DNA of 64,000 nt. It comes from a virus (taxonomy: Duplodnaviria > Heunggongvirae > Uroviricota > Caudoviricetes). The translations under genes were made by a program, and so were the position numbers. The stretch lies in the IMG/VR virus record IMGVR_UViG_2703718775_000013. One strand, given 5' to 3'. Below the pieces are notes generated by a model. That model was not told where the DNA came from, did not search any database, and was given only the letters and a program-made list of their open reading frames with translations. This document shows, piece by piece, positions 1 to 64,000 of the stretch (positions are counted from its first letter, which is position 1; every line of letters begins with the position of its first letter).

Positions 1-1059
1 CAAAGCCTTCAGTGAGCGAGAAATCTCGGCAATTTCCAGCGTTCGGTTATCTTGCAGCTCGGGGACGCGCATAAGTTGCAGGTAGTCGATCATAATCATG
101 CTCAAACCACCATTTTCTTTATAAACACGACGAGCGCGGGAACGAAGCTCTGTAGGTGTTAGGGCGCTTGAGTCATCAATAAAAATATTCTGCTTGTCCA
201 ACAGAATCCCCATTGCGCCAGAAACCCGCGCCCAATCCTCGTCGTTAAGTTGCCCTGTTCGAATACGAGTCTGATCAACGCGTGCAAGAGAAGCCAGTGA
301 GCGCATCATCAGTTGGTGGCTCGGCATCTCAAGGCTAAAAACCAATACGGGCTTATCGTTACGGACTGCGGCATTTTCGACGAGATTCATCGCAAACGTA
401 GTCTTCCCCATCGATGGGCGGGCGGCGACAATAATGAGATCGGACGCCTGAAGTCCTGCCGTCTTCTTATTGAGATCGGTAAATCCGGTATCAAGCCCCG
501 TTACACCATCATGCGGTCGCTGAAACAACTCTTCTATGCGAGATACCGTTGCATCGAGAATGCTGGCGATATCTTTTGGACCACTACCGCTCTTTTGTCG
601 TTTTTCAGCTATTTCAAAAACGCGGCGCTCGGCCATATCCAGCAATTCATTGCTGCCCCTGCCATCCTGCGCATATCCAGCTTCAGCTATTTCATTTGCG
701 ACGGAAATCATTTCACGAACAACCGCGCGTTCACGAACGATATCCGCATAAGCACAAATATTTGCCGCGCTGGGCGTGTTCTTTGACATCTCCGCAAGGT
801 ACGCAAAACCACCGGCGCGTTCTAATTTACCGTTCTGTTCAAGTGCTTCAGCAAGTGTTATCAAATCAATCGGTTTGCCATGACTTAATAACCTCTCCAT
901 CTCACTGAAAATTTCACGATGAGCACTGGTATAAAAATCATCAGCAACTATACGATCTGCAACTTCATCCCAGCGGCAGTTATCAAGCATTAAGCCACCA
1001 AGTACAGCTTGTTCTGCACTAAGGGAATTTGGCATGGATTCAAGAGGGGATGCAGACAT
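1..1059 (-). CDS. ban: DnaB-family replicative helicase, P1 Ban-like (3' end outside window)
   Basis: Minus-strand translation from ATG at 1059 (GGAG about 7 nt upstream) gives MSASPLESMPNSLSAEQAVLGGLMLDN...ARPSMGKTTFAMNLVENAA...IDYLQLM, collinear with DnaB N-terminal domain and Walker A; reading frame continues past position 1. Confidence 0.85.
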   Translation of the reverse strand, partial: MSASPLESMPNSLSAEQAVLGGLMLDNCRWDEVADRIVADDFYTSAHREIFSEMERLLSHGKPIDLITLAEALEQNGKLERAGGFAYLAEMSKNTPSAANICAYADIVRERAVVREMISVANEIAEAGYAQDGRGSNELLDMAERRVFEIAEKRQKSGSGPKDIASILDATVSRIEELFQRPHDGVTGLDTGFTDLNKKTAGLQASDLIIVAARPSMGKTTFAMNLVENAAVRNDKPVLVFSLEMPSHQLMMRSLASLARVDQTRIRTGQLNDEDWARVSGAMGILLDKQNIFIDDSSALTPTELRSRARRVYKENGGLSMIMIDYLQLMRVPELQDNRTLEIAEISRSLKAL

Positions 1060-1339
1060 TAGCACTCCACCCAGGCGTGCTGAATGTCAGATATAATCGG
1101 CATACTCAAATCACTCCTAACGATATGAGTCATCACCAGAAAATCAGGATTAATGCGCCGGACTCTTCCCGGCTGTCACACCGAATCGCCAGGATGGTGA
1201 ATCCGCAGTCCGACGCTATGAACGGGGCTTGCACATTCCGGCTACCTGGTTTGTTGCCTGAGCTAGGGGAAAGGTTACCCCTTTAACGTCACCAGACCGC
1301 TAACGACGCATGTGCCAGACGCCGTGTTACAACCAAATA

Positions 1340-1415
1340 TGGTGGCCCCTACCGGACTTGAACCGGTGACCGTGCGATTATGAGTCGCCAGCTCTAACCA
1401 CTGAGCTAAAGGGCC
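1340..1415 (-). tRNA. tRNA with CAU anticodon (Met or lysidine-Ile type)
   Basis: Reverse complement GGCCCTTTAGCTCAGTGGTTAGAGC...CTCATAA...GGTTCAAGTCCGGTAGGGGCCACCA folds as cloverleaf with 7-bp acceptor stem, T-loop GGTTCAAGTCC, anticodon loop CTCATAA, encoded CCA. Confidence 0.8.
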
Positions 1416-1442
1416 GGATTACTGCCAATTTTGCTTACGCTT

Positions 1443-2270
1443 TTATTTCACCGGAACAAACGGAACAGCGGTATTACTGGTCATATACTGCGGTAATGTA
1501 CCGTTCCATTTGTTGATCGCTTCCAAGTCCATAACACCGGGGTTCTGGCGCAGAGCTTCACCACGTAAACGAATGGCATCAGCTTCGGCCTGGGCTTTTG
1601 TGCGAATAGCATCAGCCTGTCCGGCAGCTTCCGCGCGCAGCATGTTGGCCTCTGCTTCACGTTGTTTGACCTCTTGCTCGCGTTGCAGGGTTTTTTGGTT
1701 TGCCGTGACTTTGGCGTTAATACTGTCAATAACTGTTGGCGGGTATTCTGGCTTACCTACATAAGAGAGGCTCATCACCTGAATGCCGATTGGCGTCATT
1801 TCTTCCTGAATGTCTTTAAGGGCTGCATCAAGCAATTCAGATTTGCCACCGTCGATAAATTTGTCGGTGGTCATTTTGCTGGCTAATCGGTTCAGAGCAT
1901 CTGCAACCTTCTGGCGTAGATCGGTATCAGTAATATCATCTACACCTTTGCGATAGGTCTGAAATACCGTTGTGACTTTTGCTGGATCAACCTTGTAGGC
2001 TACGCCGATGTGGTAACCAATGGTTGTTCCGTCGCTCATCTGGAAGCTGAACGGCTCATCGTATGTCTTCATTTGCTTAAAGGTCGGGAAGATATAAACT
2101 TCAGTATTCAAGCCTGTCCAGTAGCGACCAACGCCAACTACTTCACCGATACCTTTATCATCCCCCAGCTTATTTACTTTGATCCCTACGTTACCTGGCT
2201 CTACCCGATCGCATCCGGTCAGACATAAAGAACCCAAAATAATCGCTGCACTAATCAACGTTTTTTTCAT
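1443..2270 (-). CDS. SPFH/band-7 (prohibitin-like) domain lipoprotein
   Basis: 275-aa ORF; N-terminus MKKTLISAAIILGSLCLTGC has a lipobox (LTGC); C-terminal Ala/Glu/Arg-rich coiled region typical of SPFH proteins. Confidence 0.7.
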   Translation of the reverse strand: MKKTLISAAIILGSLCLTGCDRVEPGNVGIKVNKLGDDKGIGEVVGVGRYWTGLNTEVYIFPTFKQMKTYDEPFSFQMSDGTTIGYHIGVAYKVDPAKVTTVFQTYRKGVDDITDTDLRQKVADALNRLASKMTTDKFIDGGKSELLDAALKDIQEEMTPIGIQVMSLSYVGKPEYPPTVIDSINAKVTANQKTLQREQEVKQREAEANMLRAEAAGQADAIRTKAQAEADAIRLRGEALRQNPGVMDLEAINKWNGTLPQYMTSNTAVPFVPVK

Positions 2271-2487
2271 TAATTAATTTCCTGGTTTTTTCACGAAAAA
2301 AGACTACTGCGAAAGCCGGGTAAATGAGCGCGAGAAGGACTCCCAACAATACAAGTATTGTGCTGTTAGATGAGATCATATTTGGCAAAAGCCAAACATA
2401 CAGAACCAGTGACACAATCAAACAGAGGACGGCATAAATATATAACCGCACCCATAGCGTTCGACATTTGTTCGGATTGTTCTGCAT
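2251..2487 (-). CDS. small membrane protein (two predicted TM helices)
   Basis: 78-aa ORF overlapping the start of the lipoprotein gene by 20 nt (coupled); hydrophobic segments LYIYAVLCLIVSLVLYVWLL and TILVLLGVLLALIYPAFAVVFF. Confidence 0.55.
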   Translation of the reverse strand: MQNNPNKCRTLWVRLYIYAVLCLIVSLVLYVWLLPNMISSNSTILVLLGVLLALIYPAFAVVFFREKTRKLINEKNVD

Positions 2488-2645
2488 CCTCTCACTCCAT
2501 TATTTAACGAATAAAAAAGCTGCGGTGCCGGGTTCCTCCCGGTGTCCTTTGGCTGGTTATCCACCGTGGACGTGGAAACAAGGAGAAATAATGGACAGAT
2601 ATAACCATTTCCCCGCGTGCGCTTAGCCGCATTCACCGCAACGGA

Positions 2646-2705
2646 AAGAGCATTCTTGGTGGACCTGTAGATTGGGATATGAACCCGTTACAGGAGAATG
2701 CTCTT
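2646..2705. repeat. stem-loop element A (10-bp stem AAGAGCATTC/GAATGCTCTT, conserved loop core GTAGATTGGGATATGAACCCGTTAC)
   Basis: Inverted repeat read directly; loop core shared with element B, right arm shared with element C. Confidence 0.6.
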
Positions 2706-2903
2706 ACCTGTTACGTGCTCCGTTTCGTGGAGCTAACGGCGGGTGATCAGACCGCACCAGACTGGACTTATTTCAGCGTTATGCTCATGCCAGAGAATCA
2801 AACTGTGATGGTCGGTGCTGAACTCCGACACAGGGTTGTAGCAAGCCCCGCAAAGCGCGCACTACTGTAGTTGCGGCACATCAGCCTGTGCATTCACCAC
2901 AAT

Positions 2904-2985
2904 GTTGAGAACACTGGTTGTCACGCAGCAACGCAACATTTATTCGTAGATTGGGATATGACCCCGTTACGCCAGTGTTCTCAAC
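2904..2985. repeat. stem-loop element B (14-bp perfect stem GTTGAGAACACTGG/CCAGTGTTCTCAAC, same conserved loop core)
   Basis: Perfect inverted repeat; loop contains GTAGATTGGGATATGACCCCGTTAC, one substitution relative to element A; stem sequence entirely different from A yet still complementary. Confidence 0.6.
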
Positions 2986-3297
2986 GTTGTAGTTGTTATG
3001 CGTATTCTCTTACTAACCGCACACCAATACATTTCCCATCACGTTCATTTGTCTCGAAACGTGAATACTTAAGTTCGCCGTTAATAATCGCTGTTACAAC
3101 CCGTATCCCGTTAAACGCCCACATATTTCGCTCCATTTACACACATTACCAGTCGCCGGTTACGGTTCCGGCCAGGCCTCTTCCTCAACGGGGTGTTCTC
3201 CATACGGACTACCGTTTATTGGTCGTTCCTGCGGTTTATGTTGTGAAGCCAGATGCTTATCTTCTGGTTGCTTCTAAGATCTGCACTTCATCACAAC

Positions 3298-3352
3298 GGT
3301 AAGAGCACTCGATGCATTTAAGCCAGGCCCCATAAGGGAGAATGCTCTTACC
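3298..3352. repeat. stem-loop element C (13-bp stem GGTAAGAGCACTC/GAGAATGCTCTTACC, different loop)
   Basis: Right arm GAGAATGCTCTTACCTGTTA is identical to the right arm of element A (2694-2716); lies 9 nt from the 3' end of tRNA-Thr. Confidence 0.55.
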
Positions 3353-3360
3353 TGTTATGT

Positions 3361-3437
3361 TGGTGCCGATTAACGGGATCGAACCGCTGACCATTCGCTT
3401 ACAAAGCGACTGCTCTACCAACTGAGCTAAATCGGCA
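3361..3437 (-). tRNA. tRNA-Thr (anticodon UGU)
   Basis: Reverse complement TGCCGATTTAGCTCAGTTGGTAGAGCAGTCGCTTTGTAAGCGAATGGTCAGCGGTTCGATCCCGTTAATCGGCACCA; acceptor stem, T-loop GGTTCGATCC, anticodon loop TTTGTAA, encoded CCA. Confidence 0.75.
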
Positions 3438-3440
3438 ATG

Positions 3441-3527
3441 TGGTGGGGAGTGATGGAGTCGAACCACCCGAGTCGCAATGACAGTAGATTTACAGTCTAC
3501 CCCGCTACCCCTACGGACTAACTCCCC
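3441..3527 (-). tRNA. tRNA-Tyr (anticodon GUA), class II with long variable arm
   Basis: Reverse complement GGGGAGTTAGTCCGTAGGGGTAGCGGGGTAGACTGTAAATCTACTGTCATTGCGACTCGGGTGGTTCGACTCCATCACTCCCCACCA; anticodon stem GTAGA/TCTAC with loop CTGTAAA, long variable arm resembling E. coli tRNA-Tyr, 7-bp acceptor stem, CCA. Confidence 0.75.
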
Positions 3528-3532
3528 TAAAG

Positions 3533-3607
3533 TGGCGATGGTGGGTGGATTCGAACTACCGACCAGTTGGTTAACAGCCAACTGCTCTACCGCTGAGCTA
3601 CACCATC
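3533..3607 (-). tRNA. tRNA-Asn (anticodon GUU)
   Basis: Reverse complement GATGGTGTAGCTCAGCGGTAGAGCAGTTGGCTGTTAACCAACTGGTCGGTAGTTCGAATCCACCCACCATCGCCA; anticodon stem GTTGG/CCAAC with loop CTGTTAA, T-loop GGTTCGAATCC. Confidence 0.85.
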
Positions 3608-4272
3608 ACTTGCCGGGTACGTCTCCGGCGAGGGCTTCCACCTCCGTATGCTTTTCGGCGCACCGCGCCCTGGCTGCAATTCGGTAACAGGGGATGCATA
3701 ACCCTGGCTTCCAGCGTGATTAGCGCCTTCAGCATGACGGGATATACCCGTAAATTCGTGGAACTGTACCCAAAGTGCTGTTAAGCACCGCTGTTACGCT
3801 GAAAAGAAAACGCAACAGGAAAGGACGCTGACCAACAGATGGCCCCTTCTCGTTCATCTGGTTAATCACACCAGCGCCCTTACCTGTTGTGCCTCCCCGT
3901 TCCCTAATACACAGACGGGGACACTCTGCGGTCGATTTTTTGACGGGGGACGACTCATACCCCATGGCATCTGGCTTCTTAGGCCGCTACCATCATCAGA
4001 TCATCGTTTGCATTTACTTTAATGGTCAGTTTCTAAACCGCCGCAAAGTCGCTAACCATGACGAAAACCCTGAAAAAAACGCCCACCCGAAGATGGGCAA
4101 ACTGGACGCTCGTAACGCACTTCGGCGTTGCCACTTAGGCGCATGGTCAACCTGGCAACTCGGTGGTTTGTCTGGGAGGACTAGGCCCAGCCATGCTTAC
4201 CGCCGCGCCTGTCGCGGCTAACAGCTAAATCGCTCTATAAATCACGATTCATTGAGGTAATATTACACTAAT

Positions 4273-4289
4273 AAATTTATTAGAGCAAT
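4273..4289. promoter_or_regulatory. C1 repressor operator-like site (perfect match to reverse complement of ATTGCTCTAATAAATTT)
   Basis: AAATTTATTAGAGCAAT read directly; sits at the head of the minus-strand leader/tRNA/ban operon, analogous to the P1 ban-operon operator. Confidence 0.7.
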
Positions 4290-7200
4290 ATACCCAAAAC
4301 GTCATGAGCTACACCTCGAGTGTCCCCCTTACAAGACACAGAACGTCTGGCAAAAAGAGGTTCCACTCTGAAGCCACTGTCATGATAAAGCTCTCTGATG
4401 TTTGGCGCGCCACTGTTAGTAATGAGAACCTTTGCACCTCGACGATGAGCATCCGTCAACAGAGACACCAGGCGTTTTTGCTCTTCAAACTTAAAGTCAT
4501 GACCGGAATAGTTCGTGAATCCCTCTGTATTTGGAAGCGGTTCATACGGCGGATCGCAAAAGATGACATCTCCTTCTCCGGCAGCTTCAATCACCGCTGC
4601 AAAATCACCGCATACAAACTCAGACCGCCCTTCCGCACCGAGGAAGGCTTCCATCTCCTGTAATGGGAAATACGGAGTTTTATACTTCCCATAACCGACA
4701 TTGAACTCACCGGCCTGGTTGTAACGCGTCAATCCGTTAAAACAATGTCGGTTCAGGAACAAAAACGCCGCTGCGCGATGTAAATCATCATAGACTTGTT
4801 TGTTAAACGCATTCCGTACTGCCAGGTATCCTTCCTGTGTGTTGTAGTCCTGGAAGAAACGATGTGCCAGAGTGATAAGTGAATGCGCCTCGCGTTGCAG
4901 AGTCTTGTAAAAGTTAATCAGGTCAGCATTCACATCATTTAGCAGATTTTCCTGGTATCCGGCATTCATGAAGACAGCTCCGCCACCAACGAAAGGTTCA
5001 ATCAGGCGCTTCCCTTCTGGCAAATAGCGAAAGATTTGTTCCAGAACACCAAATTTTCCACCAGCCCATTTGAATATGGACCGTTCGAATTCTGCCGCTG
5101 GTTTAACTTTTCGCTCTTTTGTTTCACTTCCTTCTTTCTGCCGACATACGGCCTTAGTAATCCGATCGCCAATCCAGCGCATTACTGGTATTGCCATACT
5201 ATTGCCGATCGCTTTGTAACGCGGTCCGTCAGCTGCAAGCATTGCGGCCTCTTCTTCGCTTAAATCTGGATAGTGATTGTGCAGATATGCCAGTTCATCT
5301 GAATTAACTTTTTTACGCTTTTCCGTAGGGATCAACGTATGCCAATCAGGAAAACCTTGCAGCCTTTCACATTCGACAGGGGTAAGACGGCGCATTCTAC
5401 CGTCGCCGAGCAATACAATTGGTGCTTCATGGTTACATGTCAAAGTTGGTGCCGAATTATCGGTTTTTATCTCAGCCCCTCCTTGCCCATGTGCCATGGC
5501 AATTATGTTTGTATCATCGCAAGTTCTGATAGCGATGTTTGAAGTATATCTGGTAGTTTCCTTCCCCTCGCCTCTGCTCGGCGCAATATTCCGGCGCACG
5601 CCTTCGAACTCAAAAAGTACCGTTGCGGGATCGAGATCTGTTCGAGCACTTGCGACAACAAACACGCGTCGGCGTCGTTGTGCCACTCCGAAGTATTGGG
5701 CATCAAGGATTCTCCAGGCCACTTTTCGCTGCGGTCCATAAATACAACCACACTGCGGCCACTTTGGAACATGGCAACCGGTTTTGCCATCCCACCGCCA
5801 GAACGCGTTGCTTTTTCCTGATTCAGGTCGATCACCTGGTTCAAATGGCACATCTTCTCCAGCCAATCCGGCAAGGAAACATCCGAAGGCGTTATCTGCC
5901 GATGACAAGACTCCTGGGACATTTTCCCAGACGATAACGGCTGGTTTGAGAAATGACTCAGCCCGTTTGTCGTCAATTGCATTTGCAAGCTCCACATACT
6001 TTAAAGTTAGCGCGCCACGCTCATCATCAAGCCCACCACGTAATCCCGCGATACTGAATGCCTGACAGTTATGGACCACCGCACCATTGAGGATATAGGA
6101 ATGATCACCTTCGACTTCTATGTTGTATACAGTATCTAGGCCTACCGATTTAAACTCTTTGACTGTTCGTAAAAGCATTCCATGAGCCAATCTTGATTTA
6201 CGTGACAATTTCTGCGGGCAGATTGTTACCTGATAATAATTCCGTTGATTTACCACGCGATCCTCGATCACTTTTTTGGGCTCAACTTCAATAAAGCTGA
6301 CCGAAGAAACATAACCACAAGTCTGTGACAACCCCGCAACGCCCCAAGCAAGCGCAGAACTAACACTATTAATTCTAAATCCCGCTTTACCACTTGGTGT
6401 CCCATCAGTATCAAGATAGCCTTGTAAAAACACATGACGCAATGGATGCGACATCACCCATGCAGGGATACGCTTAGCATGGCTTAACTCGCCAAAATGT
6501 TCATTAAGCCAATTGGCATAACACGTATCATTCAAGGTTACTTTGATGCTCCCTCGGATTTCGCTTGCCACGGAAAATATGTTTTCTGGTATGCGGCAAT
6601 GAAACTTTCTCAATTTCTGGCAATTTATGCCAAAAACAACCGCCTTCTTAGATTTACCTCTCCATCTCCTAATATATCCATCGCCAACATAAGCGCCCGC
6701 AAGATACATAGCCTGTTCTTCAGACAAGAACCGAGAACAAATATCTGGAAATGCAATATTGAAATTAGTTAGAGCGCACCATTGATATCCCGGCATATCA
6801 CATGCTGCTCGCCATTCCGGTTCAGACAACAACTCTCTCTTAAAATATGTGCCATTTTTCCGGGTGTTTTGGGCTTTCCACCGAACAGCCAGGAAGGGAT
6901 GGTCATTGGTTGTTCTTATACCTAAAGGCTGCCCAACGGCATTAAGTAACCCCGTATTAGCTATTTTTGAACCAACTCTTTTTACTTGTTGTAACCGCCC
7001 GAGATGACTGACTACGTAATCACCAGGGCAAACATTTTCTATTGGTTTATAGCCATTTTTACAAAGAACCATATGCCCCGCGGTAAAACATGGTGTTCCC
7101 CCGACGAGCACGTCAGGGGATTCGATTTCCCCAGCCAAGACTTTTTTGGCAAGTTTTTTCATGTCGCCAAGGTTGGCAACATGGGGCCAGCGGAGCGCAA

Positions 7201-7321
7201 GAACGGCCGATGGAAAAGGCTCGATTTCAGCAAACCACGCCGGACGCATACCCAACGGTTCCCAGGCAATACTCGCGGCTTCAATTCCACTGCAAACAGA
7301 TCCATAGCACAGCTCTTTCAC
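4280..7321 (-). CDS. dmt: bifunctional DNA methyltransferase: N-terminal C5-cytosine MTase (interrupted by an intein) fused to C-terminal Dam-like N6-adenine MTase
   Basis: 1013-aa ORF. C5-MTase motifs: GGTP|...|CQAFSIAG (split motif IV), VIVWENVPG (ENV), QRRRRVF, GNSM. C-terminal domain has FxGxG-like EPFVGGGAV and DPPY. Start ATG overlaps rdgC stop (ATGA). Confidence 0.85.
6068..7090 (-). other. intein with LAGLIDADG homing-endonuclease domain (residues 78-418 of Dmt precursor)
   Basis: Starts with Cys (CFTAGHMVL, block A), block [11 protein letters not shown], two LAGLIDADG-type motifs [11 protein letters not shown] and [11 protein letters not shown]-terminal [21 protein letters not shown] followed by +1 Cys; excision rejoins GGTP + CQAFSIAG. 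Confidence 0.8.
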
Positions 7322-8223
7322 TGCTTAGCCTCTCCGCCAAGGGCATTTACCAGAGCATCAACCAGGCACGAAATTTCACTGGTCAACAGGAAGAAATCTG
7401 CGTCCAGTCGCTGCGCAACATCTTCACTATCAATATCAGAGTTCTGCTCAAGCAATTCATCCGCAAATTTGACGCTGGTAAGGCTGAAGTTATGGTCCAG
7501 TGTAAATTTAATGCGGTTCTGCCAGTCGAGTGCCAACTTAGTGACGAGCTTGCCAGCTTCCAGGTGTGTGGAAATTTCATCGCTTCCCAAATCCTGCTTT
7601 TTCACTCGGGCAATACCGCCATCCTCAAGCACTGCCTTAAGTTCTGCCGCATCCCCCATTTGAAATCCCTGTGGAGCACTACCATCACGTACCCAGTCGG
7701 TCAGCGTTAATTCAATGGGATTTTCAACACTCAGGGAAACAGCAGGAAGAGAACCCAGAGACTTACGCATAAGCGCGAGCATATCCTCTGCCTGCCGCGC
7801 GCTGGCATTGATATAGATACGTTTAGTTGAACCGTCGTAGATCGCCTGGATAACAGAAAACTTTGAAAAAGCCCGTGGCAGAAGAGAATGCAGAACTTCG
7901 TCTTTCAGGGAGTCCTTCTCTGTTTTCTTCAGTTTACGCGCTTGTTCTTGCTCAAGTTTTTCAATTTTTTCTTGAATAGCTCGCTGGATAACCGGCGGGG
8001 GAAGAATTTTTGTTTCGCGCTTTGCTTCAACAAGGATAAAACCATTTCCATGCATAGCGATAACTTCAGAATTATCACCAAATGGCGATACAAAACCGAA
8101 CTTGGCCATATCCTGACTACCGCATGGCGTGAAAAGGATCATTTTCTTTTTATCTTCTAAGTCGGTCAGATCCGCCTCACGAGAAAGTTTATAAATAGTA
8201 ATGTTTTTCCAGTGCTTAAACAT
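7318..8223 (-). CDS. rdgC: recombination-associated protein RdgC homolog
   Basis: From ATG at 8223: [16 protein letters not shown]...[17 protein letters not shown]...[24 protein letters not shown]...[30 protein letters not shown], collinear with E. coli RdgC; upstream ORF stop overlaps its start. Confidence 0.8.
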
Positions 8224-8572
8224 GTTGTAACCCTTGAATATCAACCACAGAAAGCTCGTCTTTGTAGAAAAAGGCCAGGTTGTGGCACCCCCTCGTTTGA
8301 GCGTATGAGCTGGGACCAATTTCGTTCTTCCAGACAAATGGCTTCAAATCCGTACGGCGAAGCATAAAAACGCGATTTATTCCGCTCTGATTCCCAATGA
8401 GGCAAAAGCCTTCTTTCACCTTGATAGCCTGCAAGTTGTCGAGTTCACCGCTGGTTACACGGCTATCGAACTCTTTGCGGCTTATTAGCTCCATCTGCAT
8501 CTGACGACTCCAAACAAATGCCCATTGAAGGGCGATGGCTGAATGGTACCGAAAATACGACATAAAAAACAA
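8216..8572 (-). CDS. hypothetical protein (first gene of rdgC-dmt operon)
   Basis: 118-aa ORF, stop overlaps rdgC start (translational coupling); start may be ATG at 8572 or 8563. Confidence 0.5.
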
Positions 8573-8588
8573 TATTTATTAGAGCAAT
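8572..8588. promoter_or_regulatory. C1 operator-like site (16/17 match)
   Basis: ATATTTATTAGAGCAAT at the 5' end of the minus-strand operon and in the divergent intergenic region. Confidence 0.6.
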
Positions 8589-8669
8589 TTTGCGATAAGT
8601 AAACGCCATACAGACCACAAATAACCTAAGTTAAAATAACGAAAATCAGAGCAAATAATTGGTGATGGC

Positions 8670-8954
8670 GTGGCAAGCATTGCAACAAAAGACAGCATTT
8701 GTTCGGGGCACGGAGGATTCCCATCCAGGCCTCCTGTAGAGAGTGAACCACTACTTAAAGTCAACGGAGTCGAAGTGTTAGTTGATGGTAAGCAATATGC
8801 ACAGCATACCGATGGAAACAGTACGCACGGTGGGCAAGCTATATCAACCAGGGCATGGTTTACCGTCAATGGTAAAGGGATCGTATGCGTTGGTGACCCT
8901 GTTTCATGCGGATCTACCGTAGCGTCCGGAGACGGCCTGGTTCAGGTAAGTTAG
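8670..8954 (+). CDS. PAAR-like small protein (possible spike-tip protein)
   Basis: 94-aa ORF with Gly/Cys/His pattern CSGHGG...VNGVEVLVDG...THGG...CVGDPVSCGSTVASGDG reminiscent of PAAR-repeat proteins; assignment by motif only. Confidence 0.4.
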   Translation: MASIATKDSICSGHGGFPSRPPVESEPLLKVNGVEVLVDGKQYAQHTDGNSTHGGQAISTRAWFTVNGKGIVCVGDPVSCGSTVASGDGLVQVS

Positions 8955-8962
8955 GAGATATC

Positions 8963-9751
8963 ATGCTGGAAAAAGACTACCAGTTATCCGCATATAAAAA
9001 ATTGGCCGCCGCCGGTGGGATGAAAACACCTGGTGCCATAACATCGGCACGAAACAGTGCTAACACAGCAAAACTGCTTGCAGAAGAATTGACCGGATTA
9101 ATTCTGGATACAATTGTCTATCCCGACACTATTACCAGCTATGTTTCAACGATCAGAACAACCACAACCGGCTTAACGAACATTGGAGAACTGGCAACTA
9201 AGCACGCGGACCTGTTGGCTGGTTATGCAGATCTGTCAATGCTGCTTCAACTCGATATTGGTTGGGATGTTTACTGCCGTGCTAATGAGCGAGAAGTTTC
9301 AGAACTGCCGATCTCTATTGCCATTGGTGATGTGAATATTACTAAATCGCTTGAGGACGCTGTTAACGCGCTTAATACATCAAGTTTAGTCGCTGCAATG
9401 GGGGAGATTAACCAGGCCCTTAACACTGGCTCAGAAAGCTCGTCAGGCTCTGGTTCAGGCGGCGGCACTGCCACTCCCCCACCAGCACTAACAGAAGAGC
9501 AAATTGAATCTCTGAAAGTAGCAACTGAACAGTTTGGGGTTGTTTTCAACCAGACAACAGCACCCACAACTGCGTTACAACAGCAGTATGAACGAGCGAA
9601 TGAAAGCGCCAACGTAGCCATAACTGCTTATAACCATGCTATCGGTACCGCGCTTGCGGAAGCATCAGCAAATAAGGCCAGCACAGCCAGCGCAGTCGCC
9701 GCTTTGGTTCCTGATTCTGTTCTTGATGAATTAAACAAAGCGGCACGGTAA
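8963..9751 (+). CDS. hypothetical protein with Ser/Gly-rich linker
   Basis: ATG at 8963 preceded by AGGAGA; 262 aa (ORF track gives a longer 8906 start). Confidence 0.6.
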   Translation: MLEKDYQLSAYKKLAAAGGMKTPGAITSARNSANTAKLLAEELTGLILDTIVYPDTITSYVSTIRTTTTGLTNIGELATKHADLLAGYADLSMLLQLDIGWDVYCRANEREVSELPISIAIGDVNITKSLEDAVNALNTSSLVAAMGEINQALNTGSESSSGSGSGGGTATPPPALTEEQIESLKVATEQFGVVFNQTTAPTTALQQQYERANESANVAITAYNHAIGTALAEASANKASTASAVAALVPDSVLDELNKAAR

Positions 9752-9790
9752 CAAAGGACTTCATTGATAATTTTTCTTCAGGAGGAAGAC

Positions 9791-10213
9791 ATGTCATTCT
9801 TTTCTACGTTAAAAACAGCTTTGTCTTTGAAGGAGAAACTTGCTGCTACTGGTGTTCTTGTTCTGATTTGCGCACTTGTTGGTGCTGGGTTTGCATGGGA
9901 ACGTCATCAGCTAAAGCAAGCCATGGAGAAAATTGGCAGTCTTGATCAGGCTGTTAAGGAACGTGATAAGTCAATAATGGATCTTAACCAGACCATTGAG
10001 ACGATGAACAAAGCAGAGCAACATTTTCACAGCCAGGAAGTGAAAAATGAATCAGAACAAGCCAAATATGCTGACAGGCAAATGGAACGAAAAGCTGAAG
10101 TTCAGAAACAACTGGTTGCGGCGGGTAATGTTCGCCAGCGCATTCCTGCTGACACTCAGCGGTTGCTCCGGGAGTCGATCAGCGAATTTAACGCCGACGC
10201 CGACAAAGGTTAA
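9791..10213 (+). CDS. i-spanin (Rz-like)
   Basis: ATG at 9791 preceded by AGGAGG; N-terminal TM helix (ATGVLVLICALVGAGFAW) followed by coiled-coil-like charged region; overlaps an out-of-frame lipoprotein ORF. Confidence 0.65.
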   Translation: MSFFSTLKTALSLKEKLAATGVLVLICALVGAGFAWERHQLKQAMEKIGSLDQAVKERDKSIMDLNQTIETMNKAEQHFHSQEVKNESEQAKYADRQMERKAEVQKQLVAAGNVRQRIPADTQRLLRESISEFNADADKG

Positions 10214-10379
10214 CCACCCTGCCCCCAAAAGTGCGTTTATGTGCAGGATGCCAGAGTTTAGCAGTGAATATTTTGATGATCTGCCAGCGTATATCCTCGA
10301 TACAGAAACGATGCTGATGGGGATTAACAGGAAGAATCGCAACGTTAATGATTACAACCGCGCTATCAGCGGTAACTAA
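10068..10379 (+). CDS. o-spanin (Rz1-like outer-membrane lipoprotein), overlapped with i-spanin
   Basis: Alternate frame inside and beyond the i-spanin gene; signal peptide plus lipobox LLTLSGC, Pro-rich mature part (TPTPTKVNHPAPK). Start could also be ATG at 10128. Confidence 0.6.
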   Translation: MLTGKWNEKLKFRNNWLRRVMFASAFLLTLSGCSGSRSANLTPTPTKVNHPAPKSAFMCRMPEFSSEYFDDLPAYILDTETMLMGINRKNRNVNDYNRAISGN

Positions 10380-10390
10380 AAGGGATTTTT

Positions 10391-10783
10391 ATGTCTGATA
10401 AAGTAACAGTAAAGCAAACTATCAACAAAGCGACTTCAATTTACAAAATTGAGCACATCACTGTTGGCAAGCCAGGATCTGAACAATACCGTCATGCTTT
10501 CGAGCTTGCCGATCAGCTTGGTTTAAAACACCCGGATTGCATCGAGCATGTATTTCCGACCTATGCTGATGAGCAATGTACTCATGTTCTTACCGAAGAG
10601 GATTTTTTCAGCACTGAAGAACGAGAAGGCGTTGATCGCTGCATTGGTGTGATTTGCTCTTCAGTGAGTTATGAGTTATTCCCTAATGTCCATGAAAATG
10701 GTGGTATTGGATACCAATTCCTGTACGAAGGCGATGAGCTTAAATGTTATGAACATGGTCTTCTTATCGAAAGCGTAGAATAA
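10391..10783 (+). CDS. hypothetical protein
   Basis: 130-aa ORF with RBS-like spacing, followed by hairpin plus T-run. Confidence 0.6.
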   Translation: MSDKVTVKQTINKATSIYKIEHITVGKPGSEQYRHAFELADQLGLKHPDCIEHVFPTYADEQCTHVLTEEDFFSTEEREGVDRCIGVICSSVSYELFPNVHENGGIGYQFLYEGDELKCYEHGLLIESVE

Positions 10784-10825
10784 TACCCTTCCTTCCAACC
10801 GGCTATGTTGGCCGGTTTATTCAAC

Positions 10826-10905
10826 TTATCCACAGCATAGATCCAATAAACAGATCCTAAAGAGAACCCAGGAAGATCCAAAGAAGATCCCGGATCGCTG
10901 TAAGC
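10826..10905. promoter_or_regulatory. oriR-like origin core: DnaA box TTATCCACA (10826-10834) and cluster of five GATC sites
   Basis: Perfect DnaA box consensus and GATC-rich segment directly upstream of the iterons and repA, as in P1 oriR. Confidence 0.7.
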
Positions 10906-10936
10906 CGCGCCATTTCTGGCCTGAAATGGGATCAAC

Positions 10937-11058
10937 ATTGACTATACGCGATTTTATGTTGACTGTGCACGATTTATTGTTGACTGCACGCGATTTATTG
11001 TTGACTATATGCGACAGAAACATTGACTGTACGCGATTTTAGAGCCTGACTATTCACA
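10937..11058 (+). repeat. origin iterons (five to six direct repeats of about 21 bp, TTGACT(A/G)T(A/G)(C/T)(A/G)CGATTT)
   Basis: TTGACT motif recurs at 10938, 10959, 10980, 11001, 11023 (21-22 bp phasing) immediately upstream of repA. Confidence 0.85.
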
Positions 11059-11116
11059 GTTGTTGATAACTGCAATCCAGATGACGCCAGGCCGCGCCAC
11101 ATATGGAGAAACCACG

Positions 11117-12001
11117 ATGCTGGAAGAAAATAAAGGCTTCCTTAGCGTTGAAGAAGTTGCAGGAAATACAGGAGAAATCCACAGCCTGAAACCCAATAAC
11201 AATAGCACTATACAACCCATTGCTTTGTTGCGCTTAGGTGTGTTTGTGCCAACCTTAAAATCTACCAATGTGGCACTACGTCGCGGATCGTCAGTTACTA
11301 CAAACACAACGAACGCAACCGAAGAACTATCAAGCCTCAAAATTGTTGAGCAGGAAGGCTATGAGGGAATTGAAATTCATGGTCCACGCCTGGATATGGA
11401 TACTGATTTTAAGGTGTGGGTGGGCATAACCTCCGCGTTGTTTGACTACGCACCTGATGATGACGGCATAATCACCCTGCCATTCTCCGAGTTTGCCGAT
11501 CGATGCGGCTATCCACGTAAGCGCCTTTCAAAGGCGTTCCGTAAAAGTATTGATGACTCTCTGACACGCATTCAGCAGACAGTTGTCAAATTCCGCTTCC
11601 CGGCGGCAAAAGGTCATCTCAATAACATTAACGTCAACTTGTTGGCATATAGCAGCCTGAATACCGAGCTTGATGTTATCGAGATCCAGCCGCAGAAACA
11701 GCTATCTGAACTTTACTATGTTGACTATAAGCGAATCCTGAAGCTGAAGATGCTGGATAAGCTCGGGCGCAAAGAGACGGCCAAGGTACTGTATACATTC
11801 TTTGAGGCTCTACCCGCCAACCCGGCACCTGTCAGCATTGAGCGCCTTAGAGCAAGGCTTAATCTCAAATCATCCGTTAGCGTGCAAAATAGCGTTATCA
11901 GAAAAGCCATGAAAGATTTGGAAGCTATTGAATATCTTAAATTTTCAGAGATAAAAAACGGCAGGAAAATCGGCTTTCAGATCCATAAGCGCAATCCATA
12001 A
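11117..12001 (+). CDS. repA: plasmid replication initiator RepA (iteron-binding)
   Basis: ATG at 11117 with GGAG 9 nt upstream; protein contains LRLGVFVP...HGPRLDMDTDFKVWVGI segment as I recall for P1 RepA; flanked by iteron arrays on both sides. Confidence 0.8.
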   Translation: MLEENKGFLSVEEVAGNTGEIHSLKPNNNSTIQPIALLRLGVFVPTLKSTNVALRRGSSVTTNTTNATEELSSLKIVEQEGYEGIEIHGPRLDMDTDFKVWVGITSALFDYAPDDDGIITLPFSEFADRCGYPRKRLSKAFRKSIDDSLTRIQQTVVKFRFPAAKGHLNNINVNLLAYSSLNTELDVIEIQPQKQLSELYYVDYKRILKLKMLDKLGRKETAKVLYTFFEALPANPAPVSIERLRARLNLKSSVSVQNSVIRKAMKDLEAIEYLKFSEIKNGRKIGFQIHKRNP

Positions 12002-12003
12002 TA

Positions 12004-12259
12004 TTGACTATATGCGATAGCGAGAAGTTGACTATAGGCGACATTCGTTGACGCTGGTGGATTTTTGCTGGCGTCAATATTCTGCAAGTCGCTATTGAGA
12101 TGGCTTTTAGGGTCATTTCATCGCGTATAGTCAACGTTTCTCCCGACAATATCTTACATAGTCGATCTTTGGTGGAGTTAAATCGACTACAGTCAACTTT
12201 TGACTGTAGTCACATCGCGCATAGTCAACTATTCACATTAACTTTCGCGCATAGTCAAC
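12004..12259. repeat. incA-like control iterons (about nine copies in both orientations)
   Basis: TTGACTATATGCGA, TTGACTATAGGCGA and reverse-orientation CGCG(C/T)ATAGTCAA copies downstream of repA. Confidence 0.8.
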
Positions 12260-12293
12260 ATTTGCGCGGTTCTCATCAAGCAGTGGTATTGAT

Positions 12294-12629
12294 ATGCAAG
12301 AAGAGAAACAACACTACCTCTACGTTCTGGTGCCGGAGAACGGAGATACTTTTAAAATCGGCATTTCATGTGGTCCATTGGCACGGTTTAAAGGGCTACA
12401 AGTGAGTCCCGATTTTGCGCTTTCACGGGTCTATCGTGGTACGCGTTTGGCAATGGTTAATCTTGAGCGGGCTTTACACGCAACCTTTTTCCCCTGGAAT
12501 GCGCCGTGGGAGAAAAGCGCCGGTGGCGGGCATACTGAATGGTTTACACGAGAGTGTCTTGATAAGGTTTTGGCTCATATCGAATATCTAAATGATATGT
12601 GGGGAGGGATTCTCGAGCGCATTAAGTAG
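12294..12629 (+). CDS. GIY-YIG-like (T5orf172-type) domain protein
   Basis: 111 aa; N-terminal YLYVLVPENGDTFKIGIS followed by conserved R, H and EWF, the pattern of T5orf172/GIY-YIG-like domains; motif-level inference. Confidence 0.5.
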   Translation: MQEEKQHYLYVLVPENGDTFKIGISCGPLARFKGLQVSPDFALSRVYRGTRLAMVNLERALHATFFPWNAPWEKSAGGGHTEWFTRECLDKVLAHIEYLNDMWGGILERIK

Positions 12630-12698
12630 AATGATTTACTTCAGCGTCCAGTAGATGCTGCTCGCTCTTTCGAAAAAGAACTGGATGTTACTTCTATC

Positions 12699-13103
12699 GT
12701 GACTTTCAAAGATGACGCAGGAATGAGGGACGTGGCTTATGTCTCCATATCTGGCTATGAACCGGACGCGATCCGCGCTCAATGTGAATTGCTGAAAGCA
12801 ATGTTTATGCTTCGGACTAAATATCCCTGGGAGACAGGGCGGGTGTGCTTCCCTATGGAAGAGTTAACCGCCACCATTGATTCTCAGCTTTACCACGATA
12901 ATCCAGAGAAGTTTTTTAGCCTTTTAGCCGGTAATGGGCTTAACTGTGTGTCCGGGCTGGGGCGAAGTAGAATCCAACATGCCTCGCTCTTCGGTCCCTT
13001 CTTTTACGATCGACACGGGTACTTTGAGGCTGAACTTCCGGCGCTTACGCGTGCTATAGATACTATCGATTTCGAACGATTATTCGCTGCTCTTAGCAAA
13101 TAA
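12699..13103 (+). CDS. hypothetical protein
   Basis: 134-aa ORF followed by strong rho-independent terminator. Confidence 0.55.
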   Translation: MTFKDDAGMRDVAYVSISGYEPDAIRAQCELLKAMFMLRTKYPWETGRVCFPMEELTATIDSQLYHDNPEKFFSLLAGNGLNCVSGLGRSRIQHASLFGPFFYDRHGYFEAELPALTRAIDTIDFERLFAALSK

Positions 13104-13107
13104 CACT

Positions 13108-13132
13108 GATGCCCCTGAACGGGGCTTTTTTG
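13108..13132 (+). terminator. rho-independent terminator
   Basis: GCCCCTGAACGGGGC hairpin followed by TTTTTT. Confidence 0.75.
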
Positions 13133-13271
13133 TGCCTTTCTTGTAACTCTCAATCGTGCAAAATGAACAAAACATGCAGAGAATGCCATGTACAAGCATC
13201 TACGCATACATTATTATTTTATGCAGCATTTTTAATTAAATTCAAAAATACAGCATAAAGGATGACTTTCG

Positions 13272-14468
13272 ATGAGTGATTCCAGCCAGCTTCACAAGGT
13301 TGCTCAAAGAGCAAACAGAATGCTCAATGTTCTGACTGAACAAGTACAGTTGCAAAAGGATGAGCTACACGCGAACGAGTTTTACCAGGTCTATGCGAAA
13401 GCGGCACTGGCAAAATTGCCTCTACTGACTCGAGCGAACGTTGACTATGCCGTAAGTGAAATGGAAGAAAAGGGTTATGTTTTCGATAAACGCCCTGCTG
13501 GCTCTTCAATGAAATATGCGATGTCAATTCAGAACATCATTGACATATATGAACATCGCGGAGTGCCAAAATACCGGGATCGCTACAGCGAAGCGTATGT
13601 GATTTTCATCTCCAATCTTAAAGGCGGTGTGTCAAAAACTGTATCGACGGTTTCTCTGGCGCATGCAATGCGTGCTCACCCTCATCTTCTGATGGAAGAT
13701 TTAAGGATTCTGGTTATTGACCTTGATCCGCAATCTTCAGCAACGATGTTTTTAAGCCATAAACACTCTATTGGTATCGTAAACGCAACATCTGCACAGG
13801 CTATGTTGCAGAATGTAAGCCGTGAAGAGCTGTTAGAGGAGTTTATTGTTCCTTCTGTTGTACCTGGGGTTGACGTTATGCCTGCGTCGATTGACGATGC
13901 CTTTATTGCATCCGATTGGAGAGAGCTGTGCAATGAGCATCTACCGGGTCAGAACATCCATGCTGTCCTGAAAGAAAATGTGATTGATAAGCTGAAGAGC
14001 GATTATGACTTTATCCTCGTTGATAGTGGTCCTCACCTTGACGCCTTCCTGAAAAATGCTTTGGCCTCGGCCAATATACTGTTTACACCTCTGCCGCCAG
14101 CAACTGTCGATTTCCACTCATCGCTTAAATACGTTGCCCGCCTTCCTGAGTTGGTGAAACTCATTTCGGATGAAGGCTGCGAGTGCCAGCTTGCGACTAA
14201 CATTGGTTTTATGTCCAAGTTGAGTAACAAGGCAGATCATAAGTATTGCCATAGCCTGGCTAAAGAAGTGTTCGGTGGGGATATGCTCGATGTCGTCCTC
14301 CCTCGCCTTGACGGTTTTGAACGTTGCGGCGAGTCTTTTGACACTGTTATTTCAGCTAACCCGGCAACGTATGTTGGTAGTGCTGATGCATTGAAGAACG
14401 CGCGAATTGCCGCGGAAGATTTTGCTAAAGCAGTTTTTGACCGTATTGAATTTATCAGATCTAACTGA
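13272..14468 (+). CDS. parA: partition ATPase ParA (type Ia)
   Basis: 398 aa; deviant Walker A NLKGGVSKT, N-terminal DNA-binding extension; sequence and length as I recall for P1 ParA. Confidence 0.9.
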   Translation: MSDSSQLHKVAQRANRMLNVLTEQVQLQKDELHANEFYQVYAKAALAKLPLLTRANVDYAVSEMEEKGYVFDKRPAGSSMKYAMSIQNIIDIYEHRGVPKYRDRYSEAYVIFISNLKGGVSKTVSTVSLAHAMRAHPHLLMEDLRILVIDLDPQSSATMFLSHKHSIGIVNATSAQAMLQNVSREELLEEFIVPSVVPGVDVMPASIDDAFIASDWRELCNEHLPGQNIHAVLKENVIDKLKSDYDFILVDSGPHLDAFLKNALASANILFTPLPPATVDFHSSLKYVARLPELVKLISDEGCECQLATNIGFMSKLSNKADHKYCHSLAKEVFGGDMLDVVLPRLDGFERCGESFDTVISANPATYVGSADALKNARIAAEDFAKAVFDRIEFIRSN

Positions 14469-14484
14469 GGAGTAAGAAACCCCC

Positions 14485-15486
14485 ATGTCAAAGAAAAACA
14501 GACCAACAATTGGGCGAACCCTTAATCCTTCAATATTAAGCGGATTTGATAGTTCTTCAGCCTCTGGCGATCGAGTCGAGCAGGTATTCAAGTTATCAAC
14601 TGGTCGCCAGGCCACATTTATTGAAGAGGTAATACCTCCGAACCAGGTAGAAAGCGATACCTTTGTTGATCAGCATAACAACGGGCGTGACCAGGCATCT
14701 CTTACGCCAAAATCATTAAAAAGTATCCGAAGCACTATTAAGCATCAGCAATTTTACCCTGCAATAGGTGTTAGACGGGGTACAGGGAAAATTGAAATTT
14801 TGGATGGTTCCCGGCGTCGAGCTTCTGCCATCTTAGAGAACGTAGGGTTGCGGGTTTTAGTCACGGACCAGGAGATCAGCGTTCAGGAAGCGCAAAATTT
14901 AGCGAAAGACGTTCAGACAGCATTGCAGCACAGCATTCGAGAAATAGGTCTGCGTTTGATGCGAATGAAAAATGATGGGATGAGTCAGAAGGATATTGCA
15001 GCCAAAGAAGGGCTGTCTCAGGCTAAGGTCACGCGTGCTCTCCAGGCAGCGAGTGCTCCGGAAGAATTAGTCGCCCTTTTCCCTGTGCAGTCGGAATTAA
15101 CCTTTTCGGACTACAAAACGCTTTGTGCTGTTGGCGACGAAATGGGGAACAAGAATTTAGAGTTTGATCAGCTTATTCAAAACATATCCCCGGAAATAAA
15201 CGACATCTTATCCATTGAAGAAATGGCCGAAGATGAAGTTAAAAATAAAATCCTGCGCTTGATAACAAAGGAAGCCTCACTACTCACGGATAAAGGTTCT
15301 AAAGATAAGTCCGTAGTTACTGAATTATGGAAATTTGAGGACAAGGATCGCTTTGCAAGGAAGCGCGTGAAAGGCCGTGCATTTTCTTATGAGTTTAATC
15401 GACTTTCAAAAGAGCTACAGGAAGAACTCGACAGGATGATTGGGCATATCCTTAGAAAGAGCCTCGATAAAAAGCCGAAGCCTTAA
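14485..15486 (+). CDS. parB: partition protein ParB (centromere-binding)
   Basis: 333 aa; immediately downstream of parA and upstream of parS. Confidence 0.9.
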   Translation: MSKKNRPTIGRTLNPSILSGFDSSSASGDRVEQVFKLSTGRQATFIEEVIPPNQVESDTFVDQHNNGRDQASLTPKSLKSIRSTIKHQQFYPAIGVRRGTGKIEILDGSRRRASAILENVGLRVLVTDQEISVQEAQNLAKDVQTALQHSIREIGLRLMRMKNDGMSQKDIAAKEGLSQAKVTRALQAASAPEELVALFPVQSELTFSDYKTLCAVGDEMGNKNLEFDQLIQNISPEINDILSIEEMAEDEVKNKILRLITKEASLLTDKGSKDKSVVTELWKFEDKDRFARKRVKGRAFSYEFNRLSKELQEELDRMIGHILRKSLDKKPKP

Positions 15487-15487
15487 A

Positions 15488-15575
15488 CTTTCGCCATTCA
15501 AATTTCACTATTAACCTACTGTTTTTAAAGTAAATCCATCTAAAATTTCAAGGTGAAATCGCCACGATTTCACCT
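15488..15575. promoter_or_regulatory. parS centromere (box A ATTTCAC and box B TCGCCA motifs flanking an AT-rich IHF-like site)
   Basis: TCGCCA at 15491, ATTTCAC at 15503, then GTGAAATCGCCACGATTTCAC at 15552-15572; architecture matches P1 parS. Confidence 0.8.
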
Positions 15576-15710
15576 TGGATTTTACCTTCCTCCCCTACTC
15601 CCGAAAAAATAAAAAAATTGCTTGTCACGAGAAAGTCAACAAGTGACTTTCAATAAAATCTCTTCCGAAAAGGGATTCACACAAGTGCCTTGTGTTTAAG
15701 GAAGAGTAAA

Positions 15711-17417
15711 TTGAGTAACTTACGCGAATACCAGAATCGTATTGCAGATATCGCAAAACGCTCTAAAGCTGTGCTTGGCTGGGCAAGCACTGCGCAGTTC
15801 GGTACTGATAACCAATTCATTAAAGATGATGCCGCGCGTGCCGCATCTATCCTTGAAGCTGCACGTAAAGACCCGGTTTTTGCGGGTATCTCTGATAATG
15901 CCACCGCTCAAATCGCTACAGCGTGGGCAAGTGCACTGGCTGACTACGCCGCAGCACATAAATCTATGCCGCGTCCGGAAATTCTGGCCTCCTGCCACCA
16001 GACGCTGGAAAACTGCCTGATTGAGTCCACCCGCAATAGCATGGATGCCACTAATAAAGCGATGCTGGAATCCGTCGCAGCAGAGATGATGAGCGTTTCT
16101 GACGGTGTTATGCGTCTGCCTTTATTCCTCGCGATGATCCTGCCTGTTCAGTTGGGGGCAGCTACCGCTGATGCGTGTACCTTCATTCCGGTTACGCGTG
16201 ACCAGTCCGACATCTATGAAGTCTTTAACGTGGCAGGTTCCTCTTTTGGTTCTTATGCTGCTGGTGATGTTCTGGACATGCAATCCGTTGGTGTGTACAG
16301 CCAGTTACGTCGCCGCTATGTGCTGGTGGCAAGCTCCGATGGCACCAGCAAAACCGCAACCTTCAAGATGGAAGACTTCGAAGGCCAGAATGTACCAATC
16401 CGAAAAGGTCGCACTAACATCTACGTTAACCGTATTAAGTCTGTTGTTGATAACGGTTCCGGCAGCCTACTTCACTCGTTTACTAATGCTGCTGGTGAGC
16501 AAATCACTGTTACCTGCTCTCTGAACTACAACATTGGTCAGATTGCCCTGTCGTTCTCCAAAGCGCCGGATAAAGGCACTGAGATCGCAATTGAGACGGA
16601 AATCAATATTGAAGCCGCACCTGAGCTGATCCCGCTGATCAACCACGAAATGAAGAAATACACCCTGTTCCCAAGTCAGTTCGTTATCGCGGCTGAGCAC
16701 ACGGTACAGGCGGCGTATGAAGCACAGCGTGAATTTGGTCTGGACCTGGGTTCCCTACAGTTCCGCACCCTGAAGGAATACCTGTCTCATGAACAGGATA
16801 TGCTGCGTCTTCGCATCATGATCTGGCGTACTCTTGCGACCGACACCTTTGACATCGCTCTGCCGGTTAACCAGTCCTTTAATGTATGGGCAACCATCAT
16901 TCGTGGCAAATTCCAGACTGTATATCGCGACATTATTGAGCGCGTTAAATCTTCTGGTGCGATGGGGATGTTTGCTGGTGCTGATGCAGCATCTTTCTTC
17001 AAACAGTTGCCGAAGGATTTCTTCCAGCCAGCCGAAGACTATATCCAGACTCCGTATGTTCACTACATCGGTACCCTGTTCGGTAACGTGAAAGTGTACG
17101 AAGTACCTGCTGGTATTTGTAAGAACTTAACGACAGAGAACATTCAGTTCAGCTCGATGGATGTGCTGTGCTACGTCCGTGATGAAAATCCGGGTAAAGC
17201 AGGCTTCGTGACTGGTGATGCTGTCCCGGCTATCCCGTTCCAGCATCCGACCACTCCGGCGCTGGTCAACCGTACCACACTGTGGGGTTCGGCTATCAAC
17301 GATATGCACCCACGCAACGGCGCTGATTACTTCACTCGTGTAACGCTGACAATGGCCAAAAAAGGCGGGCTTAACTTCATAAGCGGCGACACGATTGATG
17401 CCGGTGACTCTGAGTAA
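15711..17417 (+). CDS. major capsid protein candidate (P1 gp23-like, about 62 kDa precursor)
   Basis: Probable TTG start at 15711 with AAGGAAG SD (ORF track ATG at 15690 lacks SD); size and position after parS fit recalled P1 gene 23; no homology search done. Confidence 0.5.
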   Translation: MSNLREYQNRIADIAKRSKAVLGWASTAQFGTDNQFIKDDAARAASILEAARKDPVFAGISDNATAQIATAWASALADYAAAHKSMPRPEILASCHQTLENCLIESTRNSMDATNKAMLESVAAEMMSVSDGVMRLPLFLAMILPVQLGAATADACTFIPVTRDQSDIYEVFNVAGSSFGSYAAGDVLDMQSVGVYSQLRRRYVLVASSDGTSKTATFKMEDFEGQNVPIRKGRTNIYVNRIKSVVDNGSGSLLHSFTNAAGEQITVTCSLNYNIGQIALSFSKAPDKGTEIAIETEINIEAAPELIPLINHEMKKYTLFPSQFVIAAEHTVQAAYEAQREFGLDLGSLQFRTLKEYLSHEQDMLRLRIMIWRTLATDTFDIALPVNQSFNVWATIIRGKFQTVYRDIIERVKSSGAMGMFAGADAASFFKQLPKDFFQPAEDYIQTPYVHYIGTLFGNVKVYEVPAGICKNLTTENIQFSSMDVLCYVRDENPGKAGFVTGDAVPAIPFQHPTTPALVNRTTLWGSAINDMHPRNGADYFTRVTLTMAKKGGLNFISGDTIDAGDSE

Positions 17418-17477
17418 TCAGGGGAAGTTCTCCGTTTAACATAGCGCCCCCGTGCGGGGCGCATAACAGGGAAAGTT

Positions 17478-19067
17478 ATGTCTCAATATTCAATTCAACA
17501 GTCATTAGGTAATGCATCCGGCGTCGCGGTTAGCCCGATCAATGCCGATGCGACGTTATCTACCGGTGTTGCATTAAATAGCAGCTTGTGGGCTGGTATT
17601 GGCGTATTTGCGCGTGGCAAGCCGTTTACTGTTCTTGCGGTTACTGAGTCCAATTACAAAGATGTTCTCGGCGAACCGCTGAAGCCGTCTTCCGGCTCAC
17701 AGTTCGAACCAATTCGCCATGTATACGAAGCTATTCAGCAAACGTCAGGTTATGTTGTTCGTGCTGTTCCGGATGATGCGAAGTTCCCGATTATTATGTT
17801 CGATGAATCAGGCGAACCGGCTTACAGTGCGTTGCCATACGGTTCTGAAATTGAACTTGATAGTGGCGAAGCCTTTGCTATCTACGTTGATGATGGTGAT
17901 CCGTGTATTTCACCTACCCGTGAGTTAACCATCGAAACGGCAACAGCGGACAGCGCGGGTAATGAACGCTTCCTCTTAAAACTGACCCAGACGACTTCGC
18001 TCGGCGTGGTAACGACCCTGGAGACACACACTGTGTCTTTGGCGGAAGAAGCGAAAGATGACATGGGCCGCTTGTGTTATCTGCCTACGGCTCTGGAAGC
18101 CCGTTCTAAATATCTGCGCGCGGTTGTTAATGAAGAGCTGATTTCGACGGCGAAAGTAACAAATAAAAAATCGCTGGCGTTCACTGGTGGTACCAACGGT
18201 GATCAGTCGAAAATCTCAACCGCTGCGTACCTGCGTGCGGTTAAGGTGCTGAACAATGCGCCGTACATGTACACCGCTGTTCTCGGCCTGGGTTGCTATG
18301 ACAATGCGGCGATCACCGCGTTAGGTAATATCTGTTCTGATCGCCTGATTGATGGCTTCTTTGATGTCAAACCGACATTGACGTATACGGAAGCGCTCTC
18401 TGCTGTTGAAGATACCGGTTTACTTGGTACCGATTATGTAAGCTGTGCTGTCTATCACTACCCGTTCTCCTGCAAAGACAAATGGACCCAATCCCGTGTG
18501 GTCTTTGGTCTGTCTGGCGTGGCGTATGCGGCGAAAGCTCGTGGCGTCAAGAAAAACTCTGATGTCGGCGGTTGGCATTACTCACCGGCTGGTGAAGAAC
18601 GTGCCGTCATTGCTCGTGCGTCAATTCAACCGCTGTATCCGGAAGATACCCCGGACGAAGAAGCAATGGTCAAGGGCCGTCTCAATAAAGTATCTGTTGG
18701 CACCTCTGGCCAGATGATCATCGACGATGCTTTAACTTGCTGCACGCAGGATAACTATCTGCACTTCCAGCACGTCCCATCCCTGATGAATGCAATCAGC
18801 CGTTTCTTTGTCCAGTTAGCCCGACAGATGAAGCATAGCCCGGACGGTATTACTGCGGCTGGCCTGACTAAAGGGATGACCAAACTTTTAGATCGCTTTG
18901 TCGCCTCCGGCGCTCTGGTGGCTCCTCGTGATCCTGATGCTGACGGTACAGAACCGTATGTGCTGAAAGTTACGCAGGCGGAATTCGATAAATGGGAAGT
19001 AGTCTGGGCCTGCTGCCCGACTGGCGTAGCCCGTCGTATCCAGGGCGTACCGCTGCTTATTAAGTAA
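17478..19067 (+). CDS. tail sheath protein candidate (P1 gp22-like, about 57 kDa)
   Basis: 529-aa ORF in late structural operon; size and synteny argument only. Confidence 0.45.
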   Translation: MSQYSIQQSLGNASGVAVSPINADATLSTGVALNSSLWAGIGVFARGKPFTVLAVTESNYKDVLGEPLKPSSGSQFEPIRHVYEAIQQTSGYVVRAVPDDAKFPIIMFDESGEPAYSALPYGSEIELDSGEAFAIYVDDGDPCISPTRELTIETATADSAGNERFLLKLTQTTSLGVVTTLETHTVSLAEEAKDDMGRLCYLPTALEARSKYLRAVVNEELISTAKVTNKKSLAFTGGTNGDQSKISTAAYLRAVKVLNNAPYMYTAVLGLGCYDNAAITALGNICSDRLIDGFFDVKPTLTYTEALSAVEDTGLLGTDYVSCAVYHYPFSCKDKWTQSRVVFGLSGVAYAAKARGVKKNSDVGGWHYSPAGEERAVIARASIQPLYPEDTPDEEAMVKGRLNKVSVGTSGQMIIDDALTCCTQDNYLHFQHVPSLMNAISRFFVQLARQMKHSPDGITAAGLTKGMTKLLDRFVASGALVAPRDPDADGTEPYVLKVTQAEFDKWEVVWACCPTGVARRIQGVPLLIK

Positions 19068-19076
19068 GGGAATACA

Positions 19077-19892
19077 ATGAGCAAAAACTTTTTTCAATCC
19101 GGGGCATTTTTGGGGAATGGACTGTCTCGTTTCGCTTTGAACTCTGATCCTGTGCAGCTGATGGAGTCTGCCCGAGCAAGCGCCGAACAGCCAACAGATC
19201 CGGTTATTAATAATAATCCGGAACCGGCGGCACAGACTAACGATAACGTTCCATCTGCCCCGGCTCCTGAGCAAATCCTGGAAGGGAAAGACGGTAAAGA
19301 ATGGACCGTCGAACAGGCGCACCAGATGATTCTGGAAGCTGCAAATAGAAGTGCTATGCAGAATGCGTTGAGTGATGCGGCCGACGCCGTTTTCGCCTGG
19401 GCTGATAGCGGTGATCTGACTTTCGACTCCCTTGATGGTTTCGTTCAGGCTATCGCTGGTATCTCTGATGACGACGACTCCGAAGTTACAGAAGAACAGG
19501 ACGATGCCTATAACGAAGCATGGGCAAATGTTGCTGACTTCCTCGCAGCATGCGGTGTAGATGATGACCTGATCGAAGCACTGGCTGACGATGAAGACGA
19601 CGACGCAGCTGCTGATGTTGGTGCCTCTATCGCTGGTTTAGATAGCGACGACCGTGACGAACTGGAAGCGGCGTTTGTTGTTGCTGGCACTTCTGATGAA
19701 ATGCTGACTGAAGCATTTAAGAAGGTTGTTCGTAACGGTGAGATCAAACTCATCCGTAAACGCCTGCGTAAAAAACGTCTGACTGCGGCTCAAAAATCGG
19801 CGCTGAAAAAAGCGCGTCGAAAAGCCCAGACGGGTGCGGCAAAACTTGCCCGCAAAAAGTCAATGAAACTGCGCCGTAAGCGCCTTGGCTAA
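19077..19892 (+). CDS. bipartite protein: highly acidic N-terminal/central region and strongly basic Lys/Arg-rich C-terminal tail
   Basis: 271 aa; DDDDSEVTEEQDD... and ADDEDDDAAAD acidic runs, C-terminus KKRLTAAQKSALKKARRKAQTGAAKLARKKSMKLRRKRLG. Confidence 0.6.
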   Translation: MSKNFFQSGAFLGNGLSRFALNSDPVQLMESARASAEQPTDPVINNNPEPAAQTNDNVPSAPAPEQILEGKDGKEWTVEQAHQMILEAANRSAMQNALSDAADAVFAWADSGDLTFDSLDGFVQAIAGISDDDDSEVTEEQDDAYNEAWANVADFLAACGVDDDLIEALADDEDDDAAADVGASIAGLDSDDRDELEAAFVVAGTSDEMLTEAFKKVVRNGEIKLIRKRLRKKRLTAAQKSALKKARRKAQTGAAKLARKKSMKLRRKRLG

Positions 19893-19927
19893 AGGAGGAG
19901 GCCGGAGAACTCCGGCCTTTAACTTGA

Positions 19928-20509
19928 ATGGCACCTATACCTTATGGGGTTTACAGCCAGGCTGACGGTGTATCGCCATTTCTGAAAGTTACTTTAACGA
20001 ACTCTCAGTACCAGGTTACCGGATATATCAGCCAGGGGGCAGCAATGAACATGGCCCAGAATTGGGAAGCGCCGTTTACCGGTATGTCCATGGGGTCTGT
20101 TGCTGGTGCCTTCAGTGGTTTTGCGCAGGTTGGTACTGAAACAACGTCGGTGGCCCGTTGGAACAGCTTAATGGTTTGGGAGGGGGGAACACCGCCAACT
20201 TTCACGCTGCCAGTAACTTTCATCGCTTTGTTTGATCCATTCACGGAGGTTTCAGGAGCTATCGCCGCATTGTCAGCGATGATTAGCCCGGAACTTAAAG
20301 ATGCCAGTATTGGTGGTCGAATCCCGGAGCGTGTGACGCTAAACATTGGTCGCCAGATCAACATCATTGATGTCGCTATCCAGGACATAAGTTTCGATCT
20401 CGATGCGCCCAGGGACAGCAATGGGCATTTCCTGAAAAACACCGTCAACCTCCAGTTGACCGGTTCTTCGATATATAACAGCTCCGATATTGTTCGGGCG
20501 TTCCAGTAA
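19928..20509 (+). CDS. tail tube protein candidate (P1 gp21-like, about 21 kDa)
   Basis: 193-aa ORF following sheath candidate; size and synteny only. Confidence 0.4.
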   Translation: MAPIPYGVYSQADGVSPFLKVTLTNSQYQVTGYISQGAAMNMAQNWEAPFTGMSMGSVAGAFSGFAQVGTETTSVARWNSLMVWEGGTPPTFTLPVTFIALFDPFTEVSGAIAALSAMISPELKDASIGGRIPERVTLNIGRQINIIDVAIQDISFDLDAPRDSNGHFLKNTVNLQLTGSSIYNSSDIVRAFQ

Positions 20510-20520
20510 AAGGATTTTAT

Positions 20521-21030
20521 ATGGGGCACAATAACACTAACGGAAACCGTAAATTTATTAAGGGCCGCTATACTGCCAACGCGGCCAAAGGCGAACGACT
20601 GGTATCTTCTGAATTCCAGCTCACTGTTGCAGGCCATGAAGATATCAGCGTACTGGTTCGCACGTCGCAAATTCCTGAAATGACCCGCGAGGATGTGGAG
20701 GACTATGGTCCGAATGGTGTGAAGTTCAACCAGCACGGTCCAATTCGAAACTCTGGGGAAATCCAGGTCCAGTGCGTGGAGACTATCGAAGGCGATATTC
20801 TTCAGTTCATTAAAGATCGCATTGCGGCGAAGGACTATGTTGATATCACGATGGCTGCTACCCCTGAATCCAAATCTTCCGGGGTTAACGCTGTGACAAA
20901 AGCTGCTACAACAATTGAAATGTTGGACTGCAAAATCTACAGTGATGCAATCGACTTTAGTACCGAAGATGTGACTGCCGCTGTGCGCCCGTCACTTCGT
21001 ATCGTCTACAACTGGATTGAGTGGGATTAA
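20521..21030 (+). CDS. hypothetical virion-associated protein
   Basis: 169-aa ORF, last gene before terminator at 21050. Confidence 0.5.
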   Translation: MGHNNTNGNRKFIKGRYTANAAKGERLVSSEFQLTVAGHEDISVLVRTSQIPEMTREDVEDYGPNGVKFNQHGPIRNSGEIQVQCVETIEGDILQFIKDRIAAKDYVDITMAATPESKSSGVNAVTKAATTIEMLDCKIYSDAIDFSTEDVTAAVRPSLRIVYNWIEWD

Positions 21031-21049
21031 TAGTAATCCCTTGTATTTT

Positions 21050-21073
21050 AAAGCTCCTTCGGGAGCTTTTTTT
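21050..21073 (+). terminator. rho-independent terminator
   Basis: AAGCTCCTTCGGGAGCTT hairpin followed by TTTTTTT. Confidence 0.75.
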
Positions 21074-21114
21074 GTGCTTAAATTATGCTGGTATAGCGAA
21101 ATTTTGAGCATATT

Positions 21115-21411
21115 ATGGAAATTGATTTTTCATACTCTCCTGAAACGATAGAACGAAGCTTCGAAATAATTGGATGCAAAACTATTTCAGAGGAGCATTA
21201 TTGGATTCTCTATGATGCCAATACATGGTTATGTGCCTTAGCAGAATGTCGGTCATCGTTATGTGCAGGGGAGGGAGGACTTCGACATAAGGTGCTGGCT
21301 ACACTTGAAGTGAACACGTTACGATATTGGTGTGTCGAAATACTTAGGAATAACAAAGAATTACATTTATTATTGCTGAATAAATGTGCACCTCTGCGCA
21401 GAAAAGCATAA
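21115..21411 (+). CDS. small Cys-rich hypothetical protein
   Basis: 98-aa ORF in AT-rich DNA, followed by hairpin plus T-run at 21539-21579. Confidence 0.4.
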   Translation: MEIDFSYSPETIERSFEIIGCKTISEEHYWILYDANTWLCALAECRSSLCAGEGGLRHKVLATLEVNTLRYWCVEILRNNKELHLLLLNKCAPLRRKA

Positions 21412-21577
21412 GAAAACCCAACAGCCATACTGGAATTATCAGAAGAATATGTGCGGAAAGTTATAGCTAGCTATTGAAAAGCTAAAGTAGATCGGTTAGA
21501 TTTGCCTTACTCATCTACCATGTGTAGAAAGAGCGATCGAACCCGATACATAGCAATATGTGTCGGGTTCAGCTTTT

Positions 21578-22042
21578 TTATGTCCCAAGCGCTCTTTTTC
21601 TGCTTTGTTTGAGTGTTCTGATTTTACTGTTATAGGTTACAACATAGGCTGTTTTAAGAAGCCAATAGTCTCTACGTGCGGATAGCACAACAACGTAGTT
21701 TTCACACTCGTTCCAGATTACCCATTCTTCAGTTGGTCCTCGTCTTTCAGACCAACATGATATATCGGAATGGTTATAATTCCTTATCATATGCGCGATC
21801 CAGCGGATCCGCTTACACCGTTCAAGATCAGGTATTCGTTCTTCTTCTATTTTTCCCTCTGATACTAAATGCCAAAATCCGAACTCTTTCCCATCATATT
21901 CCGGTGAATAACGTAATCGAACAGGGAGACCCTTAAACGTTATATTAGAGATTAAAATATCTTCTCTAACAACATCATATACATCGTCTATATACTCTTG
22001 CCAACTTCCATTGAAGTACAATAAATCTGGCATTTGAAGCAT
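21578..22042 (-). CDS. hypothetical protein, translationally coupled partner of upstream DUF3800-like gene
   Basis: ATG at 22042 overlaps upstream stop (TGATG); ORF track alternative start 22057; AT-rich codon usage. Confidence 0.55.
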   Translation of the reverse strand: MLQMPDLLYFNGSWQEYIDDVYDVVREDILISNITFKGLPVRLRYSPEYDGKEFGFWHLVSEGKIEEERIPDLERCKRIRWIAHMIRNYNHSDISCWSERRGPTEEWVIWNECENYVVVLSARRDYWLLKTAYVVTYNSKIRTLKQSRKRALGT

Positions 22043-22746
22043 CAGCGAGCCTCCCACACGAAAATATTAAATTTACTTTCTGTTGGAAGAGTGCTTTTTA
22101 GTAACTCCCTGTTTGTATGTGATTTTATCCTGTTTATGACTTGGATTTTTCCCGCGTTGCTATTCATTCCTCGATGAACGTAGCCTAACGCACCAATGAA
22201 AAGATCCGTTAGCTGCAATTGTTGCACTTCATGAGATCGTATATGTTGAATTCTGTTTATCGACTCATGATTGTAATCATAGCGATCATTGTGAAGAACT
22301 CCTCTTAATTTCTCAATTTTTTCAATACCTAAAGTATCTTTTATATCTAGGTAGATATTGTATGTGTTGTTACTTTCTATTATGTTTTTTAAGACATAAA
22401 AAAACATCTTATAATAGAAAGTATTATGATCTTGATGGAATCGAGCATGGTCCAGTTGCTCTTTATCAGGAACAACAACACCTCTAAAGCGCAATGCTGG
22501 GTTGCTGAAGAAGTAATCTACGACCTCTAAGTAAAATTCAACTTTGGACGCAGATACTTTAGTCCACTTGATTTCGAAATCAGGTTTTAAATTGTGTTTT
22601 AATTTTAATCCCTTGATGTCTCTAGCAATTTTTTTTGTGATAGTGCCAGGACACCAAAGCGCACCCAATACCATGACTTTATTATGATCATTTAGTAGGT
22701 GACAGGATTCATCGCAGAATACATTAAATGTTCTTCGGTTCAACAT
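22042..22746 (-). CDS. DUF3800-like hypothetical protein
   Basis: 234 aa; N-terminal FNVFCDESCHLL and C-terminal QLQLTDLFIGALGYV resemble my recollection of DUF3800 family conserved blocks; GGAG SD 6 nt before ATG; low GC. Confidence 0.55.
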   Translation of the reverse strand: MLNRRTFNVFCDESCHLLNDHNKVMVLGALWCPGTITKKIARDIKGLKLKHNLKPDFEIKWTKVSASKVEFYLEVVDYFFSNPALRFRGVVVPDKEQLDHARFHQDHNTFYYKMFFYVLKNIIESNNTYNIYLDIKDTLGIEKIEKLRGVLHNDRYDYNHESINRIQHIRSHEVQQLQLTDLFIGALGYVHRGMNSNAGKIQVINRIKSHTNRELLKSTLPTESKFNIFVWEAR

Positions 22747-22894
22747 GTTAACTCCACTTATTGTTAGGTAGAATTGTCCGTTAGTTGTTTATTAATTGCA
22801 ATAATTGGACGTTCTGATTTGCTAACTACGTCATCTTACCAGGACGCCTATGAGTTTTCCTCATGGCAAACTAGAGGTGTTGAAAGTATGCATG

Positions 22895-22910
22895 GTTATA
22901 ATTAGAGCAA
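22895..22910. promoter_or_regulatory. C1 operator-like site (core ATTAGAGCAAT)
   Basis: Core 11/11 match, flank diverged; lies between repL stop and the AT-rich cassette, overlapping a candidate -10 (TAATTAT) on the minus strand. Confidence 0.45.
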
Positions 22911-22914
22911 TCTA

Positions 22915-23760
22915 TCACCCTCTGAATCCTACCGGTATACCCCATTGTTCGTTATCTTTATTTTTGGCTAATACCGCATTAAGAGCTTCGTTTACCGTCA
23001 TGCAATGCGGTAGATTATCGAAGTTTGATATCCAGCCAATATCAGGAGAACGCTTGTTCTTCAGGTAAGCATATTTCCGCGCTGCCGCCTCTACTTTCTG
23101 CTTGAACTCATGTTTTTGAGCGCGTTTTTTGGATAACCGCAGATTGTCAGCCTTTGCTTTTGCTTCAGCGATCCATGAAGTCAGTTTTTTGAGGCTGGTC
23201 GTTCCGGCACCGTCGGAAACTGATCTTTTTGTTTTTTTAACTTGTGACTTCTTATTCTTTATTGCCACGTCATCCTGACAGGGGGAGGGGGTATCATTTT
23301 GACATGGGGGTGTGGATAAAAAATTAAATAAAGCCAATGTCTTAGCGAGAACAGTTTTAACCTTGGTTGCGGCTGAAGAGATCTTTAATTTGCTTTCAAT
23401 CAGCGCATTTTTGGCTTGTTGTGCGAAGGCCAAAAAGGATGGTGTAAACCGGTACAGGTTAGCGCGACGTTCACGGTGATCGCCGATAACAATCTCTACA
23501 GACAGAATTCCTTTGTTTACAGCTTCACGGAATGCACGAACGACGGTTGATTGGCTATAACCAGTTTCTGCCGCGATCAGGCGGTGAGGCTTGTGAATGA
23601 AGTATTCACTGGTTGTTGCCGCGAGATTTGCACATTGCGACAGGATATGCCCGGCGCTACGGGATAGACCGGAGTGTGTTACAAAGCAGGCCAATTCATA
23701 GCCAGAAAAAGTAAAATCGCTCATCGTTATACAGCTCAGGAAAGTGACTTTAGCCAGCAT
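22915..23760 (-). CDS. repL: lytic replication protein RepL
   Basis: 281-aa ORF immediately downstream of kilA on same strand; size and position match recalled P1 kilA-repL operon. Confidence 0.75.
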   Translation of the reverse strand: MLAKVTFLSCITMSDFTFSGYELACFVTHSGLSRSAGHILSQCANLAATTSEYFIHKPHRLIAAETGYSQSTVVRAFREAVNKGILSVEIVIGDHRERRANLYRFTPSFLAFAQQAKNALIESKLKISSAATKVKTVLAKTLALFNFLSTPPCQNDTPSPCQDDVAIKNKKSQVKKTKRSVSDGAGTTSLKKLTSWIAEAKAKADNLRLSKKRAQKHEFKQKVEAAARKYAYLKNKRSPDIGWISNFDNLPHCMTVNEALNAVLAKNKDNEQWGIPVGFRG

Positions 23761-23789
23761 TACAATGCTGGTGGTTCTTACTACGTCTG

Positions 23790-24590
23790 TTAGCGCGTAG
23801 CCGCGACAGGTACCAGCACACCAGCATCAAGCAATCGCTTCATCAGCCACTGCTGACCTTTGCCGGTTATACGAGTCGTGAAAGAAATCCTGCTTCCATT
23901 GCTTGTATCGATCACGGTTTCTTTAAGGGTGAAATACCCACGGGATATGTATTCTTGTTTGGGGACGTTCCTGCGTTCACCGGTTGCGATCAGAATTCCG
24001 TTATCACGCAACCAGGTGAAGAGATAGTTTTGGCCCAGGCCGAGCACTTTGGCATAGTTGCCGATTAGAACCCCGCTGGCGGTAGCAACGCGTTCGGCGA
24101 ATTCGACTTTAGGTGCATCCATCAGCATTTTTTGCTCCAGCCGTTGCTTTTGCTCTGCCAGGTCGGCAGCCAAACGGAGAGCTTCTGGGAGACTCTGCGG
24201 AATAGCAGGTTGTAATCTTCCAGCTCGATAGTCGATAAATGTCTGGTTTACCTTCAGCCGAAACGCAGGAGAAATCCAACCAGCGTACTCCACTGCGAGC
24301 AATTCATGGGCAAAAGTGCCGCCGCCACGGCCTTCGAACGAAACTATGCAATTCTGCATAGTTTCTTTTTCAAGCTCTTCGATGAGCTGTTTAGCTGACA
24401 GCGTTCTTAGCCATTGAGCTGGCGCTTTATGGGCACCGAGTCCGCTCGCTCTGTGTAGAGCATTAAGGTTGTAACGGCCAGCGCGGTCGGTCGTAATTTC
24501 AACACCACAAATAACGGGCAGAGTGGTTGAAGGATCGACATTTTGATGAAGGTTTGATATATTCATATCCGCATTGAATGTTTGTTGCAT
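23790..24590 (-). CDS. kilA: KilA (KilA-N domain plus C-terminal ANT/KilAC domain)
   Basis: 266 aa; C-terminal half (LPEALRLAADLAEQKQRLEQ...NYAKVLGLGQN...GKGQQWL) is paralogous to C-terminus of the adjacent Ant protein; C1 operator upstream. Confidence 0.8.
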   Translation of the reverse strand: MQQTFNADMNISNLHQNVDPSTTLPVICGVEITTDRAGRYNLNALHRASGLGAHKAPAQWLRTLSAKQLIEELEKETMQNCIVSFEGRGGGTFAHELLAVEYAGWISPAFRLKVNQTFIDYRAGRLQPAIPQSLPEALRLAADLAEQKQRLEQKMLMDAPKVEFAERVATASGVLIGNYAKVLGLGQNYLFTWLRDNGILIATGERRNVPKQEYISRGYFTLKETVIDTSNGSRISFTTRITGKGQQWLMKRLLDAGVLVPVAATR

Positions 24591-24659
24591 TTTTTCTCCA
24601 AATTTGCATCAACCTTCAATCACCAGCTCGAAATGGTGATTCTTTGCACTTAGAAAACG

Positions 24660-24676
24660 AAATTTATTAGAGCAAA
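24660..24676. promoter_or_regulatory. C1 operator-like site upstream of kilA-repL (16/17 match)
   Basis: AAATTTATTAGAGCAAA about 70 bp upstream of kilA start. Confidence 0.65.
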
Positions 24677-24754
24677 TTTTTCTGACTCGATCCAGATCGG
24701 GTTGGACGATCTGCTCAGAAACCTGCCAGTTTGCTGGCAGGTTTTTTTCTTTTG

Positions 24755-25801
24755 TTAACCTATTGCTACTGGTTTTAACAAACCAGCATCAAGTAGCTTG
24801 CGAGTTAACCACTGCTGGCCTTTACCCGTTAATTGGGGCGTCAGCCGTATCTGGTAGCCATTTTCATCATCCAGCACCACTTCTTTCACCGTGAAATACC
24901 CGGCGTTAATGTACTGCTGGCGCGGTACGTTTTTGCGCGCACCAAAAGCCATGAGAATGCCGTTCTGGCGCAACCATGAGAAAAGGGCGTTTTGCTTAAG
25001 TCCAACGACCTTTGCAAAGTTCCCGATCAGGATTCCATTAGCCGCTGATACCCGGTCGGCAAAATCGACTTTAGGGGCTGCGGCCACCAGCTGTTGTTCC
25101 AACTGCATTTTCTGTTCTGCCAACTCGGCAGCCAGGCGTAGAGCTTCTGGTAATGTTTGGGGGATCGATGGGGTAGGGGAGTTTGCCTGCTGCAATTCTT
25201 CCAGTTTGTCGATCAGCGAACGGCGGACCGCTTTCGATTCGCGAGCAGCAACGCGCAGGGCTTGTTTGTATGTCATTACTATAACTACCTGATCCGCTCC
25301 ACCTTTTTTCTTATCCATAGGGGTTACGAAGATTTCGTAACCCTCCCCATCAAGCTCATCCTTAACTCTGGCAATGAAATCATTGTTGCGAACTGGTTTT
25401 TCGCTACATAATTTCCGTGCCTCATTGACCATCTTTAACAGTGTCAGGCTGTCGATTGTGTCTCCGGTGTTGGGGATAATATTCACGGCTGGTGCTGGCG
25501 TAGCTGACGTAACAGGTGCTGGTTTTTCAACATTCAAATTATTACCGGTCATTCTATGTGCCTCCTTTCTCATTTCTGCTGCCACTGTTGCGTAACGTAG
25601 ACGTCCTTGTTCAATCAAATAATCCCTGATCTCGGCTATCAGTAGCCTGTTGATCACAGCCTTATCTGTTCGGGTATAAAAACGCCTGGTTATCATGAAA
25701 TAGTTAGCAATTGCGCCGGGGATCTCCCGTGTCGGCATACAGGCAGTATGCAGGGCGATCGCTTCGGCTATGTCATTACGGGTGACGAGAGGTTTTTTCA
25801 T
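24755..25801 (-). CDS. ant: antirepressor Ant (ANT/KilAC C-terminal domain)
   Basis: 348 aa; C-terminal domain shared with KilA; start overlaps icd stop (ATGA). Confidence 0.75.
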   Translation of the reverse strand: MKKPLVTRNDIAEAIALHTACMPTREIPGAIANYFMITRRFYTRTDKAVINRLLIAEIRDYLIEQGRLRYATVAAEMRKEAHRMTGNNLNVEKPAPVTSATPAPAVNIIPNTGDTIDSLTLLKMVNEARKLCSEKPVRNNDFIARVKDELDGEGYEIFVTPMDKKKGGADQVVIVMTYKQALRVAARESKAVRRSLIDKLEELQQANSPTPSIPQTLPEALRLAAELAEQKMQLEQQLVAAAPKVDFADRVSAANGILIGNFAKVVGLKQNALFSWLRQNGILMAFGARKNVPRQQYINAGYFTVKEVVLDDENGYQIRLTPQLTGKGQQWLTRKLLDAGLLKPVAIG

Positions 25802-26019
25802 AAACCCCCCTGAACGTCGGCAGAGAAGGGGAGGCTCCAGTAACTAAGTGAATTGCGCGAGTTAGTTGAAAAACGGGCAGTAAAAATGCAGGGGCCATCA
25901 GGCAATTGAGAGCGTGCTTCGTCTTCTGTTGCAGCGATAACGAAGTGATAGTGGTGTTTTTTACAGGAATAGAAACGCCAGATGAATTCTTGGCGTGCGC
26001 AAGGATTGGCATTAACCAT
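25798..26019 (-). CDS. icd: Icd-like small protein, translationally coupled to ant
   Basis: 73-aa ORF ending in ATGA overlap with ant start; matches recalled P1 immI layout c4-icd-ant. Confidence 0.55.
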   Translation of the reverse strand: MVNANPCARQEFIWRFYSCKKHHYHFVIAATEDEARSQLPDGPCIFTARFSTNSRNSLSYWSLPFSADVQGGL

Positions 26020-26039
26020 AGTTACGGCCTCGTAAGTTG

Positions 26040-26300
26040 ATAAACAACCTGCGACCCGCTGCTAAACAGGTGGCAGGACGTGACGGGGTTAGCAGACTGG
26101 CACTTACGAAACCAGCAGGCCGAAGCCTCCCCATCACGCCCCACCATAATTCGGGCGTAACGTGGTTTACGGACACAAAAATACCGCAATATCGGAAATC
26201 TGCGGTTGTCCGCGTAAGTATTCAGGCTGCTAAACCCGGTCGCAGAATTTGCTACGACGGCGGAACTATAAGCCTGAACGATTAAAAGGTCAATATGATG
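26040..26300 (-). ncRNA. c4-like antisense RNA region of immI (boundaries approximate)
   Basis: Leader between the operator and icd contains CTGCTAAAC twice (26059, 26226) and the complementary GTTAGCAG (26089) on the same transcript, the kind of antisense/target pairs described for P1 c4. Confidence 0.3.
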
Positions 26301-26331
26301 CGAAAAGATAGCATTCGCGACTTAAAAATAC

Positions 26332-26348
26332 AAATTTATTAGAGCATT
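26332..26348. promoter_or_regulatory. C1 operator-like site at immI promoter (16/17 match)
   Basis: AAATTTATTAGAGCATT at the upstream end of the minus-strand immI leader. Confidence 0.65.
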
Positions 26349-26444
26349 GCTTGTTTAATAAATGCACAATTGGATCTAATAACCTCTTTTTTTTAAAGGC
26401 GAAAATATGTACCCTAAATGAGTTATAAGGCAGGTGAGGTTATA

Positions 26445-26576
26445 ATGAGAAAACTATTACTACCGTTATTATTTATGGCCGGGACTGTTAATGCAGCATC
26501 AAGCGTGAAGGAGATTTGTACCGATTATACGAAATACCTTGGGCACGTTTACGCCTTTGCGATCAATGACTATTAA
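26445..26576 (+). CDS. small secreted peptide precursor (43 aa, signal peptide, about 23-aa mature product)
   Basis: ATG at 26445 with GGTGAGG SD; MRKLLLPLLFMAGTVNA-ASSVKEICTDYTKYLGHVYAFAINDY; not in ORF track (below 60 aa). Confidence 0.45.
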   Translation: MRKLLLPLLFMAGTVNAASSVKEICTDYTKYLGHVYAFAINDY

Positions 26577-26597
26577 TCCATGCGTAGGAGTGGATTT

Positions 26598-26915
26598 ATG
26601 CTGATTCGTTTGTTTTTAGTGCTTTCCTTTTTAACATTTAATGTTTTTGCTGATGAAGTTGACTTTTCGAAGGTAGATTGCAATTCAGTGGAAACAAGAA
26701 AAGCTCTTATTGAAGAATATAACGAAATATTATCGTTATATGGAATAACAGTGGTTGATTCTTATAATCAAAAAACTATTCAGAAAGGAATAAATAAACT
26801 GGTTTGTTATGGGATTTACCAATATTCAGATGGCTCTTCGGAGTATGTTATTTATAAAGCATACCCAAATAGTCTTGGTGAATTGATTAGTGAGTTTAAA
26901 CCGATTAATGAGTGA
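26598..26915 (+). CDS. secreted hypothetical protein (signal peptide, two Cys)
   Basis: ATG at 26598 with AGGAG SD; MLIRLFLVLSFLTFNVFA-DEV...; GC about 30 percent. Confidence 0.6.
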   Translation: MLIRLFLVLSFLTFNVFADEVDFSKVDCNSVETRKALIEEYNEILSLYGITVVDSYNQKTIQKGINKLVCYGIYQYSDGSSEYVIYKAYPNSLGELISEFKPINE

Positions 26916-26922
26916 ATGGAAA

Positions 26923-27702
26923 ATGAAATTATTTAATGTAATAACATTTTGTTGTGCTATTTTTGCTGGAAGCGCGATAGCTGATAATAAATTGCCAGAT
27001 TGGCTTTCTACTTCAAAAAAAGATTATGATTTAGTAAGGGTGTTCTATTTGTCTGGATTTGCCTCGAAAGCAATGAATAATCAATTTGGTTATCATTTTC
27101 CATCTGAGTTGGTTAATGATTTTAAAGATAATGAATTTGCCGCTCAGGAAAAATGGAATAAAATTTCAATTGTATATGGTGAAATAAAATCCATAAGAAT
27201 GGTGAATAATGAACCAATTGTAGAGTTATTTACTCCAGGGGAAAATGCAACGCCACTAAATTATATCAAATTGAAAGTGTTGGATTCAAAACAAAACTCT
27301 CTGTTAAAACTAAAAAAAGGGGATGATATATATGCAGTGTGCTCCGGTGCTAATTTTAGTTTAGTGCCAATTCTGAGCAACTGCACTCCAGCAACTGACG
27401 TCATTGATGCTGCACTCTCTTTTTCTGGTGAATATATGTTCCCTGCTTTTGATTCTTTTTCACCTACTAAGCAAAACGTCAAATATATATTCACAAATCA
27501 AGATCCTGTTCAGATGATGAATTTTATAGGGTACCTATCCTTAGTCGATACAACGAAGGATAAGAATAAAATGGATATGGTTCGTAAGTGTACGCCTTGG
27601 AAGCCGGAATGTTCACAACAATTCGTTGATGTAATGGAAGGATTTGATAACATCATGTATAAATATGAGAGGGAATTTAAAAATTACATAGAATTAAAAT
27701 AG
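26923..27702 (+). CDS. secreted hypothetical protein (signal peptide), candidate superinfection-exclusion-type function
   Basis: MKLFNVITFCCAIFAGSAIA-DNK...; 259 aa; AT-rich; followed by terminator. Confidence 0.6.
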   Translation: MKLFNVITFCCAIFAGSAIADNKLPDWLSTSKKDYDLVRVFYLSGFASKAMNNQFGYHFPSELVNDFKDNEFAAQEKWNKISIVYGEIKSIRMVNNEPIVELFTPGENATPLNYIKLKVLDSKQNSLLKLKKGDDIYAVCSGANFSLVPILSNCTPATDVIDAALSFSGEYMFPAFDSFSPTKQNVKYIFTNQDPVQMMNFIGYLSLVDTTKDKNKMDMVRKCTPWKPECSQQFVDVMEGFDNIMYKYEREFKNYIELK

Positions 27703-27735
27703 TATTTGAAATGATAGTCAATTTAAGTTTTAACA

Positions 27736-27766
27736 AAACGCCCATTAAAGGGCGTTTTATTGTTTT
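27736..27766 (+). terminator. rho-independent terminator
   Basis: AAACGCCCATTAAAGGGCGTTT hairpin then T-rich tract. Confidence 0.7.
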
Positions 27767-27887
27767 ACTCAAAACAATCTGATTATGTGATAACCATATC
27801 ATATTCCTCATTCCACCTACACTGATTACCCCCCAGACAACAACATTCCTACTCAATGAACAAATGACTACTCGTAGAATCGGTTAA

Positions 27888-28478
<591 letters not shown>

Positions 28479-28488
28479 GGGGGCTGAT

Positions 28489-29100
28489 ATGGGGCTTAAT
28501 GTTGCTTCAGTAAAGTCTTATGTATCTTCGGCATTAACGACGACATTATTTGGCTCCGGCGTTGGTGAGCGGGAAGTTGGTAAGCTGACGTCAATCATCA
28601 TGAACAAAATGCTGTTCGCGCAAGGATGGCAGTTCTCTGTCGAAGTTGATGGTCTGGAGGGGGCAGACTTCTTTGCCAAAGACATTACCTACCACGATTA
28701 CAGCATCGAATATGAAACGATTAAAATAGGCGGAGGGAATATCCTTCAGCCAACGGAGCGTTCGCCTGGGCAGATAACAATGATGGTCAGGGATACCGTT
28801 GATGGCCTCGTTTTGGACTGGTTTAAGACGGCAAAAGGTCGGGTGATCAATCCGGACGGTACCGGGAATATACCGTCTAAATATTTGCTCAATGTGCGTA
28901 TTTATCGGTTGCTGTCCTCCGGTTTAACCAAACTGGAAAATGAGATGACGGTATTCCCGGTCACTACCGGCGATGTCACCTATGCGCGGGATCAGGTTAC
29001 GGAATTTAAGTCATTCCCAATGACCTTCGCATTGCACAGCACGTTTAACCAATCCTCAAGTTCTTTAGCTTCCCTTCTGGGCTTTAGTTTTTCTCTTTGA
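28489..29100 (+). CDS. virion morphogenesis protein (function unassigned)
   Basis: 203-aa ORF, tightly packed in the same operon. Confidence 0.6.
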   Translation: MGLNVASVKSYVSSALTTTLFGSGVGEREVGKLTSIIMNKMLFAQGWQFSVEVDGLEGADFFAKDITYHDYSIEYETIKIGGGNILQPTERSPGQITMMVRDTVDGLVLDWFKTAKGRVINPDGTGNIPSKYLLNVRIYRLLSSGLTKLENEMTVFPVTTGDVTYARDQVTEFKSFPMTFALHSTFNQSSSSLASLLGFSFSL

Positions 29101-29114
29101 ATTAAGGAGCAAGG

Positions 29115-29996
29115 ATGCTTTTACCTCTTTTCCCGCTACCATCGCGGCCAACTGAATTGATCCAGTTCCGTCAGCCAAATATTGCTGATGCGATGCGTTT
29201 CAACTCGATAACACCGGAGGAACAAGAACAACAGACAACGGCGTATTTAAAAGCCTTGCTGGCTGAACCCGCGAAATATGATCCCCTGACATGGACGGCG
29301 CAGGACCGGATTACCGCGTTATGGTGGATATTTACTGGCTCCCGTGAAACACCGGTCGAGACATTCACCTACACCTGTAAACATTGCGGTAAAGAGCATT
29401 ATTACGATTGCGATATGAATGCTCTGGCTGAAGATATCCAGGTCCTGGAAGTGGAACCGTTCATTGACGATATTGAGGTGTCTGTAGAGGGCGTGCCTTA
29501 TCAATGGCGTATCGTGCCGCTTGATGGTTGGGCAATGGAAATGCTGGAGATGCGCCGTGCAGCATTGCCACCTGAAGACGACGCGGAATTCAAAGAAGCG
29601 ATCGTTGATTTGCGTTTTTGGGAATTCGCTTATCAGTGTGAACTTTATAACGATGTTAGCGGTACTCGTGAAGAGCAGGCTGAGCGTCGTTATGAAACGA
29701 TCAAACGGATGGCCATTGATACTGAATTTATGAAGCTGGCGGCACACATCCGACTGGCTCATGAAAAGCTCGAACATGGTTTACCGTGCTACATCGATAA
29801 AGGCGAAATGCGTCTTCGTCTCCCGCCGCACAAATGCCCAAACCAGGATAAAAAGGAGTCCACAGAGGGTGCGTATACCCGTCTGTGGGTGCCCTTTCGG
29901 GCTACCGACTTCATTCCACAGGTGGGGATTGAAAAGCTATCAGACCTTAGTGTCCAACCTGGTTTTGTATGGGGGTATACCGATTCAGGACGCTGA
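29115..29996 (+). CDS. virion morphogenesis protein (function unassigned)
   Basis: 293-aa ORF upstream of sit. Confidence 0.6.
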   Translation: MLLPLFPLPSRPTELIQFRQPNIADAMRFNSITPEEQEQQTTAYLKALLAEPAKYDPLTWTAQDRITALWWIFTGSRETPVETFTYTCKHCGKEHYYDCDMNALAEDIQVLEVEPFIDDIEVSVEGVPYQWRIVPLDGWAMEMLEMRRAALPPEDDAEFKEAIVDLRFWEFAYQCELYNDVSGTREEQAERRYETIKRMAIDTEFMKLAAHIRLAHEKLEHGLPCYIDKGEMRLRLPPHKCPNQDKKESTEGAYTRLWVPFRATDFIPQVGIEKLSDLSVQPGFVWGYTDSGR

Positions 29997-30077
29997 AAGG
30001 CTCACTGAATCCTATGCGTTTTTCCTGTTGGAGAAACTGGAAGAAAAACTTAAACCGAAGCGGTAGGCGATAAGATC

Positions 30078-33000
30078 ATGGAAAGAAAAAACGCCAACAT
30101 TGACGATGTGATAAGGACGGTTGAAACCGCCAGCGCAAAAGAGCTGGAAGAGCTTGCAGGTATTCGGGAAGCTGTTGAAGATTTGAAAGGGGGGCGAGTT
30201 GCTACTGTTGATCCTGTCTCTCGCAGCGTGTCGGCATTAAATCGCACAATCGAAAATTCCCGGCCTGACTTTGTGGCCAAAGCGCCATCCGTAGACCCTA
30301 TTGTTGACGCAATGAAACGGCTTAATTTAGGGGACGTTTCTCGTGTAGTTCAGGAAGATGTTGCTCAACAGGAACAGCGGGCCAAATCAACCACACAAAA
30401 GGGTAAAAAACGACGCAGGAAGGCTATACCAGAGGATGTAAAGGCACAACGGACCGAAGCAGCCGAACACGCTCGCGAAATGTTCGGTCAAAAAGGCGGT
30501 GCGCAAAAAAGCCAAAACCAACGCGATGCGCGTGGTCGTTTTATTGGAAAGTCAGGGAGTAAGGCCGCAGCGGAAGATGCCCGTGCTGAACGAGCAGAAA
30601 AGGCCAGGCGAAAAGAGGATGATGAGCGTCTAAATGCTGAATCAGGTTTATTAAAAAAACTGTCAAAAGTAGCTGAAGGCATAGGTAACCCTTCAGAGAC
30701 TCGTGCCGTCGATGCGTTAGGTTACGCCGTTGCTGGTCCATTGTGGGCAGCAGGGAAGGAGCTTGGCGGGATATCAAAAGAAGTTGGTGGATCGCTTAAT
30801 GGTGCCAGAAAGTCTATTGCCGATGTGATTCGTGGCAATGACGATAACAGCCGTAGAAAAGGTTTTTTTAGGCGTAAATCGCAAAATAGTGCCGATGTCG
30901 TTCAGGTTAACACCCAAAAACGGACGGTTCAGGAACTTCAGGAGCAGACCAGCGAAATTAAAGAGGGCAATGACAAGATTCTCCGTGCCCTTGATCAGAT
31001 AGCCAAAAACACCGGTAAAAAGAAGGGCGGCTTGCTGTCCAAACTATTTAGCCTGTTAGGGAAGGGGGCCGGTGGCGTCGCGTCGTTGTTAATGGGGCGT
31101 GGCATGCTGAAAAAAGCTGGAGCACTCGCTTTTGGCGCTCTGGGGGCAAAGAAACTTGTAGGAATGCTACGCGGTGGTGGCAAGAAGACTCTCGCTCATG
31201 AAGGCGGAGATTTGGCTGCCCGGGCAGCAGGTAAACTTGGATTAAAGGCAGTTGGTAAAGGGGCGTTACGCGCAATTCCCCTAGTCGGCACAGTGGCTGG
31301 AGGTATTTATGGTGCGGTAACCGGTTGGAATGATACAGAAGCGCAACGTCGAGCGTTTGGGCTTAAATCAGGACAAGATCCATCATTCCAGCAAAAAGCC
31401 GCTTATACGTTAGCTAATGTTCTTGATATGGGGGGACTGGTATCTGGTATTAGCAGCGCCATTGGTGAGGTTCTCAAATCACTTGGATTTGAGGATATCG
31501 GCAATATGTTGCAATCATTTTCGACGGAAAGTATTGCCCAGGCCATTGATAGTGGGATTACCAACTTAGAAACATATATTTCTAACCTTGGCGACACCAT
31601 TTCTACCAAGTTCGATGATTACACAGCAAAGATTGGTGATGCTGTTTCAGCATGGTTTAGCGATACATCTAATAAGCTGCTTGAAAAGCTGGATGCCATC
31701 AAAGACTTCTTTACTGTCGATAACCTGAAACAGGTTTTCAGTGATGCAATTGATAGTGCAATTGATTTCATTAAGAACCCAGGGAAACACATTAAAGAGG
31801 CGGCTGGTAATATTTGGGATGGGGTTAAAAATTTACCCGGTAAAGCATTAGATGCAGCGGTTGATGCCGTTAAAAATACCCCTGCGGCAATGATTGTATC
31901 AAAAATACCCAATCCGATCGGCGAGGCTAATGCGAAAGAAATCACTCCAGAGTTAAAAGCTCCGGTTAATAGCCACCAGGAGACATCTGATTCTAAAACT
32001 GAATCCGATGCCAAACAGACTAATATTGTTACCCGCGTGATAAATGCGGCACTGGACACGGCGAAAGATAGCAATAAAACAGTTAAAGAAACTGCTAATC
32101 AGATTATCAATGCAAATGCCGTAGAAACGGGCAATAGCGCGTTGCAGAAAATTGATAAAGCTATTGGTCAAAATAGCTCGTCATCATCGTCGCTTAATAC
32201 CACTGGCACTAGGAATGACATTCAGAAAGCTGCGGATACCTACAACAATGGCAACTTGGATGTAAAAGTCGGAAGTCTTGGCGCTGAAGGTAAGGCAAAT
32301 CTCGATAAGTTGGCTCCGTATTTTGCTGAACTAGAGAATAAATATAGCCTTCCTGAAGGTACTCTTTACGCGATCGCTGCAACTGAATCTGGTGGTGATC
32401 CTAACGCAAAATCTACGCTTACAAGATCACCAAATGGAAAGCTAAGTGGTGGCGCTCTCGGAATGTTCCAGTTTACGAGCGTTGCTCGTGAGGAAACTGG
32501 ATTATCCCGGGAAGATTCTTTTAATCCGGAAAAATCGGCAGAAGCTGCGGCTCTTCTCATGAGCAAGTATCTGAAGCAAGCCAATGGAGACTTAAACGAG
32601 GCCATCACTGCATATAACGCTGGGTTTGGCACTATTAATAAGTGGAAAAAAGGCACAGGTGACTTATCGAAAGAAAACCGTGAGTACGCGATCAAGGTCA
32701 ATACTCATCGTGCTCGCTATTTAGGTGGTGAAATCTATACACCTGGGGCAGGAGCACAGGGTGGGGCGCAATTTGGAGTGAGGGGACCACTGCCTGATAA
32801 CGCCGTTATCGATCAGTCTACTGGTCTGGCGTTTACCCCTGGTGATAGCCCGTTTGAGAAAGGCGGTCTGGTAGACAAAATCGGCAATGCTGTTGGCGTT
32901 AACGATCTGGTCAACAAATTCATGAATGGCCGGGGGATGCGTCGGGAAGTCGTCCAGGGAACCCTCGAAGAACGTGCACGAGGAAGGGGAACCGCAACGG

Positions 33001-33500
33001 CAGCTGGCAATGTGTATGTTGATACACCTATGCCAGTTGAAGAGGCACGTCCGGTGGCCAACAACTCAAGTTACTTTGACCAGCTCGGCGCACAAATGGG
33101 GATTGATGGACTGTATGACAAACTCATTAATGCCCGGGGAATGCGCTCAAATAATTCTCCTCAACCAGACTCCACGCCCCAGGTGACGACTGCCGCCAAC
33201 GATTTGCAGCAACCAACCGGTCGTATGCAGATAGACGGGCAGGTTATTAGTGACCTTGGCGGTTCTGGTGCCAAGCCGACAATGCAGTTGGCTGATAATA
33301 CCGTTTCACTTGATGGTGAAACGAAGCGGCTGTTTGCGCAGATGACCTCATTGCTTGCCAGGATTGAAGAGCACACCAAAGACTCGGCGAAAGGCCAGGG
33401 AACTGTCGTAAAGGTCAGCACGCCTCAACCGGGCGTTATGCGCACGGTGCCACTGTCAATTGATGATCCGTTGATGAATGACTACGCGAGAGTTGATTGA
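30078..33500 (+). CDS. sit: tape-measure-like protein with lytic transglycosylase (SLT) domain, P1 Sit-like
   Basis: 1140 aa; coiled/Gly-rich N-terminal part; SLT motif region ATESGGDPNA...GGALGMFQFT...AYNAGFG. Confidence 0.85.
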   Translation: MERKNANIDDVIRTVETASAKELEELAGIREAVEDLKGGRVATVDPVSRSVSALNRTIENSRPDFVAKAPSVDPIVDAMKRLNLGDVSRVVQEDVAQQEQRAKSTTQKGKKRRRKAIPEDVKAQRTEAAEHAREMFGQKGGAQKSQNQRDARGRFIGKSGSKAAAEDARAERAEKARRKEDDERLNAESGLLKKLSKVAEGIGNPSETRAVDALGYAVAGPLWAAGKELGGISKEVGGSLNGARKSIADVIRGNDDNSRRKGFFRRKSQNSADVVQVNTQKRTVQELQEQTSEIKEGNDKILRALDQIAKNTGKKKGGLLSKLFSLLGKGAGGVASLLMGRGMLKKAGALAFGALGAKKLVGMLRGGGKKTLAHEGGDLAARAAGKLGLKAVGKGALRAIPLVGTVAGGIYGAVTGWNDTEAQRRAFGLKSGQDPSFQQKAAYTLANVLDMGGLVSGISSAIGEVLKSLGFEDIGNMLQSFSTESIAQAIDSGITNLETYISNLGDTISTKFDDYTAKIGDAVSAWFSDTSNKLLEKLDAIKDFFTVDNLKQVFSDAIDSAIDFIKNPGKHIKEAAGNIWDGVKNLPGKALDAAVDAVKNTPAAMIVSKIPNPIGEANAKEITPELKAPVNSHQETSDSKTESDAKQTNIVTRVINAALDTAKDSNKTVKETANQIINANAVETGNSALQKIDKAIGQNSSSSSSLNTTGTRNDIQKAADTYNNGNLDVKVGSLGAEGKANLDKLAPYFAELENKYSLPEGTLYAIAATESGGDPNAKSTLTRSPNGKLSGGALGMFQFTSVAREETGLSREDSFNPEKSAEAAALLMSKYLKQANGDLNEAITAYNAGFGTINKWKKGTGDLSKENREYAIKVNTHRARYLGGEIYTPGAGAQGGAQFGVRGPLPDNAVIDQSTGLAFTPGDSPFEKGGLVDKIGNAVGVNDLVNKFMNGRGMRREVVQGTLEERARGRGTATAAGNVYVDTPMPVEEARPVANNSSYFDQLGAQMGIDGLYDKLINARGMRSNNSPQPDSTPQVTTAANDLQQPTGRMQIDGQVISDLGGSGAKPTMQLADNTVSLDGETKRLFAQMTSLLARIEEHTKDSAKGQGTVVKVSTPQPGVMRTVPLSIDDPLMNDYARVD

Positions 33501-33856
33501 TGGCCAACAATAACGAAATTGATCCTTTACTGACGCTGGAGTTATCCGGCGTAAAAACGTATGAGTCCCAGGAGGAGGCCTGGGGCGCTCGTTTATATGA
33601 GTGGCTAAACACTTATCAGGGTGAGGTATACGGAGATCCGTCATGGGGCAATGTTTTACCGCAGTTTAAACACGAACCGACCAACTTGTCGCATGTTCAA
33701 ATTGCGGTTGAGGCAATGCTGTTGCAAAAACTGACGGTAGATTTACCTGACATACCGATTTCTGGCTTGTCAGTAGCCGAGGGAGATGCTTTTGATAAGT
33801 TGAAAATATCCATTCGTATCAGGGATATAACTATCACACAGGACGTGGTGCTATGA
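33497..33856 (+). CDS. baseplate/tail assembly protein (small)
   Basis: 119-aa ORF with ATGA overlap to sit stop. Confidence 0.6.
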   Translation: MMANNNEIDPLLTLELSGVKTYESQEEAWGARLYEWLNTYQGEVYGDPSWGNVLPQFKHEPTNLSHVQIAVEAMLLQKLTVDLPDIPISGLSVAEGDAFDKLKISIRIRDITITQDVVL

Positions 33857-35286
33857 GTAAAACAACACCGACTAAAGACAGTATTCGTGCAGAGTTTGAA
33901 GAGCTTGTCGAGAAAGATTCATTCTGGTCGAAGTTTGTCGGCTCTCAATTTGTCTCGATGCTGACATTGTTTATTACCCAGATTGTCTACAGGTGCTTTC
34001 AGTATGCCGATGCGGCGCTGGCTGAAGGCTTTATATCGACCGCGACGCGGCGTTCCTCTATCCTGGCAGCGGCAGAAACGAATAGTTACGTTGGTACCAA
34101 GCCAACACCGTCATCGGGGATGATTGAGATCACCGCCACAAGTGAAGATGCCCCAGCGGTAATCCCCAAAAACATGCCTTTAATATCTGACGACCAGTAC
34201 CCTTACATGACTATGGATGTATGCAGGTTGGTTGACGGCACCGGTACGGTAGAAGTGGCACAGTTGGAAATCCAGGAGGTGACATATACCGTTACGGCAG
34301 CCAAAGAATTTCTGGAAGTCGTGTTATCAAAGGCTCTCACTGCTGTCTGCTATAAGCTGGAAGTATTCGTGACGACCGATGGTAAGACCACGCAGTGGTC
34401 TTCCAGCACTATGTTCCGGTTAGCCGGTAGTAAAAGCCAGGTCTACGTTGAGTTTTATAAGCCATCCGAGCAGTTGGGGGTTCGATTCGGTGATGGGCTA
34501 ATTGGGCAAATACCGCCAGAAGGCTCGACCATTACGCTTAAGGTATGGTGCACCAACGGCGATATAACCCTGGTTGCTGGCCAAAACCTGACGCCTGTCG
34601 ATTCTGCGGCTAATTTAGCTAATTTGATTTCAGTTAAGACAACGACACCTATAACCGCAGGTACCGATGCCGAAACAACGGAGATCACACGTAACCGTGC
34701 ACAATATTACCTTGCCTATGATGATCAGGTCGTATGGGGCGGGGACTATACGTATTTTCTGGTGCGTAACATCCCGGGACTGTCATGGGTAAAGGCATGG
34801 GGCGAAGGCCAGCAAGAGAAATTAGATGGTGCTTATAATGTTCGGAATATCAATAAGATATTTATTTCAGGGTGGCATCCAAATAAAAGCCAGTCAGAGC
34901 TTGAAGAAATGATCCTGGCTGCCTTTAAGAAGGTGCCGAATGAGTTGAACAAGAAATTCTCGTATAAAGAGGTCAGAAAACTACCATTTAAGATAACCAT
35001 CACCGGACGGATATCGGCAAGCCTGACCATTGAGAATGTGACCGATGAGCTGAAGTCGGCACTGGAAACAAAATTTGGGCGCGACTCAACTTTCTTTGAT
35101 CCGAACCGCGTCGGGAAGTACATCCTGATTAAGAAAAAAGACGTTTGGGCGTTTATCGAAACGCTGGGTTATTTCCGCGACTTTTATCTGGAATTTGTCG
35201 AGTGGAATGAGTCCAACGGCTTTTACGATTTCGTTTATCTGGATACAGAAAACTCCACCTTTAATATTTCGTATGAGGAGGAGTGA
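33853..35286 (+). CDS. baseplate protein candidate
   Basis: 477-aa ORF, overlapping start/stop with neighbours. Confidence 0.55.
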   Translation: MSKTTPTKDSIRAEFEELVEKDSFWSKFVGSQFVSMLTLFITQIVYRCFQYADAALAEGFISTATRRSSILAAAETNSYVGTKPTPSSGMIEITATSEDAPAVIPKNMPLISDDQYPYMTMDVCRLVDGTGTVEVAQLEIQEVTYTVTAAKEFLEVVLSKALTAVCYKLEVFVTTDGKTTQWSSSTMFRLAGSKSQVYVEFYKPSEQLGVRFGDGLIGQIPPEGSTITLKVWCTNGDITLVAGQNLTPVDSAANLANLISVKTTTPITAGTDAETTEITRNRAQYYLAYDDQVVWGGDYTYFLVRNIPGLSWVKAWGEGQQEKLDGAYNVRNINKIFISGWHPNKSQSELEEMILAAFKKVPNELNKKFSYKEVRKLPFKITITGRISASLTIENVTDELKSALETKFGRDSTFFDPNRVGKYILIKKKDVWAFIETLGYFRDFYLEFVEWNESNGFYDFVYLDTENSTFNISYEEE

Positions 35287-36122
35287 TGCAGCGTTCCTGG
35301 TTTAATAACCGGCTTACATCAGCTAAGCAAAAGTCATTGCTCTATAAATCATTGGCTGATTTGGTTCAGTCAATGATGGACACCTTTGTTGACCCATGGT
35401 TGGAGCGAATTACCAACCGGAAGTCTATTTTCTCCATGAGCAAGGAGGATCTGGAGACCAGGACAAATGAACTTGGCCAGTTCTTTACTATCAGAACCTC
35501 GGACTCATCTTCCGTTCCGATGTTGTTACAACAGCGGCTTGATGAGATCCACTTTAAGGGAACAGAACGTCCTATAAACCAGACAATTTACCGCGAATTT
35601 AACGGTATTTCTGTTTTATGGGATCCGATATATGCACCGGTGGACCTTGAGCGTCATCCCTATGGCACGGTTCTAATACCAGAAAGCACACTGGAGACTA
35701 CCGGCGGCACATTCGGCGAGATGTTTCTGACTTCCAGAGGGATGATCAGTATTCCCATAAACGACCTGGCCCGGACAATGGGTATTACTGGCACGATAGA
35801 TCAGTCCGCAATTACAGAAGAAATTCTCAGAAAGTTTAATCAGTTCGTAAAGCCTCTACTGCCACTGCATATAGTGTTTGATGGGCTTACGCTCTATTTG
35901 TCGGTTGTTGTAAATGAACAGGCCGACATGATCACTTTGAACGAGATTTCTGATACCGAAAAAGCATTCTGCTGGTTTGAAACTTCGGATACAACTTCGC
36001 TTACTGGAGTTACGTCGATTAGCGCCCCGATCACCGCAACGCCTGGTGGCACTATTGTGAAAGCGACACCTACGTTTGATCGCACCCGCGCAGATGATTT
36101 GTTGCTGGATAGCGACGCCTGA
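35283..36122 (+). CDS. baseplate/tail protein candidate
   Basis: 279-aa ORF coupled to upstream gene. Confidence 0.55.
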   Translation: MMQRSWFNNRLTSAKQKSLLYKSLADLVQSMMDTFVDPWLERITNRKSIFSMSKEDLETRTNELGQFFTIRTSDSSSVPMLLQQRLDEIHFKGTERPINQTIYREFNGISVLWDPIYAPVDLERHPYGTVLIPESTLETTGGTFGEMFLTSRGMISIPINDLARTMGITGTIDQSAITEEILRKFNQFVKPLLPLHIVFDGLTLYLSVVVNEQADMITLNEISDTEKAFCWFETSDTTSLTGVTSISAPITATPGGTIVKATPTFDRTRADDLLLDSDA

Positions 36123-36200
36123 CAATCACCCCGTCCGCAGGGCGGGGTGACAAGTTACTTCTCTTACAATGAGGCTTCACAACAGTGATTAGGGAAAATC

Positions 36201-36635
36201 ATGTCTGACGTCTCAACAAACCTCTATAAGAGTCAGTTGTTGGACTATTACTATCAGCGGCGCGCTGAATCGTCCATTAACAAAGGCTCTCGATTTTTAA
36301 TCAGCAAGGCCGTTTTCGGTACCAGTTCTCTGGTTACTAAGAAAGGAGATGGCACTTATGAGATTGGAGAACTGCCAAAGGCTTTCGATCTGGCAGAACT
36401 GACCAGCCAATTTTGTACCATCAACCTCGTGCCAACCTACTCAGGTGGGATAATTACTGTCCGAATGGACCTTGATCAAAGCCAGTTGCAGGAAGGGAAA
36501 AACTACCCATTCAACACTCTGGTTGTTCTGGATAACGAGAACAAGCCAATCGCCATTATTTGTGTCCAGGAAGACTCGCTGTATGTGGGCAAAACATATA
36601 CCGCAGTTATGGCCATAAACACGACTACAGCATAA
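36201..36635 (+). CDS. tail fibre-associated structural protein (R-like position)
   Basis: 144-aa ORF directly upstream of tail-fibre gene. Confidence 0.5.
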
Positions 36636-36646
36636 GGATATGCTTG

Positions 36647-39496
36647 ATGAATGACGTTACAGTTGTTACATCGGTTACTTACCCATCACCCGAGTCGTTG
36701 GCTCTGGTTGCTGATGTGCAATACCACGAACCATATCTGTCAGCCGCGCTAAACCGAAAATTCAGGGGGATTGTTGACCCGGGATTTTATGCCGGTTTCT
36801 TACCTAAGCCTGGCGGTGGGATGAACCTGTTAATCACCTCTGTGGATGGTGATAAAACTGCTGGCGCAGCGTCAGTGGATATTGGTGAATTCTACCAGGT
36901 AACTATTCAGCATCGTAAGGATATTTCTCTTGCACTTAGCGCAGGTAAGAAATATGCAATTGTGCTGAAGGGAAGATACCTCCTTGGAGAGGATACCTAT
37001 CAGGTTAATACCGCGTCACATATTCATGCGGCTGAATTTGTTACCAGAACCTATACCGATTCATATCAGTTAGGAGATGGGGAGCTGCTTGTTTGTACGG
37101 TGAATATCCCTGCTGGAGTATCAGCCATTACCCAGGAGATGATTGATACATCCGAGCGTATTAACCGCACGATCGGCATTGATATTTCAGACTCTGTAAC
37201 CAGTACCAGAAGTGATGTTGCTGCAAGTTCGCTGGCAGTTAAAAAAGCCTACGATCTGGCGAAAAGTAAGTATACGGCGCAGGATGCAAGCACAACGCAA
37301 AAGGGATTAGTTCAGCTCAGTAGCGAAACTAACAGCGACAGCGAAACAATGGCGGCTACCCCTAAAGCCGTTAAGTCTGTAAAAGATCTTGCTGATACCA
37401 AAGCGCCAATAGAAAGCCCGAGTCTGACAGGAACGCCAACCGCGCCGACGGCAGCACAAGGTACAAATAGCACGCAGATCGCAAATACAGCCTTTGTTAA
37501 GGCAGCTATAACGGCACTTATCAACGGTGCACCTGGCACACTGGATACGCTTAAAGAAATAGCTGCTGCGATCAATAACGACCCGAATTTCAGCACAACT
37601 ATCAACAATGCTCTGGCTCTTAAAGCTCCTTTAGCAAGTCCTGCATTAACGGGAATACCTACTGCGCCTACCGCTGCACAGGGTACGAATAACACGCAGA
37701 TTGCTACGACCGCTTATGTAAGAGCTGCCATATCCGCATTGGTTGGTTCATCACCAGAAGCTCTTGATACCCTGAATGAGCTTGCCGCAGCACTTGGCAA
37801 TGACCCGAACTTTGCGACAACAATGACAAATGCGCTGGCAGGCAAACAGCCTCTGGATGCAACTTTAACCGCTCTCGCTGCCCTTGCGACTGGTGCAAAC
37901 AAACTGCCTTATTTCACTGGTAAGGATACGGTAGCTCAGACTGATTTAACGTCAGTCGGTCGCGATATTCTGGCTAAAACAAGCACACAGGCCGTTATCC
38001 AATACCTTGGTTTAAGAGAACTCGGTACCAGCGGTGAAAAGATCCCCCTGTTGAGCACGGCTAACACATGGAGTGCGCGCCAGAGTTTCAACGGCGGGAT
38101 CACCGGGGCGCTGACAGGGAACGCCGACACCGCGACGAAATTAAAAACAGCCATAAACATTAATGGCGTCAGGTTCGATGGTTCGGCTGACATTAATATC
38201 AATACTCTGGTATCTCGCGGTCGCGTAACGGCCCTAGAGGCGAATGCACAGGGAACATCCGGGATTCAGCTGTATGAGGCATACAACAATGGCTACCCTT
38301 CCACCTATGGCAATGTGCTTCACCTTAAAGGTGCCACCGCTGCTGGCGAAGGTGAGTTATTCATTGGCTGGAGTGGCACGAGCGGTGACCATGCGCCCGT
38401 ACATATCCGTTCGCGGCGTGATACTGATTCTGCCAACTGGTCTGAATGGGCGCAGGTCTATACGTCAAAAGATTCAATTCCCGGCGTCAATGCCAAAGGG
38501 GATCAGGACACCTCTGGTAATGCGGCTACAGCGACCAAGTTGCAGACAGCATGTACTATCAATGGCGTCTCGTTTGATGGTTCTACTGATATCACTTTAA
38601 CCGCTGCGCATGTTGCTGCTTTTGCCAGAAGAGCAACGGATACGTATGCCGATGCGGATGGGGGCGTTCCCTGGAATGCCGAATCAGGCGCTTACAATGT
38701 CATTCGCTCTGCCGACAGCTATATTCTGGTTAACTTCTATACCGGAGTCGGAAGTTGCCCGACCTTGCAGATGAAGGCGAATTACAGAAATGGTGGTCTG
38801 TTCTACCGTTCTTCAAGAGACGGTTATGGTTTTGAGGAAGACTGGGCAGAAGTTTATACCTCGAAAAATCTTCCACCAGAAAGCTACCCAGTCGGCGCAC
38901 CAATCCCGTGGCCATCAGATACCGTTCCGTCTGGTTATGCCCTGATGCAGGGGCAGACTTTTGACAAATCTGCATACCCGAAACTTGCAGTCGCTTATCC
39001 GTCAGGCGTTATTCCTGATATGCGTGGCTGGACGATTAAGGGCAAGCCCGGCAGTGGTCGTGCCGTATTGTCTCAGGAACAGGACGGCATTAAATCGCAC
39101 ACCCACAGCGCCAGCGCATCCAGTACGGATTTGGGGACGAAAACCACATCGTCGTTTGATTACGGTACTAAAACGACCAGTTCATTTGATTACGGCACAA
39201 AAACTACGAATAGCGCTGGAAATCATTCACACAATATACCTGTTGGTCACACTGGCGCGGGGAATGGTGTATCAGCCGGTTTTAACGCTGCGTTAGGTAC
39301 TGGTACCACGTCGAGCGCAGGCGAGCATGCTCACAATGTATATATCGGTGCCCATAACCACACTATCGGCATTGGTGCTCATGCCCATTCTGTCATTATT
39401 GGTCCCCACGGACACACCATCACCGTTAACGCTACGGGTAACGAAGAAAACACCGTAAAAAACATCGCATTTAACTATATTGTGAGGCTTGCATAA
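36647..39496 (+). CDS. S: tail fibre protein (S-like) with internal tandem fibre repeats and His-rich C-terminal tip
   Basis: ATG at 36647; repeats ...[29 protein letters not shown]... duplicated; C-terminus has triple [10 protein letters not shown] and HxH motifs ([33 protein letters not shown]). Confidence 0.8.
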
Positions 39497-40074
39497 TGAC
39501 ATTCAGAATGAGTGAACACTCACGGACCATAAAAATTTATAATCTACTGACCGGAACCAATGAGTTTATTGGTGAAGGTGATGCATACATTCCACCTCAT
39601 ACAGGTCTGCCTGCAAACAGTACCGATATTGCCCCGCCAGATATTCCGGCTGGCTTCGTGGCCGTTTTCAACAGTGATGAGGCATCGTGGCATCTCGTTG
39701 AAGACCATCGGGGTAAAACGGTTTATGACGTGGCATCAGGGGACTCGTTATTTATTTCTGAACTCGGTCCATTACCGGAAAATGTCACCTGGTTATCCCC
39801 GGAAGGGGAGTTTCAGAAGTGGAACGGCACAGCCTGGGTGAAAGATGCAGAAGCAGAAAAACTGTTCCGGATCCGGAAGGCGGAAGAAACAAAAAACAGC
39901 CTGATGCAGATGGCCAGTGAGCATATTGCGCCACTTCAGGATGCCGTAGATTTGGATATTGCGACGGAGGAAGAGGCATCGTTACTGACTGCATGGAAGA
40001 CATATCGGGTATTGTTGAATCGTGTTGATACAACAGTAGCATCGGATGTTGAGTGGCCAGTCGCCCCGCAATAA
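39496..40074 (+). CDS. U: tail fibre assembly chaperone (U/Tfa family)
   Basis: 192-aa ORF overlapping S stop; the ...[11 protein letters not shown]... segment resembles the conserved N-terminal part of Tfa/U proteins. Confidence 0.7.
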
Positions 40075-40117
40075 AAGGATAAAGCCATCGATAGAAATAT
40101 TGATGGCTTCATGTACT

Positions 40118-40621
40118 CTATTTATACAATACAACACCGCTCTTTTTTGTTATATATGTGCAGTTCGATGGTATATCTTTATTTATAAAAGACATTGCAC
40201 CTATTTTTACATTATCCCCAATTTTACGTGATAATCCAATGATGCAACAATTAGCTCCGATATCAACGTTATTACCAATTTTTACTCTTGAACCAGGCAT
40301 GTCACCATCTACCTGTCCAATGGTAGTATTCTGTCGCAAAACCAGATTTTCACCAGCATCAACAGCAAAATGAACAACAATTCCAGTATGATGGGGAATT
40401 GTTAAACCTTTTCCAATATTTGCGCCCAATCCAATTTCGCAACCAAATCTGTTAATTATATTATTGTTTAACTTTCTGGCTGCTTTCTTATGTAATTTAT
40501 TGCCATTAATATACATTTCATTAGCCAGTCTCCACCAGAAAAGGAAATTCCGATTGCGCTGCTTCTTCTCTCTTAATAGTCGCCAAACATCCATTTTTTC
40601 ACGCCTGATGATTTCAGCCAT
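40118..40621 (-). CDS. hexapeptide-repeat (left-handed beta-helix) acetyltransferase, WcaB/CysE-like
   Basis: Hexapeptide repeats (IGLGANIGKGLTI, VKIGNNVDIGANCCIIG, IGDNVKIGAMSFI); start chosen at ATG 40621 (ORF track gives 40690); very AT-rich context. Confidence 0.65.
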   Translation of the reverse strand: MAEIIRREKMDVWRLLREKKQRNRNFLFWWRLANEMYINGNKLHKKAARKLNNNIINRFGCEIGLGANIGKGLTIPHHTGIVVHFAVDAGENLVLRQNTTIGQVDGDMPGSRVKIGNNVDIGANCCIIGLSRKIGDNVKIGAMSFINKDIPSNCTYITKKSGVVLYK

Positions 40622-41180
40622 CCAATAGCTCAATAGAGCTTTTGAATTCCCGAAGATGACAAAGTGAATAGCTATTAAGTAACATAACATATTGCAACTG
40701 CCTATATTTTTTGGTTTCTATGGTTATATATTGACATTATAATTAAAACAATAATCATCAGTGTGTTACTGCGTTCCTGCTAAACTAAATCAACGCACAA
40801 TGTAAACACAAATGTTAATTTTAAGCTGAGCGCTAAAGGGATGTCAATATTGTATTGATAATGAGTTGCAAGATTGCCAACACTTTCTATATTTTTGGAT
40901 GCAATAATTTATATTTTATCTATTTAGTGTTTCTTTAGACTTATTAAGGATATCATTATTAATTTATGGCTTGCCATTTCTATACATATCTGTTAAAAAT
41001 TTTGACTTGTTTGTTGAAAATAGATTTAATTGATTGGTTTATTTTTTACATGACGCTCTTTAATATAACTTCAGGTATATATAAGCACAATGCATTATTT
41101 CCAGAGGAAATTAACAAAATTGTTAGCTCTTATTTGTTGAGCTTATAGATATTAATTAAGGCCCGATTCCGGGCCTTTCC

Positions 41181-41414
41181 TCATTCCGGCTTTTCGGGAA
41201 ACGTTACTGGAAGGATGGAGGTATCCGTGGATTCGACTTTCTGCGCATAGAGAATCCACTCGGTTAATTTTTGTTTACCCTGAACGGAAATAATGCCTAG
41301 CCGTAACTGTGAGTCCCAGAGCTGAGTTTTATCCCTGACGAGCTGTAGCAGGCTTTGCTTTTCTTTTTCCGCTTGTTGTCTTTGCATGACCGGTTGAGAA
41401 GTTACTTTGCATAC
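41181..41414 (-). CDS. small hypothetical protein
   Basis: About 78 aa from ATG 41414, divergent from lydA; longer ORF-track version would overlap lydA. Confidence 0.35.
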   Translation of the reverse strand, partial: VCKVTSQPVMQRQQAEKEKQSLLQLVRDKTQLWDSQLRLGIISVQGKQKLTEWILYAQKVESTDTSILPVTFPEKPE

Positions 41415-41445
41415 CATTACCTCCTGACAACGTAGGAGGGAACTT

Positions 41446-41775
41446 GTGCTTGACACACAGGAATTAGCTCCAGTTGCTATTGCGCTCCTGCTTTCAGTAA
41501 TTGGTGGGATAGGCACGTTCCTGATGGATGTCCGAGACGGTCGCCAGTCTGGCAATTTGTTGGGATTGGTTACGGAGATCTTTGTTGCAGTGACAGCTGG
41601 CGCGGTGGCGTACCTATTGGGGCAACACGAGGGCTGGGAGTTATCAATTACGTACTTAATGGTAACGATAGCCAGCAATAACGGTCATGAGGTGATTTCA
41701 GGGATGAAACGAGTGAATATCGATAGCATTCTGAATGTTCTTACAAGTTTGGTGAAAAAGGGAGGTGGGAAATGA
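41446..41775 (+). CDS. lydA: holin LydA-like
   Basis: 109 aa with hydrophobic TM segments, followed by overlapping lydB-like gene; layout of recalled P1 lydA-lydB. Confidence 0.65.
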   Translation: MLDTQELAPVAIALLLSVIGGIGTFLMDVRDGRQSGNLLGLVTEIFVAVTAGAVAYLLGQHEGWELSITYLMVTIASNNGHEVISGMKRVNIDSILNVLTSLVKKGGGK

Positions 41776-42215
41776 TTGGCTGGGGTGTATGCGCTCTTGC
41801 GTTAGCCTTAGCCGATCGCTATTTGCTAAAACGCAAGGACATCACGCATTTAGAACTTGGTGATGTGGAAATTAAACCGGGTTTCATCCGGGTGCCGTTC
41901 AAATACCGGTCTAAATTCCCGTTTTTGCGCGGCGCAACGGTCAGATATTGGATCCGCGATGTTCAGAAGCCAACGACAGTGATTGAAGGCGAACAACGTT
42001 GTCTGACGTCGGCTGAACAGGGCGAAAACAGTGAATGGTTGTACATACCCACTGAATATATGGGTAAAGGAGAACGGCTGTGGCATTTCAACGTCATGGT
42101 TACGCATGGCGACTCGTTCATTAACCCGTTGTATCGGATTTTCCCTGTTACTCAGCAAATCCGCAGAAGTTACGTAATAAATCTCGCACAGGATGTGTCA
42201 GATGACGAAAAATAA
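41772..42215 (+). CDS. lydB: antiholin LydB-like
   Basis: 147-aa ORF overlapping lydA stop by 4 nt. Confidence 0.6.
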   Translation: MIGWGVCALALALADRYLLKRKDITHLELGDVEIKPGFIRVPFKYRSKFPFLRGATVRYWIRDVQKPTTVIEGEQRCLTSAEQGENSEWLYIPTEYMGKGERLWHFNVMVTHGDSFINPLYRIFPVTQQIRRSYVINLAQDVSDDEK

Positions 42216-42804
42216 GTATGCAACGGTCGATTTTGACCAGGTTAATGAAAAGGGGCTGAAATCCCTTATCGCGGCGATCAATAAAACCGGTGTTACGGTA
42301 ATTGAGGTTGACTCCAGCAACCGCGCAACAACGAAAGATGGCGTTAAAGTTAAAACCGCAAAGCTGGTTCTTAACGACGGACAAATTCTTGCCATACAGG
42401 TAAACGATACTGGCGATATATCGTCTGTGAGGCTGAATGGAAAAGCTATTCCTAACGCTCAGTCGCCGGATATCAAGACGCTTGGTACCGTCATGGGGCA
42501 AGCGGCCCGCAAAAACTCCGCAAAATTCCAGAAATCACTGATCGCCAAAGCGAAACGTGTTGCCAATCCGGTAGACAAGAAACCGGCAGTAAAATCCAAC
42601 TTTCAGCGCCTGCAAGAGGCAAAACAGCGGAATGCTCAGGTGGTTGCCGCTTATAAATCAGCGCAGAACTCGGTGTCTTTCAATCAACAGCAGATCACTG
42701 ATTTGCGGGCGAAGCTGGATAAGGAGACAGGCCGACTCAATAACGAAAAGGCCCGAAATGGCGAACTCAAACGCCGTCTTAAGCAACTGAAAGCAGGAAA
42801 TTAA
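42202..42804 (+). CDS. hdf: Hdf (homolog of DarA fragment)
   Basis: Shares a segment with the downstream DarA ORF (KNSAKFQ motif and flanking residues) and sits directly upstream of darA. Confidence 0.65.
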   Translation: MTKNKYATVDFDQVNEKGLKSLIAAINKTGVTVIEVDSSNRATTKDGVKVKTAKLVLNDGQILAIQVNDTGDISSVRLNGKAIPNAQSPDIKTLGTVMGQAARKNSAKFQKSLIAKAKRVANPVDKKPAVKSNFQRLQEAKQRNAQVVAAYKSAQNSVSFNQQQITDLRAKLDKETGRLNNEKARNGELKRRLKQLKAGN

Positions 42805-42805
42805 C

Positions 42806-44725
42806 ATGGAACAGTTCAATATCAATAAAGGGGTGACGATCAAGCCTGGGCTTGACGTGCTTCCCCCGCCAGTGACTGATGATGAATATCGCGCATTAAT
42901 GGCCGGTGAGGACCGCTATCTGATGACGGAATCCAACACCCTGGAGGAAATCGAGGCTACGTTCTTCTATGACACGCCGATCCACTGGTGTGCTACGGAT
43001 TTACTGGAGGCGATTAGTTCTACTCGTTTGCAGCTACACCGGACCATGCAGGCATTTGTCCGGGCATTGAACCAGAAGCTGAATGGTACCGGAATCTCTG
43101 CGGGGAGTGATAAAACGGGGGACGTGGCCCAGAACGGTGCACGCGCGATCGGCGGGGCTGAAATTGGCCGGGCACGTAACGTTAACGGGCTGCCGGTCCT
43201 GCCAGCCATTATTCCGCTCAGTGATGGTCAGACTATCAGCATTCTGTTTCATAGCCCGACAGCGGAAAACCGGATCACCAATAGCGATACGCTGATTGCT
43301 TTCCAGTTCTTACTGAATAAAAAAGACGTTACTCATACCGTTGCTCCGATGAGTGGACGTGATATGACGCTGGCGCAGGTCACCATGAAACTTGCCAACC
43401 TTGCAGAGAAAAACTCGGCAAAATTCCAGCGTGCGCAGAAGAAGAAAAAAGCCCTGGTTGATGAAATAACCCAACTACAGGCTGACAGTGACCAGAAAGA
43501 GGATGCCATGAGCGACCTCGCGGATCAGGTGGCAGCGGTAGAAGGGCAGAAGGTAGATCTGGAGCAGAAAATTAACGCTGTTGCATCGGAAGCGGATTCT
43601 CTTTATGAAGAGAATGAGCGTTTGCAGACGGAGATTGATCAGCTCAATCGAACTGGTGGGCGCGAAACCATTGCTCCTGCGGGGATGACTGGTAGACACT
43701 CTCGCGCGATGACGGATCGCCTTGCAAGTATCAAAAATCGTATGCATATGAACGGGGAAGTGACGCTCAGTAATGGTGCATCAATGAAGCAATTCATTGA
43801 GGACGGTGAAGGGTATATCCAGTTAACCGATTCGGATGGCAGCGTGTACATGATCAAGGCTAAATCCATACAGGGTGTGGACATGGCAGATGCGATCGGC
43901 AAGCTGTTTAAAGCCTATAAAGCGGGTAATGTATCGGAATATCTGGTCCAACCAGAAGAACATAAACCGGAAAACGTCGAACCTGAACCAGCGGAGGATA
44001 CCGGTAGCTCTTCGCCTGAACCAGAAGTCTCTGTAGGTGCATATCGATATGCCCTGCAAATGCGTCCGGCGGCCCCTGGCGCAATACCTGAAGGTAATAA
44101 AGCGATTCTGCCGCGCCCTGATGAAGGTGACCCGTATTATGAATATGCACGCTACGGCATTGCTACTTACGATACCCCGCTTTCTGATCAGCAAATGAGT
44201 GAGTACGACCTGAAGTTATTGCCTCGCGAGGATTCTTTCGACTTCCTGGCGAAGACACTTACTAATGGTCCGTTTGGCAAATATGCACAAAAAGCTCTGG
44301 AGCTGGCCACCAGCTCACCAGACGAGTTCCGCGTAATGCTGAAGACTCAGTTTCAAAAAACTTTCCCCAATATTGCGTTTCCGGGGGGCGCTGGCACCGA
44401 GAAAATGGTGCAGAGCATGATCAATGCATTGCAGGCCGAAGTCGGTGAGATTACTCAGCCAGAACCGGCCCCGGCACAGCCTGATGAAACGGTTAGCGAA
44501 GCAGATGCAGAGGCTAATAAAGCCATTGAATATCTCAATAACGTGATGGATATGCAAAGCACTGACATGGCGGAGATCCGTAACGCCCGGGGCAATGTCC
44601 GGGAAGCGATTGCAGCCCTTCAGGCTGCCGGACGTTTTGAGGAAAACGAAGAGCTGGTTAACGGTGCTGCTCGCCACCTGGCTGATCTGCTGGTAGCAAT
44701 CCAGAAAGCGGGGGTAGCGGCATGA
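42806..44725 (+). CDS. darA: antirestriction head protein DarA
   Basis: 639-aa ORF in hdf-darA-ddrA order; size matches recalled P1 DarA. Confidence 0.75.
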   Translation: MEQFNINKGVTIKPGLDVLPPPVTDDEYRALMAGEDRYLMTESNTLEEIEATFFYDTPIHWCATDLLEAISSTRLQLHRTMQAFVRALNQKLNGTGISAGSDKTGDVAQNGARAIGGAEIGRARNVNGLPVLPAIIPLSDGQTISILFHSPTAENRITNSDTLIAFQFLLNKKDVTHTVAPMSGRDMTLAQVTMKLANLAEKNSAKFQRAQKKKKALVDEITQLQADSDQKEDAMSDLADQVAAVEGQKVDLEQKINAVASEADSLYEENERLQTEIDQLNRTGGRETIAPAGMTGRHSRAMTDRLASIKNRMHMNGEVTLSNGASMKQFIEDGEGYIQLTDSDGSVYMIKAKSIQGVDMADAIGKLFKAYKAGNVSEYLVQPEEHKPENVEPEPAEDTGSSSPEPEVSVGAYRYALQMRPAAPGAIPEGNKAILPRPDEGDPYYEYARYGIATYDTPLSDQQMSEYDLKLLPREDSFDFLAKTLTNGPFGKYAQKALELATSSPDEFRVMLKTQFQKTFPNIAFPGGAGTEKMVQSMINALQAEVGEITQPEPAPAQPDETVSEADAEANKAIEYLNNVMDMQSTDMAEIRNARGNVREAIAALQAAGRFEENEELVNGAARHLADLLVAIQKAGVAA

Positions 44726-45087
44726 CACTATCAGCTATTGAGTTAATGGACCTCAGCGATAAGTTGGATGCTCTGATGTCCAAAGCGGCTACCGCGAGTG
44801 GCATGGAGTTGCTGGATATCAGCGATGAAATTGACCAGATCATGCAACAGATGGGGTACGGCGCGTCCGGCGGCAGTAGTGGCGAGGAAAAACAACCTTC
44901 GGTACATGATGGTGTGCCAAAACTGGTTGCTGATTTCCTGGCTGATAAATTCGTCGATCAGAGCACTGATGCATTTATCGGTACGTTACAGGACTTGAGT
45001 CAATATGTTGGCACATACATCGACCTGGACCAGGTTAAACAGCACACGGCGGCATGGATAGCCGCCAACATTAAAGAGGCAGCGTGA
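44722..45087 (+). CDS. ddrA: DdrA-like protein
   Basis: 121-aa ORF overlapping darA stop; synteny-based. Confidence 0.55.
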   Translation: MTLSAIELMDLSDKLDALMSKAATASGMELLDISDEIDQIMQQMGYGASGGSSGEEKQPSVHDGVPKLVADFLADKFVDQSTDAFIGTLQDLSQYVGTYIDLDQVKQHTAAWIAANIKEAA

Positions 45088-45089
45088 CA

Positions 45090-46425
45090 TCCTCCACGCC
45101 CCGAAGGGCGTGGATTCCTGCTACGTTCAGGCTGTCGCCTGAATCATTTTGGTGGGTTCCTGCTTCAACGGGCGGCCTGACTGCACCATCCCTCCACAGG
45201 CAAGTACGGCGTGCCCCGCCGCTAAAATGTTACGAGCGCCGTTTACATCGGCGTTCGCTGTATATCCACATACCTGGCATCTGAATTTACTTTGTGACAG
45301 GCGATTTTCTTTCGCTGTATGACCACAGCACGCGCAACGCTGGCTTGTGTACGCTGGCGGAACAGCAAGCACCTGACCGCCACGCCAGAGCTGCTTGTAC
45401 TCAAGCTGGCGGCGCATTTCATACCAGCCCTGATCCAGTATCGAACGGTTTAAACCTGATTTTGCCCGGACATTGCGACCCGGATGACTTATCGTTCCCG
45501 CCGCTGACTTTGACATGTATTTAACCTTCAAATCCTCAATGACAATCATTGCGTGGTTTTTGCTGACGGTCGTTGTGACTTTGTGAAGGTAGTCCCTGCG
45601 GATATTTGCGATACGGGAATGCAGTCGCTGTATTTTGCGTTTCTGCTTCTGCCAGTTGTTGCTGAATTTGACCTTGCGGCTTAACTGTCGCTGAAGTCTC
45701 GCCAGCTTCTTCTGGTTTTTCTGAAAACTATTTACAGGTTCAAAGACTGTGCCATCTGACAGCGTGGCGAGTTTAGCCACGCCAGCATCCAGTCCGACCA
45801 TTGATGCTGAAGGGTGAACAGGAGTGGATACCTCTCTTTCTGTCTGAATACTGATGTACCACTTACCGCAGGACTGGCTGACAGTAACATTTTTCACAAT
45901 ACCCGTGACCTGACGGCTATTCCGGTAGCGCATCCAGCCAAGTTTCGGCAGAAAAATACGGCTGTTTTCCTGATCGAGCTTAACACCCTGCGGGTAGCGG
46001 AATGCATCATTCTGTCCCCGCTTTTTGAATCGGGGAAAAGCTGCCCGATTCTGGAAGAAGTTTTTGTAAGCCCGCTCAAGGTCTTTCAGTGACTGTTGCA
46101 ATGGCTGTGAGGGAGAATCTTTAAGCCATTCGGTTTCAGTGTCTTTTTTCCACTCAACCAACCAGGAAGCCATTTTCGTGTAAGGGATGTATTTTTTACC
46201 GGCCTCATGATTCTCATTCTGAAGCGCCAGAGCACGGTTGAAAACGAAACGACAAGCTCCGGCAAAGCGCCTCATTTGACGCTCCTGTTGACCATCTGGT
46301 TTTAACCGGAATTTGAATGACACCTGTTGTTTCATGTCACTATTTTAAGCAAAAATAGCCGGGAGGAAAACTGTGCCTTATATCCCCACTATGAGGAGCG
46401 TAGGGGGCGGCACATTGGATAAGGC
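45090..46425 (-). mobile_element. IS200/IS605-family insertion sequence, tnpB-only (IS1341-like), inserted between ddrA and ddrB
   Basis: Single TnpB gene, subterminal hairpin CCACGCCCCGAAGGGCGTGG at 45096-45115 just past tnpB 3' end, TTAC (reverse complement of GTAA at 46426-46429) abutting the proposed left end; no tnpA. Boundaries approximate. Confidence 0.6.
45127..46335 (-). CDS. tnpB: TnpB (OrfB) RuvC-like RNA-guided nuclease of IS200/IS605 family
   Basis: 402 aa; C-terminal zinc ribbon [11 protein letters not shown]...[18 protein letters not shown]; typical OrfB_IS605 architecture. Confidence 0.85.
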
Positions 46426-46434
46426 GTAACAGGG

Positions 46435-49422
46435 ATGAGCTTAAGCGATCAGGTGGTAATGGCCACCAGCATAGAAACGCTGATCGAGCTGCTAAAGAAC
46501 CTGCCCGATTATGGGCGGGTTTCGTATGTGGTGACAGCGAAGGGAGACGAGGTAAAAACAGCGTTTGATATCGTCGATGCCTCAGCTATTTTGGTATCCA
46601 ATACTCTGGATGGGAAAATTAATCCTGACTATCCCCAGGAACTTCAGCCGCGCGACCGGACCCGCGCATCCAGCCTTCTTCAGGTTAACCAGATATCCAA
46701 AGATTTGCGGCCTGCTCAGCTTACCGATTCCGGATTATCCAGCCATGGCGCACCGATAATTGGTGAGGACAATGCAGTTGAGTCAGGTAATGGACGTACC
46801 ATGGGGATCATTAAAGCCTATCAGGACGGTAATGCGGATCGGTATCGGGAGTACCTGATTGAACATGCGACCGAATTCGGCATACGTACTGAAAAGGTTG
46901 AATCAATGACGGCTCCGGTACTGGTGCGCCGCCGGTTAACGAAGGTTGACCGCGTTCAGTTTGCCAAGGACTCAAATATTTCTGATCTTCAGGAAATGGC
47001 AGCCAGTGAAAAGGCTTTTGTTGATGCCGACAGCATAACACCGGCGATGATGGCGCTGTTTAATCCGTCAGAAAGCGGAGATCTGCTTAGCCGCAGTAAT
47101 GACGCGTTTATTCGCGGATTTATGACGCAAGTTGGTGCCACACAGGCGGCTGGCCTTGTAACTGAAGATGGGCGACCAACACGGCAACTTGTAGACCGTA
47201 TACAAAACGCGATCTTTGCCAAGGCATATAAGGATGCGCGCCTGGTAAGGATGGTTGCAGAAGAACCTGATCCGGATATGCGTAATGTTCTGACGGCGCT
47301 TAATGCGGCAGCCAATGATTTTGTCCAGATGCAGGCTTTATCAGGAGAAGCGCACAAGCAGGCTGTGACAACTATTGTTGATGGCATTGAGACAGCGGAT
47401 AGCCTCGATAAAAAGGCGCTGGCGGCATTGAAAGATGCGGTAGACCTGGTAAGGCAATCGAAGGAGTCAGGCCAGCATATTACCGATGTTATTGCTCAGG
47501 GGGATATGTTCAGCGAAATGGCCCCGGAAGTGAAAGCACTCGCGTTGTTCATCGTCGCGAATAACCGTAGCGCGAAGCGTATGGCCACCGCCTTTAAGTT
47601 GATGGCTCAACGTATCAATGATGAGTTACAGCACCAGGGCCAGGCGCTGGGGGATATGTTTGGCGGCGGCGATGTGTCGTTACAGGATATCCTTCGCCAG
47701 GTATCTCAGGAACTGGAAAACGAAGGTATGCAAGGGATATCCGGCGGTCTTTTCGAGTCAGCTTCCGGCGGTAGTTACAACGGTGTTGCTCCATATACCA
47801 GTTTGCTATTACATCGAGCATCCGGCATCAAAGACATTATTCATCTGATCAGGCTGCTTTCCCGTAAAGATCCCCAGGATGAACAGCTTGTACAAGTGCT
47901 TGCGCATTTTGTTCGAATGCCTGTTGCCGACGTGAAAAAATGGTGCCGATTATTCGGTATCAGCAATTCGTTACTTCGCGGCTTGTTAAATCACGCATCC
48001 TCCCTTGGGCGCGATGGCTTTGACGAGATAGCGCAGGCGATAAAAAACGGAGATATGCCACCAGCTATTGACTGGTTTTCCATTCGCCCAACCAGGGTGA
48101 AAGCATTCCTTAGCGCGGCGCATTCGGCATCACCATTGGCAGAAATGGTTCAGAGGTTGTCGCTCATATTCACAGACCATACCGCGTTGGGTGATCTGAC
48201 TCTGGACGAGATGAAAGAAGCCTCCATTCAGTGGGCCGATCAACAAAATGAGGTTAACTCAGACTTCTTGCCAGCATTCAGGAAGGCCGTTAGTAAAGCG
48301 GATGATGCCCGTGGAATTCTGAAGGCATTTAAGGCATTGCAAAGTCGTGTTAATAAACATGTCGGTGATATCGATGGGGTAACGGCGGAAGGCCGGGATA
48401 TCCTTAAAGAGCACGGCATAACGCCAGAGTTTATTGATGAGATCAGGACTGATATGCAGCGTGAGGTCGTATCGTCCCTGCAAATCGTAGCCAGAGCGTT
48501 GGCGGATGCTAATCCGAAGAGTGCGGCCATTGTTAACCGGGTTATTGGTGATATTGAAGCATCGGAGGGCATGGGGGCGCTGAAACTCTTCCTTTCGCGA
48601 GCGTTTAATCCTAACGGCAATATTCTCCCTGGCATTATTGGTGAGGCTAAAAAGTATGTCAGTGAAGAAGAACTTGAGCAGCTTGACCAACTACTTAAGC
48701 GATTCTCATATAACCCGCAGACACGCTGGCAAATGAATCAGCGAAGTATGGGTTCGGTCCACGAGAAAGTGTTATCTGCCATGAACAGTGCGATCGCAAA
48801 CTCATCCGTATCTGAAGAAAAAGCTCTTGAGTGGGCCGACTCTTTTATCACAGAAGAAGTGGAAGAAGCCCGCGCTGGACAGAATGGTGGGATAGACCTG
48901 CGCAAGGAACTTGCTGATATTTATCGCCTGACCGGCGGGAAAATATCGACCTTATCAAAGGTAGTTCACCACCAGGGAAGGGCATATGCAAATCTAAATG
49001 GTGTTGTTGCTGTCAATTTGAACGATAAAAATGCAAGTGCACTGTGGCACGAGCTGGGTCATCATCTTGAGTACAGTAACCCTGGTTTGTTAGAGAAAGC
49101 CCGGTCATTCCTGAAGGCCAATGTTGAAGGGGATAAGCCATCTTTCGTTAATATCGGTGGGCGTGGCAAGCCTGAATGGTGCTTCAGATCTCGATTGAGT
49201 AATATTTATATGGCGAAGGTATACCCGCCAGCCTCAGTAAGTAACACCGGGAAAATTCGGCAGAAATCACCGACTATTTCCAAAACGTCAGCAACGGAAG
49301 TATTCTCTATGGCTCTTCAGTTGTATCATGACAAAGAGGCCGCTGCCGCATCACTGATGAATGGTGACGGATTGCTGGAACTGTTATTAGGTGTGGCAAA
49401 GGAGCTAAATAATGCAGATTAA
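46435..49422 (+). CDS. ddrB: DdrB-like large antirestriction-associated head protein
   Basis: 995-aa ORF continuing the dar operon after the IS insertion; synteny and size. Confidence 0.6.
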   Translation: MSLSDQVVMATSIETLIELLKNLPDYGRVSYVVTAKGDEVKTAFDIVDASAILVSNTLDGKINPDYPQELQPRDRTRASSLLQVNQISKDLRPAQLTDSGLSSHGAPIIGEDNAVESGNGRTMGIIKAYQDGNADRYREYLIEHATEFGIRTEKVESMTAPVLVRRRLTKVDRVQFAKDSNISDLQEMAASEKAFVDADSITPAMMALFNPSESGDLLSRSNDAFIRGFMTQVGATQAAGLVTEDGRPTRQLVDRIQNAIFAKAYKDARLVRMVAEEPDPDMRNVLTALNAAANDFVQMQALSGEAHKQAVTTIVDGIETADSLDKKALAALKDAVDLVRQSKESGQHITDVIAQGDMFSEMAPEVKALALFIVANNRSAKRMATAFKLMAQRINDELQHQGQALGDMFGGGDVSLQDILRQVSQELENEGMQGISGGLFESASGGSYNGVAPYTSLLLHRASGIKDIIHLIRLLSRKDPQDEQLVQVLAHFVRMPVADVKKWCRLFGISNSLLRGLLNHASSLGRDGFDEIAQAIKNGDMPPAIDWFSIRPTRVKAFLSAAHSASPLAEMVQRLSLIFTDHTALGDLTLDEMKEASIQWADQQNEVNSDFLPAFRKAVSKADDARGILKAFKALQSRVNKHVGDIDGVTAEGRDILKEHGITPEFIDEIRTDMQREVVSSLQIVARALADANPKSAAIVNRVIGDIEASEGMGALKLFLSRAFNPNGNILPGIIGEAKKYVSEEELEQLDQLLKRFSYNPQTRWQMNQRSMGSVHEKVLSAMNSAIANSSVSEEKALEWADSFITEEVEEARAGQNGGIDLRKELADIYRLTGGKISTLSKVVHHQGRAYANLNGVVAVNLNDKNASALWHELGHHLEYSNPGLLEKARSFLKANVEGDKPSFVNIGGRGKPEWCFRSRLSNIYMAKVYPPASVSNTGKIRQKSPTISKTSATEVFSMALQLYHDKEAAAASLMNGDGLLELLLGVAKELNNAD

Positions 49423-49732
49423 AATCGCAGCGCCATTAGGCGGAGATGCCATTATCGAATTTGATGATAATGAAGAAGTTTCCGGGCGTTTAAGCATTAT
49501 CTCCGGTGACATTACCGAGGACATGATCGCTGAAGCCATAGCTGGGGCAAATCCCAATAGCTATATGGGATTCGTTAACACCCTTGATGCTCCCGCAAGT
49601 GATGTTCTCCGAACGCTGCATCTTTACGCTGGCTGGTTTGTTGATTGGCCAGCAGTAGATGGTGGCGATGAGGATGATGATGACGATGAAGAGGTTTTTA
49701 GTGATGAAACAGTAAACCAACTCTTGTATTGA
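49412..49732 (+). CDS. small acidic protein
   Basis: 106 aa, overlaps ddrB end; C-terminal DGGDEDDDDDEE. Confidence 0.5.
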   Translation: MQIKIAAPLGGDAIIEFDDNEEVSGRLSIISGDITEDMIAEAIAGANPNSYMGFVNTLDAPASDVLRTLHLYAGWFVDWPAVDGGDEDDDDDEEVFSDETVNQLLY

Positions 49733-49935
49733 CAGGAATTGGCATAGAATTGATTGTTCAAATTTCATCCATCACATAGACGACTTCATGTTATTTGCCT
49801 GATAATTATGGCCTTAATAACCCATGTATATCTTTTGGGTTATATTCTTATCTTTAACAAGGTTATAAGAGCGACAATGATAAATTTATCACTATCGCTC
49901 TTATAACTCTTTGTTAGCTATAGCTTTAAACAAAT

Positions 49936-50223
49936 TTAGTTTTGAGGCAATGCAACAAAAGTCAGCTCTTGATCTTTGATTAATGCTTTTGTTTGTTTGG
50001 ATGTAATTCCCACTTTAGTTTTTACATCATTGTGGAGCTTCTTATACGCTTTTATTTCATCTGCTGTATATCGGAAGCCATTTGCACTGTTACTGGACAG
50101 TTGAAGTGCGATTACGTCATCACTGACACCCGCATCGCTTAGCTTAGCTATGCGGGTAATAGTGTGGCCTGCGCGAGTGTTTGGGGTGGATATTTTGTCT
50201 AAGAAATTGTTCAGTTTTTCCAT
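49936..50223 (-). CDS. small hypothetical protein (possible HTH)
   Basis: 95-aa ORF in AT-rich DNA with its own AT-rich upstream region. Confidence 0.45.
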   Translation of the reverse strand: MEKLNNFLDKISTPNTRAGHTITRIAKLSDAGVSDDVIALQLSSNSANGFRYTADEIKAYKKLHNDVKTKVGITSKQTKALIKDQELTFVALPQN

Positions 50224-50441
50224 TGTTTACAACCTCTTACTTGAGTTTATTGCCAGTAGAATTGCCACTATTCTTTTGCCTCAACGAATCACAATGTACT
50301 GGAATAAGAAACTATGAGCAATACTTACGCTTTGCGAATACAGAAGATGAATAATCAACTTATTACTAAAATGTTAATAATATTATTCTGTTACATAGTG
50401 TTCGCTATAACAATCGGGAGTTGAATGCTAATTCAATAAAT

Positions 50442-50468
50442 AAAGAACCCGCCAATTGGCGGGTTCTT
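50442..50468 (-). terminator. rho-independent terminator (bidirectional hairpin)
   Basis: AAAGAACCCGCCAATTGGCGGGTTCTTTTT, T/A runs on both sides, directly after stop of the 262-aa gene. Confidence 0.7.
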
Positions 50469-50469
50469 T

Positions 50470-51258
50470 TTAATCACTTTCCACTTCTCCCGTGGTGTTT
50501 TCTTGCAGTTCTGTTAATGCAGCACGACATAGGTTCCGGGCATTGGCTATAGCCACACTTTTGACTTCATCCGTCATCGTGCAGGTAATGTACTGATCTA
50601 GTTCTTCATCGCGGATGATGCTTTTGCCAATCAGAAACTGTATTTGCCAGAGCAGATCGGCATCCATAATCAGAATTTCTGCCGGGCCTTCAGGGCCAGC
50701 CGGGAAGGAAACATAAGACTGTTTGCCCAGGCCGACAACTCGACAACTTGCTTCAAGAATTGCGCGCTTGAGGTCTGACTTTATAACGGAAACAGGTTGA
50801 TTTTCACCAGTGATTACGCCGTTGACATGGAAAGGCATGTAGCTTGAAATTCGCTCTACTTTCCATACGCCAGCAAGCGATCCTTCATGCAGCACAATGG
50901 GGGTAACCGCGAGTTTCATCTCACCATATAACTGCTGGCAGATAGCTGGATTGCTGAATACATCCAAAGGTTCACACTCAAACAGCGGCGCAATCTGCAT
51001 GAGGTCCATCATGGTCATCCCTGGGGTACGAGCAGTAATGAATCTGCGCATACCAGTATCCATTGCGCTCCAGATTGCTACACCATGCTTTTTGCTCACT
51101 TCTTCAGTAAAGCCAAGGTGGCACATGATGGTTTTTTCGATAGCCAGATCAGAGATAGAAACCGTTTCGCCTGGCACTCCATCATTATTGACGGTCACTT
51201 CGACACTCTGGCCATTACGTAGGCGGTATTGAATGGTTTTAGTATTTTGTGCTGTCAT
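50470..51258 (-). CDS. hypothetical protein
   Basis: 262-aa ORF downstream of ssb on same strand. Confidence 0.6.
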   Translation of the reverse strand: MTAQNTKTIQYRLRNGQSVEVTVNNDGVPGETVSISDLAIEKTIMCHLGFTEEVSKKHGVAIWSAMDTGMRRFITARTPGMTMMDLMQIAPLFECEPLDVFSNPAICQQLYGEMKLAVTPIVLHEGSLAGVWKVERISSYMPFHVNGVITGENQPVSVIKSDLKRAILEASCRVVGLGKQSYVSFPAGPEGPAEILIMDADLLWQIQFLIGKSIIRDEELDQYITCTMTDEVKSVAIANARNLCRAALTELQENTTGEVESD

Positions 51259-51455
51259 AGTCTTTTCTCTGCTTAAAAACTGATGTATTGCGCCTTCAGG
51301 TTGGTTAGGAATGTTTTCCCACCAGCGAAAGCAATATCTCGGGGTGTTCTATTCGTTAAAAGCGCGTGCCATTGCCAACTTTGGCGTTTTTGAGCGAGTT
51401 CGTGCTTTTGTCGGCGTCTGGACCACCGCTTTTTTTTCAGTCGTTTTTTACACAT

Positions 51456-51944
51456 TCAAAACGGAATATCGTCGTCAAAGTCCATTGGAGGTTCGTTATT
51501 AGCGTTGCTCTGAGGTTTACCGCCACCACTGTATTGCTGGTGGTTTTGAGGTTGGTTTGATTGCCCCCAGCCATTTGTGGACTGTGAATCGTCGCGACGA
51601 GCGCCGATCATTTGCATGGTGCCGCCCTGGCTGACGATAATTTCCGTCGTGTAACGTTCTACACCGGCGTCATCTGTCCACTTACGGGTTTTAAGTTTCC
51701 CTTCGATGTAGACCTGAGAACCTTTTCGTAAATACTCACTCGCAATTTCAGCAAGTTTTCCGAACAAAACGACTTTATGCCATTCTGTTTGCTCTTTCTG
51801 TTGGCCCGTTTGCTTGTCGCGCCATGATTCATTCGTTGCGATGCTGAGTCTTCCGACCGCGCCGCCATTTGGTATATACCTGATCTCCGGGTCTTGCCCC
51901 AGGGTGCCAATCAGGATGACTTTGTTTACACCGCGTTGTGCCAC
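51456..51944 (-). CDS. ssb: single-stranded DNA-binding protein
   Basis: [30 protein letters not shown]...[33 protein letters not shown]...[11 protein letters not shown], collinear with E. coli SSB including acidic tail. Confidence 0.95.
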
Positions 51945-51964
51945 TTATCTTACCTAATAAAATA

Positions 51965-51980
51965 AAATAATTAGAGCAAC
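51965..51980. promoter_or_regulatory. C1 operator-like site upstream of ssb (core ATTAGAGCAA)
   Basis: AAAATAATTAGAGCAAC about 25 bp upstream of ssb start. Confidence 0.45.
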
Positions 51981-52113
51981 AATGTATATCTTTGAAACGT
52001 AGCTAACAAGTGATTTGCATTATCCTGTGCCTTCTAAAGGGATCGAGTCAGTCGGTATTGGCTGTGAATGGGTGTTTGTCCTGGAGCGTAAAAAATTCGC
52101 TTATGAGGTCTTT

Positions 52114-52671
52114 ATGAAGGGAAAAACAGCCGCAGGAGGCGGTGCAATTTGCGCTATCGCGGTGATGATTACCATCGTGATGGGTAATGGCAATGTGCGA
52201 ACCAACCAGGCGGGGCTTGAGCTGATTGGTAACGCTGAAGGTTGCCGACGTGATCCATACATGTGCCCGGCGGGGGTATGGACTGACGGGATCGGTAATA
52301 CACACGGGGTAACGCCGGGTGTGCGAAAAACCGACCAGCAAATCGCCGCTGATTGGGAAAAGAATATCCTGATCGCTGAACGCTGTATTAATCAGCACTT
52401 TCGGGGCAAAGACATGCCCGATAATGCCTTCAGTGCAATGACAAGCGCGGCATTCAATATGGGATGCAATAGCTTACGGACCTACTACAGCAAAGCGCGA
52501 GGCATGCGAGTCGAAACGTCCATCCACAAGTGGGCGCAGAAAGGGGAATGGGTGAATATGTGTAACCATCTCCCTGATTTTGTGAACAGTAACGGCGTGC
52601 CCCTGCGAGGTTTAAAGATTCGCCGTGAAAAAGAACGCCAGCTTTGCCTGACGGGGCTGATCAATGAATAA
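52114..52671 (+). CDS. lyz: SAR endolysin (T4-lysozyme family), P1 Lyz-like
   Basis: From ATG 52114: MKGKTAAGGGAICAIAVMITIVMG (Gly/Ala-rich signal-anchor-release segment) then glycosidase core; 185 aa. Confidence 0.85.
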   Translation: MKGKTAAGGGAICAIAVMITIVMGNGNVRTNQAGLELIGNAEGCRRDPYMCPAGVWTDGIGNTHGVTPGVRKTDQQIAADWEKNILIAERCINQHFRGKDMPDNAFSAMTSAAFNMGCNSLRTYYSKARGMRVETSIHKWAQKGEWVNMCNHLPDFVNSNGVPLRGLKIRREKERQLCLTGLINE

Positions 52672-52918
52672 ACTCCGGCAGCTCCGCCGACTTTCGACAA
52701 TGAAGTTATCGCTGGCGGCGATAGTTTTCGACTCGATTTTCATGGCGGTATATGTGCTCAATGAGACGTGGCCACTGGAACCGCTATTATATGCCGGGCT
52801 TCGGCTGTGCCTGACATTTTTGAGCATGGCTGCAAGATTGATGCAGCAGAAAGAAACCGCTTCAGATTGCCCACGTCGCGCGGTGCGCAAATATATGGCA
52901 CGCAGACGAAGGCGATAA
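52664..52918 (+). CDS. small membrane protein downstream of lyz (possible lysis accessory)
   Basis: 84-aa ORF overlapping lyz stop, TM segment, Arg-rich C-terminus; followed by terminator. Confidence 0.45.
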   Translation: MNKLRQLRRLSTMKLSLAAIVFDSIFMAVYVLNETWPLEPLLYAGLRLCLTFLSMAARLMQQKETASDCPRRAVRKYMARRRRR

Positions 52919-52930
52919 TAGTTAACGATA

Positions 52931-52957
52931 ACCCCGGCAGCCGCCGGGGTTATTTTT
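52931..52957. terminator. rho-independent terminator between convergent lyz and pro operons
   Basis: ACCCCGGCAGCCGCCGGGGT hairpin followed by TTATTTTT. Confidence 0.75.
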
Positions 52958-52962
52958 GATGG

Positions 52963-55693
<2,731 letters not shown>

Positions 55694-55759
55694 TTAATTA
55701 GAATAATTCGCATCGTGTTTGAACGGAATTTAACACTAGTCACTTGTTAAGGATTACCA

Positions 55760-58700
55760 ATGAACAAGCTATCTATGGGGGTGTTTCGCTGTTCAAGTGT
55801 CAGCGAAATATTGAAATACATTAGGGCAATAACATCTCACCGAGCGCCGATTAAATACGGCGTGGAAAAGGTGGAAGGCAAAAGCTATGACCGACTGCGC
55901 CGGGAGGCGAATCAGAAGGCGATAGATTTGCTTAATTCACTGGTGGACGGCGCGACACTGACAGATGAACAGCGCCAGATCCTGGCTGGGTACACCGGTG
56001 AAGGCGGCATTGGCGGGTCCGTCTCCGAATATTACACACCAAAGCCGATCGCTGAAGGTGTCTGGGAGATCATGAAGCTCTACGGCGCGGACGTAGGTAA
56101 CACTCTGGAACCATCGGCGGGCACCGGCGTTTTTAATGAGACAAAACCGGTTGGTACGGTGATGACTGCGACTGAGATCAGCAGTGTTTCCGGTCGTATA
56201 AACCAGTTGTTACACCCGGAAGACAGCGTACAGATTTCCCCGTTCGAACAGCTGGCTATAAGCACACCTAACGATTCATTCGACCATGTTGTGGGTAACG
56301 TTCCGTTCGGCGGTCGTGATAACACACGCAACATCGATAAGCCTTACGCAGAAGAAACGGACATGGGTTCTTACTTCATGCTCCGCATGCTGGACAAGAT
56401 AAAGCCAGGCGGATTCATGTGCGTGATTGTGCCGCCGTCCATTGTTTCAGGTTCAAACATGAAGCGGTTACGCCTGCGCCTATCACGGAAAGCAGAATTT
56501 CTTGGTGCCCACCGCTTGCCTACCGGTACTTTTGACGCAAACGGGACCAGTACGGTCGTAGATGTGGTGCTGATGCGCAAACATCCGGCAGAGATGGCTG
56601 AGAAAATCCCCCTGGTGGATGAAAGCACTCTTGAATCAGCAAATGTGCTTTGGCCAACGTTTATTTCTGGCAAGTGGTTTGAAAAGGATGGCCGCCGGTT
56701 TGTTCATGGCACCCAAGAAAAGGGCTTCCGGGGGCGTATTGAGGTTCGTGCCGACGGTCAGATTGATAACCAGGCTCTTAAAGCGAAGCTGATTCATCGT
56801 TTCGAAAGCCGTATCGACTGGTCTTTGCTCGATATGGCTGAACCGTCACCGACCGCAGACGTTGTTGGTGAAGGGGAAATGCGCCTGATTAATGGCGTAT
56901 GGCAAAAATATGCTGGTGGTCGCTGGATTGAAGCTGATGCCGGGAAGGAACTTAAGATCGATGCTGCCAGTTATGGCGCGGATAGCTGGGAGGCTCTTCA
57001 GCGTAACCTGACTACAACAGAAGGCCGTCTCGGCATGACATTTACCCAGATGGCAAATGTCCGCGATAAGTACACCACATCAATCAGCGACGATATGGTG
57101 CAGCTGGTGGACTGGATTAACAGCCAGCCTGAAAAATACCGTGAACGCTTGTATCGCGGGGCGATGATTGGCCGGATGTTAATTGAATATCAGGACATGA
57201 AGGCCGCCGGGCATAGTGCTGAACAAATCGAACAGCAGCGCCTTTCTCTGGTATCCCGTTTGCAGGCAGAGATTGACCGTTTTGGTAACCCCGGTCGCGG
57301 TCCGATAGCGAAATTATCGGGGAGCGGTGCGCGCGCCTGGTTTGCTTTCCGTGGTGCAATTAAGCTGGATGGCACTATTTCTGACGAGCTGACAGGAAAA
57401 CTGGTTACGCATGATTCCAGCGCCAGTTATGACTCCACCAGCTATCAGGACACCCTGCGTTATCTCTACAGTGATCTCACTCGCGATCCAATCCAGCTCG
57501 ATGATTTCCGCCTTGCGTTTACCGGCGAACTGCCAGCCAGTGATGATGAGTTGCTTAATTTATTGGCCAGCACCCCTGGCATTGCGGTTTCACCGTATGG
57601 CGGGATTGTTCCGTTCGCCCGCGCCACCAGCGGCGACATTAACGAGATAGTGGCTCCAAAACAGGAATTCCTCGCCACGCTCCCCGACGGTCCAGTAAAG
57701 AACAACGTCCTTAATCAGCTGGCAGCGATCGAAGAGAAGCGCATCAAGACGCCAGCAGAGAATATCCGCTTTAAGCTCAATAGCCGTTGGTTCGACCGCT
57801 CCGTCATTCTGGAGTTTTTGCAGGAAAACGGCTATCCGGATCTGCGCTATGTGCAGTCAGTGCAGCTGGAAGGCGACGAAATGGTTTCTGACACCTATCA
57901 CGGTGGTGATGGTCTGTTCGTCGGGCACCGATACGGTGTCGTCCAGCGCAAGGATAAAGAAACAGGCGAGATCCGCTACGAGTGGGACCGTAAATCAGGT
58001 GAAAACGCGACCGGGTTCCCGGCACAACTGGAAAAGTATCTCAATGGTGCGCGTATCGGTGGCAAAGATAGCGCGACGGCGAACGGCTACCGCGAGCAGA
58101 TGGCACTGCTTGAGGACCAGTTCAATAAGTGGATCAAGACGCACGATCGCTACGATGAGCTGGTTGCCAAATACAACGATGTGTTCAATAGCAATATCCC
58201 GTATGAACACTCTGGCGATCCGCTTGGGTTGAAGGGATTAAGCGGTAAGCGCCAGCCATTTGATTACCAGAATAGCGAGGTGCGCCGACTGTCCGAAGAT
58301 GGGCGCGGCATCCTGGGCTTCGGCACCGGGCTGGGTAAAACCACGACCGCGCTGGCGCTTGAGGCGTTCAACTATGAGAACGGTCGCTCCACCCGTACTG
58401 CTTATGTAGTGCCTAAAGCAGTGCTGGAAAACTGGTATTACGAAGCAAAAGAGTTCCTGAGTGAAGAGGCATTCAGTAACTACCTGTTCGTCGGTCTTGA
58501 TGTGCTGATGGATGGCGATCAGATTCGCCAGGTGCCGGTGCTCGATGAGAACGGTAAACCTGTTCTTGGTACTGATGGCACTCCAGTTATGCGCGATGCT
58601 CTTAAGCTGGCAGATGAAGCCACTATCACGGCGCGGATGAACGCGATCCCGCACTCAAATTACCGTGCAGTCGTGTTTACCAAAGAACAATACGCCCGCA

Positions 58701-61700
58701 TTCCGCTACGTGATGACACCGTAGATGAGCATGCACAAGACATGCTTTATGACTTCGTTGCCGCCGGGCGCGTAGCCAGCGCAATGGATTCCGACTCCCA
58801 TCGTAAAGAGGCGGCGCGTCGCTGGGTATTGTCGGAGTATTCAGATACCGGTACCGAAAAAGCAGAGAAGTATCCGTACTTTGAGGATATGGGCTTCGAT
58901 AGTGTGATCGCCGACGAAGGTCACAACTACCGCAATAGCTATAAAAATGGTCGCGAAGCGTCACAACTGGCCTATCTGCCCACCAGCGCGGTGGCGCAAT
59001 CGGCGCGGGATATGGCAATCAAAAACGCGTACCTGATGAAAAAGAATGGCGGGCGCGGGCCGGTTCTCCTGACTGCAACGCCAGTCGTTAACACCCCGAT
59101 CGATGCATACAACATGCTTTCTCATGTTCTGCCGAAGGAATACTGGCAGAAGATGGGGATCTACGGTCCTGATGACTTCGTTAAATTCTTCGGCAAGACC
59201 AGGCTGGAAACGGTACAGAAAATCAGCGGTGAAGTTGAAGAAAAAATGGCGCTGGTGGGCTTTGAAAACCTTGATGCGCTGCGCGGTATATTCCATCGCT
59301 GGGTAACGCTTAAAACGGCGGAAGACGTTAAGGATACCGTGGAGATCCCGGAGCTGGACGAACACCAGCAGGATGCACCACTTACTGAAGAACAACTGGC
59401 GGCGTATGAAGAATTGCGTCAGCAGGCGGAAGCGGCGGCCAAAGCCAACAATGGCGTAACGACCTCGGTCAATGAAGACGGCGTGATTGAGCACGAGAAA
59501 GCCCGTCCGATCTTCTCAATAATCAGGGATATGGACCGCGTATGTACTGACATGGACCTGTACTATCGCCGGATCACCTATCGTTTCCTGCCGGAGTACG
59601 CAGATGCGGTGCAGCAGCTGGCGGACAGTTTGCCTAAACAAGCCACCAGCGAAGACGACGACAGTGATGATTCAATCACGCAGCAATCGCAATACTCCCT
59701 GATAGATAAGGGCGAGTTTATTCAGTTGCAGGTTCCGGAAGCGTTCGAGCAGGAAGTGAATAAGCGCCTGGCCAGGTTTGGCATTGACGAACAGACCGTA
59801 ACTCACCCCGTTACGCCCAAATACGCGAAGCTGATTGCCACGCTGAAGGAGTTTTTCCCGGAAGGTAAGCAAATCATCTTCACCGATGAAAAAACGCAGC
59901 ACCAGAAGCTCAAGCGCATTATCTGCAATGCTCTTAACCTTGAACCTTCAAAGGTGGGGATACTGAATGCTCAGACGGTTGCCGAGGCAGGTAAAACCGG
60001 TAAGAAACTGAAAGCGGTTAAACCGCCGAAAGAGCTACCGGATGAACCAACAGATGCACAGATAGCGAAATACAACGAGCAAATGGCTCTGTATGACGCC
60101 TATATCGCGCAGCAAAATGAAATGTCGCTGGGCGGGCTGGAAAAGATTGCTGCCGACTTCCAGGAGGGCCGGACTCCGATCATCATCTGCAACAAAAAGG
60201 CAGAGGTGGGTATCAACCTGCATCGAGGAACGACTGACATCCATCATCTGACGTTGCCATGGACACCAGCCAGTATCGCACAGCGTAACGGTCGCGGTGC
60301 CCGAGTTGGTTCCAACCGTGCAAGCGTTCGCGTTCACTACTACTGCGGCAAGGGTTCTTTCGATGAATACCGACTGAAGACGCTGAAGCGTAAAGCAGGC
60401 TGGATCTCCGATATCCTCCGTTCAGATAAGTCAGAAATGGAGAACGCCGACGCCAACGATATGATCGAAATGCAGATGTATACCGCTAAGGATGATGGCG
60501 AACGTCTGGCAATGATGCAGGTTCAAATGGATAAGGCGAAAGCCGCGCAACGCGCTCGCCAGAAAGAACAGGCTACTATCGACCTTCAGAACTACATCAA
60601 GGCGCAGCACGCAGCTGGTGAGGATGTGGAGGTGCTTACCGCTGAATTAGAGCGAAGAAAAGCGGAACTCGAAAAGACCACCGCCGACGTCGCCAAATTC
60701 AAACAGGCGGTAATGGCCAAAGCAGCTGATAACGCAGACTGGAAAGCCCGCTGGGGTAGCGTCCATCACACAGACCGTACGTTGTTAGCACAGTATCGCG
60801 CGTCGTTGAAAAGCGCCATTCAGCGCAAGGCTAATATCTCTCAAGCCATCTCCCGCTATGAGAAATTATTGAACCGTACTCAGAAGGCCGCGACGGATAT
60901 CAAACGCCTTCGCCCGCTGGTGGAGGATGCAATAAATAAAGGCATTCTGGATGTTGATCCTGACCTGGTTAACCATGCGAGTGAGTTCCTTATTATCGGC
61001 GATCGCTCATGGCGTGTAGGCCAATACTACGATTGTGCCGGTGATATCGTTCGCATTAAGTCGCTGGACTTCGACAGCCAGCGCGCAGACGTGGAGATTA
61101 TCTTTACCTTCAAAGGTACCAAATCGGGTAACTGGGATGTGAAGACGCTGGATAAACAGGTTGATGTAACTCCCGATGAAGATGCTGTTATGCAGAAAAT
61201 CAGTGGTGGCGTCTCCATCGCCGGGATTAACGACATCATTTCCTGTGACGATTTCTACCGTTTCCAGCAGCGCGGCATGATCAAAATCACTGACTCATAC
61301 GGCGTTCAGACTACAGAGTCAGGCTATAGCATTGATTTTGTTGGTACCTATACGGACCCACTGAAGCATGCGGTTTACCCGGATCGCCGTGACGGCGCGC
61401 TGAAGTCGTCAATTGCAAAATGGGTGCTTGGTATGATGTCTGAAGGGAATAACCGCCAGGTCCGTTTGGCAGAAGTATTCCTGACTGAACTGTTTGGCTC
61501 CAATTATGGCGATGTAATCGCGTCATATGGAGATACGCTATCCCCTGAAGCAATTCAGGAGAAAATAGCGGATGCGATCGCCAGAATGCCGGAGAAAACA
61601 AGCCAGGGGGCTACTCGTAACGGGGATTCTGAACTTGAGGTCACCAATGCCATTTTCGGTACCCATGAGTTCCGGGCGTCAGATTATGAGATCACCACAG

Positions 61701-62527
61701 CACAGTTTGGCACCATTGGCATTTACAGCAATAAAGCCGAGATCAAGCAGGCAATGGACGCAGCAAGCGCGCGTATCGCAGCAGAACGGGAAGCCAATCT
61801 GAATCATGCAGTCGCCGCACTGACTCAATCGTGGGTAACAGCAATCAGGGAGGCCGCCACCACAGGGAAAATCACACCTGCAATTGCGGATGTCGTAAAC
61901 GACGGCTCTAAATTTATGGATGCCTATCAAATGGATGCGGTGAAGTTGCCATCAGCCTATGGTCAACTCAGCTATCGCATGACCTACAACCTGGTATCAA
62001 TGTTTTCCGACCTTGCCATCCTTGGGCTGGTGGATCTTAACGAGGTTACGCCGGAATTGCTCAGCATGCGCAAGAATCATGTGGAGATATTGCAGAGAAT
62101 TAACACGGTTCTTGCCGGGCGCACCGATGAAGAGAAACAGGCCGACGCTGATCGGATAAACCTGGCCCTTGGCAACATCACGGAGGAAGAAATTGCCGCC
62201 AGAAACGAGAAACAAGAAGAGTTATCATCAATACAGGGTGATGCCACCAGCATAGCTCAGTCTCTTGGTCTGAATTATCGCGTATCCACCGCCGACCTGA
62301 AGATGATGTACGCACCAAAATTCGCCGCTGGCGAGGTATTTGGGCTTCAGGAAGCCTCAGGCATGAAAGGCGTTCTTTTCCGTGCGAAAGACGCAATCAA
62401 GGCGAAATTCGGCGCTCGCTGGCTGCCAGCGAAGGCGAAGAACAGCGATTTCCCGGGTAACTGGTGGATTATCGAGACAAAACACAACGTGGCGGACGTT
62501 CTGGCCGTCATCCAACAATACGCATAA
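55760..62527 (+). CDS. darB: giant antirestriction protein DarB (N-terminal methyltransferase-like region, central helicase domain)
   Basis: 2255-aa ORF; helicase motifs GFGTGLGKTTTALA (Walker A) and ADEGHNYRN (DEAH-like); N-terminal GNVPFGG methyltransferase-like motif; length matches recalled P1 DarB. Confidence 0.85.
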   Translation: MNKLSMGVFRCSSVSEILKYIRAITSHRAPIKYGVEKVEGKSYDRLRREANQKAIDLLNSLVDGATLTDEQRQILAGYTGEGGIGGSVSEYYTPKPIAEGVWEIMKLYGADVGNTLEPSAGTGVFNETKPVGTVMTATEISSVSGRINQLLHPEDSVQISPFEQLAISTPNDSFDHVVGNVPFGGRDNTRNIDKPYAEETDMGSYFMLRMLDKIKPGGFMCVIVPPSIVSGSNMKRLRLRLSRKAEFLGAHRLPTGTFDANGTSTVVDVVLMRKHPAEMAEKIPLVDESTLESANVLWPTFISGKWFEKDGRRFVHGTQEKGFRGRIEVRADGQIDNQALKAKLIHRFESRIDWSLLDMAEPSPTADVVGEGEMRLINGVWQKYAGGRWIEADAGKELKIDAASYGADSWEALQRNLTTTEGRLGMTFTQMANVRDKYTTSISDDMVQLVDWINSQPEKYRERLYRGAMIGRMLIEYQDMKAAGHSAEQIEQQRLSLVSRLQAEIDRFGNPGRGPIAKLSGSGARAWFAFRGAIKLDGTISDELTGKLVTHDSSASYDSTSYQDTLRYLYSDLTRDPIQLDDFRLAFTGELPASDDELLNLLASTPGIAVSPYGGIVPFARATSGDINEIVAPKQEFLATLPDGPVKNNVLNQLAAIEEKRIKTPAENIRFKLNSRWFDRSVILEFLQENGYPDLRYVQSVQLEGDEMVSDTYHGGDGLFVGHRYGVVQRKDKETGEIRYEWDRKSGENATGFPAQLEKYLNGARIGGKDSATANGYREQMALLEDQFNKWIKTHDRYDELVAKYNDVFNSNIPYEHSGDPLGLKGLSGKRQPFDYQNSEVRRLSEDGRGILGFGTGLGKTTTALALEAFNYENGRSTRTAYVVPKAVLENWYYEAKEFLSEEAFSNYLFVGLDVLMDGDQIRQVPVLDENGKPVLGTDGTPVMRDALKLADEATITARMNAIPHSNYRAVVFTKEQYARIPLRDDTVDEHAQDMLYDFVAAGRVASAMDSDSHRKEAARRWVLSEYSDTGTEKAEKYPYFEDMGFDSVIADEGHNYRNSYKNGREASQLAYLPTSAVAQSARDMAIKNAYLMKKNGGRGPVLLTATPVVNTPIDAYNMLSHVLPKEYWQKMGIYGPDDFVKFFGKTRLETVQKISGEVEEKMALVGFENLDALRGIFHRWVTLKTAEDVKDTVEIPELDEHQQDAPLTEEQLAAYEELRQQAEAAAKANNGVTTSVNEDGVIEHEKARPIFSIIRDMDRVCTDMDLYYRRITYRFLPEYADAVQQLADSLPKQATSEDDDSDDSITQQSQYSLIDKGEFIQLQVPEAFEQEVNKRLARFGIDEQTVTHPVTPKYAKLIATLKEFFPEGKQIIFTDEKTQHQKLKRIICNALNLEPSKVGILNAQTVAEAGKTGKKLKAVKPPKELPDEPTDAQIAKYNEQMALYDAYIAQQNEMSLGGLEKIAADFQEGRTPIIICNKKAEVGINLHRGTTDIHHLTLPWTPASIAQRNGRGARVGSNRASVRVHYYCGKGSFDEYRLKTLKRKAGWISDILRSDKSEMENADANDMIEMQMYTAKDDGERLAMMQVQMDKAKAAQRARQKEQATIDLQNYIKAQHAAGEDVEVLTAELERRKAELEKTTADVAKFKQAVMAKAADNADWKARWGSVHHTDRTLLAQYRASLKSAIQRKANISQAISRYEKLLNRTQKAATDIKRLRPLVEDAINKGILDVDPDLVNHASEFLIIGDRSWRVGQYYDCAGDIVRIKSLDFDSQRADVEIIFTFKGTKSGNWDVKTLDKQVDVTPDEDAVMQKISGGVSIAGINDIISCDDFYRFQQRGMIKITDSYGVQTTESGYSIDFVGTYTDPLKHAVYPDRRDGALKSSIAKWVLGMMSEGNNRQVRLAEVFLTELFGSNYGDVIASYGDTLSPEAIQEKIADAIARMPEKTSQGATRNGDSELEVTNAIFGTHEFRASDYEITTAQFGTIGIYSNKAEIKQAMDAASARIAAEREANLNHAVAALTQSWVTAIREAATTGKITPAIADVVNDGSKFMDAYQMDAVKLPSAYGQLSYRMTYNLVSMFSDLAILGLVDLNEVTPELLSMRKNHVEILQRINTVLAGRTDEEKQADADRINLALGNITEEEIAARNEKQEELSSIQGDATSIAQSLGLNYRVSTADLKMMYAPKFAAGEVFGLQEASGMKGVLFRAKDAIKAKFGARWLPAKAKNSDFPGNWWIIETKHNVADVLAVIQQYA

Positions 62528-62560
62528 CAGGAGCGCCCGGTTCGCCGGGCGTCGCATAAT

Positions 62561-63001
62561 ATGGCCACACTATCTGATACAATAAAACCGAATAAAACAT
62601 ATCTTGAGGCGGTACTGCGTACGGCGTTGTTAGGAAAGACAGAAGACGAATACGTTGATTTCTTCCTGTCAGGGCTACGTGGGCGATTACTGAAAAATCC
62701 CCGCCTGTACCGCAGCTATGGCCCATACTGGCCGGAAATTAAAAAATTATTACTGGAGCGCGGTTATGGTAATTTCGGTCGTCTCGTTGACCGTGACGTT
62801 CGCAAAATTTACCGTTATGACCGCCCGGCGCTAACACTCATAGCCGCGACGCTCTACAGCCAGGAGCGTTTTGATAATGGTCAGATATACTCAGCCTGGC
62901 ATTTACTGCCAGTGCCTGAAGAAGTTGACGACCAGGACTATGAGTTTGAGTCTTACGATTTGGAAGTTGAAGCCTTGGCACAGGCTGGAGAGAAAACTTG
63001 A
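62561..63001 (+). CDS. hypothetical protein
   Basis: 146-aa ORF immediately after darB, coupled to next ORF (ATGA overlap). Confidence 0.55.
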   Translation: MATLSDTIKPNKTYLEAVLRTALLGKTEDEYVDFFLSGLRGRLLKNPRLYRSYGPYWPEIKKLLLERGYGNFGRLVDRDVRKIYRYDRPALTLIAATLYSQERFDNGQIYSAWHLLPVPEEVDDQDYEFESYDLEVEALAQAGEKT

Positions 63002-63246
63002 AAAAGCGATACTACACAGTAAAGCATGGGACGCTACGAGCATTACAAGAGTTTGCTGACAAGCATAACGTTGAGGTGCGCAGGGAAGGGGGAAGTAAAG
63101 CTCTGCGCATGTACCGTCCGGACGGGAAATGGCGGACGGTCGTCGATTTCAAAACTAACAGCGTTCCCCAGGGCGTCCGCGACCGGGCATTCGAAGAATG
63201 GGAACAGATCATCATAGATAACGCATTGCTCCTGAATGCGGATTGA
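62998..63246 (+). CDS. hypothetical protein
   Basis: 82-aa ORF coupled to upstream gene. Confidence 0.5.
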   Translation: MKKRYYTVKHGTLRALQEFADKHNVEVRREGGSKALRMYRPDGKWRTVVDFKTNSVPQGVRDRAFEEWEQIIIDNALLLNAD

Positions 63247-63297
63247 TTTATATATCGGGCAGTTGTAGCTGCCCGTTAAATTTTTGCCGCTCTTCAA

Positions 63298-63888
63298 TTA
63301 CACTATATCTTTTACTATAGAATTAGCATCCTCCAGTACGCCAATTTCTTCGATGCGTTTTTTTATTATTAATCGATTTGAAGCAATGATTGTGGACCAT
63401 CTTGTTTCCCAAGCTCTATAAGCATGCCACGAATAACCTAATCTCATTTCTTTGCTCATGTTGGACATTGAGTATTCAACGGCGTCTAAATATTCATTTT
63501 CATACTTAGTTCCACCAATTTCTAAAAGGCTGCCGAAATATATAAGCCATTTTGCAAGCTGCTCGTATTGCTCCCAAGCACCACTCTCTCTTGTTAAATC
63601 TCTTTTTTGTTTTATTATTCTCTTGAAAAAATCAACTACTTGTCCGTCATTCCAGTCGAAACCCTCAGATATAATCGAGGAGGTTATTTGATAGAATGAA
63701 TCTTCTAATCTAAGGTATTCATCCTTATAGTTGAAAGTGCCTGATAAAACTCTTTTTATACTTTGTCTGGCTCTTGCTATGACGCCTTCAATTAACATTA
63801 TGTTAATGCTCAATCTCTTAAAGAAAGAGTCTATTTCGGTGTTGTCAATTACTCGTATTCCAAAACAATAAAAATAATAATCCTTCAT
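63298..63888 (-). CDS. AT-rich hypothetical protein preceded by C1 operator-like site
   Basis: 196-aa ORF, GC clearly lower than backbone; operator-like sequence 30 bp upstream. Confidence 0.55.
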   Translation of the reverse strand: MKDYYFYCFGIRVIDNTEIDSFFKRLSINIMLIEGVIARARQSIKRVLSGTFNYKDEYLRLEDSFYQITSSIISEGFDWNDGQVVDFFKRIIKQKRDLTRESGAWEQYEQLAKWLIYFGSLLEIGGTKYENEYLDAVEYSMSNMSKEMRLGYSWHAYRAWETRWSTIIASNRLIIKKRIEEIGVLEDANSIVKDIV

Positions 63889-63917
63889 ATCTTGACTTAC
63901 TTCACTGCGAGAGATGA

Positions 63918-63934
63918 AAAATATATTAGAGCAC
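63918..63934. promoter_or_regulatory. C1 operator-like site (about 14-15/17 match)
   Basis: AAATATATTAGAGCACA upstream of minus-strand gene 63298-63888. Confidence 0.4.
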
Positions 63935-64000
63935 AGAGCGTTACCTTTCGAGAATATTTTGTAATCATTTATGGTAATGACTCCAACTTATTGATAGTGT

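Follow-up and report, generated by a model that had tools for sequence, protein, structure and literature searches.

A conserved RNA hairpin family, H1, in the untranslated ban-operon leader of a P1-like phage and in other enterobacterial phages

The leader of the C1-controlled ban operon of a P1-like phage contains four paralogous hairpins, all encoded on the minus strand and all members of a single conserved RNA hairpin family, named H1 in this analysis. They were identified in a window of 64,000 nucleotides, i.e., the whole stretch of DNA that was analysed. H1 is a large and unannotated family found in P1, lambda and many other enterobacterial phages, within their tRNA clusters and untranslated leaders. 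We favor, with a probability of roughly 0.55, a function as RNase III-type "bracket" processing stems which separate tRNAs, small RNAs and mRNA.

Four copies of one hairpin in the ban leader

H1 is built on a stem of approximately 21 bp, CACAAC-A-GG-U-AAGAGCAUUG on the 5' arm and CAGUGCUCUU-U-CC-GUUGUG on the 3' arm, whose constant arms surround a variable apical "cargo" and whose helix carries a bulged A and a U.U mismatch. All four copies of the window (Table 1) form 19–22 pairs and each contain a single bulged A and a single U.U mismatch, and A, B and C have in common a 5' flank, TTCAYCRCAAYG, ahead of each of them. A first-pass annotation of this tract had described three stem-loops with stems of 10–14 bp. 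The repeats and stems which it had located are present (inverted repeats 2643-2656/2695-2708 for A, 2896-2917/2972-2993 for B and 3298-3310/3340-3352 for C) and all three elements are real, but the family counts four members, H1-D having been overlooked, and the stems of the minus-strand RNA reach about 21 bp including G-U pairs, the bulged A and the U.U mismatch. Likewise, the B stem, which had been considered entirely different, aligns in register with those of A and C, from which 3–4 compensated pairs differ. The loop core common to A and B was confirmed as a 25-nt sequence with 96% identity (2667-2691 and 2946-2970), and so was the contact between C and tRNA-Thr: H1-C starts 1–2 nt past the 3' CCA of this tRNA, and A and C share a 33-nt direct repeat (2684-2716 and 3328-3360).

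The covariance model (CM) R1, whose training alignment includes the four copies of the window, attributes to them E-values of 1e-16 to 5e-9, which exclude a chance origin, and retrieved no fifth match below E=0.1 in the 64-kb window.

Table 1. Features of the ban leader and its surroundings (positions in the window).
Feature	Position	Strand	Evidence and description
D2-A domain	2513-2642	minus	GUUGCGGUGAAU... several hairpins ...CCGGGAGGAACCCGG-CACCGCAGC, then U6 (2513-2518)
H1-A hairpin	2637-2715	minus	CM R1 64.7 bits vs 21.9 on plus; repeats I2, D1
H1-A 3' arm	2656-2637	minus	AGAAUGCUCUU-U-CC-GUUGCG
H1-A cargo, 38 nt	2657-2694	minus	contains 25-nt core; 3' end ...GGUCCACCA
H1-A 5' arm	2715-2695	minus	CGUAAC-A-GG-U-AAGAGCAUUCU
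upl ORF, 63 aa	2679-2870	plus	P1 annotation
Pre-H1 module upstream of A	2723-2791	minus	small hairpins GGUGCGGUCUGAUCACC and GCUCC-ACGAAAC-GGAGC adjoining the 5' arm
D2-B domain after H1-B	2800-2905	minus	GUGGUGAAUGCACAGGCUGAUGUGC...GUCGGAGUUCAGCACCGAC-CAUCACAG
plp ORF, 143 aa here, TTG start	2871-3302	plus	P1 annotation
H1-B hairpin	2897-2992	minus	CM R1 43.3 bits vs 25.4 on plus; repeat I1
H1-B stem, 21/22 bp	within 2897-2992	minus	CUACAACGUUGAGAACACUGG / CCAGUGUUCUCAACAUUGUGG
H1-B cargo, 54 nt	within 2897-2992	minus	same core as A (2946-2970) and second small hairpin
Pre-H1 module	3155-3237	minus	ends in hairpin GCCGG-AACCGUAA-CCGGC (3155-3172)
D2-C hairpin after H1-C	3237-3292	minus	GUUGUGAUGAAG...AACCAGAAGAUAAGCAUCUGG...CUUCACAAC; fold alone weak, z -2.1
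H1-C hairpin	3292-3359	minus	CM R1 58.1 bits vs 29.9 on plus; 29-nt cargo
H1-C stem	within 3292-3359	minus	CAUAAC-A-GGUAAGAGCAUUC / GAGUGCUCUUACC-GUUGUG
tRNA-Thr(TGT)	3361-3436	minus	ARAGORN; Rfam tRNA (42-70 bits over three tRNAs)
tRNA-Tyr(GTA)	3441-3527	minus	ARAGORN; Rfam tRNA (42-70 bits over three tRNAs)
tRNA-Asn(GTT)	3533-3607	minus	ARAGORN; Rfam tRNA (42-70 bits over three tRNAs)
H1-D hairpin, fourth member	3811-3891	minus	CM R1 38.3 bits
H1-D stem with compensated changes	within 3811-3891	minus	CACAACAGGUAAGGGCGCUG / CAGCGUCCUUUCCUGUUGCG
C1 operator and Pban promoter region driving the leader	~4260-4291	minus	ATTGCTCTAATAAATTT; sequence; P1 annotation

The assignment of this tract to the C1-controlled ban operon was upheld by the operator, at the homologous position of which the P1 annotation places P1ban and Obanab (Pban/Oban). 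H1-D lies upstream of the tRNAs, between a dicF-like/tag-like leader and tRNA-Asn, and the tRNA cluster (3361-3607) has H1-D on one side and H1-C on the other. Of the two pre-H1 modules, the one located upstream of A has 85% identity to a Klebsiella prophage module found 3' of tRNA-Gly, between a Q-like gene and a holin, and the other has 89% identity to Citrobacter phage phiNP, in which it stands ahead of an H1 unit; in P1, it directly adjoins B. The same ban leader also contains a ten-codon tmRNA-tag-like module (ANDDLMMVAA), and modules of this kind (ANDDLMMVAA, ANEEMYLAVA and others) are found 80–90 nt upstream of H1 units.

Selection on the transcribed strand

The minus-strand MFE of A, B and C is -35.4, -47.1 and -33.5 kcal/mol, vs -31.3, -38.7 and -22.8 kcal/mol for the plus strand, with fold z-scores of -5.2 to -6.2 (A -5.2, B -6.2), while H1-D has an MFE of -43.6 kcal/mol and a z-score of -5.5. 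In 57 curated H1 members, 94.7% of the cells are paired, with changes on both sides at 9 of 20 pairs, and in 107 distinct CM matches 95.0% are paired, with both-sided changes at 15 of 19 pairs, these percentages being inflated since the alignments were seeded with the 3'-arm pattern or fitted to the model. None of 500 shuffles matched the pairing of the curated set, and slid registers are only 34–65% paired. One-sided changes on the transcribed strand convert C-G into U-G and U-A into U-G, while the same changes would make A.C mismatches on the opposite strand; selection thus acts on the RNA. CM scores are also roughly twice as high in sense as in antisense everywhere. Hence the selection on secondary structure advanced from the sequence of A and B holds, the covariation being significant and specific to the RNA strand. 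The analysis as a whole demonstrates the existence of the H1 family, its selection at the RNA level on the minus strand and its position at unit boundaries of transcribed non-coding leaders in many phages.

Distribution of the family

A covariance-model search traced the family far beyond the window, with hundreds of matches in enterobacterial phage and prophage DNA and more than 50 cargo types. The family has no counterpart in Rfam 15, the lambda records examined carry no H1 annotation, and a literature search with the arm sequences and tag peptides returned nothing. H1 units are organized in arrays of 2–5 per locus. Within 600 nt of H1, 47 of 48 tRNAs are on the same strand and 14 units adjoin a tRNA, while the nearest ORF of at least 120 aa is co-oriented with H1 for 79 of 105 upstream and 75 of 110 downstream neighbors. 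In lambda, H1 is located at 44,782-44,870 (63.9 bits), 7 nt past the 6S/tR' terminator, and the predicted fold of the late leader shows it as a long unbroken helix straight after the tR' hairpin. No convincing H1 was found in the K-12 prophages DLP12, Rac and Qin (best CM match 22.6 bits), and therefore published K-12 rnc data sets are unusable for H1. Among 37 pattern matches in genome contigs, about 6 have no H1 match at E<=1e-4 and are likely due to chance, the estimated number of chance matches for this pattern being ~17; mis-binning is the probable origin of some H1-positive contigs assigned to non-enteric MAGs.

The elements are conserved in related phages, as the check set by the first-pass annotation demanded. 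What it missed is a family that extends across the phages of Enterobacterales, lambda included, and whose members are positioned exactly at the boundaries of exchangeable cassettes.

H1 as a proposed RNA processing stem

In the mechanism that we favor, the four H1 are transcribed on the minus strand within the long untranslated leader of the ban operon, and their ~21-bp helix, roughly two turns of dsRNA, would be a substrate of host RNase III, so that the primary transcript would be cut at defined points. Cleavage at D would part the dicF-like/tag-like leader from the tRNA cluster, cleavage at C would free the 3' side of tRNA-Thr, and cuts at A and B would release the cargo hairpins. The downstream RNA would then start with the D2 domain located ahead of the first ORF. 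The length and geometry of the predicted helix suit RNase III, and the H1 copies are found downstream of Pban/Oban, between leader, tRNAs and first ORF, as for RNase III processing hairpins. Both the nuclease and the effects of its cuts are inferred. Processing sites and small RNAs were already among the options raised for this tract and they stand, although in an unspecific form.

The main prop of the RNase III reading is a 1988 paper by Daniels, Subbarao, Blattner and Lozeron (Virology 167:568), which reportedly describes RNase III processing sites in the late leader of phage lambda; these sites are presumably the lambda H1. The lambda late leader carries a full H1 past tR', with the same stem sequence as A and C of the window and, like the P1-like copies, in an untranslated leader before the first gene. 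The P1-like copies differ in forming an array of four among tRNAs, with other cargos. H1 also resembles the stems that bracket 16S and 23S rRNA in rRNA operons, as well as the T7 early sites R0.3-R1.3, where a ~20-bp helix surrounds a functional RNA or lies between cistrons, and where paralogous copies with internal mismatches in one transcript punctuate a polycistronic RNA, the role proposed for H1. These stems and sites share no sequence similarity with H1, whose stem is constant across unrelated phages around a variable RNA, whereas the product inside rRNA stems is always the same and the loops of T7 sites are small. Finally, by analogy only, the animal pri-miRNA hairpins processed by Drosha combine a constant double-stranded handle, which an RNase III-class enzyme recognizes, with variable sequence and are clustered in one precursor, but they belong to a different kingdom and depend on another enzyme, the variable part of H1 is apical rather than in the stem, and H1 shows no sign of a guide function.

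Beyond pairing, the sequence of the H1 stem is strongly conserved across unrelated phages, a feature that RNase III alone does not require and which hints at a sequence-specific partner or a recent horizontal spread. A CRISPRi knock-down across this region of P1 was tolerated (PMC10695390), which makes the H1 elements dispensable under laboratory conditions.

The cargos

Many H1 cargos are long, reaching 135 nt, and, together with the T-arm-like hairpins found in them, this suggests a function of the cargo beyond the needs of a plain processing site. H1 could alternatively serve as a scaffold that presents or stabilizes functional small RNAs, the stem being a handle that a protein binds or that wards off exonucleases, and the cargos, such as tRNA T-arm mimics or the A/B core, the active part as decoys or regulators. 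This is a tentative alternative, on the unlikely side, and it is compatible with RNase III as the maturation step. More than 50 unrelated cargo types are found within one constant stem, 11 of the 51 types contain T-arm-like hairpins, as against 0.05 for shuffles and none for reverse complements, and the A/B core, ACGGGNNCAUAWCCCAAUC, is present also in phiNP and in IMG/VR contigs, with closing stems which differ by compensated changes (CCUGUA/UACAGG, CGUA/UACG and GCGUG/CACGC). Neighboring prophage regions are, in addition, known sources of Hfq-bound sRNAs (PMC4104026; Pas/STnc100 preprint). However, none of the cargos matches an Rfam family, many are short and devoid of obvious conserved structure, and free drift is expected in the apical regions of processing hairpins.

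The A/B core GGGUUCAUAUCCC was itself considered as a tRNA T-arm and rejected: its loops, UUCAUAU and GUCAUAU, lack A58 (position 58 is U), position 54 varies, while the canonical T-loop is UUCRANN, and the stem has 3 bp. True T-arm mimics are found in other H1 cargos. Neither ARAGORN nor Rfam called a tRNA or tRNA-like gene in 2488-3360. Y RNA/YrlA, which combine a long terminal stem and a tRNA-like domain, gave no Rfam match, and E. coli is not known to have Ro/Rsr. GOLLD/ROOL, ribozymes, retron msr/msd RNA, C4 antisense RNA and put RNA were likewise discarded, with no Rfam match at E<=1-5, and there is no reverse transcriptase nearby. The anti-sRNAs AgvB and AsxR, from the same lambdoid "moron" region, had no Rfam match in the loci tested; they are primary transcripts of 51–60 nt, each with its own terminator (PMC4104026). 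An Rfam mir-142 match at 2886-3001(+) corresponds to hairpin B on the wrong strand.

D2 domains and transcription

A second structured domain, D2, is found 3' of each H1. D2-A (-50.4 kcal/mol, z -3.2) is directly upstream of the Shine-Dalgarno of a 78-aa membrane ORF, and the same domain is present between dicF and dicB in Qin. It is a candidate STnc100/PasD-like sRNA and terminator, below the STnc100 (RF02076) gathering score (38 vs 47 bits, E=1.4e-5, model positions 31-147 of 206), a true member scoring 87 bits. Like STnc100/PasD prophage sRNAs, D2-A has a GGUGAAU...CCGGGAGGNACCCGG-CACC architecture and a prophage context; unlike STnc100, it has no separate terminal hairpin, and the H1 hairpins lie outside the STnc100 family. 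D2-B is a homolog of the D2 type that predominates in lambdoid phages (GUGAAUGCGCAGGCUGAUGCGC...GCCGGAGAUCAGCACCGGCCACCACAAC). Homologs of D2-C with compensated changes in their closing stems (GUUGUGGUG/CACCACAAC and GAUGCGAUG/CAUCGCAUC) occur in Sasha, SPN9CC and SSU5-like phage-plasmids. The SPN9CC homolog is directly upstream of the N gene Shine-Dalgarno, a position equivalent to that of the N-leader structure of lambda, an RNase III site which immediately precedes the N Shine-Dalgarno. The D2 closing stem is fully paired (9/9) in 73% of cases vs 25% of shuffles, a moderate statistic, and D2 is treated as provisional because its G/U-rich strand pairs by chance in that proportion of shuffles.

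The closing 5' strand of D2-A overlaps the base of H1-A and the two pairings are therefore alternatives. This arrangement raises the idea that H1 acts on transcription, either as an attenuator/antiterminator switch, in which the H1 base (CACAAC/GUUGUG) would compete with the D2 closing stem (GUUGUGGUG/CACCACAAC) and U6 follows the closing stem of D2-A, or through boxA-like sequences of the 3' arm, UGCUCUUU/UGCUCUUAC, recruiting NusB/NusE to shield the untranslated leader against Rho. We consider such an action decidedly unlikely. In line with it, the global MFE closes D2-A at the expense of the 6 basal bp of H1-A, the U6 tract follows CACCGCAGC, and the 3' arms of A and C match, respectively, the consensus rrn boxA core UGCUCUUU and the lambda nutR form GCUCUUAC. 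However, boxA needs a single-stranded GCUCUUUAACAA-like site for NusB/NusE while the boxA-like bases of A and C are paired inside the helix, and B deviates (UGUUCUCAAC). A U tract is missing after most D2 domains, the site was not called by the terminator scan, and the lambda H1 lies past tR', where antitermination relies on Q and not on Nus/boxA. The scan called none of the H1 copies as intrinsic terminators either; none of A, B or C is followed by a U tract, and D alone by a U-rich stretch.

Cassette exchange and the annotated ORFs

Cassettes differ among relatives, and their boundaries coincide with the H1 elements. In SJ46, A and B are fused by a deletion between the 25-nt cores, with the loss of one hairpin; in P7 and D6, a tRNA-Ser cassette replaces 2660-2878; in CMS-2020a, B is joined to tRNA-Thr; and P1 has another cargo at C and lacks 2994-3154. 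Parts of the tract are also common to unrelated phages. The arms behave as ~20-bp inverted repeats and could be DNA-level junctions (recombination hot spots or MITE-like terminal inverted repeats) for cassette exchange, devoid of RNA function. Although these boundaries and shared pieces agree with it, this is a highly unlikely explanation: the G-U pairs exist on the transcribed strand only, with sense CM scores twice the antisense ones, H1 orientation agrees with flanking genes and tRNAs, and the T-arm enrichment is strand-specific. In addition, no transposase was seen, nor, on unsystematic inspection, a target-site duplication, and conserved repeats as such explain the shuffling more simply.

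That the plus strand encodes Upl and Plp, the hairpins being incidental, is hardly credible: both ORFs are annotated in the P1, RCS47 and JL22 records and PHROG families exist for Upl, but their variable sites per codon position (2/10/9 in upl, 5/10/10 in plp) and synonymous vs non-synonymous changes (7:14 in upl; 10:15 plus one stop in plp) argue against coding, phage Ro157c2, which is 99% identical, has lost the upl ATG to a 13-nt deletion, plp has a 1-nt deletion and overlaps trnT in P1, the ORFs are lost or replaced in SJ46, P7, D6 and CMS-2020a and unannotated in P7, Pfam gave 0 matches above cut-off and Plp has no PHROG. Thus, upl and plp are probably not real proteins. The tract, earlier said to be free of convincing ORFs, does contain ORFs, without coding signature, and those competing with the hairpins, including plp with its non-ATG start, fail the coding tests.

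Significance

In its broadest form, H1 would be a universal maturation cassette of enterobacterial temperate phages, an RNase III handle excising dozens of cargo RNAs, and processed RNAs of P1 and lambdoid phages could then mimic, divert or re-programme the host tRNA or trans-translation machinery, a speculative proposal that we judge unlikely. Its cargos would include tRNA/tmRNA-like minihelices, and the tag-like module upstream of H1 units is a further ground for this proposal; the H1-A cargo, CGGGUUCAUAUCCC...GGUCCACCA, resembles the 3' end of E. coli tmRNA, CGGGUUCAACUCCC...GCUCCACCA. The tmRNA-tag-like module next to H1 raises the separate question of phage tampering with trans-translation.

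P1 and lambda are among the best-studied phages, and yet H1 has neither an Rfam model nor an annotation in the records examined. Its recognition corrects the upl/plp annotations of P1 and accounts for several hundred nt of uncharacterized non-coding leader near tRNA genes. The family also provides a testable model for the excision of phage tRNA and sRNA arrays from operon leaders, and its covariance model marks "moron" and leader regions in Enterobacterales prophages. With its constant stem and variable cargo, H1 may offer a ready-made scaffold for the expression of small RNAs.

Organization of the ban leader

The region shares 99.2% identity with the P1-like phage vB_EcoM-Ro157c2YLVW and about 95% with P1. 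On the minus strand, dmt is followed by the Pban/C1 operator, a leader, three tRNA genes, the tract in question, two ORFs, tRNA-Ile(CAT) and ban (see table). The gene for tRNA-Tyr, located between those for tRNA-Asn and tRNA-Thr, is extra relative to P1, and an SPFH/Band-7 lipoprotein and a 78-aa membrane protein are encoded where P1 has tciA/B/C. The Dmt ORF exceeds P1 Dmt by about 250-260 aa (P1 length estimated from annotated coordinates) and contains an intein-like insert with Hint_2 and LAGLIDADG_3 domains (CFTAGH...VVHNC), which interrupts the PC-QxFS catalytic motif of the C5-methylase. The start of the ban leader, whose P1 counterpart is the 'dicF-like region', is homologous to the region 5' of dicF in the dicB operon of the Qin prophage (E. 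coli K-12, locus L132, 2250-2600), with a different terminator hairpin instead at the DicF position.

Features of the ban leader and neighbouring genes (window coordinates)
Feature	Position	Strand	Remark
Dmt methyltransferase ORF	4280-7321	-	1013 aa
Pban promoter and C1 operator (ATTGCTCTAATAAATTT)	about 4260-4291	-	
Leader between Pban/C1 operator and tRNA genes		-	~650 nt
Leader start, dicF-like	4064-4165		
Terminator hairpin	4080-4099		
Tag-like module	3979-4062	-	
H1-D	3811-3891	-	
tRNA-Asn, tRNA-Tyr, tRNA-Thr	3607-3361	-	
tRNA-Tyr	3441-3527		
Tract in question	3360-2488	-	
H1-C	3292-3359	-	
Segment of the D2-C hairpin	3240-3275	-	
Insertion relative to P1	2994-3154		161 nt
46-aa ORF	2996-3136	-	
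H1-B	2897-2992	-	
H1-A	2637-2715	-	
78-aa membrane ORF, SPFH lipoprotein	1443-2487	-	downstream of tract
tRNA-Ile(CAT), ban		-	downstream of tract

Hairpin elements and adjoining domains

All the repeats claimed by the first-pass annotation are present. The three stem-loops it described are real, but as minus-strand RNA hairpins they have longer stems than were seen, and a fourth copy, D, located 5' of the tRNAs, had been missed. In this family, termed H1, CACAAC-A-GG-U-AAGAGCAUUG pairs with CAGUGCUCUU-U-CC-GUUGUG, giving ~21 pairs, including G-U pairs, plus a bulged A and a U.U mismatch. Every element folds better on the minus than on the plus strand (z-scores -5.2 to -6.2). The covariance model R1, built from 57 curated members among which are the four copies of the window, scores A, C, B and D at 64.7, 58.1, 43.3 and 38.3 bits on the minus strand (22-30 bits on the plus strand), and its search of the 64-kb window returned no further copy. 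Between A and C, a compensated change converts CGUAAC/GUUGCG into CAUAAC/GUUGUG, and several compensated pairs occur in B and in D.

A small hairpin stands before every H1, and another domain, D2 (GUGAAU..., hairpins, CACCACAAC), comes after it; the closing stem of D2 has moderate support. Since the 5' strand of D2 overlaps the base of H1, the two pairings are mutually alternative. The D2 after A, a weak STnc100/PasD-like match, ends in U6 just ahead of the first ORF; this domain recurs in the Qin prophage, between dicF and dicB. The D2-C hairpin contains CAACCAGAAGAU and CAUCUGGCUUC, permuted halves of the anticodon arm and variable loop of a Klebsiella-prophage tRNA-Gly (L005, 2605-2679). 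Between the pre-H1 hairpin and H1-B, the insertion relative to P1 carries a 46-aa ORF with no obvious Shine-Dalgarno sequence, which matches phrog_8025 and is annotated as hypothetical in Ro157c2.

Distribution of the H1 family

BLAST searches revealed a mosaic organization of the tract, whose short modules are common to unrelated temperate phages and always found in non-coding leaders, in the same orientation as the genes: between a Q-like gene and holin, 3' of tRNA-Gly, in Klebsiella prophages; in Citrobacter phiNP, within the leader that follows the repressor; directly upstream of the N gene in P22-like SPN9CC; and in Salmonella phage Sasha and SSU5-like phage-plasmids. At these loci, the same hairpin arms enclose different apical sequences. 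A 3'-arm pattern search matched at least 120 IMG/VR contigs, with at least 96 distinct hairpins and at least 58 cargo clusters of 25-135 nt among the matches listed. R1 detects arrays of 2-5 units per locus. Full members were also found with it in about 27 species-representative genomes, mostly Enterobacterales (among them Escherichia, Klebsiella, Citrobacter, Serratia, Pantoea, Erwinia, Kluyvera, Kosakonia and Rouxiella); the few positive MAG or other contigs labelled non-enteric are probably mis-binned. P1 itself has four units, one with another cargo and adjoining trnT, and phage lambda carries one (44,782-44,870) 7 nt past the 6S/tR' terminator, a position directly after tR' of the late promoter shared by many lambdoid copies. 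Among tRNAs within 600 nt of H1 units, 47 of 48 are on the same strand; 14 units adjoin a tRNA, and flanking long ORFs are mostly co-oriented. In phiNP, a weak DicF match lies between two units. The Salmonella phage SJ46 (L009, 1617-1705) carries a natural hybrid combining the 5' arm of B with the 3' arm of A; its mismatched arms score 28.8 bits, vs 43-65, so that one hairpin is dispensable in this viable phage-plasmid.

Selection on the transcript

In the curated alignment, 94.7% of cells are paired and 9 of 20 pairs changed on both sides, as read from a set seeded by the 3'-arm pattern; all five measures lay above 500 of 500 shuffles, and slid registers paired only 34-65% of cells. Among 107 distinct model hits, a set fitted to the model, 95.0% of cells are paired and double changes affect 15 of 19 pairs (96 cells). 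That the H1 structure exists is documented, as are its strand and position. One-sided changes on the transcribed strand convert C-G or U-A into U-G, while the other strand would give A.C mismatches, and sense scores are two-fold those of antisense. Together, both observations locate the selection in the transcript; that the repeats are junction sequences operating as DNA is less likely.

Protein coding is likewise less likely. The same DNA is annotated in P1 as upl and plp on the opposite strand. In 32 distinct P1-like segments (70 variable sites), variation by codon position was 2/10/9 for upl and 5/10/10 for plp, with synonymous to non-synonymous ratios of 7:14 and 10:15, plus a stop. The upl start codon is lost to a 13-nt deletion in Ro157c2, and plp is hit by a 1-nt deletion. 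Relatives lose or exchange these segments: A and B are fused in SJ46 through a deletion between 25-nt cores, a tRNA-Ser cassette replaces 2660-2878 in P7 and D6, and B is joined to tRNA-Thr in CMS-2020a. Pfam gave no support to either ORF, and P1 tolerates their CRISPRi knock-down (PMC10695390). We conclude that the plus strand of the tract does not code for protein.

A tag-like module upstream of H1

The leader contains, about 80-90 nt 5' of H1-D, the sequence GCA AAC GAT GAT CTG ATG ATG GTA GCG GCC TAA, a ten-codon frame starting from GCA, with no in-frame start codon and with its stop codon inside a hairpin loop. The peptide, ANDDLMMVAA, resembles the E. coli SsrA tag ANDENYALAA. Eight variants, always of ten codons (ANEEMYLAVA, ANDEQFLAVA, ANDNQYLAVA and others), occur in P1-like and lambdoid loci (L114 8380-8470, L106, L111, L010, L022, L081), each about 80-90 nt 5' of an H1 hairpin. 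Rfam tmRNA matches are weak, ARAGORN called no tmRNA, a tRNA-like partner was looked for and not found, and the literature search on tag-like peptides returned nothing.

Possible function of H1

Two-turn helices formed by sequences that bracket an RNA characterise RNase III processing sites, as in rRNA operons, in the early region of T7 and in the N leader of lambda. When the lambda late leader is folded by prediction, H1 is the long unbroken helix right after the tR' hairpin; RNase III sites in this leader were reportedly the subject of a 1988 study by Daniels et al. (cited in PMC7547250). Phage leader hairpins of RNase III type are a known kind, and the lambda member was probably characterised in 1988. 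The H1 family itself, the arrangement of four copies around the tRNA genes of P1 and the constant-stem, variable-cargo design were not found in Rfam, annotated records or the literature searched, and the hairpin is not covered by any family of Rfam 15.

H1 could also be a scaffold for small RNAs, a reading which is compatible with processing. Two features leave room for it: the stem sequence is strongly conserved, and the cargos are non-random, with T-arm mimics in 11 of 51 cargo types vs 0.05 expected and none on the reverse strand. These T-arm-like hairpins (L006, L015, L018, L026, L039, L065, L072, L079, L086, L091, L125) have a 4-5-bp stem and a UUCRANN loop, and often adjoin an H1 arm. 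Action of the leader hairpins through attenuation or boxA recruitment is less likely.

RNase III-type processing is proposed because a two-turn helix bracketing RNA occurs repeatedly in the untranslated leader of a polycistronic transcript and adjoins tRNAs. The nuclease and the outcome of cleavage are what we infer from this arrangement, and we consider it slightly better than an even bet (about 0.55) that H1 helices serve as RNase III-type bracket processing stems of the leader transcript.

Follow-up and report, generated by a model that had tools for sequence, protein, structure and literature searches.

A leader without genes at the head of the ban/tRNA operon

The 64,000-nt stretch of phage DNA analysed here (the window) carries on its minus strand a non-coding region at positions 3608-4272, located between the C1 operator pair Op72ab and three tRNA genes. 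The dmt open reading frame ends at position 4280, and the annotation of the P1 record, mapped onto the window, places the C1 operators Op72a/b at ~4262..4289 on the minus strand, where they overlap the promoters P1ban/P2ban. Together, these elements form the head of the ban/tRNA operon, and the window does not differ from the P1 sequence there; the operators lie at, or just beyond, the start assigned to the leader 3608-4272. The genes for tRNA-Asn(GUU), tRNA-Tyr(GUA) and tRNA-Thr(UGU) (3361..3607, minus strand; identified with ARAGORN and Rfam) follow directly 3' of the leader on the same strand, and they are presumably co-transcribed with it. The original prediction had described a GC-rich non-coding region of about 660 nt that follows a C1 operator at the head of the tRNA/ban operon, and this description holds: Each of the minus-strand frames contains 9-11 stop codons, the longest open stretch comprises 85 codons, and the GC content is 53.1% as compared to 47.4% for the whole window. 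This excess is modest, however, and the overall GC-richness of the leader plays a minor role. Since a geneless stretch of 665 nt is uncommon in such a densely coding phage, and since parts of it are conserved far beyond the P1-like phages, the leader is no chance gap. The C1-repressed ban/tRNA operon starts with this untranslated stretch, which is built of consecutive RNA modules.

That the leader encodes small proteins, i. e. a 78-aa open reading frame (3965..3729) and/or a 45-aa open reading frame (3735..3598), is hardly credible. Both frames are open in the window, the shorter one is intact in all close relatives of P1, and hypothetical proteins have been annotated at the leader in some GenBank records. 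Yet P1, P7, SJ46 and D6 have ACG in place of the ATG codon of the 78-aa frame, and indels or stop codons disrupt this frame in P7, SJ46, D6 and a plasmid of E. albertii; moreover, the frame overlaps RNA helices that are supported by covariation. The 45-aa frame has no Shine-Dalgarno sequence and runs into the tRNA-Asn gene, and both substitutions found among the relatives are non-synonymous. Neither of the two putative proteins has a match in Pfam.

The leader had been described as a long untranslated, potentially structured RNA. Rather than being a plain leader, it is a mosaic of separable modules that differ in their evolutionary range; the first of them belongs to the region that is annotated as "dicF-like" in the P1 record, and the core is a probable tmRNA derivative. 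The first module (4123..4217, minus strand) is by sequence similarity a homolog of the ~95 nt that directly precede DicF in Qin-type and lambdoid prophages. It shares 77-80% identity with sites on the chromosome of 4,408 out of 5,426 E. coli genomes, and in the K-12 derivative MC1061 its counterpart, which is flanked by ydfC and dicB, immediately precedes the Rfam match to DicF. The DicF model (RF00039) scores 76.7 bits at this K-12-derivative locus, but it finds no match between positions 3300 and 4400 of the window even at E<=10, and an alignment to the DicF locus revealed that the interior of DicF is deleted in the window. The module is followed by an intrinsic terminator identified in a terminator scan (hairpin at 4099-4073, element 4073..4102, minus strand), which consists of an 8-bp stem with five GC pairs, a UUCG loop and a run of seven U residues and is located about 180 nt 3' of the promoter. 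In the alignment of leaders, the terminator hairpin is kept in D6 and pSa1423 although the upstream sequence differs there. As judged from its sequence, it is a possible attenuator, or the possible 3' end of a leader RNA of about 180 nt.

The 3' part of the leader begins with a long hairpin (CACAAC-A-GGUAAGGGCGCUGG ... CAGCGUCCUUUCC-UGUUG; 3811..3891, minus strand), which we refer to as the cassette hairpin. Its minimum free energy is -41.7 kcal/mol, and none of 200 shuffled sequences was as stable; in these comparisons, it is the only segment whose predicted stability clearly exceeds that of shuffled sequences (z = -5.0), with the other segments at z values of about -1. The hairpin belongs to a repeated family with the consensus GGUAAGAGCA ... 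UGCUCUUUCC that separates RNA genes in phage RNA islands: Further members are found at ~3359-3292 and 2715-2637 as well as in many phage loci. The automated census of the outer stems suffered from off-by-one motif matches and was used qualitatively only. The cassette hairpin is probably a processing site, and RNase III is a candidate for the enzyme that would cleave it. An assignment of the cassettes to the Y RNA-like YrlA family (RF02553) was discarded: There is no match on the P1 cassette with a T arm, and the lone weak match in the window lies inside the tRNA genes. Next to the cassette hairpin is a variable spacer (3751..3810, minus strand) with a small hairpin whose stem co-varies among eight aligned P1-like leaders. 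The spacer is followed by a block of ~140 nt (3608..3750, minus strand) that adjoins tRNA-Asn and is, according to the alignment, almost invariant in P1, P7, SJ46, D6 and the E. albertii plasmid. The predicted fold of this block is unexceptional (z = -1.1), and it has no match in Pfam or Rfam. At the gathering threshold, Rfam searches of the window and of 12 related loci returned only tRNAs, C4, c4-a1b1, IS009 and SIB, and a permissive scan of the leader gave no match to DicF, a riboswitch, a ribozyme or YrlA.

An RNA resembling the messenger half of tmRNA

The sequence of the central module (185 nt; 3885..4069, minus strand) makes it very probable that it is a tmRNA derivative without the tRNA-like domain. 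This assignment is based on a covariance model (R1), which scores 130 bits on the window copy, on weak Rfam matches and on covariation. The module has kept the mRNA-like half of tmRNA: The U(-5)A(-4) context precedes a GCA resume codon, which opens a 10-codon tag of the ssrA degron type, the stop codon is located in the loop of helix H5, and two pseudoknots follow. From 5' to 3', a GUUUUCG segment with a possible pseudoknot PK1 is followed by the resume codon, the tag, H5, PK2 and PK3. On the minus strand, the outer stem of H5 is formed by AUGG (3993-3990) and CCAU (3967-3964), with the stop codon in the loop, whereas PK2 consists of GGGG (3963-3960) paired with CCCC (3948-3945) and GUCG (3954-3951) paired with CGAC (3934-3931), and CCCCGU (3920-3915) and ACGGGG (3900-3895) pair in PK3.

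An Rfam scan and an analysis of covariation had both been proposed along with the original prediction. The Rfam model tmRNA_permuted matches the tag region of the window (E=0.011) and, independently, the tag regions of three unrelated phages (E=0.0009 to 0.02), and beta_tmRNA likewise gives a weak match within 3885-4069. With RF04321, the matches reach 24.1-33.5 bits as compared to a gathering score of 47; lower scores still were obtained with the alpha and beta models, and no match attains its threshold. In alignments to the two-piece tmRNA models of the alpha and beta type, similarity runs on through H5 and the pseudoknot after the tag, while 3-29 nt take the place of the 111-139 model positions that represent the tRNA-like domain. 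As to covariation, 89.5% of the alignment cells are paired as compared to at most 47.5% when the partners are slid against each other, and two-sided changes affect 19 pairs and 119 cells; not one of 500 shuffles reached the pairing, the change counts or the covariation score. In the outer stem of H5, all four pairs carry compensatory changes and pairing is 100%, while the inner stem is partly supported. Changes on both sides occur in three to four pairs each of PK2 stems 1 and 2 and of PK3 stem 2, and in a single pair of PK3 stem 1. Support for PK1 is poor: Stem 1 (GUUUU/GAAAC) is invariant, and stem 2 is 82% paired with no compensatory change. Moreover, the Felix O1-like members have a different sequence at the position of PK1, and in some phages the 5' GUUUUCG can pair instead as the outer stem of an upstream cassette.

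The reading frame of the tag is conserved at the level of codons, and we therefore hold that it is decoded. In the window, it reads GCA AAC GAU GAU CUG AUG AUG GUA GCG GCC UAA (3979..4011, minus strand), corresponding to ANDDLMMVAA and a stop codon. Eight codons upstream of the resume codon the frame is closed by a UAG, with no ATG, GTG or TTG in between. The tag comprises exactly 10 codons plus stop in all 126 loci, and this is also the case in divergent members found by similarity search. Seventeen peptide variants occur in the 126 loci; they follow the pattern AN[DE][DEN]x[MVFY][LMK][MAVI][AV]A, with one exception that ends in P. The peptides keep a degron-like chemistry, and position 6 is aromatic in many of them. 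Variation is concentrated at the third positions of codons 3, 4, 9 and 10, codon 2 varies synonymously between AAC and AAU, and UAA, UAG and UGA are all found at codon 11. Codons 7-10 double as a strand of helix H5, and part of the apparent coding constraint could thus be structural. An alternative frame starting at AUG (AUG CAA ACG ...) was rejected as a conserved frame, since hand translation gave 5, 7 or 9 codons in different variants.

The transfer half has no counterpart in this RNA: Acceptor stem, T arm and CCA end are all missing. ARAGORN detected no tmRNA in the window or in any of the loci examined, including 126 extended loci. A scan of the loci and the window for T loops found T arms in the 64-kb window only in its four tRNAs, and the Rfam scan of the whole 48-kb genome of CS01 gave no match to a tRNA or a tRNA-like domain at E<=1. 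Hand-fitted pairings of GUUUUCG or of AAUCGACC that might have formed a hidden acceptor have no support from covariation and were discarded. With the E. coli ssrA gene, blastn found no similarity at E<=0.01, and local alignment matched the tag region only. A full-text search confined to the open-access literature returned no previous description of this RNA.

The element is a mobile module common to many phage families of the Enterobacterales, and it is mostly found alongside tRNA genes of the phage or as part of a late or lytic transcript. It matches 764 of 50,697 phage records, which comprise P1-like, N4-like, Felix O1-like, ViI-like, T1-like and lambdoid phages, and it is present in 670 of 5,426 complete E. 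coli genomes (~12%). A pattern search of 185,579 species genomes gave seven matches, five of which were confirmed by the covariance model. In lambdoid prophages, the element is located between the genes for the Q antiterminator and the holin. The copies of CS01 and of the lambdoid prophages L133 and L134 have no tRNA gene nearby. In two lineages, a near-consensus sigma-70 promoter ends 7 nt upstream of where the element begins, and this suggests that such copies are transcribed independently. Decayed copies exist as well: The copy of pSa1423 (73 bits) lacks the stop codon and several motifs, and that of ETEC1737 (43 bits) is truncated beside a TnpB gene, as compared to 115-196 bits for the others. 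In the records inspected, the element is either unannotated or overlaid by spurious hypothetical proteins.

Possible roles of the tmRNA-like RNA

What might the phage gain from a tag template that lacks the transfer half? Its features make an involvement of the RNA in trans-translation likely. As an explanation of the locus as a whole, we favour on balance a leader RNA mosaic with a tmRNA-derived tag template that feeds the trans-translation of the host in trans; the specific route of decoding in trans is put forward more tentatively. The RNA would be made during lytic growth, in P1 through read-through of the leader terminator once C1 has been inactivated. Cuts in the long hairpins on either side, together with the action of RNase P at tRNA-Asn, would probably free it from its precursor, and it could then engage ribosomes that undergo rescue by trans-translation. 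The tag template would thus come from the phage and act in trans, with an alanyl tRNA-like domain and SmpB from another source. In the P1-like phages, the host tmRNA would be the source of the tRNA-like domain, whereas certain other lineages may use an alanine-type tRNA-like RNA without anticodon that the phage itself encodes. In this way, the tagging and rescue of stalled ribosomes would come partly under the control of the phage. A precedent for a partial phage tmRNA with an effect on the host system is the CDS-less tmRNA of the mycobacteriophage DS6A (PMC11915505).

A screen for G3:U70, A73 and CCA identified two anticodon-less tRNA-like genes as candidate partners in trans, both of them in other lineages (KP8 and a wV8-like phage), and no candidate for a tRNA-like domain is encoded in the P1-like window or in CS01. 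In Erwinia phage M7, the position of the wV8-like candidate is taken by a gene that ARAGORN classifies as tRNA-Leu. The two do not align, and the wV8-like candidate may be a decayed tRNA. A model of two base-paired pieces was rejected: Predicted duplexes with the ends of the host tmRNA or with the candidate phage tRNA-like RNAs are at the level of shuffled sequences (z -0.5 to +1.2). Folding of whole-length duplexes was uninformative. We know of no mechanism by which a tag template could be loaded into a rescued ribosome without being linked, covalently or by base-pairing, to a tRNA-like domain. Rescue with a template separate from the alanyl acceptor seems rather unlikely to us; the free RNA would be captured through UAAAU-GCA and decoded after the tRNA-like domain and SmpB have entered the stalled ribosome, or it would be loaded into the empty mRNA channel without such a domain. 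If true, this would be an untethered two-component trans-translation that has not been described before, and a large proportion of the enterobacterial phages, P1 among them, would rely on it.

The main rival of the template in trans is an RNA that mimics the ring of the mRNA-like part and the pseudoknots and is never decoded. As a dominant-negative decoy, it would dampen trans-translation of the host during lytic growth by titrating a factor that recognises this part of tmRNA, for example S1 of the ribosome, the surface of SmpB that sets the frame or the path around the head of the 30S subunit, and phage proteins made from processed transcripts would thus escape tagging. The RNA lacks everything that is needed for aminoacylation, no pairing to a tRNA-like domain was detected in the duplex predictions, the strong promoters suggest a high abundance, and the invariant segments UUUAGAAAC, ACCA and UAAAUGCAAACGA resemble binding sites. 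Moreover, the reciprocal partial tmRNA of phage DS6A, which has only the tRNA-like domain, inhibits the tmRNA of the host (PMC11915505). A decoy needs no open frame of 10 codons, however, and yet the length of the tag is fixed, codon 2 varies synonymously, the stop codon is retained and so is the degron chemistry. We therefore regard an RNA that is never decoded as a doubtful explanation.

Two further possibilities would make the likeness to tmRNA incidental. The modules might be a scaffold in cis for the downstream tRNAs that organises cleavage by RNase III, RNase E and RNase P and protects the precursor, with the tmRNA features as mere baggage. This would fit the occurrence of the element mostly in tRNA clusters and the flanking long hairpins that look like processing sites; still, it is improbable given the copies of CS01, L133 and L134 with no tRNA gene in the vicinity, the promoter that some copies have of their own, and a conservation that peaks at the start of the tag and at the pseudoknots rather than at the junctions. 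Even less probable, to the point of being remote, is an ordinary leader with a terminator or attenuator that tunes the expression of ban and the tRNAs, in which the tmRNA-like stretch is the decaying fragment of a captured ssrA gene. The intrinsic terminator downstream of the promoter and the visible decay of the pSa1423 and ETEC1737 copies are in line with this idea, but at least six phage families keep compensatory changes and an intact frame, and the far lower scores of the two decayed copies demonstrate how decay looks in this family of elements.

A template used in trans remains the reading that we prefer. The original prediction had seen in the leader a regulatory RNA, an attenuator or a precursor of a processed sRNA. 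The lack of translation in the ordinary sense and the structured, likely processed precursor have stood up, as has the terminator as a possible attenuator; for the core, as far as its sequence can tell, non-canonical decoding is more probable than a role as a classical riboregulator or attenuator. By definition, tmRNA unites the functions of a transfer and a messenger RNA, be it in a single molecule or in a base-paired complex. A tag template that is apparently under coding selection in spite of the missing transfer half either challenges this definition or reveals a takeover or a block of ribosome rescue by the phage. The RNA offers a direct experimental entry to the question of how lytic phages deal with stalled ribosomes. 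It also accounts for a gap in the P1 map that had long been unexplained, and its recognition would improve the annotation of phage genomes. Finally, the tRNA-like modules and the cassette hairpins at the flanks point to a wider set of uncharacterised RNAs in the "tRNA islands" of phages.

Relation to known systems

The closest known relative is tmRNA, especially the coding piece of the two-piece (permuted) tmRNAs of alpha- and betaproteobacteria (RF04321, RF01849, RF01850). The common features are the GCA resume codon after UAAAU, the AND...AA tag of 10 codons with the stop codon in the H5 loop, and an H-type pseudoknot downstream of the tag whose loop resembles UUACCAA, possibly with another pseudoknot before the tag. 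The U at -5 and the A at -4 of the phage element correspond to U85 and A86 of the E. coli tmRNA. Unlike tmRNA, the phage element lacks a tRNA-like domain altogether, be it in cis or as an acceptor piece located upstream; it measures no more than ~185 nt, has two downstream pseudoknots, is borne by phages rather than by the chromosome, and scores below all Rfam thresholds for tmRNA.

The leader of the DicF/dicB operon of prophage Qin resembles the 5' part of the region, as positions 4217-4123 of the window are homologous to the sequence just 5' of DicF. In contrast to Qin, the window lacks the 52-nt DicF RNA, and another terminator hairpin comes next. The species 1 and 2 RNAs of phage T4 are small stable RNAs that are co-transcribed and co-processed with the phage tRNAs. 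Like the element, they belong to the non-tRNA RNAs of phage tRNA clusters, and they are not known to carry a tag reading frame. The CDS-less tmRNA of the mycobacteriophage DS6A is again a partial tmRNA borne by a phage, and it has been reported to interfere with trans-translation of the host, inhibiting the E. coli tmRNA (PMC11915505). The two RNAs are reciprocal halves: DS6A carries the tRNA-like domain without a tag, and the element described here carries the tag and the pseudoknots without the tRNA-like domain.

The leader of the ban/tRNA operon

Over the region tested, the window shares 99.9% identity with Escherichia phage vB_EcoM-Ro157c2YLVW; with P1, the identity is about 98%. It represents a phage or plasmid prophage of the P1-like type. 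The region under study is the leader of the C1-controlled ban/tRNA operon, since it is delimited by the 3' end of dmt at 4280 (-), by the C1 operators Op72a/b and promoters P1ban/P2ban at about 4289-4262 (-), mapped from the P1 annotation, and by the genes for tRNA-Asn, tRNA-Tyr and tRNA-Thr at 3607-3361 (-). At this position P1 has tRNA-Asn and tRNA-Thr only; the window carries tRNA-Tyr(GUA) between them (3441-3527 (-)). The leader (3608-4272 (-), 665 nt) has a GC content of 53.1% as compared to 47.4% window-wide, and each minus-strand frame contains 9-11 stop codons. The original prediction that it is non-coding in the ordinary sense holds: stops occur in every minus-strand frame, a 78-aa ORF is not conserved, and a 45-codon ORF is unconvincing. 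The former lacks its ATG in P1, P7, SJ46 and D6, is frameshifted or interrupted in P7, SJ46, D6 and the E. albertii plasmid, and has no match in Pfam. The latter (3735..3598 (-)) is open in close relatives but is part of a near-invariant block, extends into tRNA-Asn and lacks a Shine-Dalgarno sequence; the only two differences among the relatives are both non-synonymous.

Two observations concern other parts of the window. Dmt, encoded at 4280-7321 (-), has 1,013 aa rather than the 754 aa of P1. The extra segment (6068-7093 (-)) matches Hint_2, LAGLIDADG_3 and Intein_splicing and splits the C5-methylase motif (GGTPC / ... VVHN / CQAFS); by these features, the phage methyltransferase contains an intein with a homing-endonuclease domain. 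Rfam matches at gathering level at 39839-40037 (+) and 26066-26271 (-) correspond to IS009 (192 bits) and to the C4 antisense RNA with its a1/b1 targets, the C4 matches being known components of P1 immI.

Similarity searches divide the leader into modules of differing evolutionary range. Module 1 (4217-4123 (-)) is 77-80% identical to E. coli chromosomal sequence, and a counterpart was found in 4,408 of 5,426 complete E. coli genomes, in up to eight copies. In the K-12 derivative MC1061, it lies between ydfC and dicB, directly 5' of the Rfam-recognised DicF. DicF itself was not found in the window with Rfam, and its interior is missing from the window in a pairwise alignment with the MC1061 locus. 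The P1 leader and its 'dicF-like region', as this stretch is labelled in the P1 GenBank record, are already known. The approximately 95 nt just 5' of DicF (window 4123-4217 (-); L137:1501-1597 in a related locus) form a conserved, unannotated element that is common to P1 despite the absence of DicF. According to a terminator scan, module 1 is closed by an intrinsic terminator (stem 4099-4080 (-), followed by seven U). Pban transcripts must read through it to get to the tRNAs and ban.

A tmRNA-derived RNA without a tRNA-like domain

Module 2 (4069-3885 (-)) encodes an RNA that descends from tmRNA and retains its tag-encoding half. The original prediction had named an Rfam scan as a check of its proposed regulatory RNA: a permissive scan did give a permuted-tmRNA match, which was weak (24 bits, E=0.011) and confined to UAAAU GCA AAC GAU GAU CUG AUG AUG GUA GCG GCC UAA, i. 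e. ANDDLMMVAA plus stop. A chance match seemed possible until blastn revealed relatives in unrelated phages: alone among the parts of the leader, module 2 is 70-88% identical to unannotated intergenic DNA of such phages. A four-way alignment revealed that the tag frame is retained via synonymous changes, and the permuted-tmRNA model independently matches three of these phages (E 0.0009 to 0.02). Alignments to the alpha- and betaproteobacterial two-piece tmRNAs extend from just 5' of the resume codon through the tag and H5, the helix with the stop codon, to the next pseudoknot, and 3-29 nt stand where the models have the 111-139 positions of the tRNA-like domain.

A pattern scan of IMG/VR identified at least 120 loci with the element. 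The structure, derived by eye, comprises (i) a possible pseudoknot PK1 (GUUUU/GAAAC and CUUUG/CAAAG), (ii) the single-stranded tag start UAAAU-GCA, (iii) H5 with the stop codon in its loop, (iv) pseudoknot PK2, and (v) pseudoknot PK3 with a conserved GUGAUUAAUAA-type loop. In an ordinary MAFFT alignment of 34 non-redundant sequences, 89.5% of the cells are paired as compared to 34-48% with the 3' partners slid by one to three columns, both-side changes affect 19 pairs (slid controls: 5-12) and 119 cells (slid controls: 13-38), and none of 500 shuffles reached the observed pairing and covariation values. Covariation, also proposed originally as a check, is evident as compensatory changes in the outer stem of H5, both stems of PK2 and stem 2 of PK3; PK1 is unproven because its stem 1 is invariant and its stem 2 shows no compensatory change. 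A covariance model derived from this alignment finds one copy in the window, at 3885-4069 (-), with a score of 130 bits that is partly due to construction, the window sequence being included in the model; loci outside its training set, recovered by blastn or a relaxed pattern, score 99-196 bits.

The tag frame is conserved: in 126 loci its length is invariably 10 codons and a stop codon, and there are 36 nucleotide and 17 peptide variants, among them ANDDLMMVAA, ANDDVVLMAA, ANEEMYLAVA, ANDEQFLAVA and ANDNEFKVAA. In these loci, the variation in codons 3, 4, 9 and 10 is mainly in the third base, and codon 11 is UAA or UAG. Similarity rather than the pattern identified a Felix O1-like member with a UGA stop (ANDNVFLAVA) and Erwinia phage M7 (ANDAQFLAVA) with a synonymous AAC-to-AAU change in codon 2. 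Asn and acidic residues are retained close to the N-terminus of the peptides, position 6 is aromatic in many of them, and all variants but one end in a small hydrophobic C-terminus; the E. coli ssrA degron has such features too, positions contacted by SspB and ClpX among them. Eight codons 5' of the tag there is an in-frame UAG, neither a canonical start (ATG/GTG/TTG) nor a Shine-Dalgarno sequence precedes the frame, and an overlapping AUG frame, translated by hand, differs in length between variants. Together, these observations favour selection on the peptide, subject to two caveats: H5 also constrains codons 7-10, and independent lineages are modest in number.

The tRNA-like domain is missing in cis. 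ARAGORN called no tmRNA, either in the window or in any of the loci; within the 64-kb window, only the four tRNAs have T-arm motifs with a properly formed stem; and many loci lack a T loop between -400 and +700 nt relative to the element. The element also occurs in Cronobacter phage CS01, whose complete genome (48 kb) yields no match to a tRNA or tmRNA acceptor at E<=1. In a Felix O1-like phage (TTGACA-17-TATAGT) and a 48-kb phage from IMG/VR (TTGACA-17-TAGATT), a near-consensus sigma-70 promoter stops 7 nt short of the element's first base; in these two phages, the RNA is thus predicted to start at the element, with nothing 5' to supply an acceptor strand. No significant complementarity of the element to the ends of E. 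coli tmRNA was found.

Distribution and neighbouring RNAs

The module is mobile, and the transcripts that contain it are lytic or tRNA transcripts. With a type-A query, 764 of 50,697 phage records gave a match, including P1-like, Schitoviridae (N4-like), Ounavirinae (Felix O1-like), Ackermannviridae (ViI-like), Drexlerviridae (T1-like) and other phages of Escherichia, Salmonella, Klebsiella, Erwinia, Serratia, Cronobacter and Citrobacter. The element is present in 670 of 5,426 complete E. coli genomes, mostly on P1-like plasmids; in lambdoid prophages it resides in the late-operon leader, between the genes for the Q antiterminator and the holin. Among 185,579 species-representative bacterial genomes there were seven pattern matches, five of them confirmed by the covariance model. 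Its annotation is blank or consists of spurious hypothetical proteins, and we found no description of the RNA in Rfam 15, the records inspected or open-access full text.

Module 3 (3891-3811 (-)) forms a long, exceptionally stable hairpin (z = -5.0), one member of a repeated cassette family with the form CACAAC-A-GGUAAGAGCA [26-148 nt in an automated census] UGCUCUUUCC-GUUGUG. Further copies are located at about 3359-3292 and 2715-2637 (-), at L001:3950-4070 and in many IMG/VR loci. The outer stems vary between copies and remain complementary (CACAAC/GUUGUG, CGUAAC/GUUGCG, ACUAUC/GAUAGU), and we infer that the hairpins are processing sites. In its general form, (N6)-A-GGUAAGAGCA [variable insert] UGCUCUUUCC-(N6'), the cassette separates RNA genes within phage tRNA islands. 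Some inserts, including that after tRNA-Thr in P1, contain a D-like hairpin and a canonical T arm, giving a tRNA-like shape on a long stem; the cassette with the T arm has no Rfam match, and YrlA was excluded. Module 4 (3750-3608 (-), about 140 nt) abuts tRNA-Asn and is near-invariant in P1, P7, SJ46, D6 and the E. albertii plasmid, whereas the preceding 60 nt are variable and the flanks diverge. It has no match in Rfam or Pfam, and its fold is unremarkable.

Other RNAs accompany the element elsewhere. In five IMG/VR loci (L040, L061, L077, L100, L104) the cassette that follows it is succeeded on the 3' side by a recurrent RNA, consisting of 150-230 nt with a T arm inside a long-range helix GUUGUGGUG ... 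CGCCACAAC and terminating in ACCA or ACCC, i. e. tRNA-like ends around a large insertion; ARAGORN makes no call on it. A conserved unannotated module, GUGGGUAACAACGGGCAU(A/G)UCGCCUUAGUAAAUCCC ... GCUCCACGAAACGGAGC, is a recurrent neighbour of the element, both in lambdoid prophages and in other phages (L133:2735-2835; also L011, L049, L068, L085).

Possible modes of action

Our confidence is high as to what the tmRNA-like RNA is and only moderate as to how it works. It would probably be released from its precursor and act on trans-translation. One possible route is decoding of the phage tag in trans, by ribosomes that have accepted an alanyl tRNA-like domain and SmpB from another molecule. In two other lineages, the RNA island with the element also contains, close to it, a tRNA-like gene that carries the alanine identity set (G3:U70, A73, encoded CCA) and lacks a usable anticodon: in Klebsiella phage KP8 (L145:72-146) a 4-nt loop replaces the anticodon loop, and in the wV8-like E. 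coli O157 typing phage 11 (L150:~868-949) the D arm is missing. These genes could be partners, as free-standing analogues of the tRNA-like domain; that of the wV8-like phage may be a decayed tRNA. The window contains no such gene, and no pairing of the element with the candidate tRNA-like RNAs was detectable.

We tentatively favour decoding in trans because the tag frame looks selected; that the RNA is a pure scaffold is unlikely, and so is a protein-coding reading. An inert relic is unlikely as well. Decayed copies do occur, on Salmonella pSa1423-160k (L141:534-723, 73 bits), with the stop codon and several invariant motifs lost, and on the E. coli ETEC1737 plasmid (L143:570-713, 43 bits), truncated on the 5' side beside a TnpB (IS200/605-type) gene, and their far lower scores support selection on the remaining copies. 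The main rival to decoding in trans, doubtful in our view, is a decoy that is never decoded and competes with host tmRNA; it has a parallel in mycobacteriophage DS6A, whose tmRNA consists of the tRNA-like domain only and inhibits E. coli tmRNA (PMC11915505).

Follow-up and report, generated by a model that had tools for sequence, protein, structure and literature searches.

The window and the C1 regulon of P1

The window, that is, the whole stretch of 64,000 nucleotides analysed here, belongs to a P1-like phage-plasmid. It shares 97–98% identity with the P1 reference AF234172, relative to which its orientation is reversed, and this level of identity is also found across all six operator loci discussed below. 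The backbone is 98–99.7% identical to that of P1-like phage-plasmids of E. coli, among them vB_EcoM-Ro157c2YLVW, RCS47 and plasmids such as NZ_CP027575.1. The G+C content of the window is 0.474. The features that bear on control by the C1 repressor are collected in Table 1, where the positions of the P1 operators are those of the GenBank annotation of AF234172/NC_005856.

Table 1. Operators, operator-like sequences and associated genes in the window, with their P1 counterparts
Feature	Coordinates	Strand	Observations
Obanb (former Op72b)	4262–4278	+	2 mismatches; P1 68678–68694
Obana (former Op72a)	4273–4289	−	0 mismatches; P1 68667–68683, annotated C1 operator
uhr-hrdC(rdgC)-dmt operon, downstream of Odmt	4280–8500	−	Mapped to P1, Pfam domains; uhr start at 8500
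Odmt (former Op68)	8572–8588	−	1 mismatch; P1 65145–65161; abuts the Pdmt −35 hexamer
rlfA-rlfB	21578–22746	−	97% identity to P1; G+C 0.364
Orlf (former Op55), weak operator	22895–22911	−	5 mismatches; exact 17-mer of P1 51575–51591
OrepL (former Op53)	24660–24676	−	1 mismatch; P1 49810–49826; overlaps the PkilA −10 hexamer; kilA-repL
Oc4 (former Op51)	26332–26348	−	1 mismatch; P1 48140–48156; immI operon c4-icd-ant1/2
ssb	51456–51944		Ossb 20 bp upstream
Ossb (former Op21), allele GTTGCTCTAATTATTTT	51964–51980	−	3 mismatches; homologue of P1 21015–21031
Operator-like 17-mer ATTGCCCTAATGTATTT, unannotated	55814–55830	−	3 mismatches; inside the 5′ end of darB
lxc (bof), C1 co-repressor gene	62998–63246	+	Protein identical to P1 Lxc
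SIR2-family 3′ remnant	63298–63972	−	CDS nt 634–1308 of a 435-aa gene; 100% identity to NZ_CP027575.1
Operator-like 17-mer TGTGCTCTAATATATTT	63919–63935	−	3 mismatches; nt 671–687 of the SIR2-family CDS
IS1 terminal inverted repeat	63973–64000	+	27 of 28 bases identical to the end of the P1 IS1 copy

In P1, the C1 repressor binds to asymmetric operators of 17 bp; these overlap or adjoin sigma-70 promoters from which early lytic and accessory operons are transcribed. The co-repressor Lxc makes this binding tighter. C1 keeps ban, uhr-hrdC-dmt, kilA-repL(-rlfAB), c4-icd-ant and ssb switched off in the P1 lysogen, and these operons are released when C1 is inactivated by Coi or Ant. The window includes lxc; the c1 gene lies outside it, beyond its end. 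In the closest plasmid relative, a C1 gene is annotated at a distance of about 6 kb beyond SIR2, and a relative that matches the SIR2 fragment at 100% identity has an annotated c1 together with Omat, Oref and Oc1-type sites.

Operators at six loci

The consensus of the C1 operator, ATTGCTCTAATAAATTT, is an asymmetric sequence of 17 bp that is the same in P1 and in the window (PMC8546580). When up to three mismatches are allowed, the window contains eight matches to this consensus, against 0.32 expected, and none out of 100 shuffled sequences contained eight. An earlier note had listed seven operator-like sites in this DNA, and the sequences that it described are present at all seven coordinates; its list lacked two matches, namely Obanb (4262–4278, + strand) and the match at 55814–55830 (− strand).

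The matches at 4262, 4273, 8572, 22895, 24660, 26332 and 51964 are positional homologues of annotated P1 operators. Moreover, the P1 operators Obanab/Op72ab, Odmt/Op68, Orlf/Op55, OrepL/Op53, Oc4/Op51 and Ossb/Op21 share both their gene positions and their orientation with the window. The 17-mers of Obana, Obanb, Odmt, Orlf, OrepL and Oc4 are identical to those of P1, whereas Ossb is conserved at 15 of 17 positions, with two substitutions (G1 and T14) inside the operator. The window type of Ossb is the minority allele in IMG/VR contigs, being found in 3 of them as compared to 64 with the P1 type; the conservation of Ossb across these 67 viral contigs was discarded as a circular argument, since the contigs had been retrieved by exact operator match. 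The ban operator is divalent, with Obana and Obanb as inverted, overlapping halves, and Obana overlaps the P1ban/P2ban promoters according to the P1 annotation. By transfer from the same annotation, at a local identity of 97–99%, a sigma-70 promoter would adjoin or overlap the operator at ban, dmt, kilA, c4 and ssb.

A position-weight-matrix (PWM) scan had been proposed in the earlier note as a check of the listed sites. An independent PWM was built on 12 P1 operators located outside the DNA homologous to the window, of which 11 score 16.4–25.7 and one, Oc1b, is an outlier at 7.9. The seven known monovalent sites of the six loci score 16.0–26.2 with this matrix, with 0.22–0.35 matches expected per 64 kb. 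In contrast, the match at 63919 scores at a level found at random-expectation frequency. The identity of the listed sequences as C1 operators is upheld at the six loci, which are positional homologues of P1 operators and stand far above chance, but does not extend to 63919, which is intragenic and at chance level.

Given the identity to P1, the homologous annotated operators and the enrichment of matches, the sites at the six loci can be regarded as C1 operators, and they very probably make up the C1 regulon of a P1-like plasmid prophage, whose AT-rich motif is most likely matched by coincidence at 63919 and 55814, both of which lie within coding DNA. In the element that carries the window, C1 would be expected to bind at these six loci and to repress their operons. 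The canonical immunity wiring of P1 would then be kept, and the importance of this result is small beyond annotation.

The sites assigned previously to immI, kilA-repL, ssb and ban correspond by positional homology to Oc4, OrepL, Ossb and Oban of P1. Two other sites, one in front of rdgC-dmt and one in front of an AT-rich two-gene cassette, had been presented as lying beyond the expected set. The first of them is Odmt/Op68 and the second is Orlf/Op55, which precedes rlfA-rlfB, and the P1 reference carries annotations for both. All six operator loci, including these two, are already known from P1, and control of the P1 methylase through Op68 was reportedly described in 1989. With a G+C content of 0.467, as compared to the value for the window as a whole, the uhr-hrdC-dmt operon is not AT-rich.

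Orlf and the rlfA-rlfB cassette

The AT-rich pair, rlfA-rlfB, encodes a DUF3800 protein and its partner, as judged from Pfam, and matches the defence-candidate pair PDC-M04A/B of PADLOC. The rlf, sim and res-mod genes have already been described as recent acquisitions of P1 with a low G+C content (PMC6906374). The pair appears as a mobile two-gene cassette, which is present in unrelated viral contigs without an operator and lies behind Orlf in P1-like elements. The proposal that acquired genes have been wired into repressor control gains some support from the low G+C content of rlfAB, its mobility and its position behind Orlf, but finds none at 63919. Orlf/Op55 may place rlfA-rlfB under the control of C1, with the match at 55814 as a possible further and unannotated C1 site, although we regard this reading as unlikely. 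Were the pair controlled in this way, a candidate defence module would stay off in the lysogen, and only derepression would turn it on.

The surroundings of Orlf could also point to a different role, in which the site lies between repL and rlfAB as an insulator or transcriptional roadblock and is not a promoter operator. Orlf begins 4 bp past the stop codon of repL, with rlfA following after 148 nt. A simple consensus scan, in itself not decisive, found no promoter-like site within about 150 bp of Orlf in the window, and no terminator-like sequence is seen around it. Furthermore, the −35 region of the PrlfA promoter predicted in P1 is not conserved in the window, conservation covers the 17-mer and 38 bp on its downstream side but not the flanks, which have diverged, and the occurrence of the cassette elsewhere without any operator is consistent with this role. 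A precedent is offered by the repressors of the mycobacteriophages L5 and L1, where one repressor acts on many dispersed asymmetric operator or ‘stoperator’ sites, some of which lie away from promoters. PMC1934351 cites the P1 operator paper in the context of stoperators. Nonetheless, both the protein and the motif are unrelated between L5/L1 and P1, and the proposed roadblock role of a P1 site such as Orlf is a purely positional argument. In addition, the five mismatches of Orlf probably entail a low affinity, and while the 17-mer is identical in 14 out of 15 P1-like viral contigs, the remaining one carries a core mutation. On balance, a roadblock at Orlf seems rather unlikely.

Operator-like matches inside coding DNA

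By mismatch counting, two unannotated matches with three mismatches, at 55814 and 63919, are found in the window against 0.32 expected, which is mildly above chance (Poisson P about 0.04) and leaves a small probability of weak binding at either site. The second of them had been thought to precede an AT-rich gene at 63298–63888, but no complete gene is present there. This ORF of 196 aa starts at the internal Met240 of a SIR2-family CDS of 435 aa, which is annotated as an intact CDS of 1308 nt in NZ_CP027575.1, and the 17-mer corresponds to codons 224–229 (L-C-S-N-I-F) of that CDS; the site is intragenic and not part of a 5′ regulatory region. The CDS is interrupted by IS1 after nt 633 (codon 211), at 63972/63973, with the break falling within the SIR2_2 domain (aa 117–252). 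Homology to all intact plasmids ends at 63972, and the IS1–SIR2 junction is absent from the phage, plasmid and E. coli collections searched. When the final 760 bp of the window were compared with phage records, megablast homology stopped at about 63255, and a distant search of these records with the same 760 bp gave no match, while the intact SIR2 gene was found in the plasmid and E. coli collections. The SIR2-family gene is a candidate defence gene that replaces res-mod of P1 and that IS1 has inactivated. The possibility that the 196-aa ORF represents a diverged mat with Omat upstream was also considered; it was rejected because the ORF aligns at 100% with the 3′ half of the SIR2 gene and because intact relatives carry mat and Omat farther along.

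In the earlier note, the site was taken to suggest repressor control of an acquired AT-rich gene; a genuine but weak C1 operator at 63919 could act on that gene or on transcripts leaving IS1. The core TGCTCTAAT is indeed intact, the site and the ORF downstream share one orientation, and one allele, L007 (TATGCTCTAATATATTT), has a higher PWM score of 18.7. However, the window sequence scores 13.2, a value for which 1.2–1.5 occurrences are expected in 64 kb of random sequence, with more in DNA of 34% G+C, and which is lower than the score of every known operator but Oc1b. The alleles of this sequence drift at synonymous positions, with some scoring 12.3 and others below 10. No promoter-like sequence is present beside the site on the − strand, and the DNA that actually precedes the intact SIR2 gene contains no operator-like sequence. 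The site has no counterpart in P1, where res-mod occupies this position. Since it is intragenic, lies in a gene cut by IS1, has a chance score, drifts synonymously and lacks a promoter, the match at 63919 is best regarded as being at chance level, and a genuine operator here appears very improbable.

The match at 55814 is probably a chance match as well. Its PWM score of 16.7 is higher than that of the annotated Orlf, with 0.13–0.24 matches expected per 64 kb, P1 has the identical 17-mer, and the late promoter LPpro is about 65–80 bp away. These observations would fit an unannotated 21st C1 operator, acting as a roadblock or as a looping partner close to where the divergent darB/prt promoters lie. 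Notwithstanding, the curated P1 record bears no annotation there, and position 6 of the 17-mer is a C, whereas T or A occupies it in each of the 20 P1 operators. In a comparison of 29 related contigs, three positions of the 17-mer vary, core positions 5 and 6 among them, at a rate no different from that of the flanks, and its location within coding sequence renders the identity to P1 uninformative. A 21st operator at 55814 seems quite improbable, and chance remains the preferred explanation.

Cargo exchange among P1-like phage-plasmids

The variation among P1-like phage-plasmids consists of swapped cargo in existing C1-controlled operons and hot spots, and not of new operators. Where an AT-rich motif matches acquired DNA that is itself AT-rich, caution is called for, and the match should not be counted as regulation. 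One example of swapped cargo is an SPFH cassette, which the window carries inside the C1-controlled operons instead of the tciABC genes of P1. A second is dmt, which bears an intein in the window, unlike P1 dmt, and owes to it a product length of 1013 aa. A third is the SIR2-family gene, found in place of res-mod between lxc and mat in the window and in E. coli P1-like phage-plasmids alike. Compared to P1, the cargo of the controlled operons in the window also includes an extra tRNA-Tyr.

Relation of the window to P1

Megablast assigns the window to the P1 group (Punavirus), with 99.7% identity to vB_EcoM-Ro157c2YLVW and 97-98% identity, in reversed orientation, to the P1 reference AF234172. 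Unrelated DNA at 10920-13170 takes the place of the P1 repA/oriR/incA replicon segment, and related plasmids are typed by MOB-suite as 'IncHI1B', not IncY, which together point to a replicon swap. A stretch of very low G+C (0.335) without P1 counterpart, at 40000-41386, adjoins the tail-fibre region.

C1 operators and the genes behind them

With regard to sites for the repressor C1, the window is clearly enriched: the consensus ATTGCTCTAATAAATTT, with up to three mismatches, has 8 matches against 0.32 expected, a number reached by none of 100 shuffled sequences. The seven sites listed in an earlier note are all correctly placed, because the scan matches and the sequence at 22895, ATTGCTCTAATTATAAC, were found where it had put them; what it lacked were the second of two half-sites, at 4262, and the 55814 match. 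In the curated P1 record, the annotated C1 operators comprise 20 monovalent sites and, in addition, two composite divalent features, in agreement with the '22 operators' and the same consensus quoted for P1 (PMC8546580). Extraction of these annotated sites and alignment of their flanks to the window indicate that six loci, holding seven monovalent sites, are P1 operators already known. The window contains no new repressor wiring, and the finding is one already made in P1. The two Ossb substitutions are the sole differences from P1 in about 120 bp around the ssb promoter, and the allele is a rare one, present in 3 IMG/VR contigs against 64 for the P1 allele.

Coordinates of P1-homologous segments (direct blastn map), operator-like sites and genes
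Feature	Window	Strand	Consensus mismatches	PWM score	P1 counterpart	Relation to P1
Segment	1-10920				72353-62807	several segments replaced
Segment	13170-29488				61315-45000	
Segment	50470-63244				22531-9752	
Site	4262	+	2	21.9	Obanb (Op72ab)	identical
Site	4273	-	0	26.2	Obana (Op72ab)	identical
Site	8572	-	1	24.7	Odmt (Op68)	identical
Site	11979			11.75		next best in window
Site	22895		5	16.0	Orlf (Op55)	identical
Site	24660	-	1	20.9	OrepL (Op53)	identical
Site	26332	-	1	24.8	Oc4 (Op51)	identical
Site	51964	-	3	17.5	Ossb (Op21)	two substitutions, A1G and A14T
Site	55814	-	3	16.7		
Site	63919	-	3	13.2		
dmt	4280-7321	-				
hrdC	8223					
uhr	8500					
rlfB	22042-21578					
rlfA	22746-22042					
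ssb	51944-51456					

In P1, Lxc stabilises the complex that C1 forms with each 17-bp asymmetric site, binding occludes the promoters that overlap the sites, and Coi and Ant1/2 lift repression. The window carries lxc, encoding a protein identical to P1 Lxc; by analogy, C1 and Lxc would occupy its sites and shut the overlapping promoters.

The genes downstream of the window operators are P1 genes, among them kilA and repL, c4, icd and ant, and ssb. Therefore the site before rdgC (hrdC)-dmt, which had been counted as lying beyond the expected set, is Op68, standing ahead of uhr, hrdC and then dmt and annotated in P1; Citron, Velleman and Schuster reported in 1989 that this operator controls the methylase of P1. 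The AT-rich two-gene cassette, placed likewise beyond that set, is rlfA-rlfB behind Op55.

The dmt product has 1013 aa in the window vs 754 aa in P1, the difference being a clean in-frame 341-aa insertion (6065-7087) with Hint and LAGLIDADG domains. It begins CFTAGH, finishes VVHN followed by Cys, and separates GTPC from QAFS, the two halves of a catalytic motif in the C5-cytosine methyltransferase domain; it is an intein within a C1-controlled phage methyltransferase. Within the ban operon, itself under C1 control, tciA-tciB-tciC are replaced at 1443-2487 by an SPFH/Band-7 protein (275 aa) and an ORF of 78 aa, an arrangement common to RCS47 and Ro157c2YLVW. An extra tRNA-Tyr (GTA) at 3441-3527 lies between tRNA-Asn and tRNA-Thr; in the P1 reference, the tRNAs of this operon are limited to Asn, Thr and Ile2(CAT).

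The rlfAB cassette

The rlfAB pair has a G+C of 0.364; RlfA is a DUF3800 protein, and in PADLOC the two genes strongly match the defence candidates PDC-M04A (2e-95) and PDC-M04B (3e-52). The P1 annotation calls both 'possibly associated with lytic replication', and they are non-essential (PMC10695390). About 65 viral contigs carry homologous pairs (43-77% identity), and rlfAB travels as a unit in unrelated ones of about 30-40 kb. Neither repL nor kilA lies upstream in the five contigs checked, and an operator-like site within 400 bp is absent from all of the contigs. Among 15 P1-like contigs, 14 have an identical Orlf, placed at -165 relative to the start of rlfA, and the other carries the core change C5T. 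The occurrence of such pairs without the operator in unrelated contigs, together with the constancy of Orlf in P1-like ones, makes rlfAB a mobile cassette that sits behind an operator of the backbone. The proposal that acquired genes have been wired to the repressor has some support to this extent, although the acquisition was already described, with rlf, sim and res-mod listed as recent low-G+C arrivals in P1 (PMC6906374); it does not extend to uhr-hrdC-dmt, whose composition is not unusual (G+C 0.467), or to the chance match at 63919. No promoter or terminator is recognisable near Orlf in the window, and flank alignment shows no conservation of the -35 of the P1-predicted PrlfA; Orlf may act by repression, as a roadblock or through looping.

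Matches at or near chance level

The weight matrix (PWM), a check suggested by the earlier note, was built from the 12 P1 operators outside window-homologous DNA, a choice made to avoid circularity. Exact convolution and 300 first-order Markov simulations gave, per 64 kb on both strands, 0.13-0.24, 0.22-0.35, 1.2-1.5 and about 3.1 matches expected at scores of at least 16.74, 15.97, 13.19 and 11.75; with the seven known sites removed, 1, 1, 2 and 3 were observed. These residual matches are what chance predicts, and therefore 63919 matches at random-expectation frequency, the outcome that the earlier note had named as speaking against a site. The standing of 55814 against chance is borderline.

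The site at 63919 had been read as the operator of an AT-rich gene at 63298-63888. P1 homology stops at 63244, the end of lxc (megablast, blastn), and the next 733 bp match several P1-like plasmids of E. coli with 100% identity. In one relative, NZ_CP027575.1, the place held by res-mod in P1 is taken by a 1308-nt 'SIR2 family protein' CDS, flanked by lxc and a mat-like gene; many E. coli P1-like plasmids share this 435-aa gene in the lxc-mat interval. Its product has the defence candidate PDC-S25 as top PADLOC match and resembles ThsA and LmuA too. The window ORF corresponds to residues 240-435 and matched no protein family. Homology to the intact plasmids ends at 63972, and 27 of the 28 bases at 63973-64000 agree with the terminal repeat of the IS1 copy in P1. 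IS1 therefore cuts the CDS after nt 633 (codon 211), within the Pfam SIR2_2 domain (aa 117-252), and has inactivated the gene. Searches of phage, plasmid and E. coli collections turned up no record with this junction.

The 17-mer at 63919 is thus intragenic, spanning CDS nt 671-687 (codons Leu-Cys-Ser-Asn-Ile-Phe). Across four alleles (83-88% identical) its changes fall on synonymous positions and are about as frequent as those of the flanks, the forms TGTGCTCTAATATATTT, TATGCTCTAATATATTT, TGTGCTCTAATATATTC and TGTGCTCTAATATCTTT scoring 14.7, 18.7, 12.3 and <10, respectively. The fragment has 33.8% G+C, so the chance rate of this AT-rich motif rises about five-fold. No sigma-70-like promoter was found on the site's strand, nor does the intact gene have any operator-like sequence in its true 5' region; in the relative with that gene, Omat and Oref, further on, are the closest real operators. 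All this argues for a fortuitous match.

The 17-mer at 55814, ATTGCCCTAATGTATTT, is situated 54 nt inside darB. P1 carries it unchanged, with no operator annotated there. It has C at position 6, occupied by T or A in 20/20 P1 operators, and in 29 related viral contigs three positions vary, including core 5 and 6, at about the frequency of the flanks. It is probably a chance match; C1 binding there, which would be weak, is conceivable and the less likely reading. Unlike P1, which lacks such a site between cre and c8, NZ_CP027575.1 carries a strong operator-like site, ATTGCTCTAATTATTTG (10387-10403, - strand; PWM 22.3), directly upstream of a c8-like gene.

What the first reader, a model, noticed from the sequence alone, without database searches (positions are those of the whole stretch)
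6068..7090. Intein with LAGLIDADG homing endonuclease inserted at the catalytic PCQ motif of the dmt C5-methyltransferase
The 1013-aa Dmt ORF contains a 341-aa insertion with all intein hallmarks: N-terminal Cys (CFTAGHMVL), block B TTNDHPF, two LAGLIDADG-type motifs ([21 protein letters not shown]), C-terminal ...NGAVVHN followed by Cys. Removing it joins GGTP to CQAFSIAG, recreating the universal C5-MTase motif IV, so the +1 splice nucleophile would be the methyltransferase catalytic cysteine itself. An intein at this exact site, in a phage-plasmid methyltransferase that is fused to a Dam-like domain and coupled to rdgC, is something I do not recall being described; splicing would gate C5 but not necessarily N6 methylation.
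Basis: partly seen in the sequence, partly recalled or inferred. Interest (0 to 1): 0.75.

Follow-up and report, generated by a model that had tools for sequence, protein, structure and literature searches.

The report
Homing intein splitting P1-family Dmt methyltransferase
The dmt methyltransferase gene of this P1-like phage-plasmid is interrupted, exactly at its catalytic cysteine, by a typical self-splicing "protein intron" carrying a homing endonuclease; it is common in public E. coli plasmids and in one laboratory P1vir stock, yet I found it neither annotated nor described.

Summary
ORF 4280..7321(-) encodes a 1013-aa Dmt: an N-terminal C5-cytosine methyltransferase fused to a C-terminal Dam. 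Codons 78-418 (window 6068..7090, minus strand) are a 341-aa in-frame insertion. P7 Dam and reference P1 Dmt lack it precisely; they read GGTP|CQAFS.

The insert has every sequence hallmark of a class-1 intein and two intact LAGLIDADG motifs. A confident AlphaFold model (pLDDT 92.7) matches PI-SceI, the TliVMA intein, PI-PfuI and PI-PkoII. Removing it in silico restores a continuous C5-methyltransferase match through motif IV.

Population data fit recent homing:
- The intein is present in about 31% of dmt-carrying complete E. coli genomes.
- It is about 6-fold less diverse than the adjacent N-extein.
- The same intein haplotype sits in Dmt proteins with different target-recognition regions.
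- All intein-bearing alleles share synonymous flank markers.

Related inteins occupy the same position, just before the catalytic Cys, in C5-methyltransferases of many phyla and phage contigs. I rate it a new member of a known kind. Ten full-text searches found no description of it. Splicing, endonuclease activity and C5 methylation remain untested.

The parts
4280..7321 (-). dmt precursor ORF (1013 aa plus stop; GTG start): N-extein, intein, C-extein
   Evidence: Intein DNA and a 1021-nt Dam-part stretch are 100% identical to pO111_2, where the CDS has the same 3042-nt length and is annotated only as a Dam family methyltransferase.
7091..7321 (-). N-extein, aa 1-77: C5-methyltransferase motif I region ([11 protein letters not shown]), ending ...VLVGGTP (Pro at -1)
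   Evidence: After in-silico splicing the Pfam DNA_methylase match is continuous over aa 8-135.
6068..7090 (-). Intein, 341 aa (Dmt aa 78-418), class-1 type with an embedded LAGLIDADG endonuclease
   Evidence: GC is 42.7%, against 54.5% for the N-extein and 48.4% for the C-extein.
6770..7090 (-). N-terminal splicing (HINT) half, intein aa 1 to about 107, beta-strands; includes Cys1 (7088-7090) and block B TTNDHPF (6893-6913)
   Evidence: Secondary structure of the model; motif positions; Hint_2 match to aa 1-49.
6206..6733 (-). LAGLIDADG endonuclease domain, intein aa about 120-295 (approximate). Motif 1 LAGAYVGDG is at 6677-6703 (Asp137); motif 2 LQGYLDTDG is at 6401-6427 (Asp229).
   Evidence: LAGLIDADG_3 match to aa 221-284. 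Helices 124-137 and 218-229 in the model. Foldseek matches to I-SceI and PI-SceI. D137 is conserved in at least 90% of relatives and D229 in most.
6068..6130 (-). C-terminal splicing blocks F and G: [21 protein letters not shown], ending His340-Asn341
   Evidence: TIGR01443 intein_Cterm above its cut-off. N341 is invariant among relatives. Aligns with the Spl DnaX mini-intein C-terminus.
6065..6067 (-). +1 Cys (Dmt aa 419): the splice-junction nucleophile and, by homology, the catalytic Cys of C5-methyltransferase motif IV (PCQAFS)
   Evidence: The catalytic role rests on established knowledge of C5-methyltransferases, not on a test here.
5090..6064 (-). Rest of the C5-methyltransferase in the C-extein (aa 420 to about 744): [15 protein letters not shown], the variable target-recognition region (short, P7-type), [25 protein letters not shown]
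4295..5086 (-). Dam (N6-adenine, D12 class) methyltransferase domain, aa 746-1009, wholly within the C-extein
   Evidence: TIGR00571 6.4e-74 and PF02086 1.9e-56
7318..8223 (-). hrdC/rdgC homologue immediately upstream. Its TGA stop overlaps the dmt GTG start (GTGA).

Best explanation
Window 6068..7090(-) encodes a genuine class-1 intein carrying a two-motif LAGLIDADG homing endonuclease. It is inserted between Pro77 and the catalytic Cys of motif IV in the C5-methyltransferase half of the P1-family Dmt protein.

Proposed mechanism (inferred, not tested):
1. The 1013-aa precursor is translated. Its C5 active site is interrupted by 341 residues, so that half is inactive.
2. The intein performs the standard four-step splicing reaction. 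Cys1 undergoes an N-S acyl shift. Trans-thioesterification follows to the +1 Cys. Asn341 cyclises, assisted by His340. An S-N shift completes the reaction.
3. The products are a free ~39-kDa intein and a 672-aa Dmt with an intact GGTPCQAFS motif.
4. The Dam domain lies 327 residues downstream in the C-extein. It is a separate folding unit and probably needs no splicing.
5. The released intein, acting as an endonuclease, cuts intein-free dmt alleles at the GGTP|CQAF coding sequence when two P1-like elements meet in one cell. Repair then copies the intein plus a few flanking bases. This would explain its spread through about a third of dmt alleles.

What is shown: the identity, boundaries, motifs, predicted fold and population pattern. 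What is inferred: splicing, cleavage and C5 methylation activity.
For: Insertion and motifs
- A precise 341-aa insertion relative to P7 Dam and P1 Dmt.
- All splicing blocks and the +1 Cys are present.
- LAGLIDADG_3 and intein_Cterm score above their curated cut-offs.

Fold
- AlphaFold2 model with pLDDT 92.7 and pTM 0.89.
- The best PDB matches are PI-SceI (E 6.5e-17), the TliVMA intein, PI-PfuI and PI-PkoII, followed by free-standing LAGLIDADG enzymes.

Host enzyme
- In-silico splicing raises the Pfam DNA_methylase score from 104.9 to 125.8 bits. The first matched stretch then runs continuously through motif IV.

Population pattern
- 152 complete E. coli genomes carry the intein, against about 485 carrying dmt.
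- All 29 full-length intein-bearing alleles examined have an open 1023-nt intein.
- Intein nucleotide diversity is 0.0057, against 0.036 in the N-extein and 0.014-0.06 in the C-extein. Diversity dips across the intein and recovers gradually on the C side.
- One identical intein haplotype occurs in both 1013-aa (short recognition region) and 1095-aa (long recognition region) Dmt.
- Intein-bearing alleles are scattered among intein-free ones in an extein NJ tree.
- All 29 intein-bearing alleles read ...ACA CCA|intein, and 28 of them read GGA at the Gly codon about 20 nt into the C-flank. The 80 empty sites examined read CCT in the P1-like alleles and never CCA in a P1-like allele. This resembles a co-conversion tract.
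- The intein's GC content is 6-12 points below the exteins.

Wider family and laboratory material
- Relatives at 27-55% identity sit at the same point in diverse C5-methyltransferases and keep the catalytic residues.
- A laboratory P1vir stock that plaques normally (OP279344) carries a 1013-aa allele with the intein.
Against: - No experiment shows splicing, cleavage or m5C formation.
- The -1 residue is Pro. From my own knowledge, Pro at -1 is unfavourable for the first splicing step in several engineered inteins. It is, however, conserved throughout this intein family.
- dmt is dispensable in Dam+ hosts (PMC10695390), so selection for splicing may be weak.
- Within the P1-like alleles the intein shows 15 synonymous and 15 non-synonymous variants. 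This is more relaxed than the N-extein (26:14).
- Hint_2 and Intein_splicing score below Pfam's cut-offs.
- The extein tree comes from a recombining region. General recombination, rather than endonuclease-driven homing, could explain part of the scatter.
- Two of about 32 intein-bearing alleles have a broken N-extein.
Confidence: 0.75

Rival explanations
1. The intein splices, but its endonuclease is no longer active. Its present distribution would then reflect vertical descent plus ordinary homologous recombination among P1-like plasmids, not ongoing homing.
For: - The synonymous to non-synonymous ratio within the intein is relaxed (15:15).
- The dmt region is clearly mosaic, with several recognition-region lengths and a messy extein tree.
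- One relative (P0009) has lost the second catalytic Asp and the penultimate His, showing that decay happens in this family.
Against: - Both catalytic Asp residues and both motifs are intact here and in most relatives.
- All 29 copies examined are full-length and open.
- The sharp diversity trough confined to the intein, together with shared synonymous flank markers, is what recent homing predicts.
Confidence: 0.15
2. The insert is a non-splicing intein relic. The C5-methyltransferase half would be permanently inactivated in these alleles, and only the Dam domain would matter to the phage.
For: - The C5 activity of P1 Dmt is only 'perhaps' in the P1 and P7 annotations.
- dmt is non-essential in Dam+ hosts.
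- Pro at -1 is a poor context for some inteins (my own knowledge).
- In Mannheimia haemolytica a related intein sits in a gene truncated 20 aa after the junction (P0010).
- Reference P1 itself has a Gly-to-Trp change in motif IV.
Against: - Every splicing residue is intact: C1, T61/H64, H340, N341 and C+1.
- The whole C5 extein (motifs I, IV, VI, VIII, X) stays open and conserved in about 90% of intein-bearing alleles and in distant hosts.
- N-extein variants remain mostly synonymous (26:14).
Confidence: 0.07
3. The intein works as a conditional switch, for example sensitive to redox state, temperature or DNA. It would delay or gate C5 methylation relative to Dam methylation during P1 development, because the splice nucleophile is the enzyme's own catalytic Cys.
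For: - The architecture alone supports it: the catalytic Cys is the +1 nucleophile, Cys1 is also a thiol, and the Dam domain lies outside the split.
- Conditional splicing has been reported for other inteins (RadA, SufB, DnaB; my own knowledge).
Against: - No data here bear on conditional splicing.
- Two thirds of dmt alleles do without the intein, and the intein moves between backgrounds like a selfish element.
- Insertion at catalytic motifs is the general rule for selfish inteins.
Confidence: 0.03

Closest known systems
PI-SceI (yeast VMA1 intein) and archaeal LAGLIDADG inteins (TliVMA, PI-PfuI, PI-PkoII)
   Same: - Bipartite architecture: a HINT splicing domain interrupted by a two-motif LAGLIDADG endonuclease.
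- Cys1, block B TxxH, C-terminal His-Asn and a +1 Cys.
- These are the best structural matches to the model (E 1e-9 to 6.5e-17).
   Different: - Only 11-17% sequence identity.
- A different host protein and a bacterial or phage setting.
- At 341 aa it is more compact than the roughly 360-540-residue chains matched.
Inteins in actinobacteriophage DNA methylases (Kelley et al. 2016, PMC5050341; Gosselin et al. 2023, PMC9957025)
   Same: - A LAGLIDADG intein in a phage orphan DNA methyltransferase, which is a non-essential gene.
- Patchy distribution.
- The intein is far less diverged than its exteins, with transfer between divergent methylase backgrounds.
   Different: - Kelley et al. class their host enzymes as N6_N4_Mtase amino-methyltransferases, not C5 enzymes.
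- Their insertion site is not a catalytic cysteine.
- Their hosts are Actinobacteria phages. Here the host is a C5-methyltransferase fused to Dam in an enterobacterial phage-plasmid.
Inteins at the same site in other C5-methyltransferases (found here; unnamed in the databases)
   Same: - The insertion lies immediately before the motif IV catalytic Cys (PC, DC, EC or IC).
- 27-55% identity to the window's intein, with the same blocks.
- Found in Metarhizobium, Mesorhizobium, Neisseria, Chloroflexota, Clostridia, Arthrobacter, Streptomyces, candidate-phyla-radiation (CPR) bacteria and many phage contigs.
   Different: - The host methyltransferases are of other subfamilies, and the exteins I reconstructed lack the Dam fusion.
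- One is a 141-aa mini-intein with no endonuclease (P0019).
- None is annotated as an intein. The names given are 'Hint domain-containing protein' or 'DOD-type homing endonuclease domain-containing protein'.
Bacterial intein-like (BIL) domains
   Same: They share the HINT fold and the N-terminal Cys.
   Different: From my own knowledge, BILs lack an endonuclease, usually lack the canonical His-Asn/+1 nucleophile junction, and sit in variable regions of secreted or surface proteins. This element has all the canonical junction residues and sits in a conserved catalytic motif, so it is not a BIL.

Membership tests
Intein (class 1, HINT splicing domain) | In-frame insertion in a conserved host protein, precisely absent from orthologues | tested here: met
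   An exact 341-aa gap relative to P7 Dam and P1 Dmt. 83 empty sites were found in IMG/VR.
Intein (class 1, HINT splicing domain) | Nucleophile (Cys or Ser) at position 1 and block B TxxH | tested here: met
   Cys1; T61-N-D-H64 within TTNDHPF. Both are conserved in relatives.
Intein (class 1, HINT splicing domain) | Blocks F and G with a C-terminal His-Asn, followed by a +1 Cys, Ser or Thr | tested here: met
   [12 protein letters not shown]...AVVHN|C. TIGR01443 scores 25.9-28.9 bits against a cut-off of 15.6. N341 is invariant.
Intein (class 1, HINT splicing domain) | Sequence-profile membership of the HINT or intein splicing domain families | tested here: inconclusive
   Hint_2 scores 28.1 bits against a cut-off of 28.4. 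Intein_splicing scores 21.7 against 35.8. Both are significant by E-value but below the curated cut-offs.
Intein (class 1, HINT splicing domain) | HINT fold formed by the N- and C-terminal segments | tested here: met
   Prediction only. The model has pLDDT 92.7, and its top PDB matches are all intein-endonucleases aligned over the whole length.
Intein (class 1, HINT splicing domain) | Protein splicing: excision of the intein with ligation of the exteins | not testable with these tools
   Needs expression with western blot or mass spectrometry, plus C1A and N341A controls.
LAGLIDADG homing endonuclease (two-motif, monomeric) | Two LAGLIDADG motifs, each ending in a catalytic acidic residue | tested here: met
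   LAGAYVGD137G and LQGYLDTD229G. Pfam LAGLIDADG_3 scores 34.2 bits against a cut-off of 22.5.
LAGLIDADG homing endonuclease (two-motif, monomeric) | Pseudo-dimeric alpha-beta-beta-alpha-beta-beta-alpha fold | tested here: met
   Prediction only. Helices 124-137 and 218-229 are each followed by strands. Foldseek matches I-SceI, I-AniI and I-OnuI.
LAGLIDADG homing endonuclease (two-motif, monomeric) | Site-specific cleavage of the intein-less allele, and homing | not testable with these tools
   Only indirect support: a diversity trough, shared flank markers, and the intein in several extein backgrounds.
C5-cytosine DNA methyltransferase (host protein) | Conserved motifs I, IV (PC), VI (ENV), VIII (QRR) and X (GN) in order | tested here: met
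   The spliced sequence matches PF00145 at 3.3e-36, and the motifs can be read directly. Catalytic activity and target sequence were not tested.
Bacterial intein-like (BIL) domain | A HINT domain without an endonuclease, in variable non-catalytic regions, with non-canonical C-terminal junctions | tested here: not met
   An endonuclease is present, the His-Asn/+1 Cys junction is canonical, and the insertion is in a catalytic motif.

The most novel reading that the evidence does not exclude
The catalytic cysteine of motif IV in C5-cytosine DNA methyltransferases may be a widespread intein insertion site that has not been catalogued. It appears across many bacterial phyla and phage groups, including the E. 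coli model phage family P1 and a laboratory P1vir stock. In P1-like elements the intein would still be actively homing. Because the splice nucleophile is the enzyme's own catalytic thiol, splicing might add a post-translational delay or condition to C5 methylation while Dam methylation proceeds.
Probability: 0.3. Interest if true: 0.6.

Novelty: new member of a known kind. Interest (0 to 1): 0.42.

Why it matters
- **A tractable natural system.** It offers a natural intein in an E. coli mobile element. Both intein-bearing and intein-free alleles exist in the wild, and a plaque-forming laboratory phage already carries it (OP279344). Splicing with Pro at -1 and homing between co-resident P1-like plasmids could therefore be tested directly in the best-developed genetic host.
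- **An annotation gap.** Hundreds of records call this 1013- or 1095-aa protein simply a Dam-family methyltransferase, hiding both the intein and the C5 domain.
- **A recurrent target.** The catalytic Cys of C5-methyltransferases turns out to be a repeated intein target across phyla. This extends the rule that inteins sit at catalytic motifs of DNA-handling enzymes.
- **Epigenetics of resistance-carrying plasmids.** P1-like phage-plasmids carry resistance genes, and the intein's state may affect which m5C marks they impose.

Tried and rejected
- **Literature.** None found a description of this intein. The only related reports concern inteins in actinophage N6/N4 methylases. Several hits contained 'intein' only in reference lists or in unrelated contexts. 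A comparative paper on 77 P1-like plasmids does not mention dmt at all.
- **Sequence search of the PDB.** This gave only weak hits: Spl DnaX mini-intein at 0.0015 and PI-PkoII at 0.024. The fold search was needed.
- **Normal Dmt domain.** Rejected by the exact gap in P7 and P1.
- **Intron or free-standing endonuclease gene.** Rejected because the insert is in frame with no stops and has splice-junction residues.
- **BIL domain.** Rejected; see the membership test.
- **Second target site in the window.** A search for an intact homing site with up to 3 mismatches found none.
- **A flawed diversity figure.** My first estimate for the Dam end of the gene was inflated because alleles of different length were misaligned. 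I discarded it and recomputed on co-linear segments.
- **A misleading tally.** The 'N-extein broken' count for intein-free loci mostly reflects non-P1 homologues that my start-motif pattern did not match. I do not use it as evidence.
Full report
**1. What is there**

The window contains a 3042-nt ORF on the minus strand (4280..7321, GTG start) encoding 1013 aa. Translation places CFTAGHMVL at residue 78 and ...NGAVVHN at residue 418. The proposed insert is therefore exactly window 7090..6068(-), 341 aa, followed by the Cys codon at 6065..6067.

Profile searches divide the protein into three parts:
- a split C-5 cytosine methylase match (PF00145, 7e-30, in four pieces)
- a C-terminal Dam domain (TIGR00571, 6e-74, aa 748-1007)
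- intein and endonuclease signals in between

The intein signals are LAGLIDADG_3 (34.2 bits, cut-off 22.5) and intein_Cterm TIGR01443 (above cut-off). Hint_2 reaches 28.1 bits (cut-off 28.4) and Intein_splicing 21.7 bits (below cut-off).

The gene follows an rdgC/hrdC homologue, and its start overlaps that gene's stop codon as GTGA. The window's intein DNA and a 1021-nt stretch of the Dam part are both 100% identical to plasmid pO111_2 of E. coli O111:H- 11128. This is a P1-like phage-plasmid in which the 3042-nt gene is annotated only as 'Dam family site-specific DNA-(adenine-N6)-methyltransferase'.

**2. It is a precise insertion**

I aligned the protein with Dmt/Dam of phage P7 (672 aa), reference P1 (754 aa), RCS47 (1095 aa) and a P1 isolate (OP279344, 1013 aa). 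P7 and P1 lack exactly the 341 residues and read ...[15 protein letters not shown]... across the gap.

Deleting the insert in silico raises the DNA_methylase score from 104.9 to 125.8 bits. The first matched stretch then runs continuously over aa 8-135, through motif IV. The +1 Cys is therefore the motif IV cysteine. In C5-methyltransferases this is the catalytic nucleophile (established knowledge, not tested here).

**3. It looks like a functional intein-endonuclease**

All canonical class-1 residues are present:
- Cys1
- block B T61-x-x-H64
- block [13 protein letters not shown]
- His340-Asn341
- +1 Cys

Both LAGLIDADG motifs keep their acidic residue (LAGAYVGD137G and LQGYLDTD229G).

An AlphaFold2 model built on 12 homologues is confident (mean pLDDT 92.7, pTM 0.89). 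It shows beta-rich N- and C-terminal segments flanking a helix-strand domain. Foldseek against the PDB returns only intein-endonucleases at the top: PI-SceI at 6.5e-17, TliVMA, PI-PfuI, PhoVMA and PI-PkoII. Free-standing LAGLIDADG enzymes such as I-SceI follow. Plain sequence search of the PDB was only marginal.

**4. Distribution and signs of mobility**

*Frequency*
- The 1023-nt intein occurs at 98.5% identity or more in 152 of 5426 complete E. coli genomes, almost always on ~90-100-kb plasmids.
- The Dam end of dmt occurs in about 485 genomes, so roughly 31% of alleles are invaded.
- It is also in 129 PLSDB plasmids from E. coli, Salmonella, Shigella, E. albertii and E. fergusonii.
- It is present in phages RCS47 and Ro157c2YLVW.
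- It is present in OP279344, the genome of a laboratory P1vir stock used in infection experiments.
- The exact protein is on at least 1000 contigs and is never named as an intein.

*Diversity among 29 full-length intein-bearing alleles*
- Every intein is open and exactly 1023 nt.
- Intein diversity is 0.0057, against 0.036 in the 231-nt N-extein and 0.014-0.06 in the C-extein.
- A clear trough spans the intein and recovers gradually on the C side.

*Movement between backgrounds*
- One identical intein haplotype is found in Dmt proteins with the short (P7-type) and long (P1-type) target-recognition regions.
- Both region types also exist without the intein.
- In an NJ tree of the flanking extein DNA, intein-bearing alleles fall in at least six places among intein-free ones. 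This tree is indicative only, because the region recombines.

*Flank markers*
- All intein-bearing alleles read ...ACA CCA immediately upstream, and 28 of 29 read GGA about 20 nt downstream.
- P1-like empty sites read GGT ACG CCT (most) or GGA ACA CCT (28 of 80), and never CCA.
- All these differences are synonymous, as expected for markers co-converted with the intein.

*Composition*
- Intein GC is 42.7%, against 54.5% for the N-extein and 48.4% for the C-extein.

Together these are the classic signatures of a recently spreading homing element. They do not prove that the endonuclease is active today.

**5. A wider family at the same site**

A protein search with the intein alone found relatives at 46-52% identity in other C5-methyltransferases. 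It also found more distant ones at 29-32% and a 141-aa mini-intein. Every complete junction lies between the motif IV Pro and Cys.

Scans of genome and viral contigs added dozens more:
- Metarhizobium and Mesorhizobium
- Neisseria
- Chloroflexota
- Clostridia
- Arthrobacter and Streptomyces
- candidate-phyla-radiation (CPR) bacteria
- a cluster of more than 30 related metagenomic phage contigs in IMG/VR

In the more divergent host subfamilies the residue before the Cys is Asp, Glu or Ile rather than Pro. Even so, the spliced exteins still match PF00145. The most remote hits (22-25% identity) are inteins in other host proteins and only reflect general intein similarity.

So the catalytic Cys of C5-methyltransferases is a recurrent intein target. 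The P1-family copy is one member.

**6. How it most likely works**

- The precursor cannot be an active C5 enzyme. Its catalytic loop is interrupted and its catalytic thiol is the splice acceptor.
- Standard splicing would release the intein and create GGTPCQAFS.
- The Dam domain lies entirely in the C-extein, 327 residues from the junction, and should fold on its own. GATC methylation is therefore probably independent of splicing. P1 needs this methylation for pac cleavage in dam- hosts (PMC12707154).
- The released intein would cut empty dmt sites when two P1-like elements share a cell.

All of these steps are inferred. One point of mechanistic interest is the conserved Pro at -1. From my own knowledge, this residue blocks or slows the first step in some engineered inteins.

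Evidence that selection is not strong:
- dmt is dispensable in Dam+ hosts (PMC10695390).
- Intein variants are 15 synonymous to 15 non-synonymous.
- Two of about 32 intein-bearing alleles have a broken N-extein.
- A Mannheimia relative sits in a truncated gene.

**7. Comparison with what is known, and novelty**

In architecture and predicted fold this is an ordinary LAGLIDADG intein of the PI-SceI type. Inteins in phage DNA methylases have been reported, but in N6/N4 amino-methyltransferases of actinophages (PMC5050341, PMC9957025). Those showed the same population behaviour: patchy distribution, and an intein less diverged than its extein.

Ten full-text searches found no mention of an intein in P1, in P1-like plasmids or in any C5-methyltransferase. 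I could not consult InBase, other intein catalogues or subscription journals. Automated annotation already flags relatives as 'Hint domain-containing' or 'DOD-type homing endonuclease'.

I therefore rate it a new member of a known kind: a new host protein and insertion site, not a new mechanism.

**8. Verdict**

Interest is moderate. A specialist would not find the element surprising in kind. Its value lies in three things: a ready-made natural intein and homing system in E. coli and P1, a correction to widespread annotation, and the recognition of a broad, uncatalogued intein family at the C5-methyltransferase catalytic cysteine.

Noticed in passing
L004 (NC_005856.1 P1 reference) dmt codon 74; the equivalent window codon is about 7100-7102(-): Reference P1 Dmt reads VWGTPCQ where the window, OP279344, RCS47 and P7 read VGGTPCQ. 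A single G-to-T change puts Trp inside motif IV, so the C5 half of the reference laboratory P1 may be impaired.
   Followed up: partly
window about 5300-5700(-); loci L070-L095 and L150-L229: The Dmt target-recognition region is modular. C-extein lengths of 595, 677, 730 and 785 aa occur among P1-like alleles, with or without the intein. This suggests several C5 specificities exchanged by recombination.
   Followed up: partly
window 3361-3607(-): Downstream of dmt lie three tRNA genes: Asn(GTT), Tyr(GTA) and Thr(TGT). P1 and P7 records annotate only Asn and Thr here, so this lineage carries an extra tRNA-Tyr, as does pO111_2.
   Followed up: partly
OP279344.1 (L001 3001-6042): A laboratory P1vir stock ('P1 del res del mod', used for Argonaute infection assays) carries the 1013-aa intein-containing dmt. 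The MH445380 and MH445381 'phage P1' records lack it. Laboratory P1 stocks therefore differ at this locus.
   Followed up: yes
P0010 (Mannheimia haemolytica, 439 aa, seen on 578 contigs): A 47%-identical intein sits at the same site, but the reading frame ends about 20 aa after the junction (CQSDKGG...). An apparently intact intein is retained in a decayed methyltransferase gene. Some cluster members are 611 aa.
   Followed up: no
P0019 (306-aa fragment): A 141-aa mini-intein with no endonuclease domain sits at the identical GGTP|CQ site of a related C5-methyltransferase.
   Followed up: no
P0009 (543 aa): This relative has Asn in place of the penultimate His (AVVNN) and Asn in place of the second LAGLIDADG Asp (LDTNG). 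It may be a decaying copy.
   Followed up: no
L038 and L049 (Peribacteria and Gracilibacteria MAGs): These loci have in-frame TGA codons inside the intein (CFKE*TMVLT) and in the C-extein just after the junction. This is consistent with the alternative genetic code of these lineages (TGA = Gly) rather than with pseudogenes.
   Followed up: no
window 5292-5310(-), equivalent to the P7 'LPdam2' feature: The P7 record predicts an internal late promoter between the C5 and Dam halves. The window differs at several bases in and around this stretch. If the promoter is real, a Dam-only product could be made independently of the intein.
   Followed up: partly
L014, L016, L018, L112 (SPD|C...|C[TK]H[FH]S); L021 (SPE|C); L024, L026 (SVI|C): Divergent C5-methyltransferase subfamilies with DC, EC or IC instead of PC at motif IV carry related inteins at the same position. 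The -1 residue is therefore not fixed as Pro across the whole family.
   Followed up: partly
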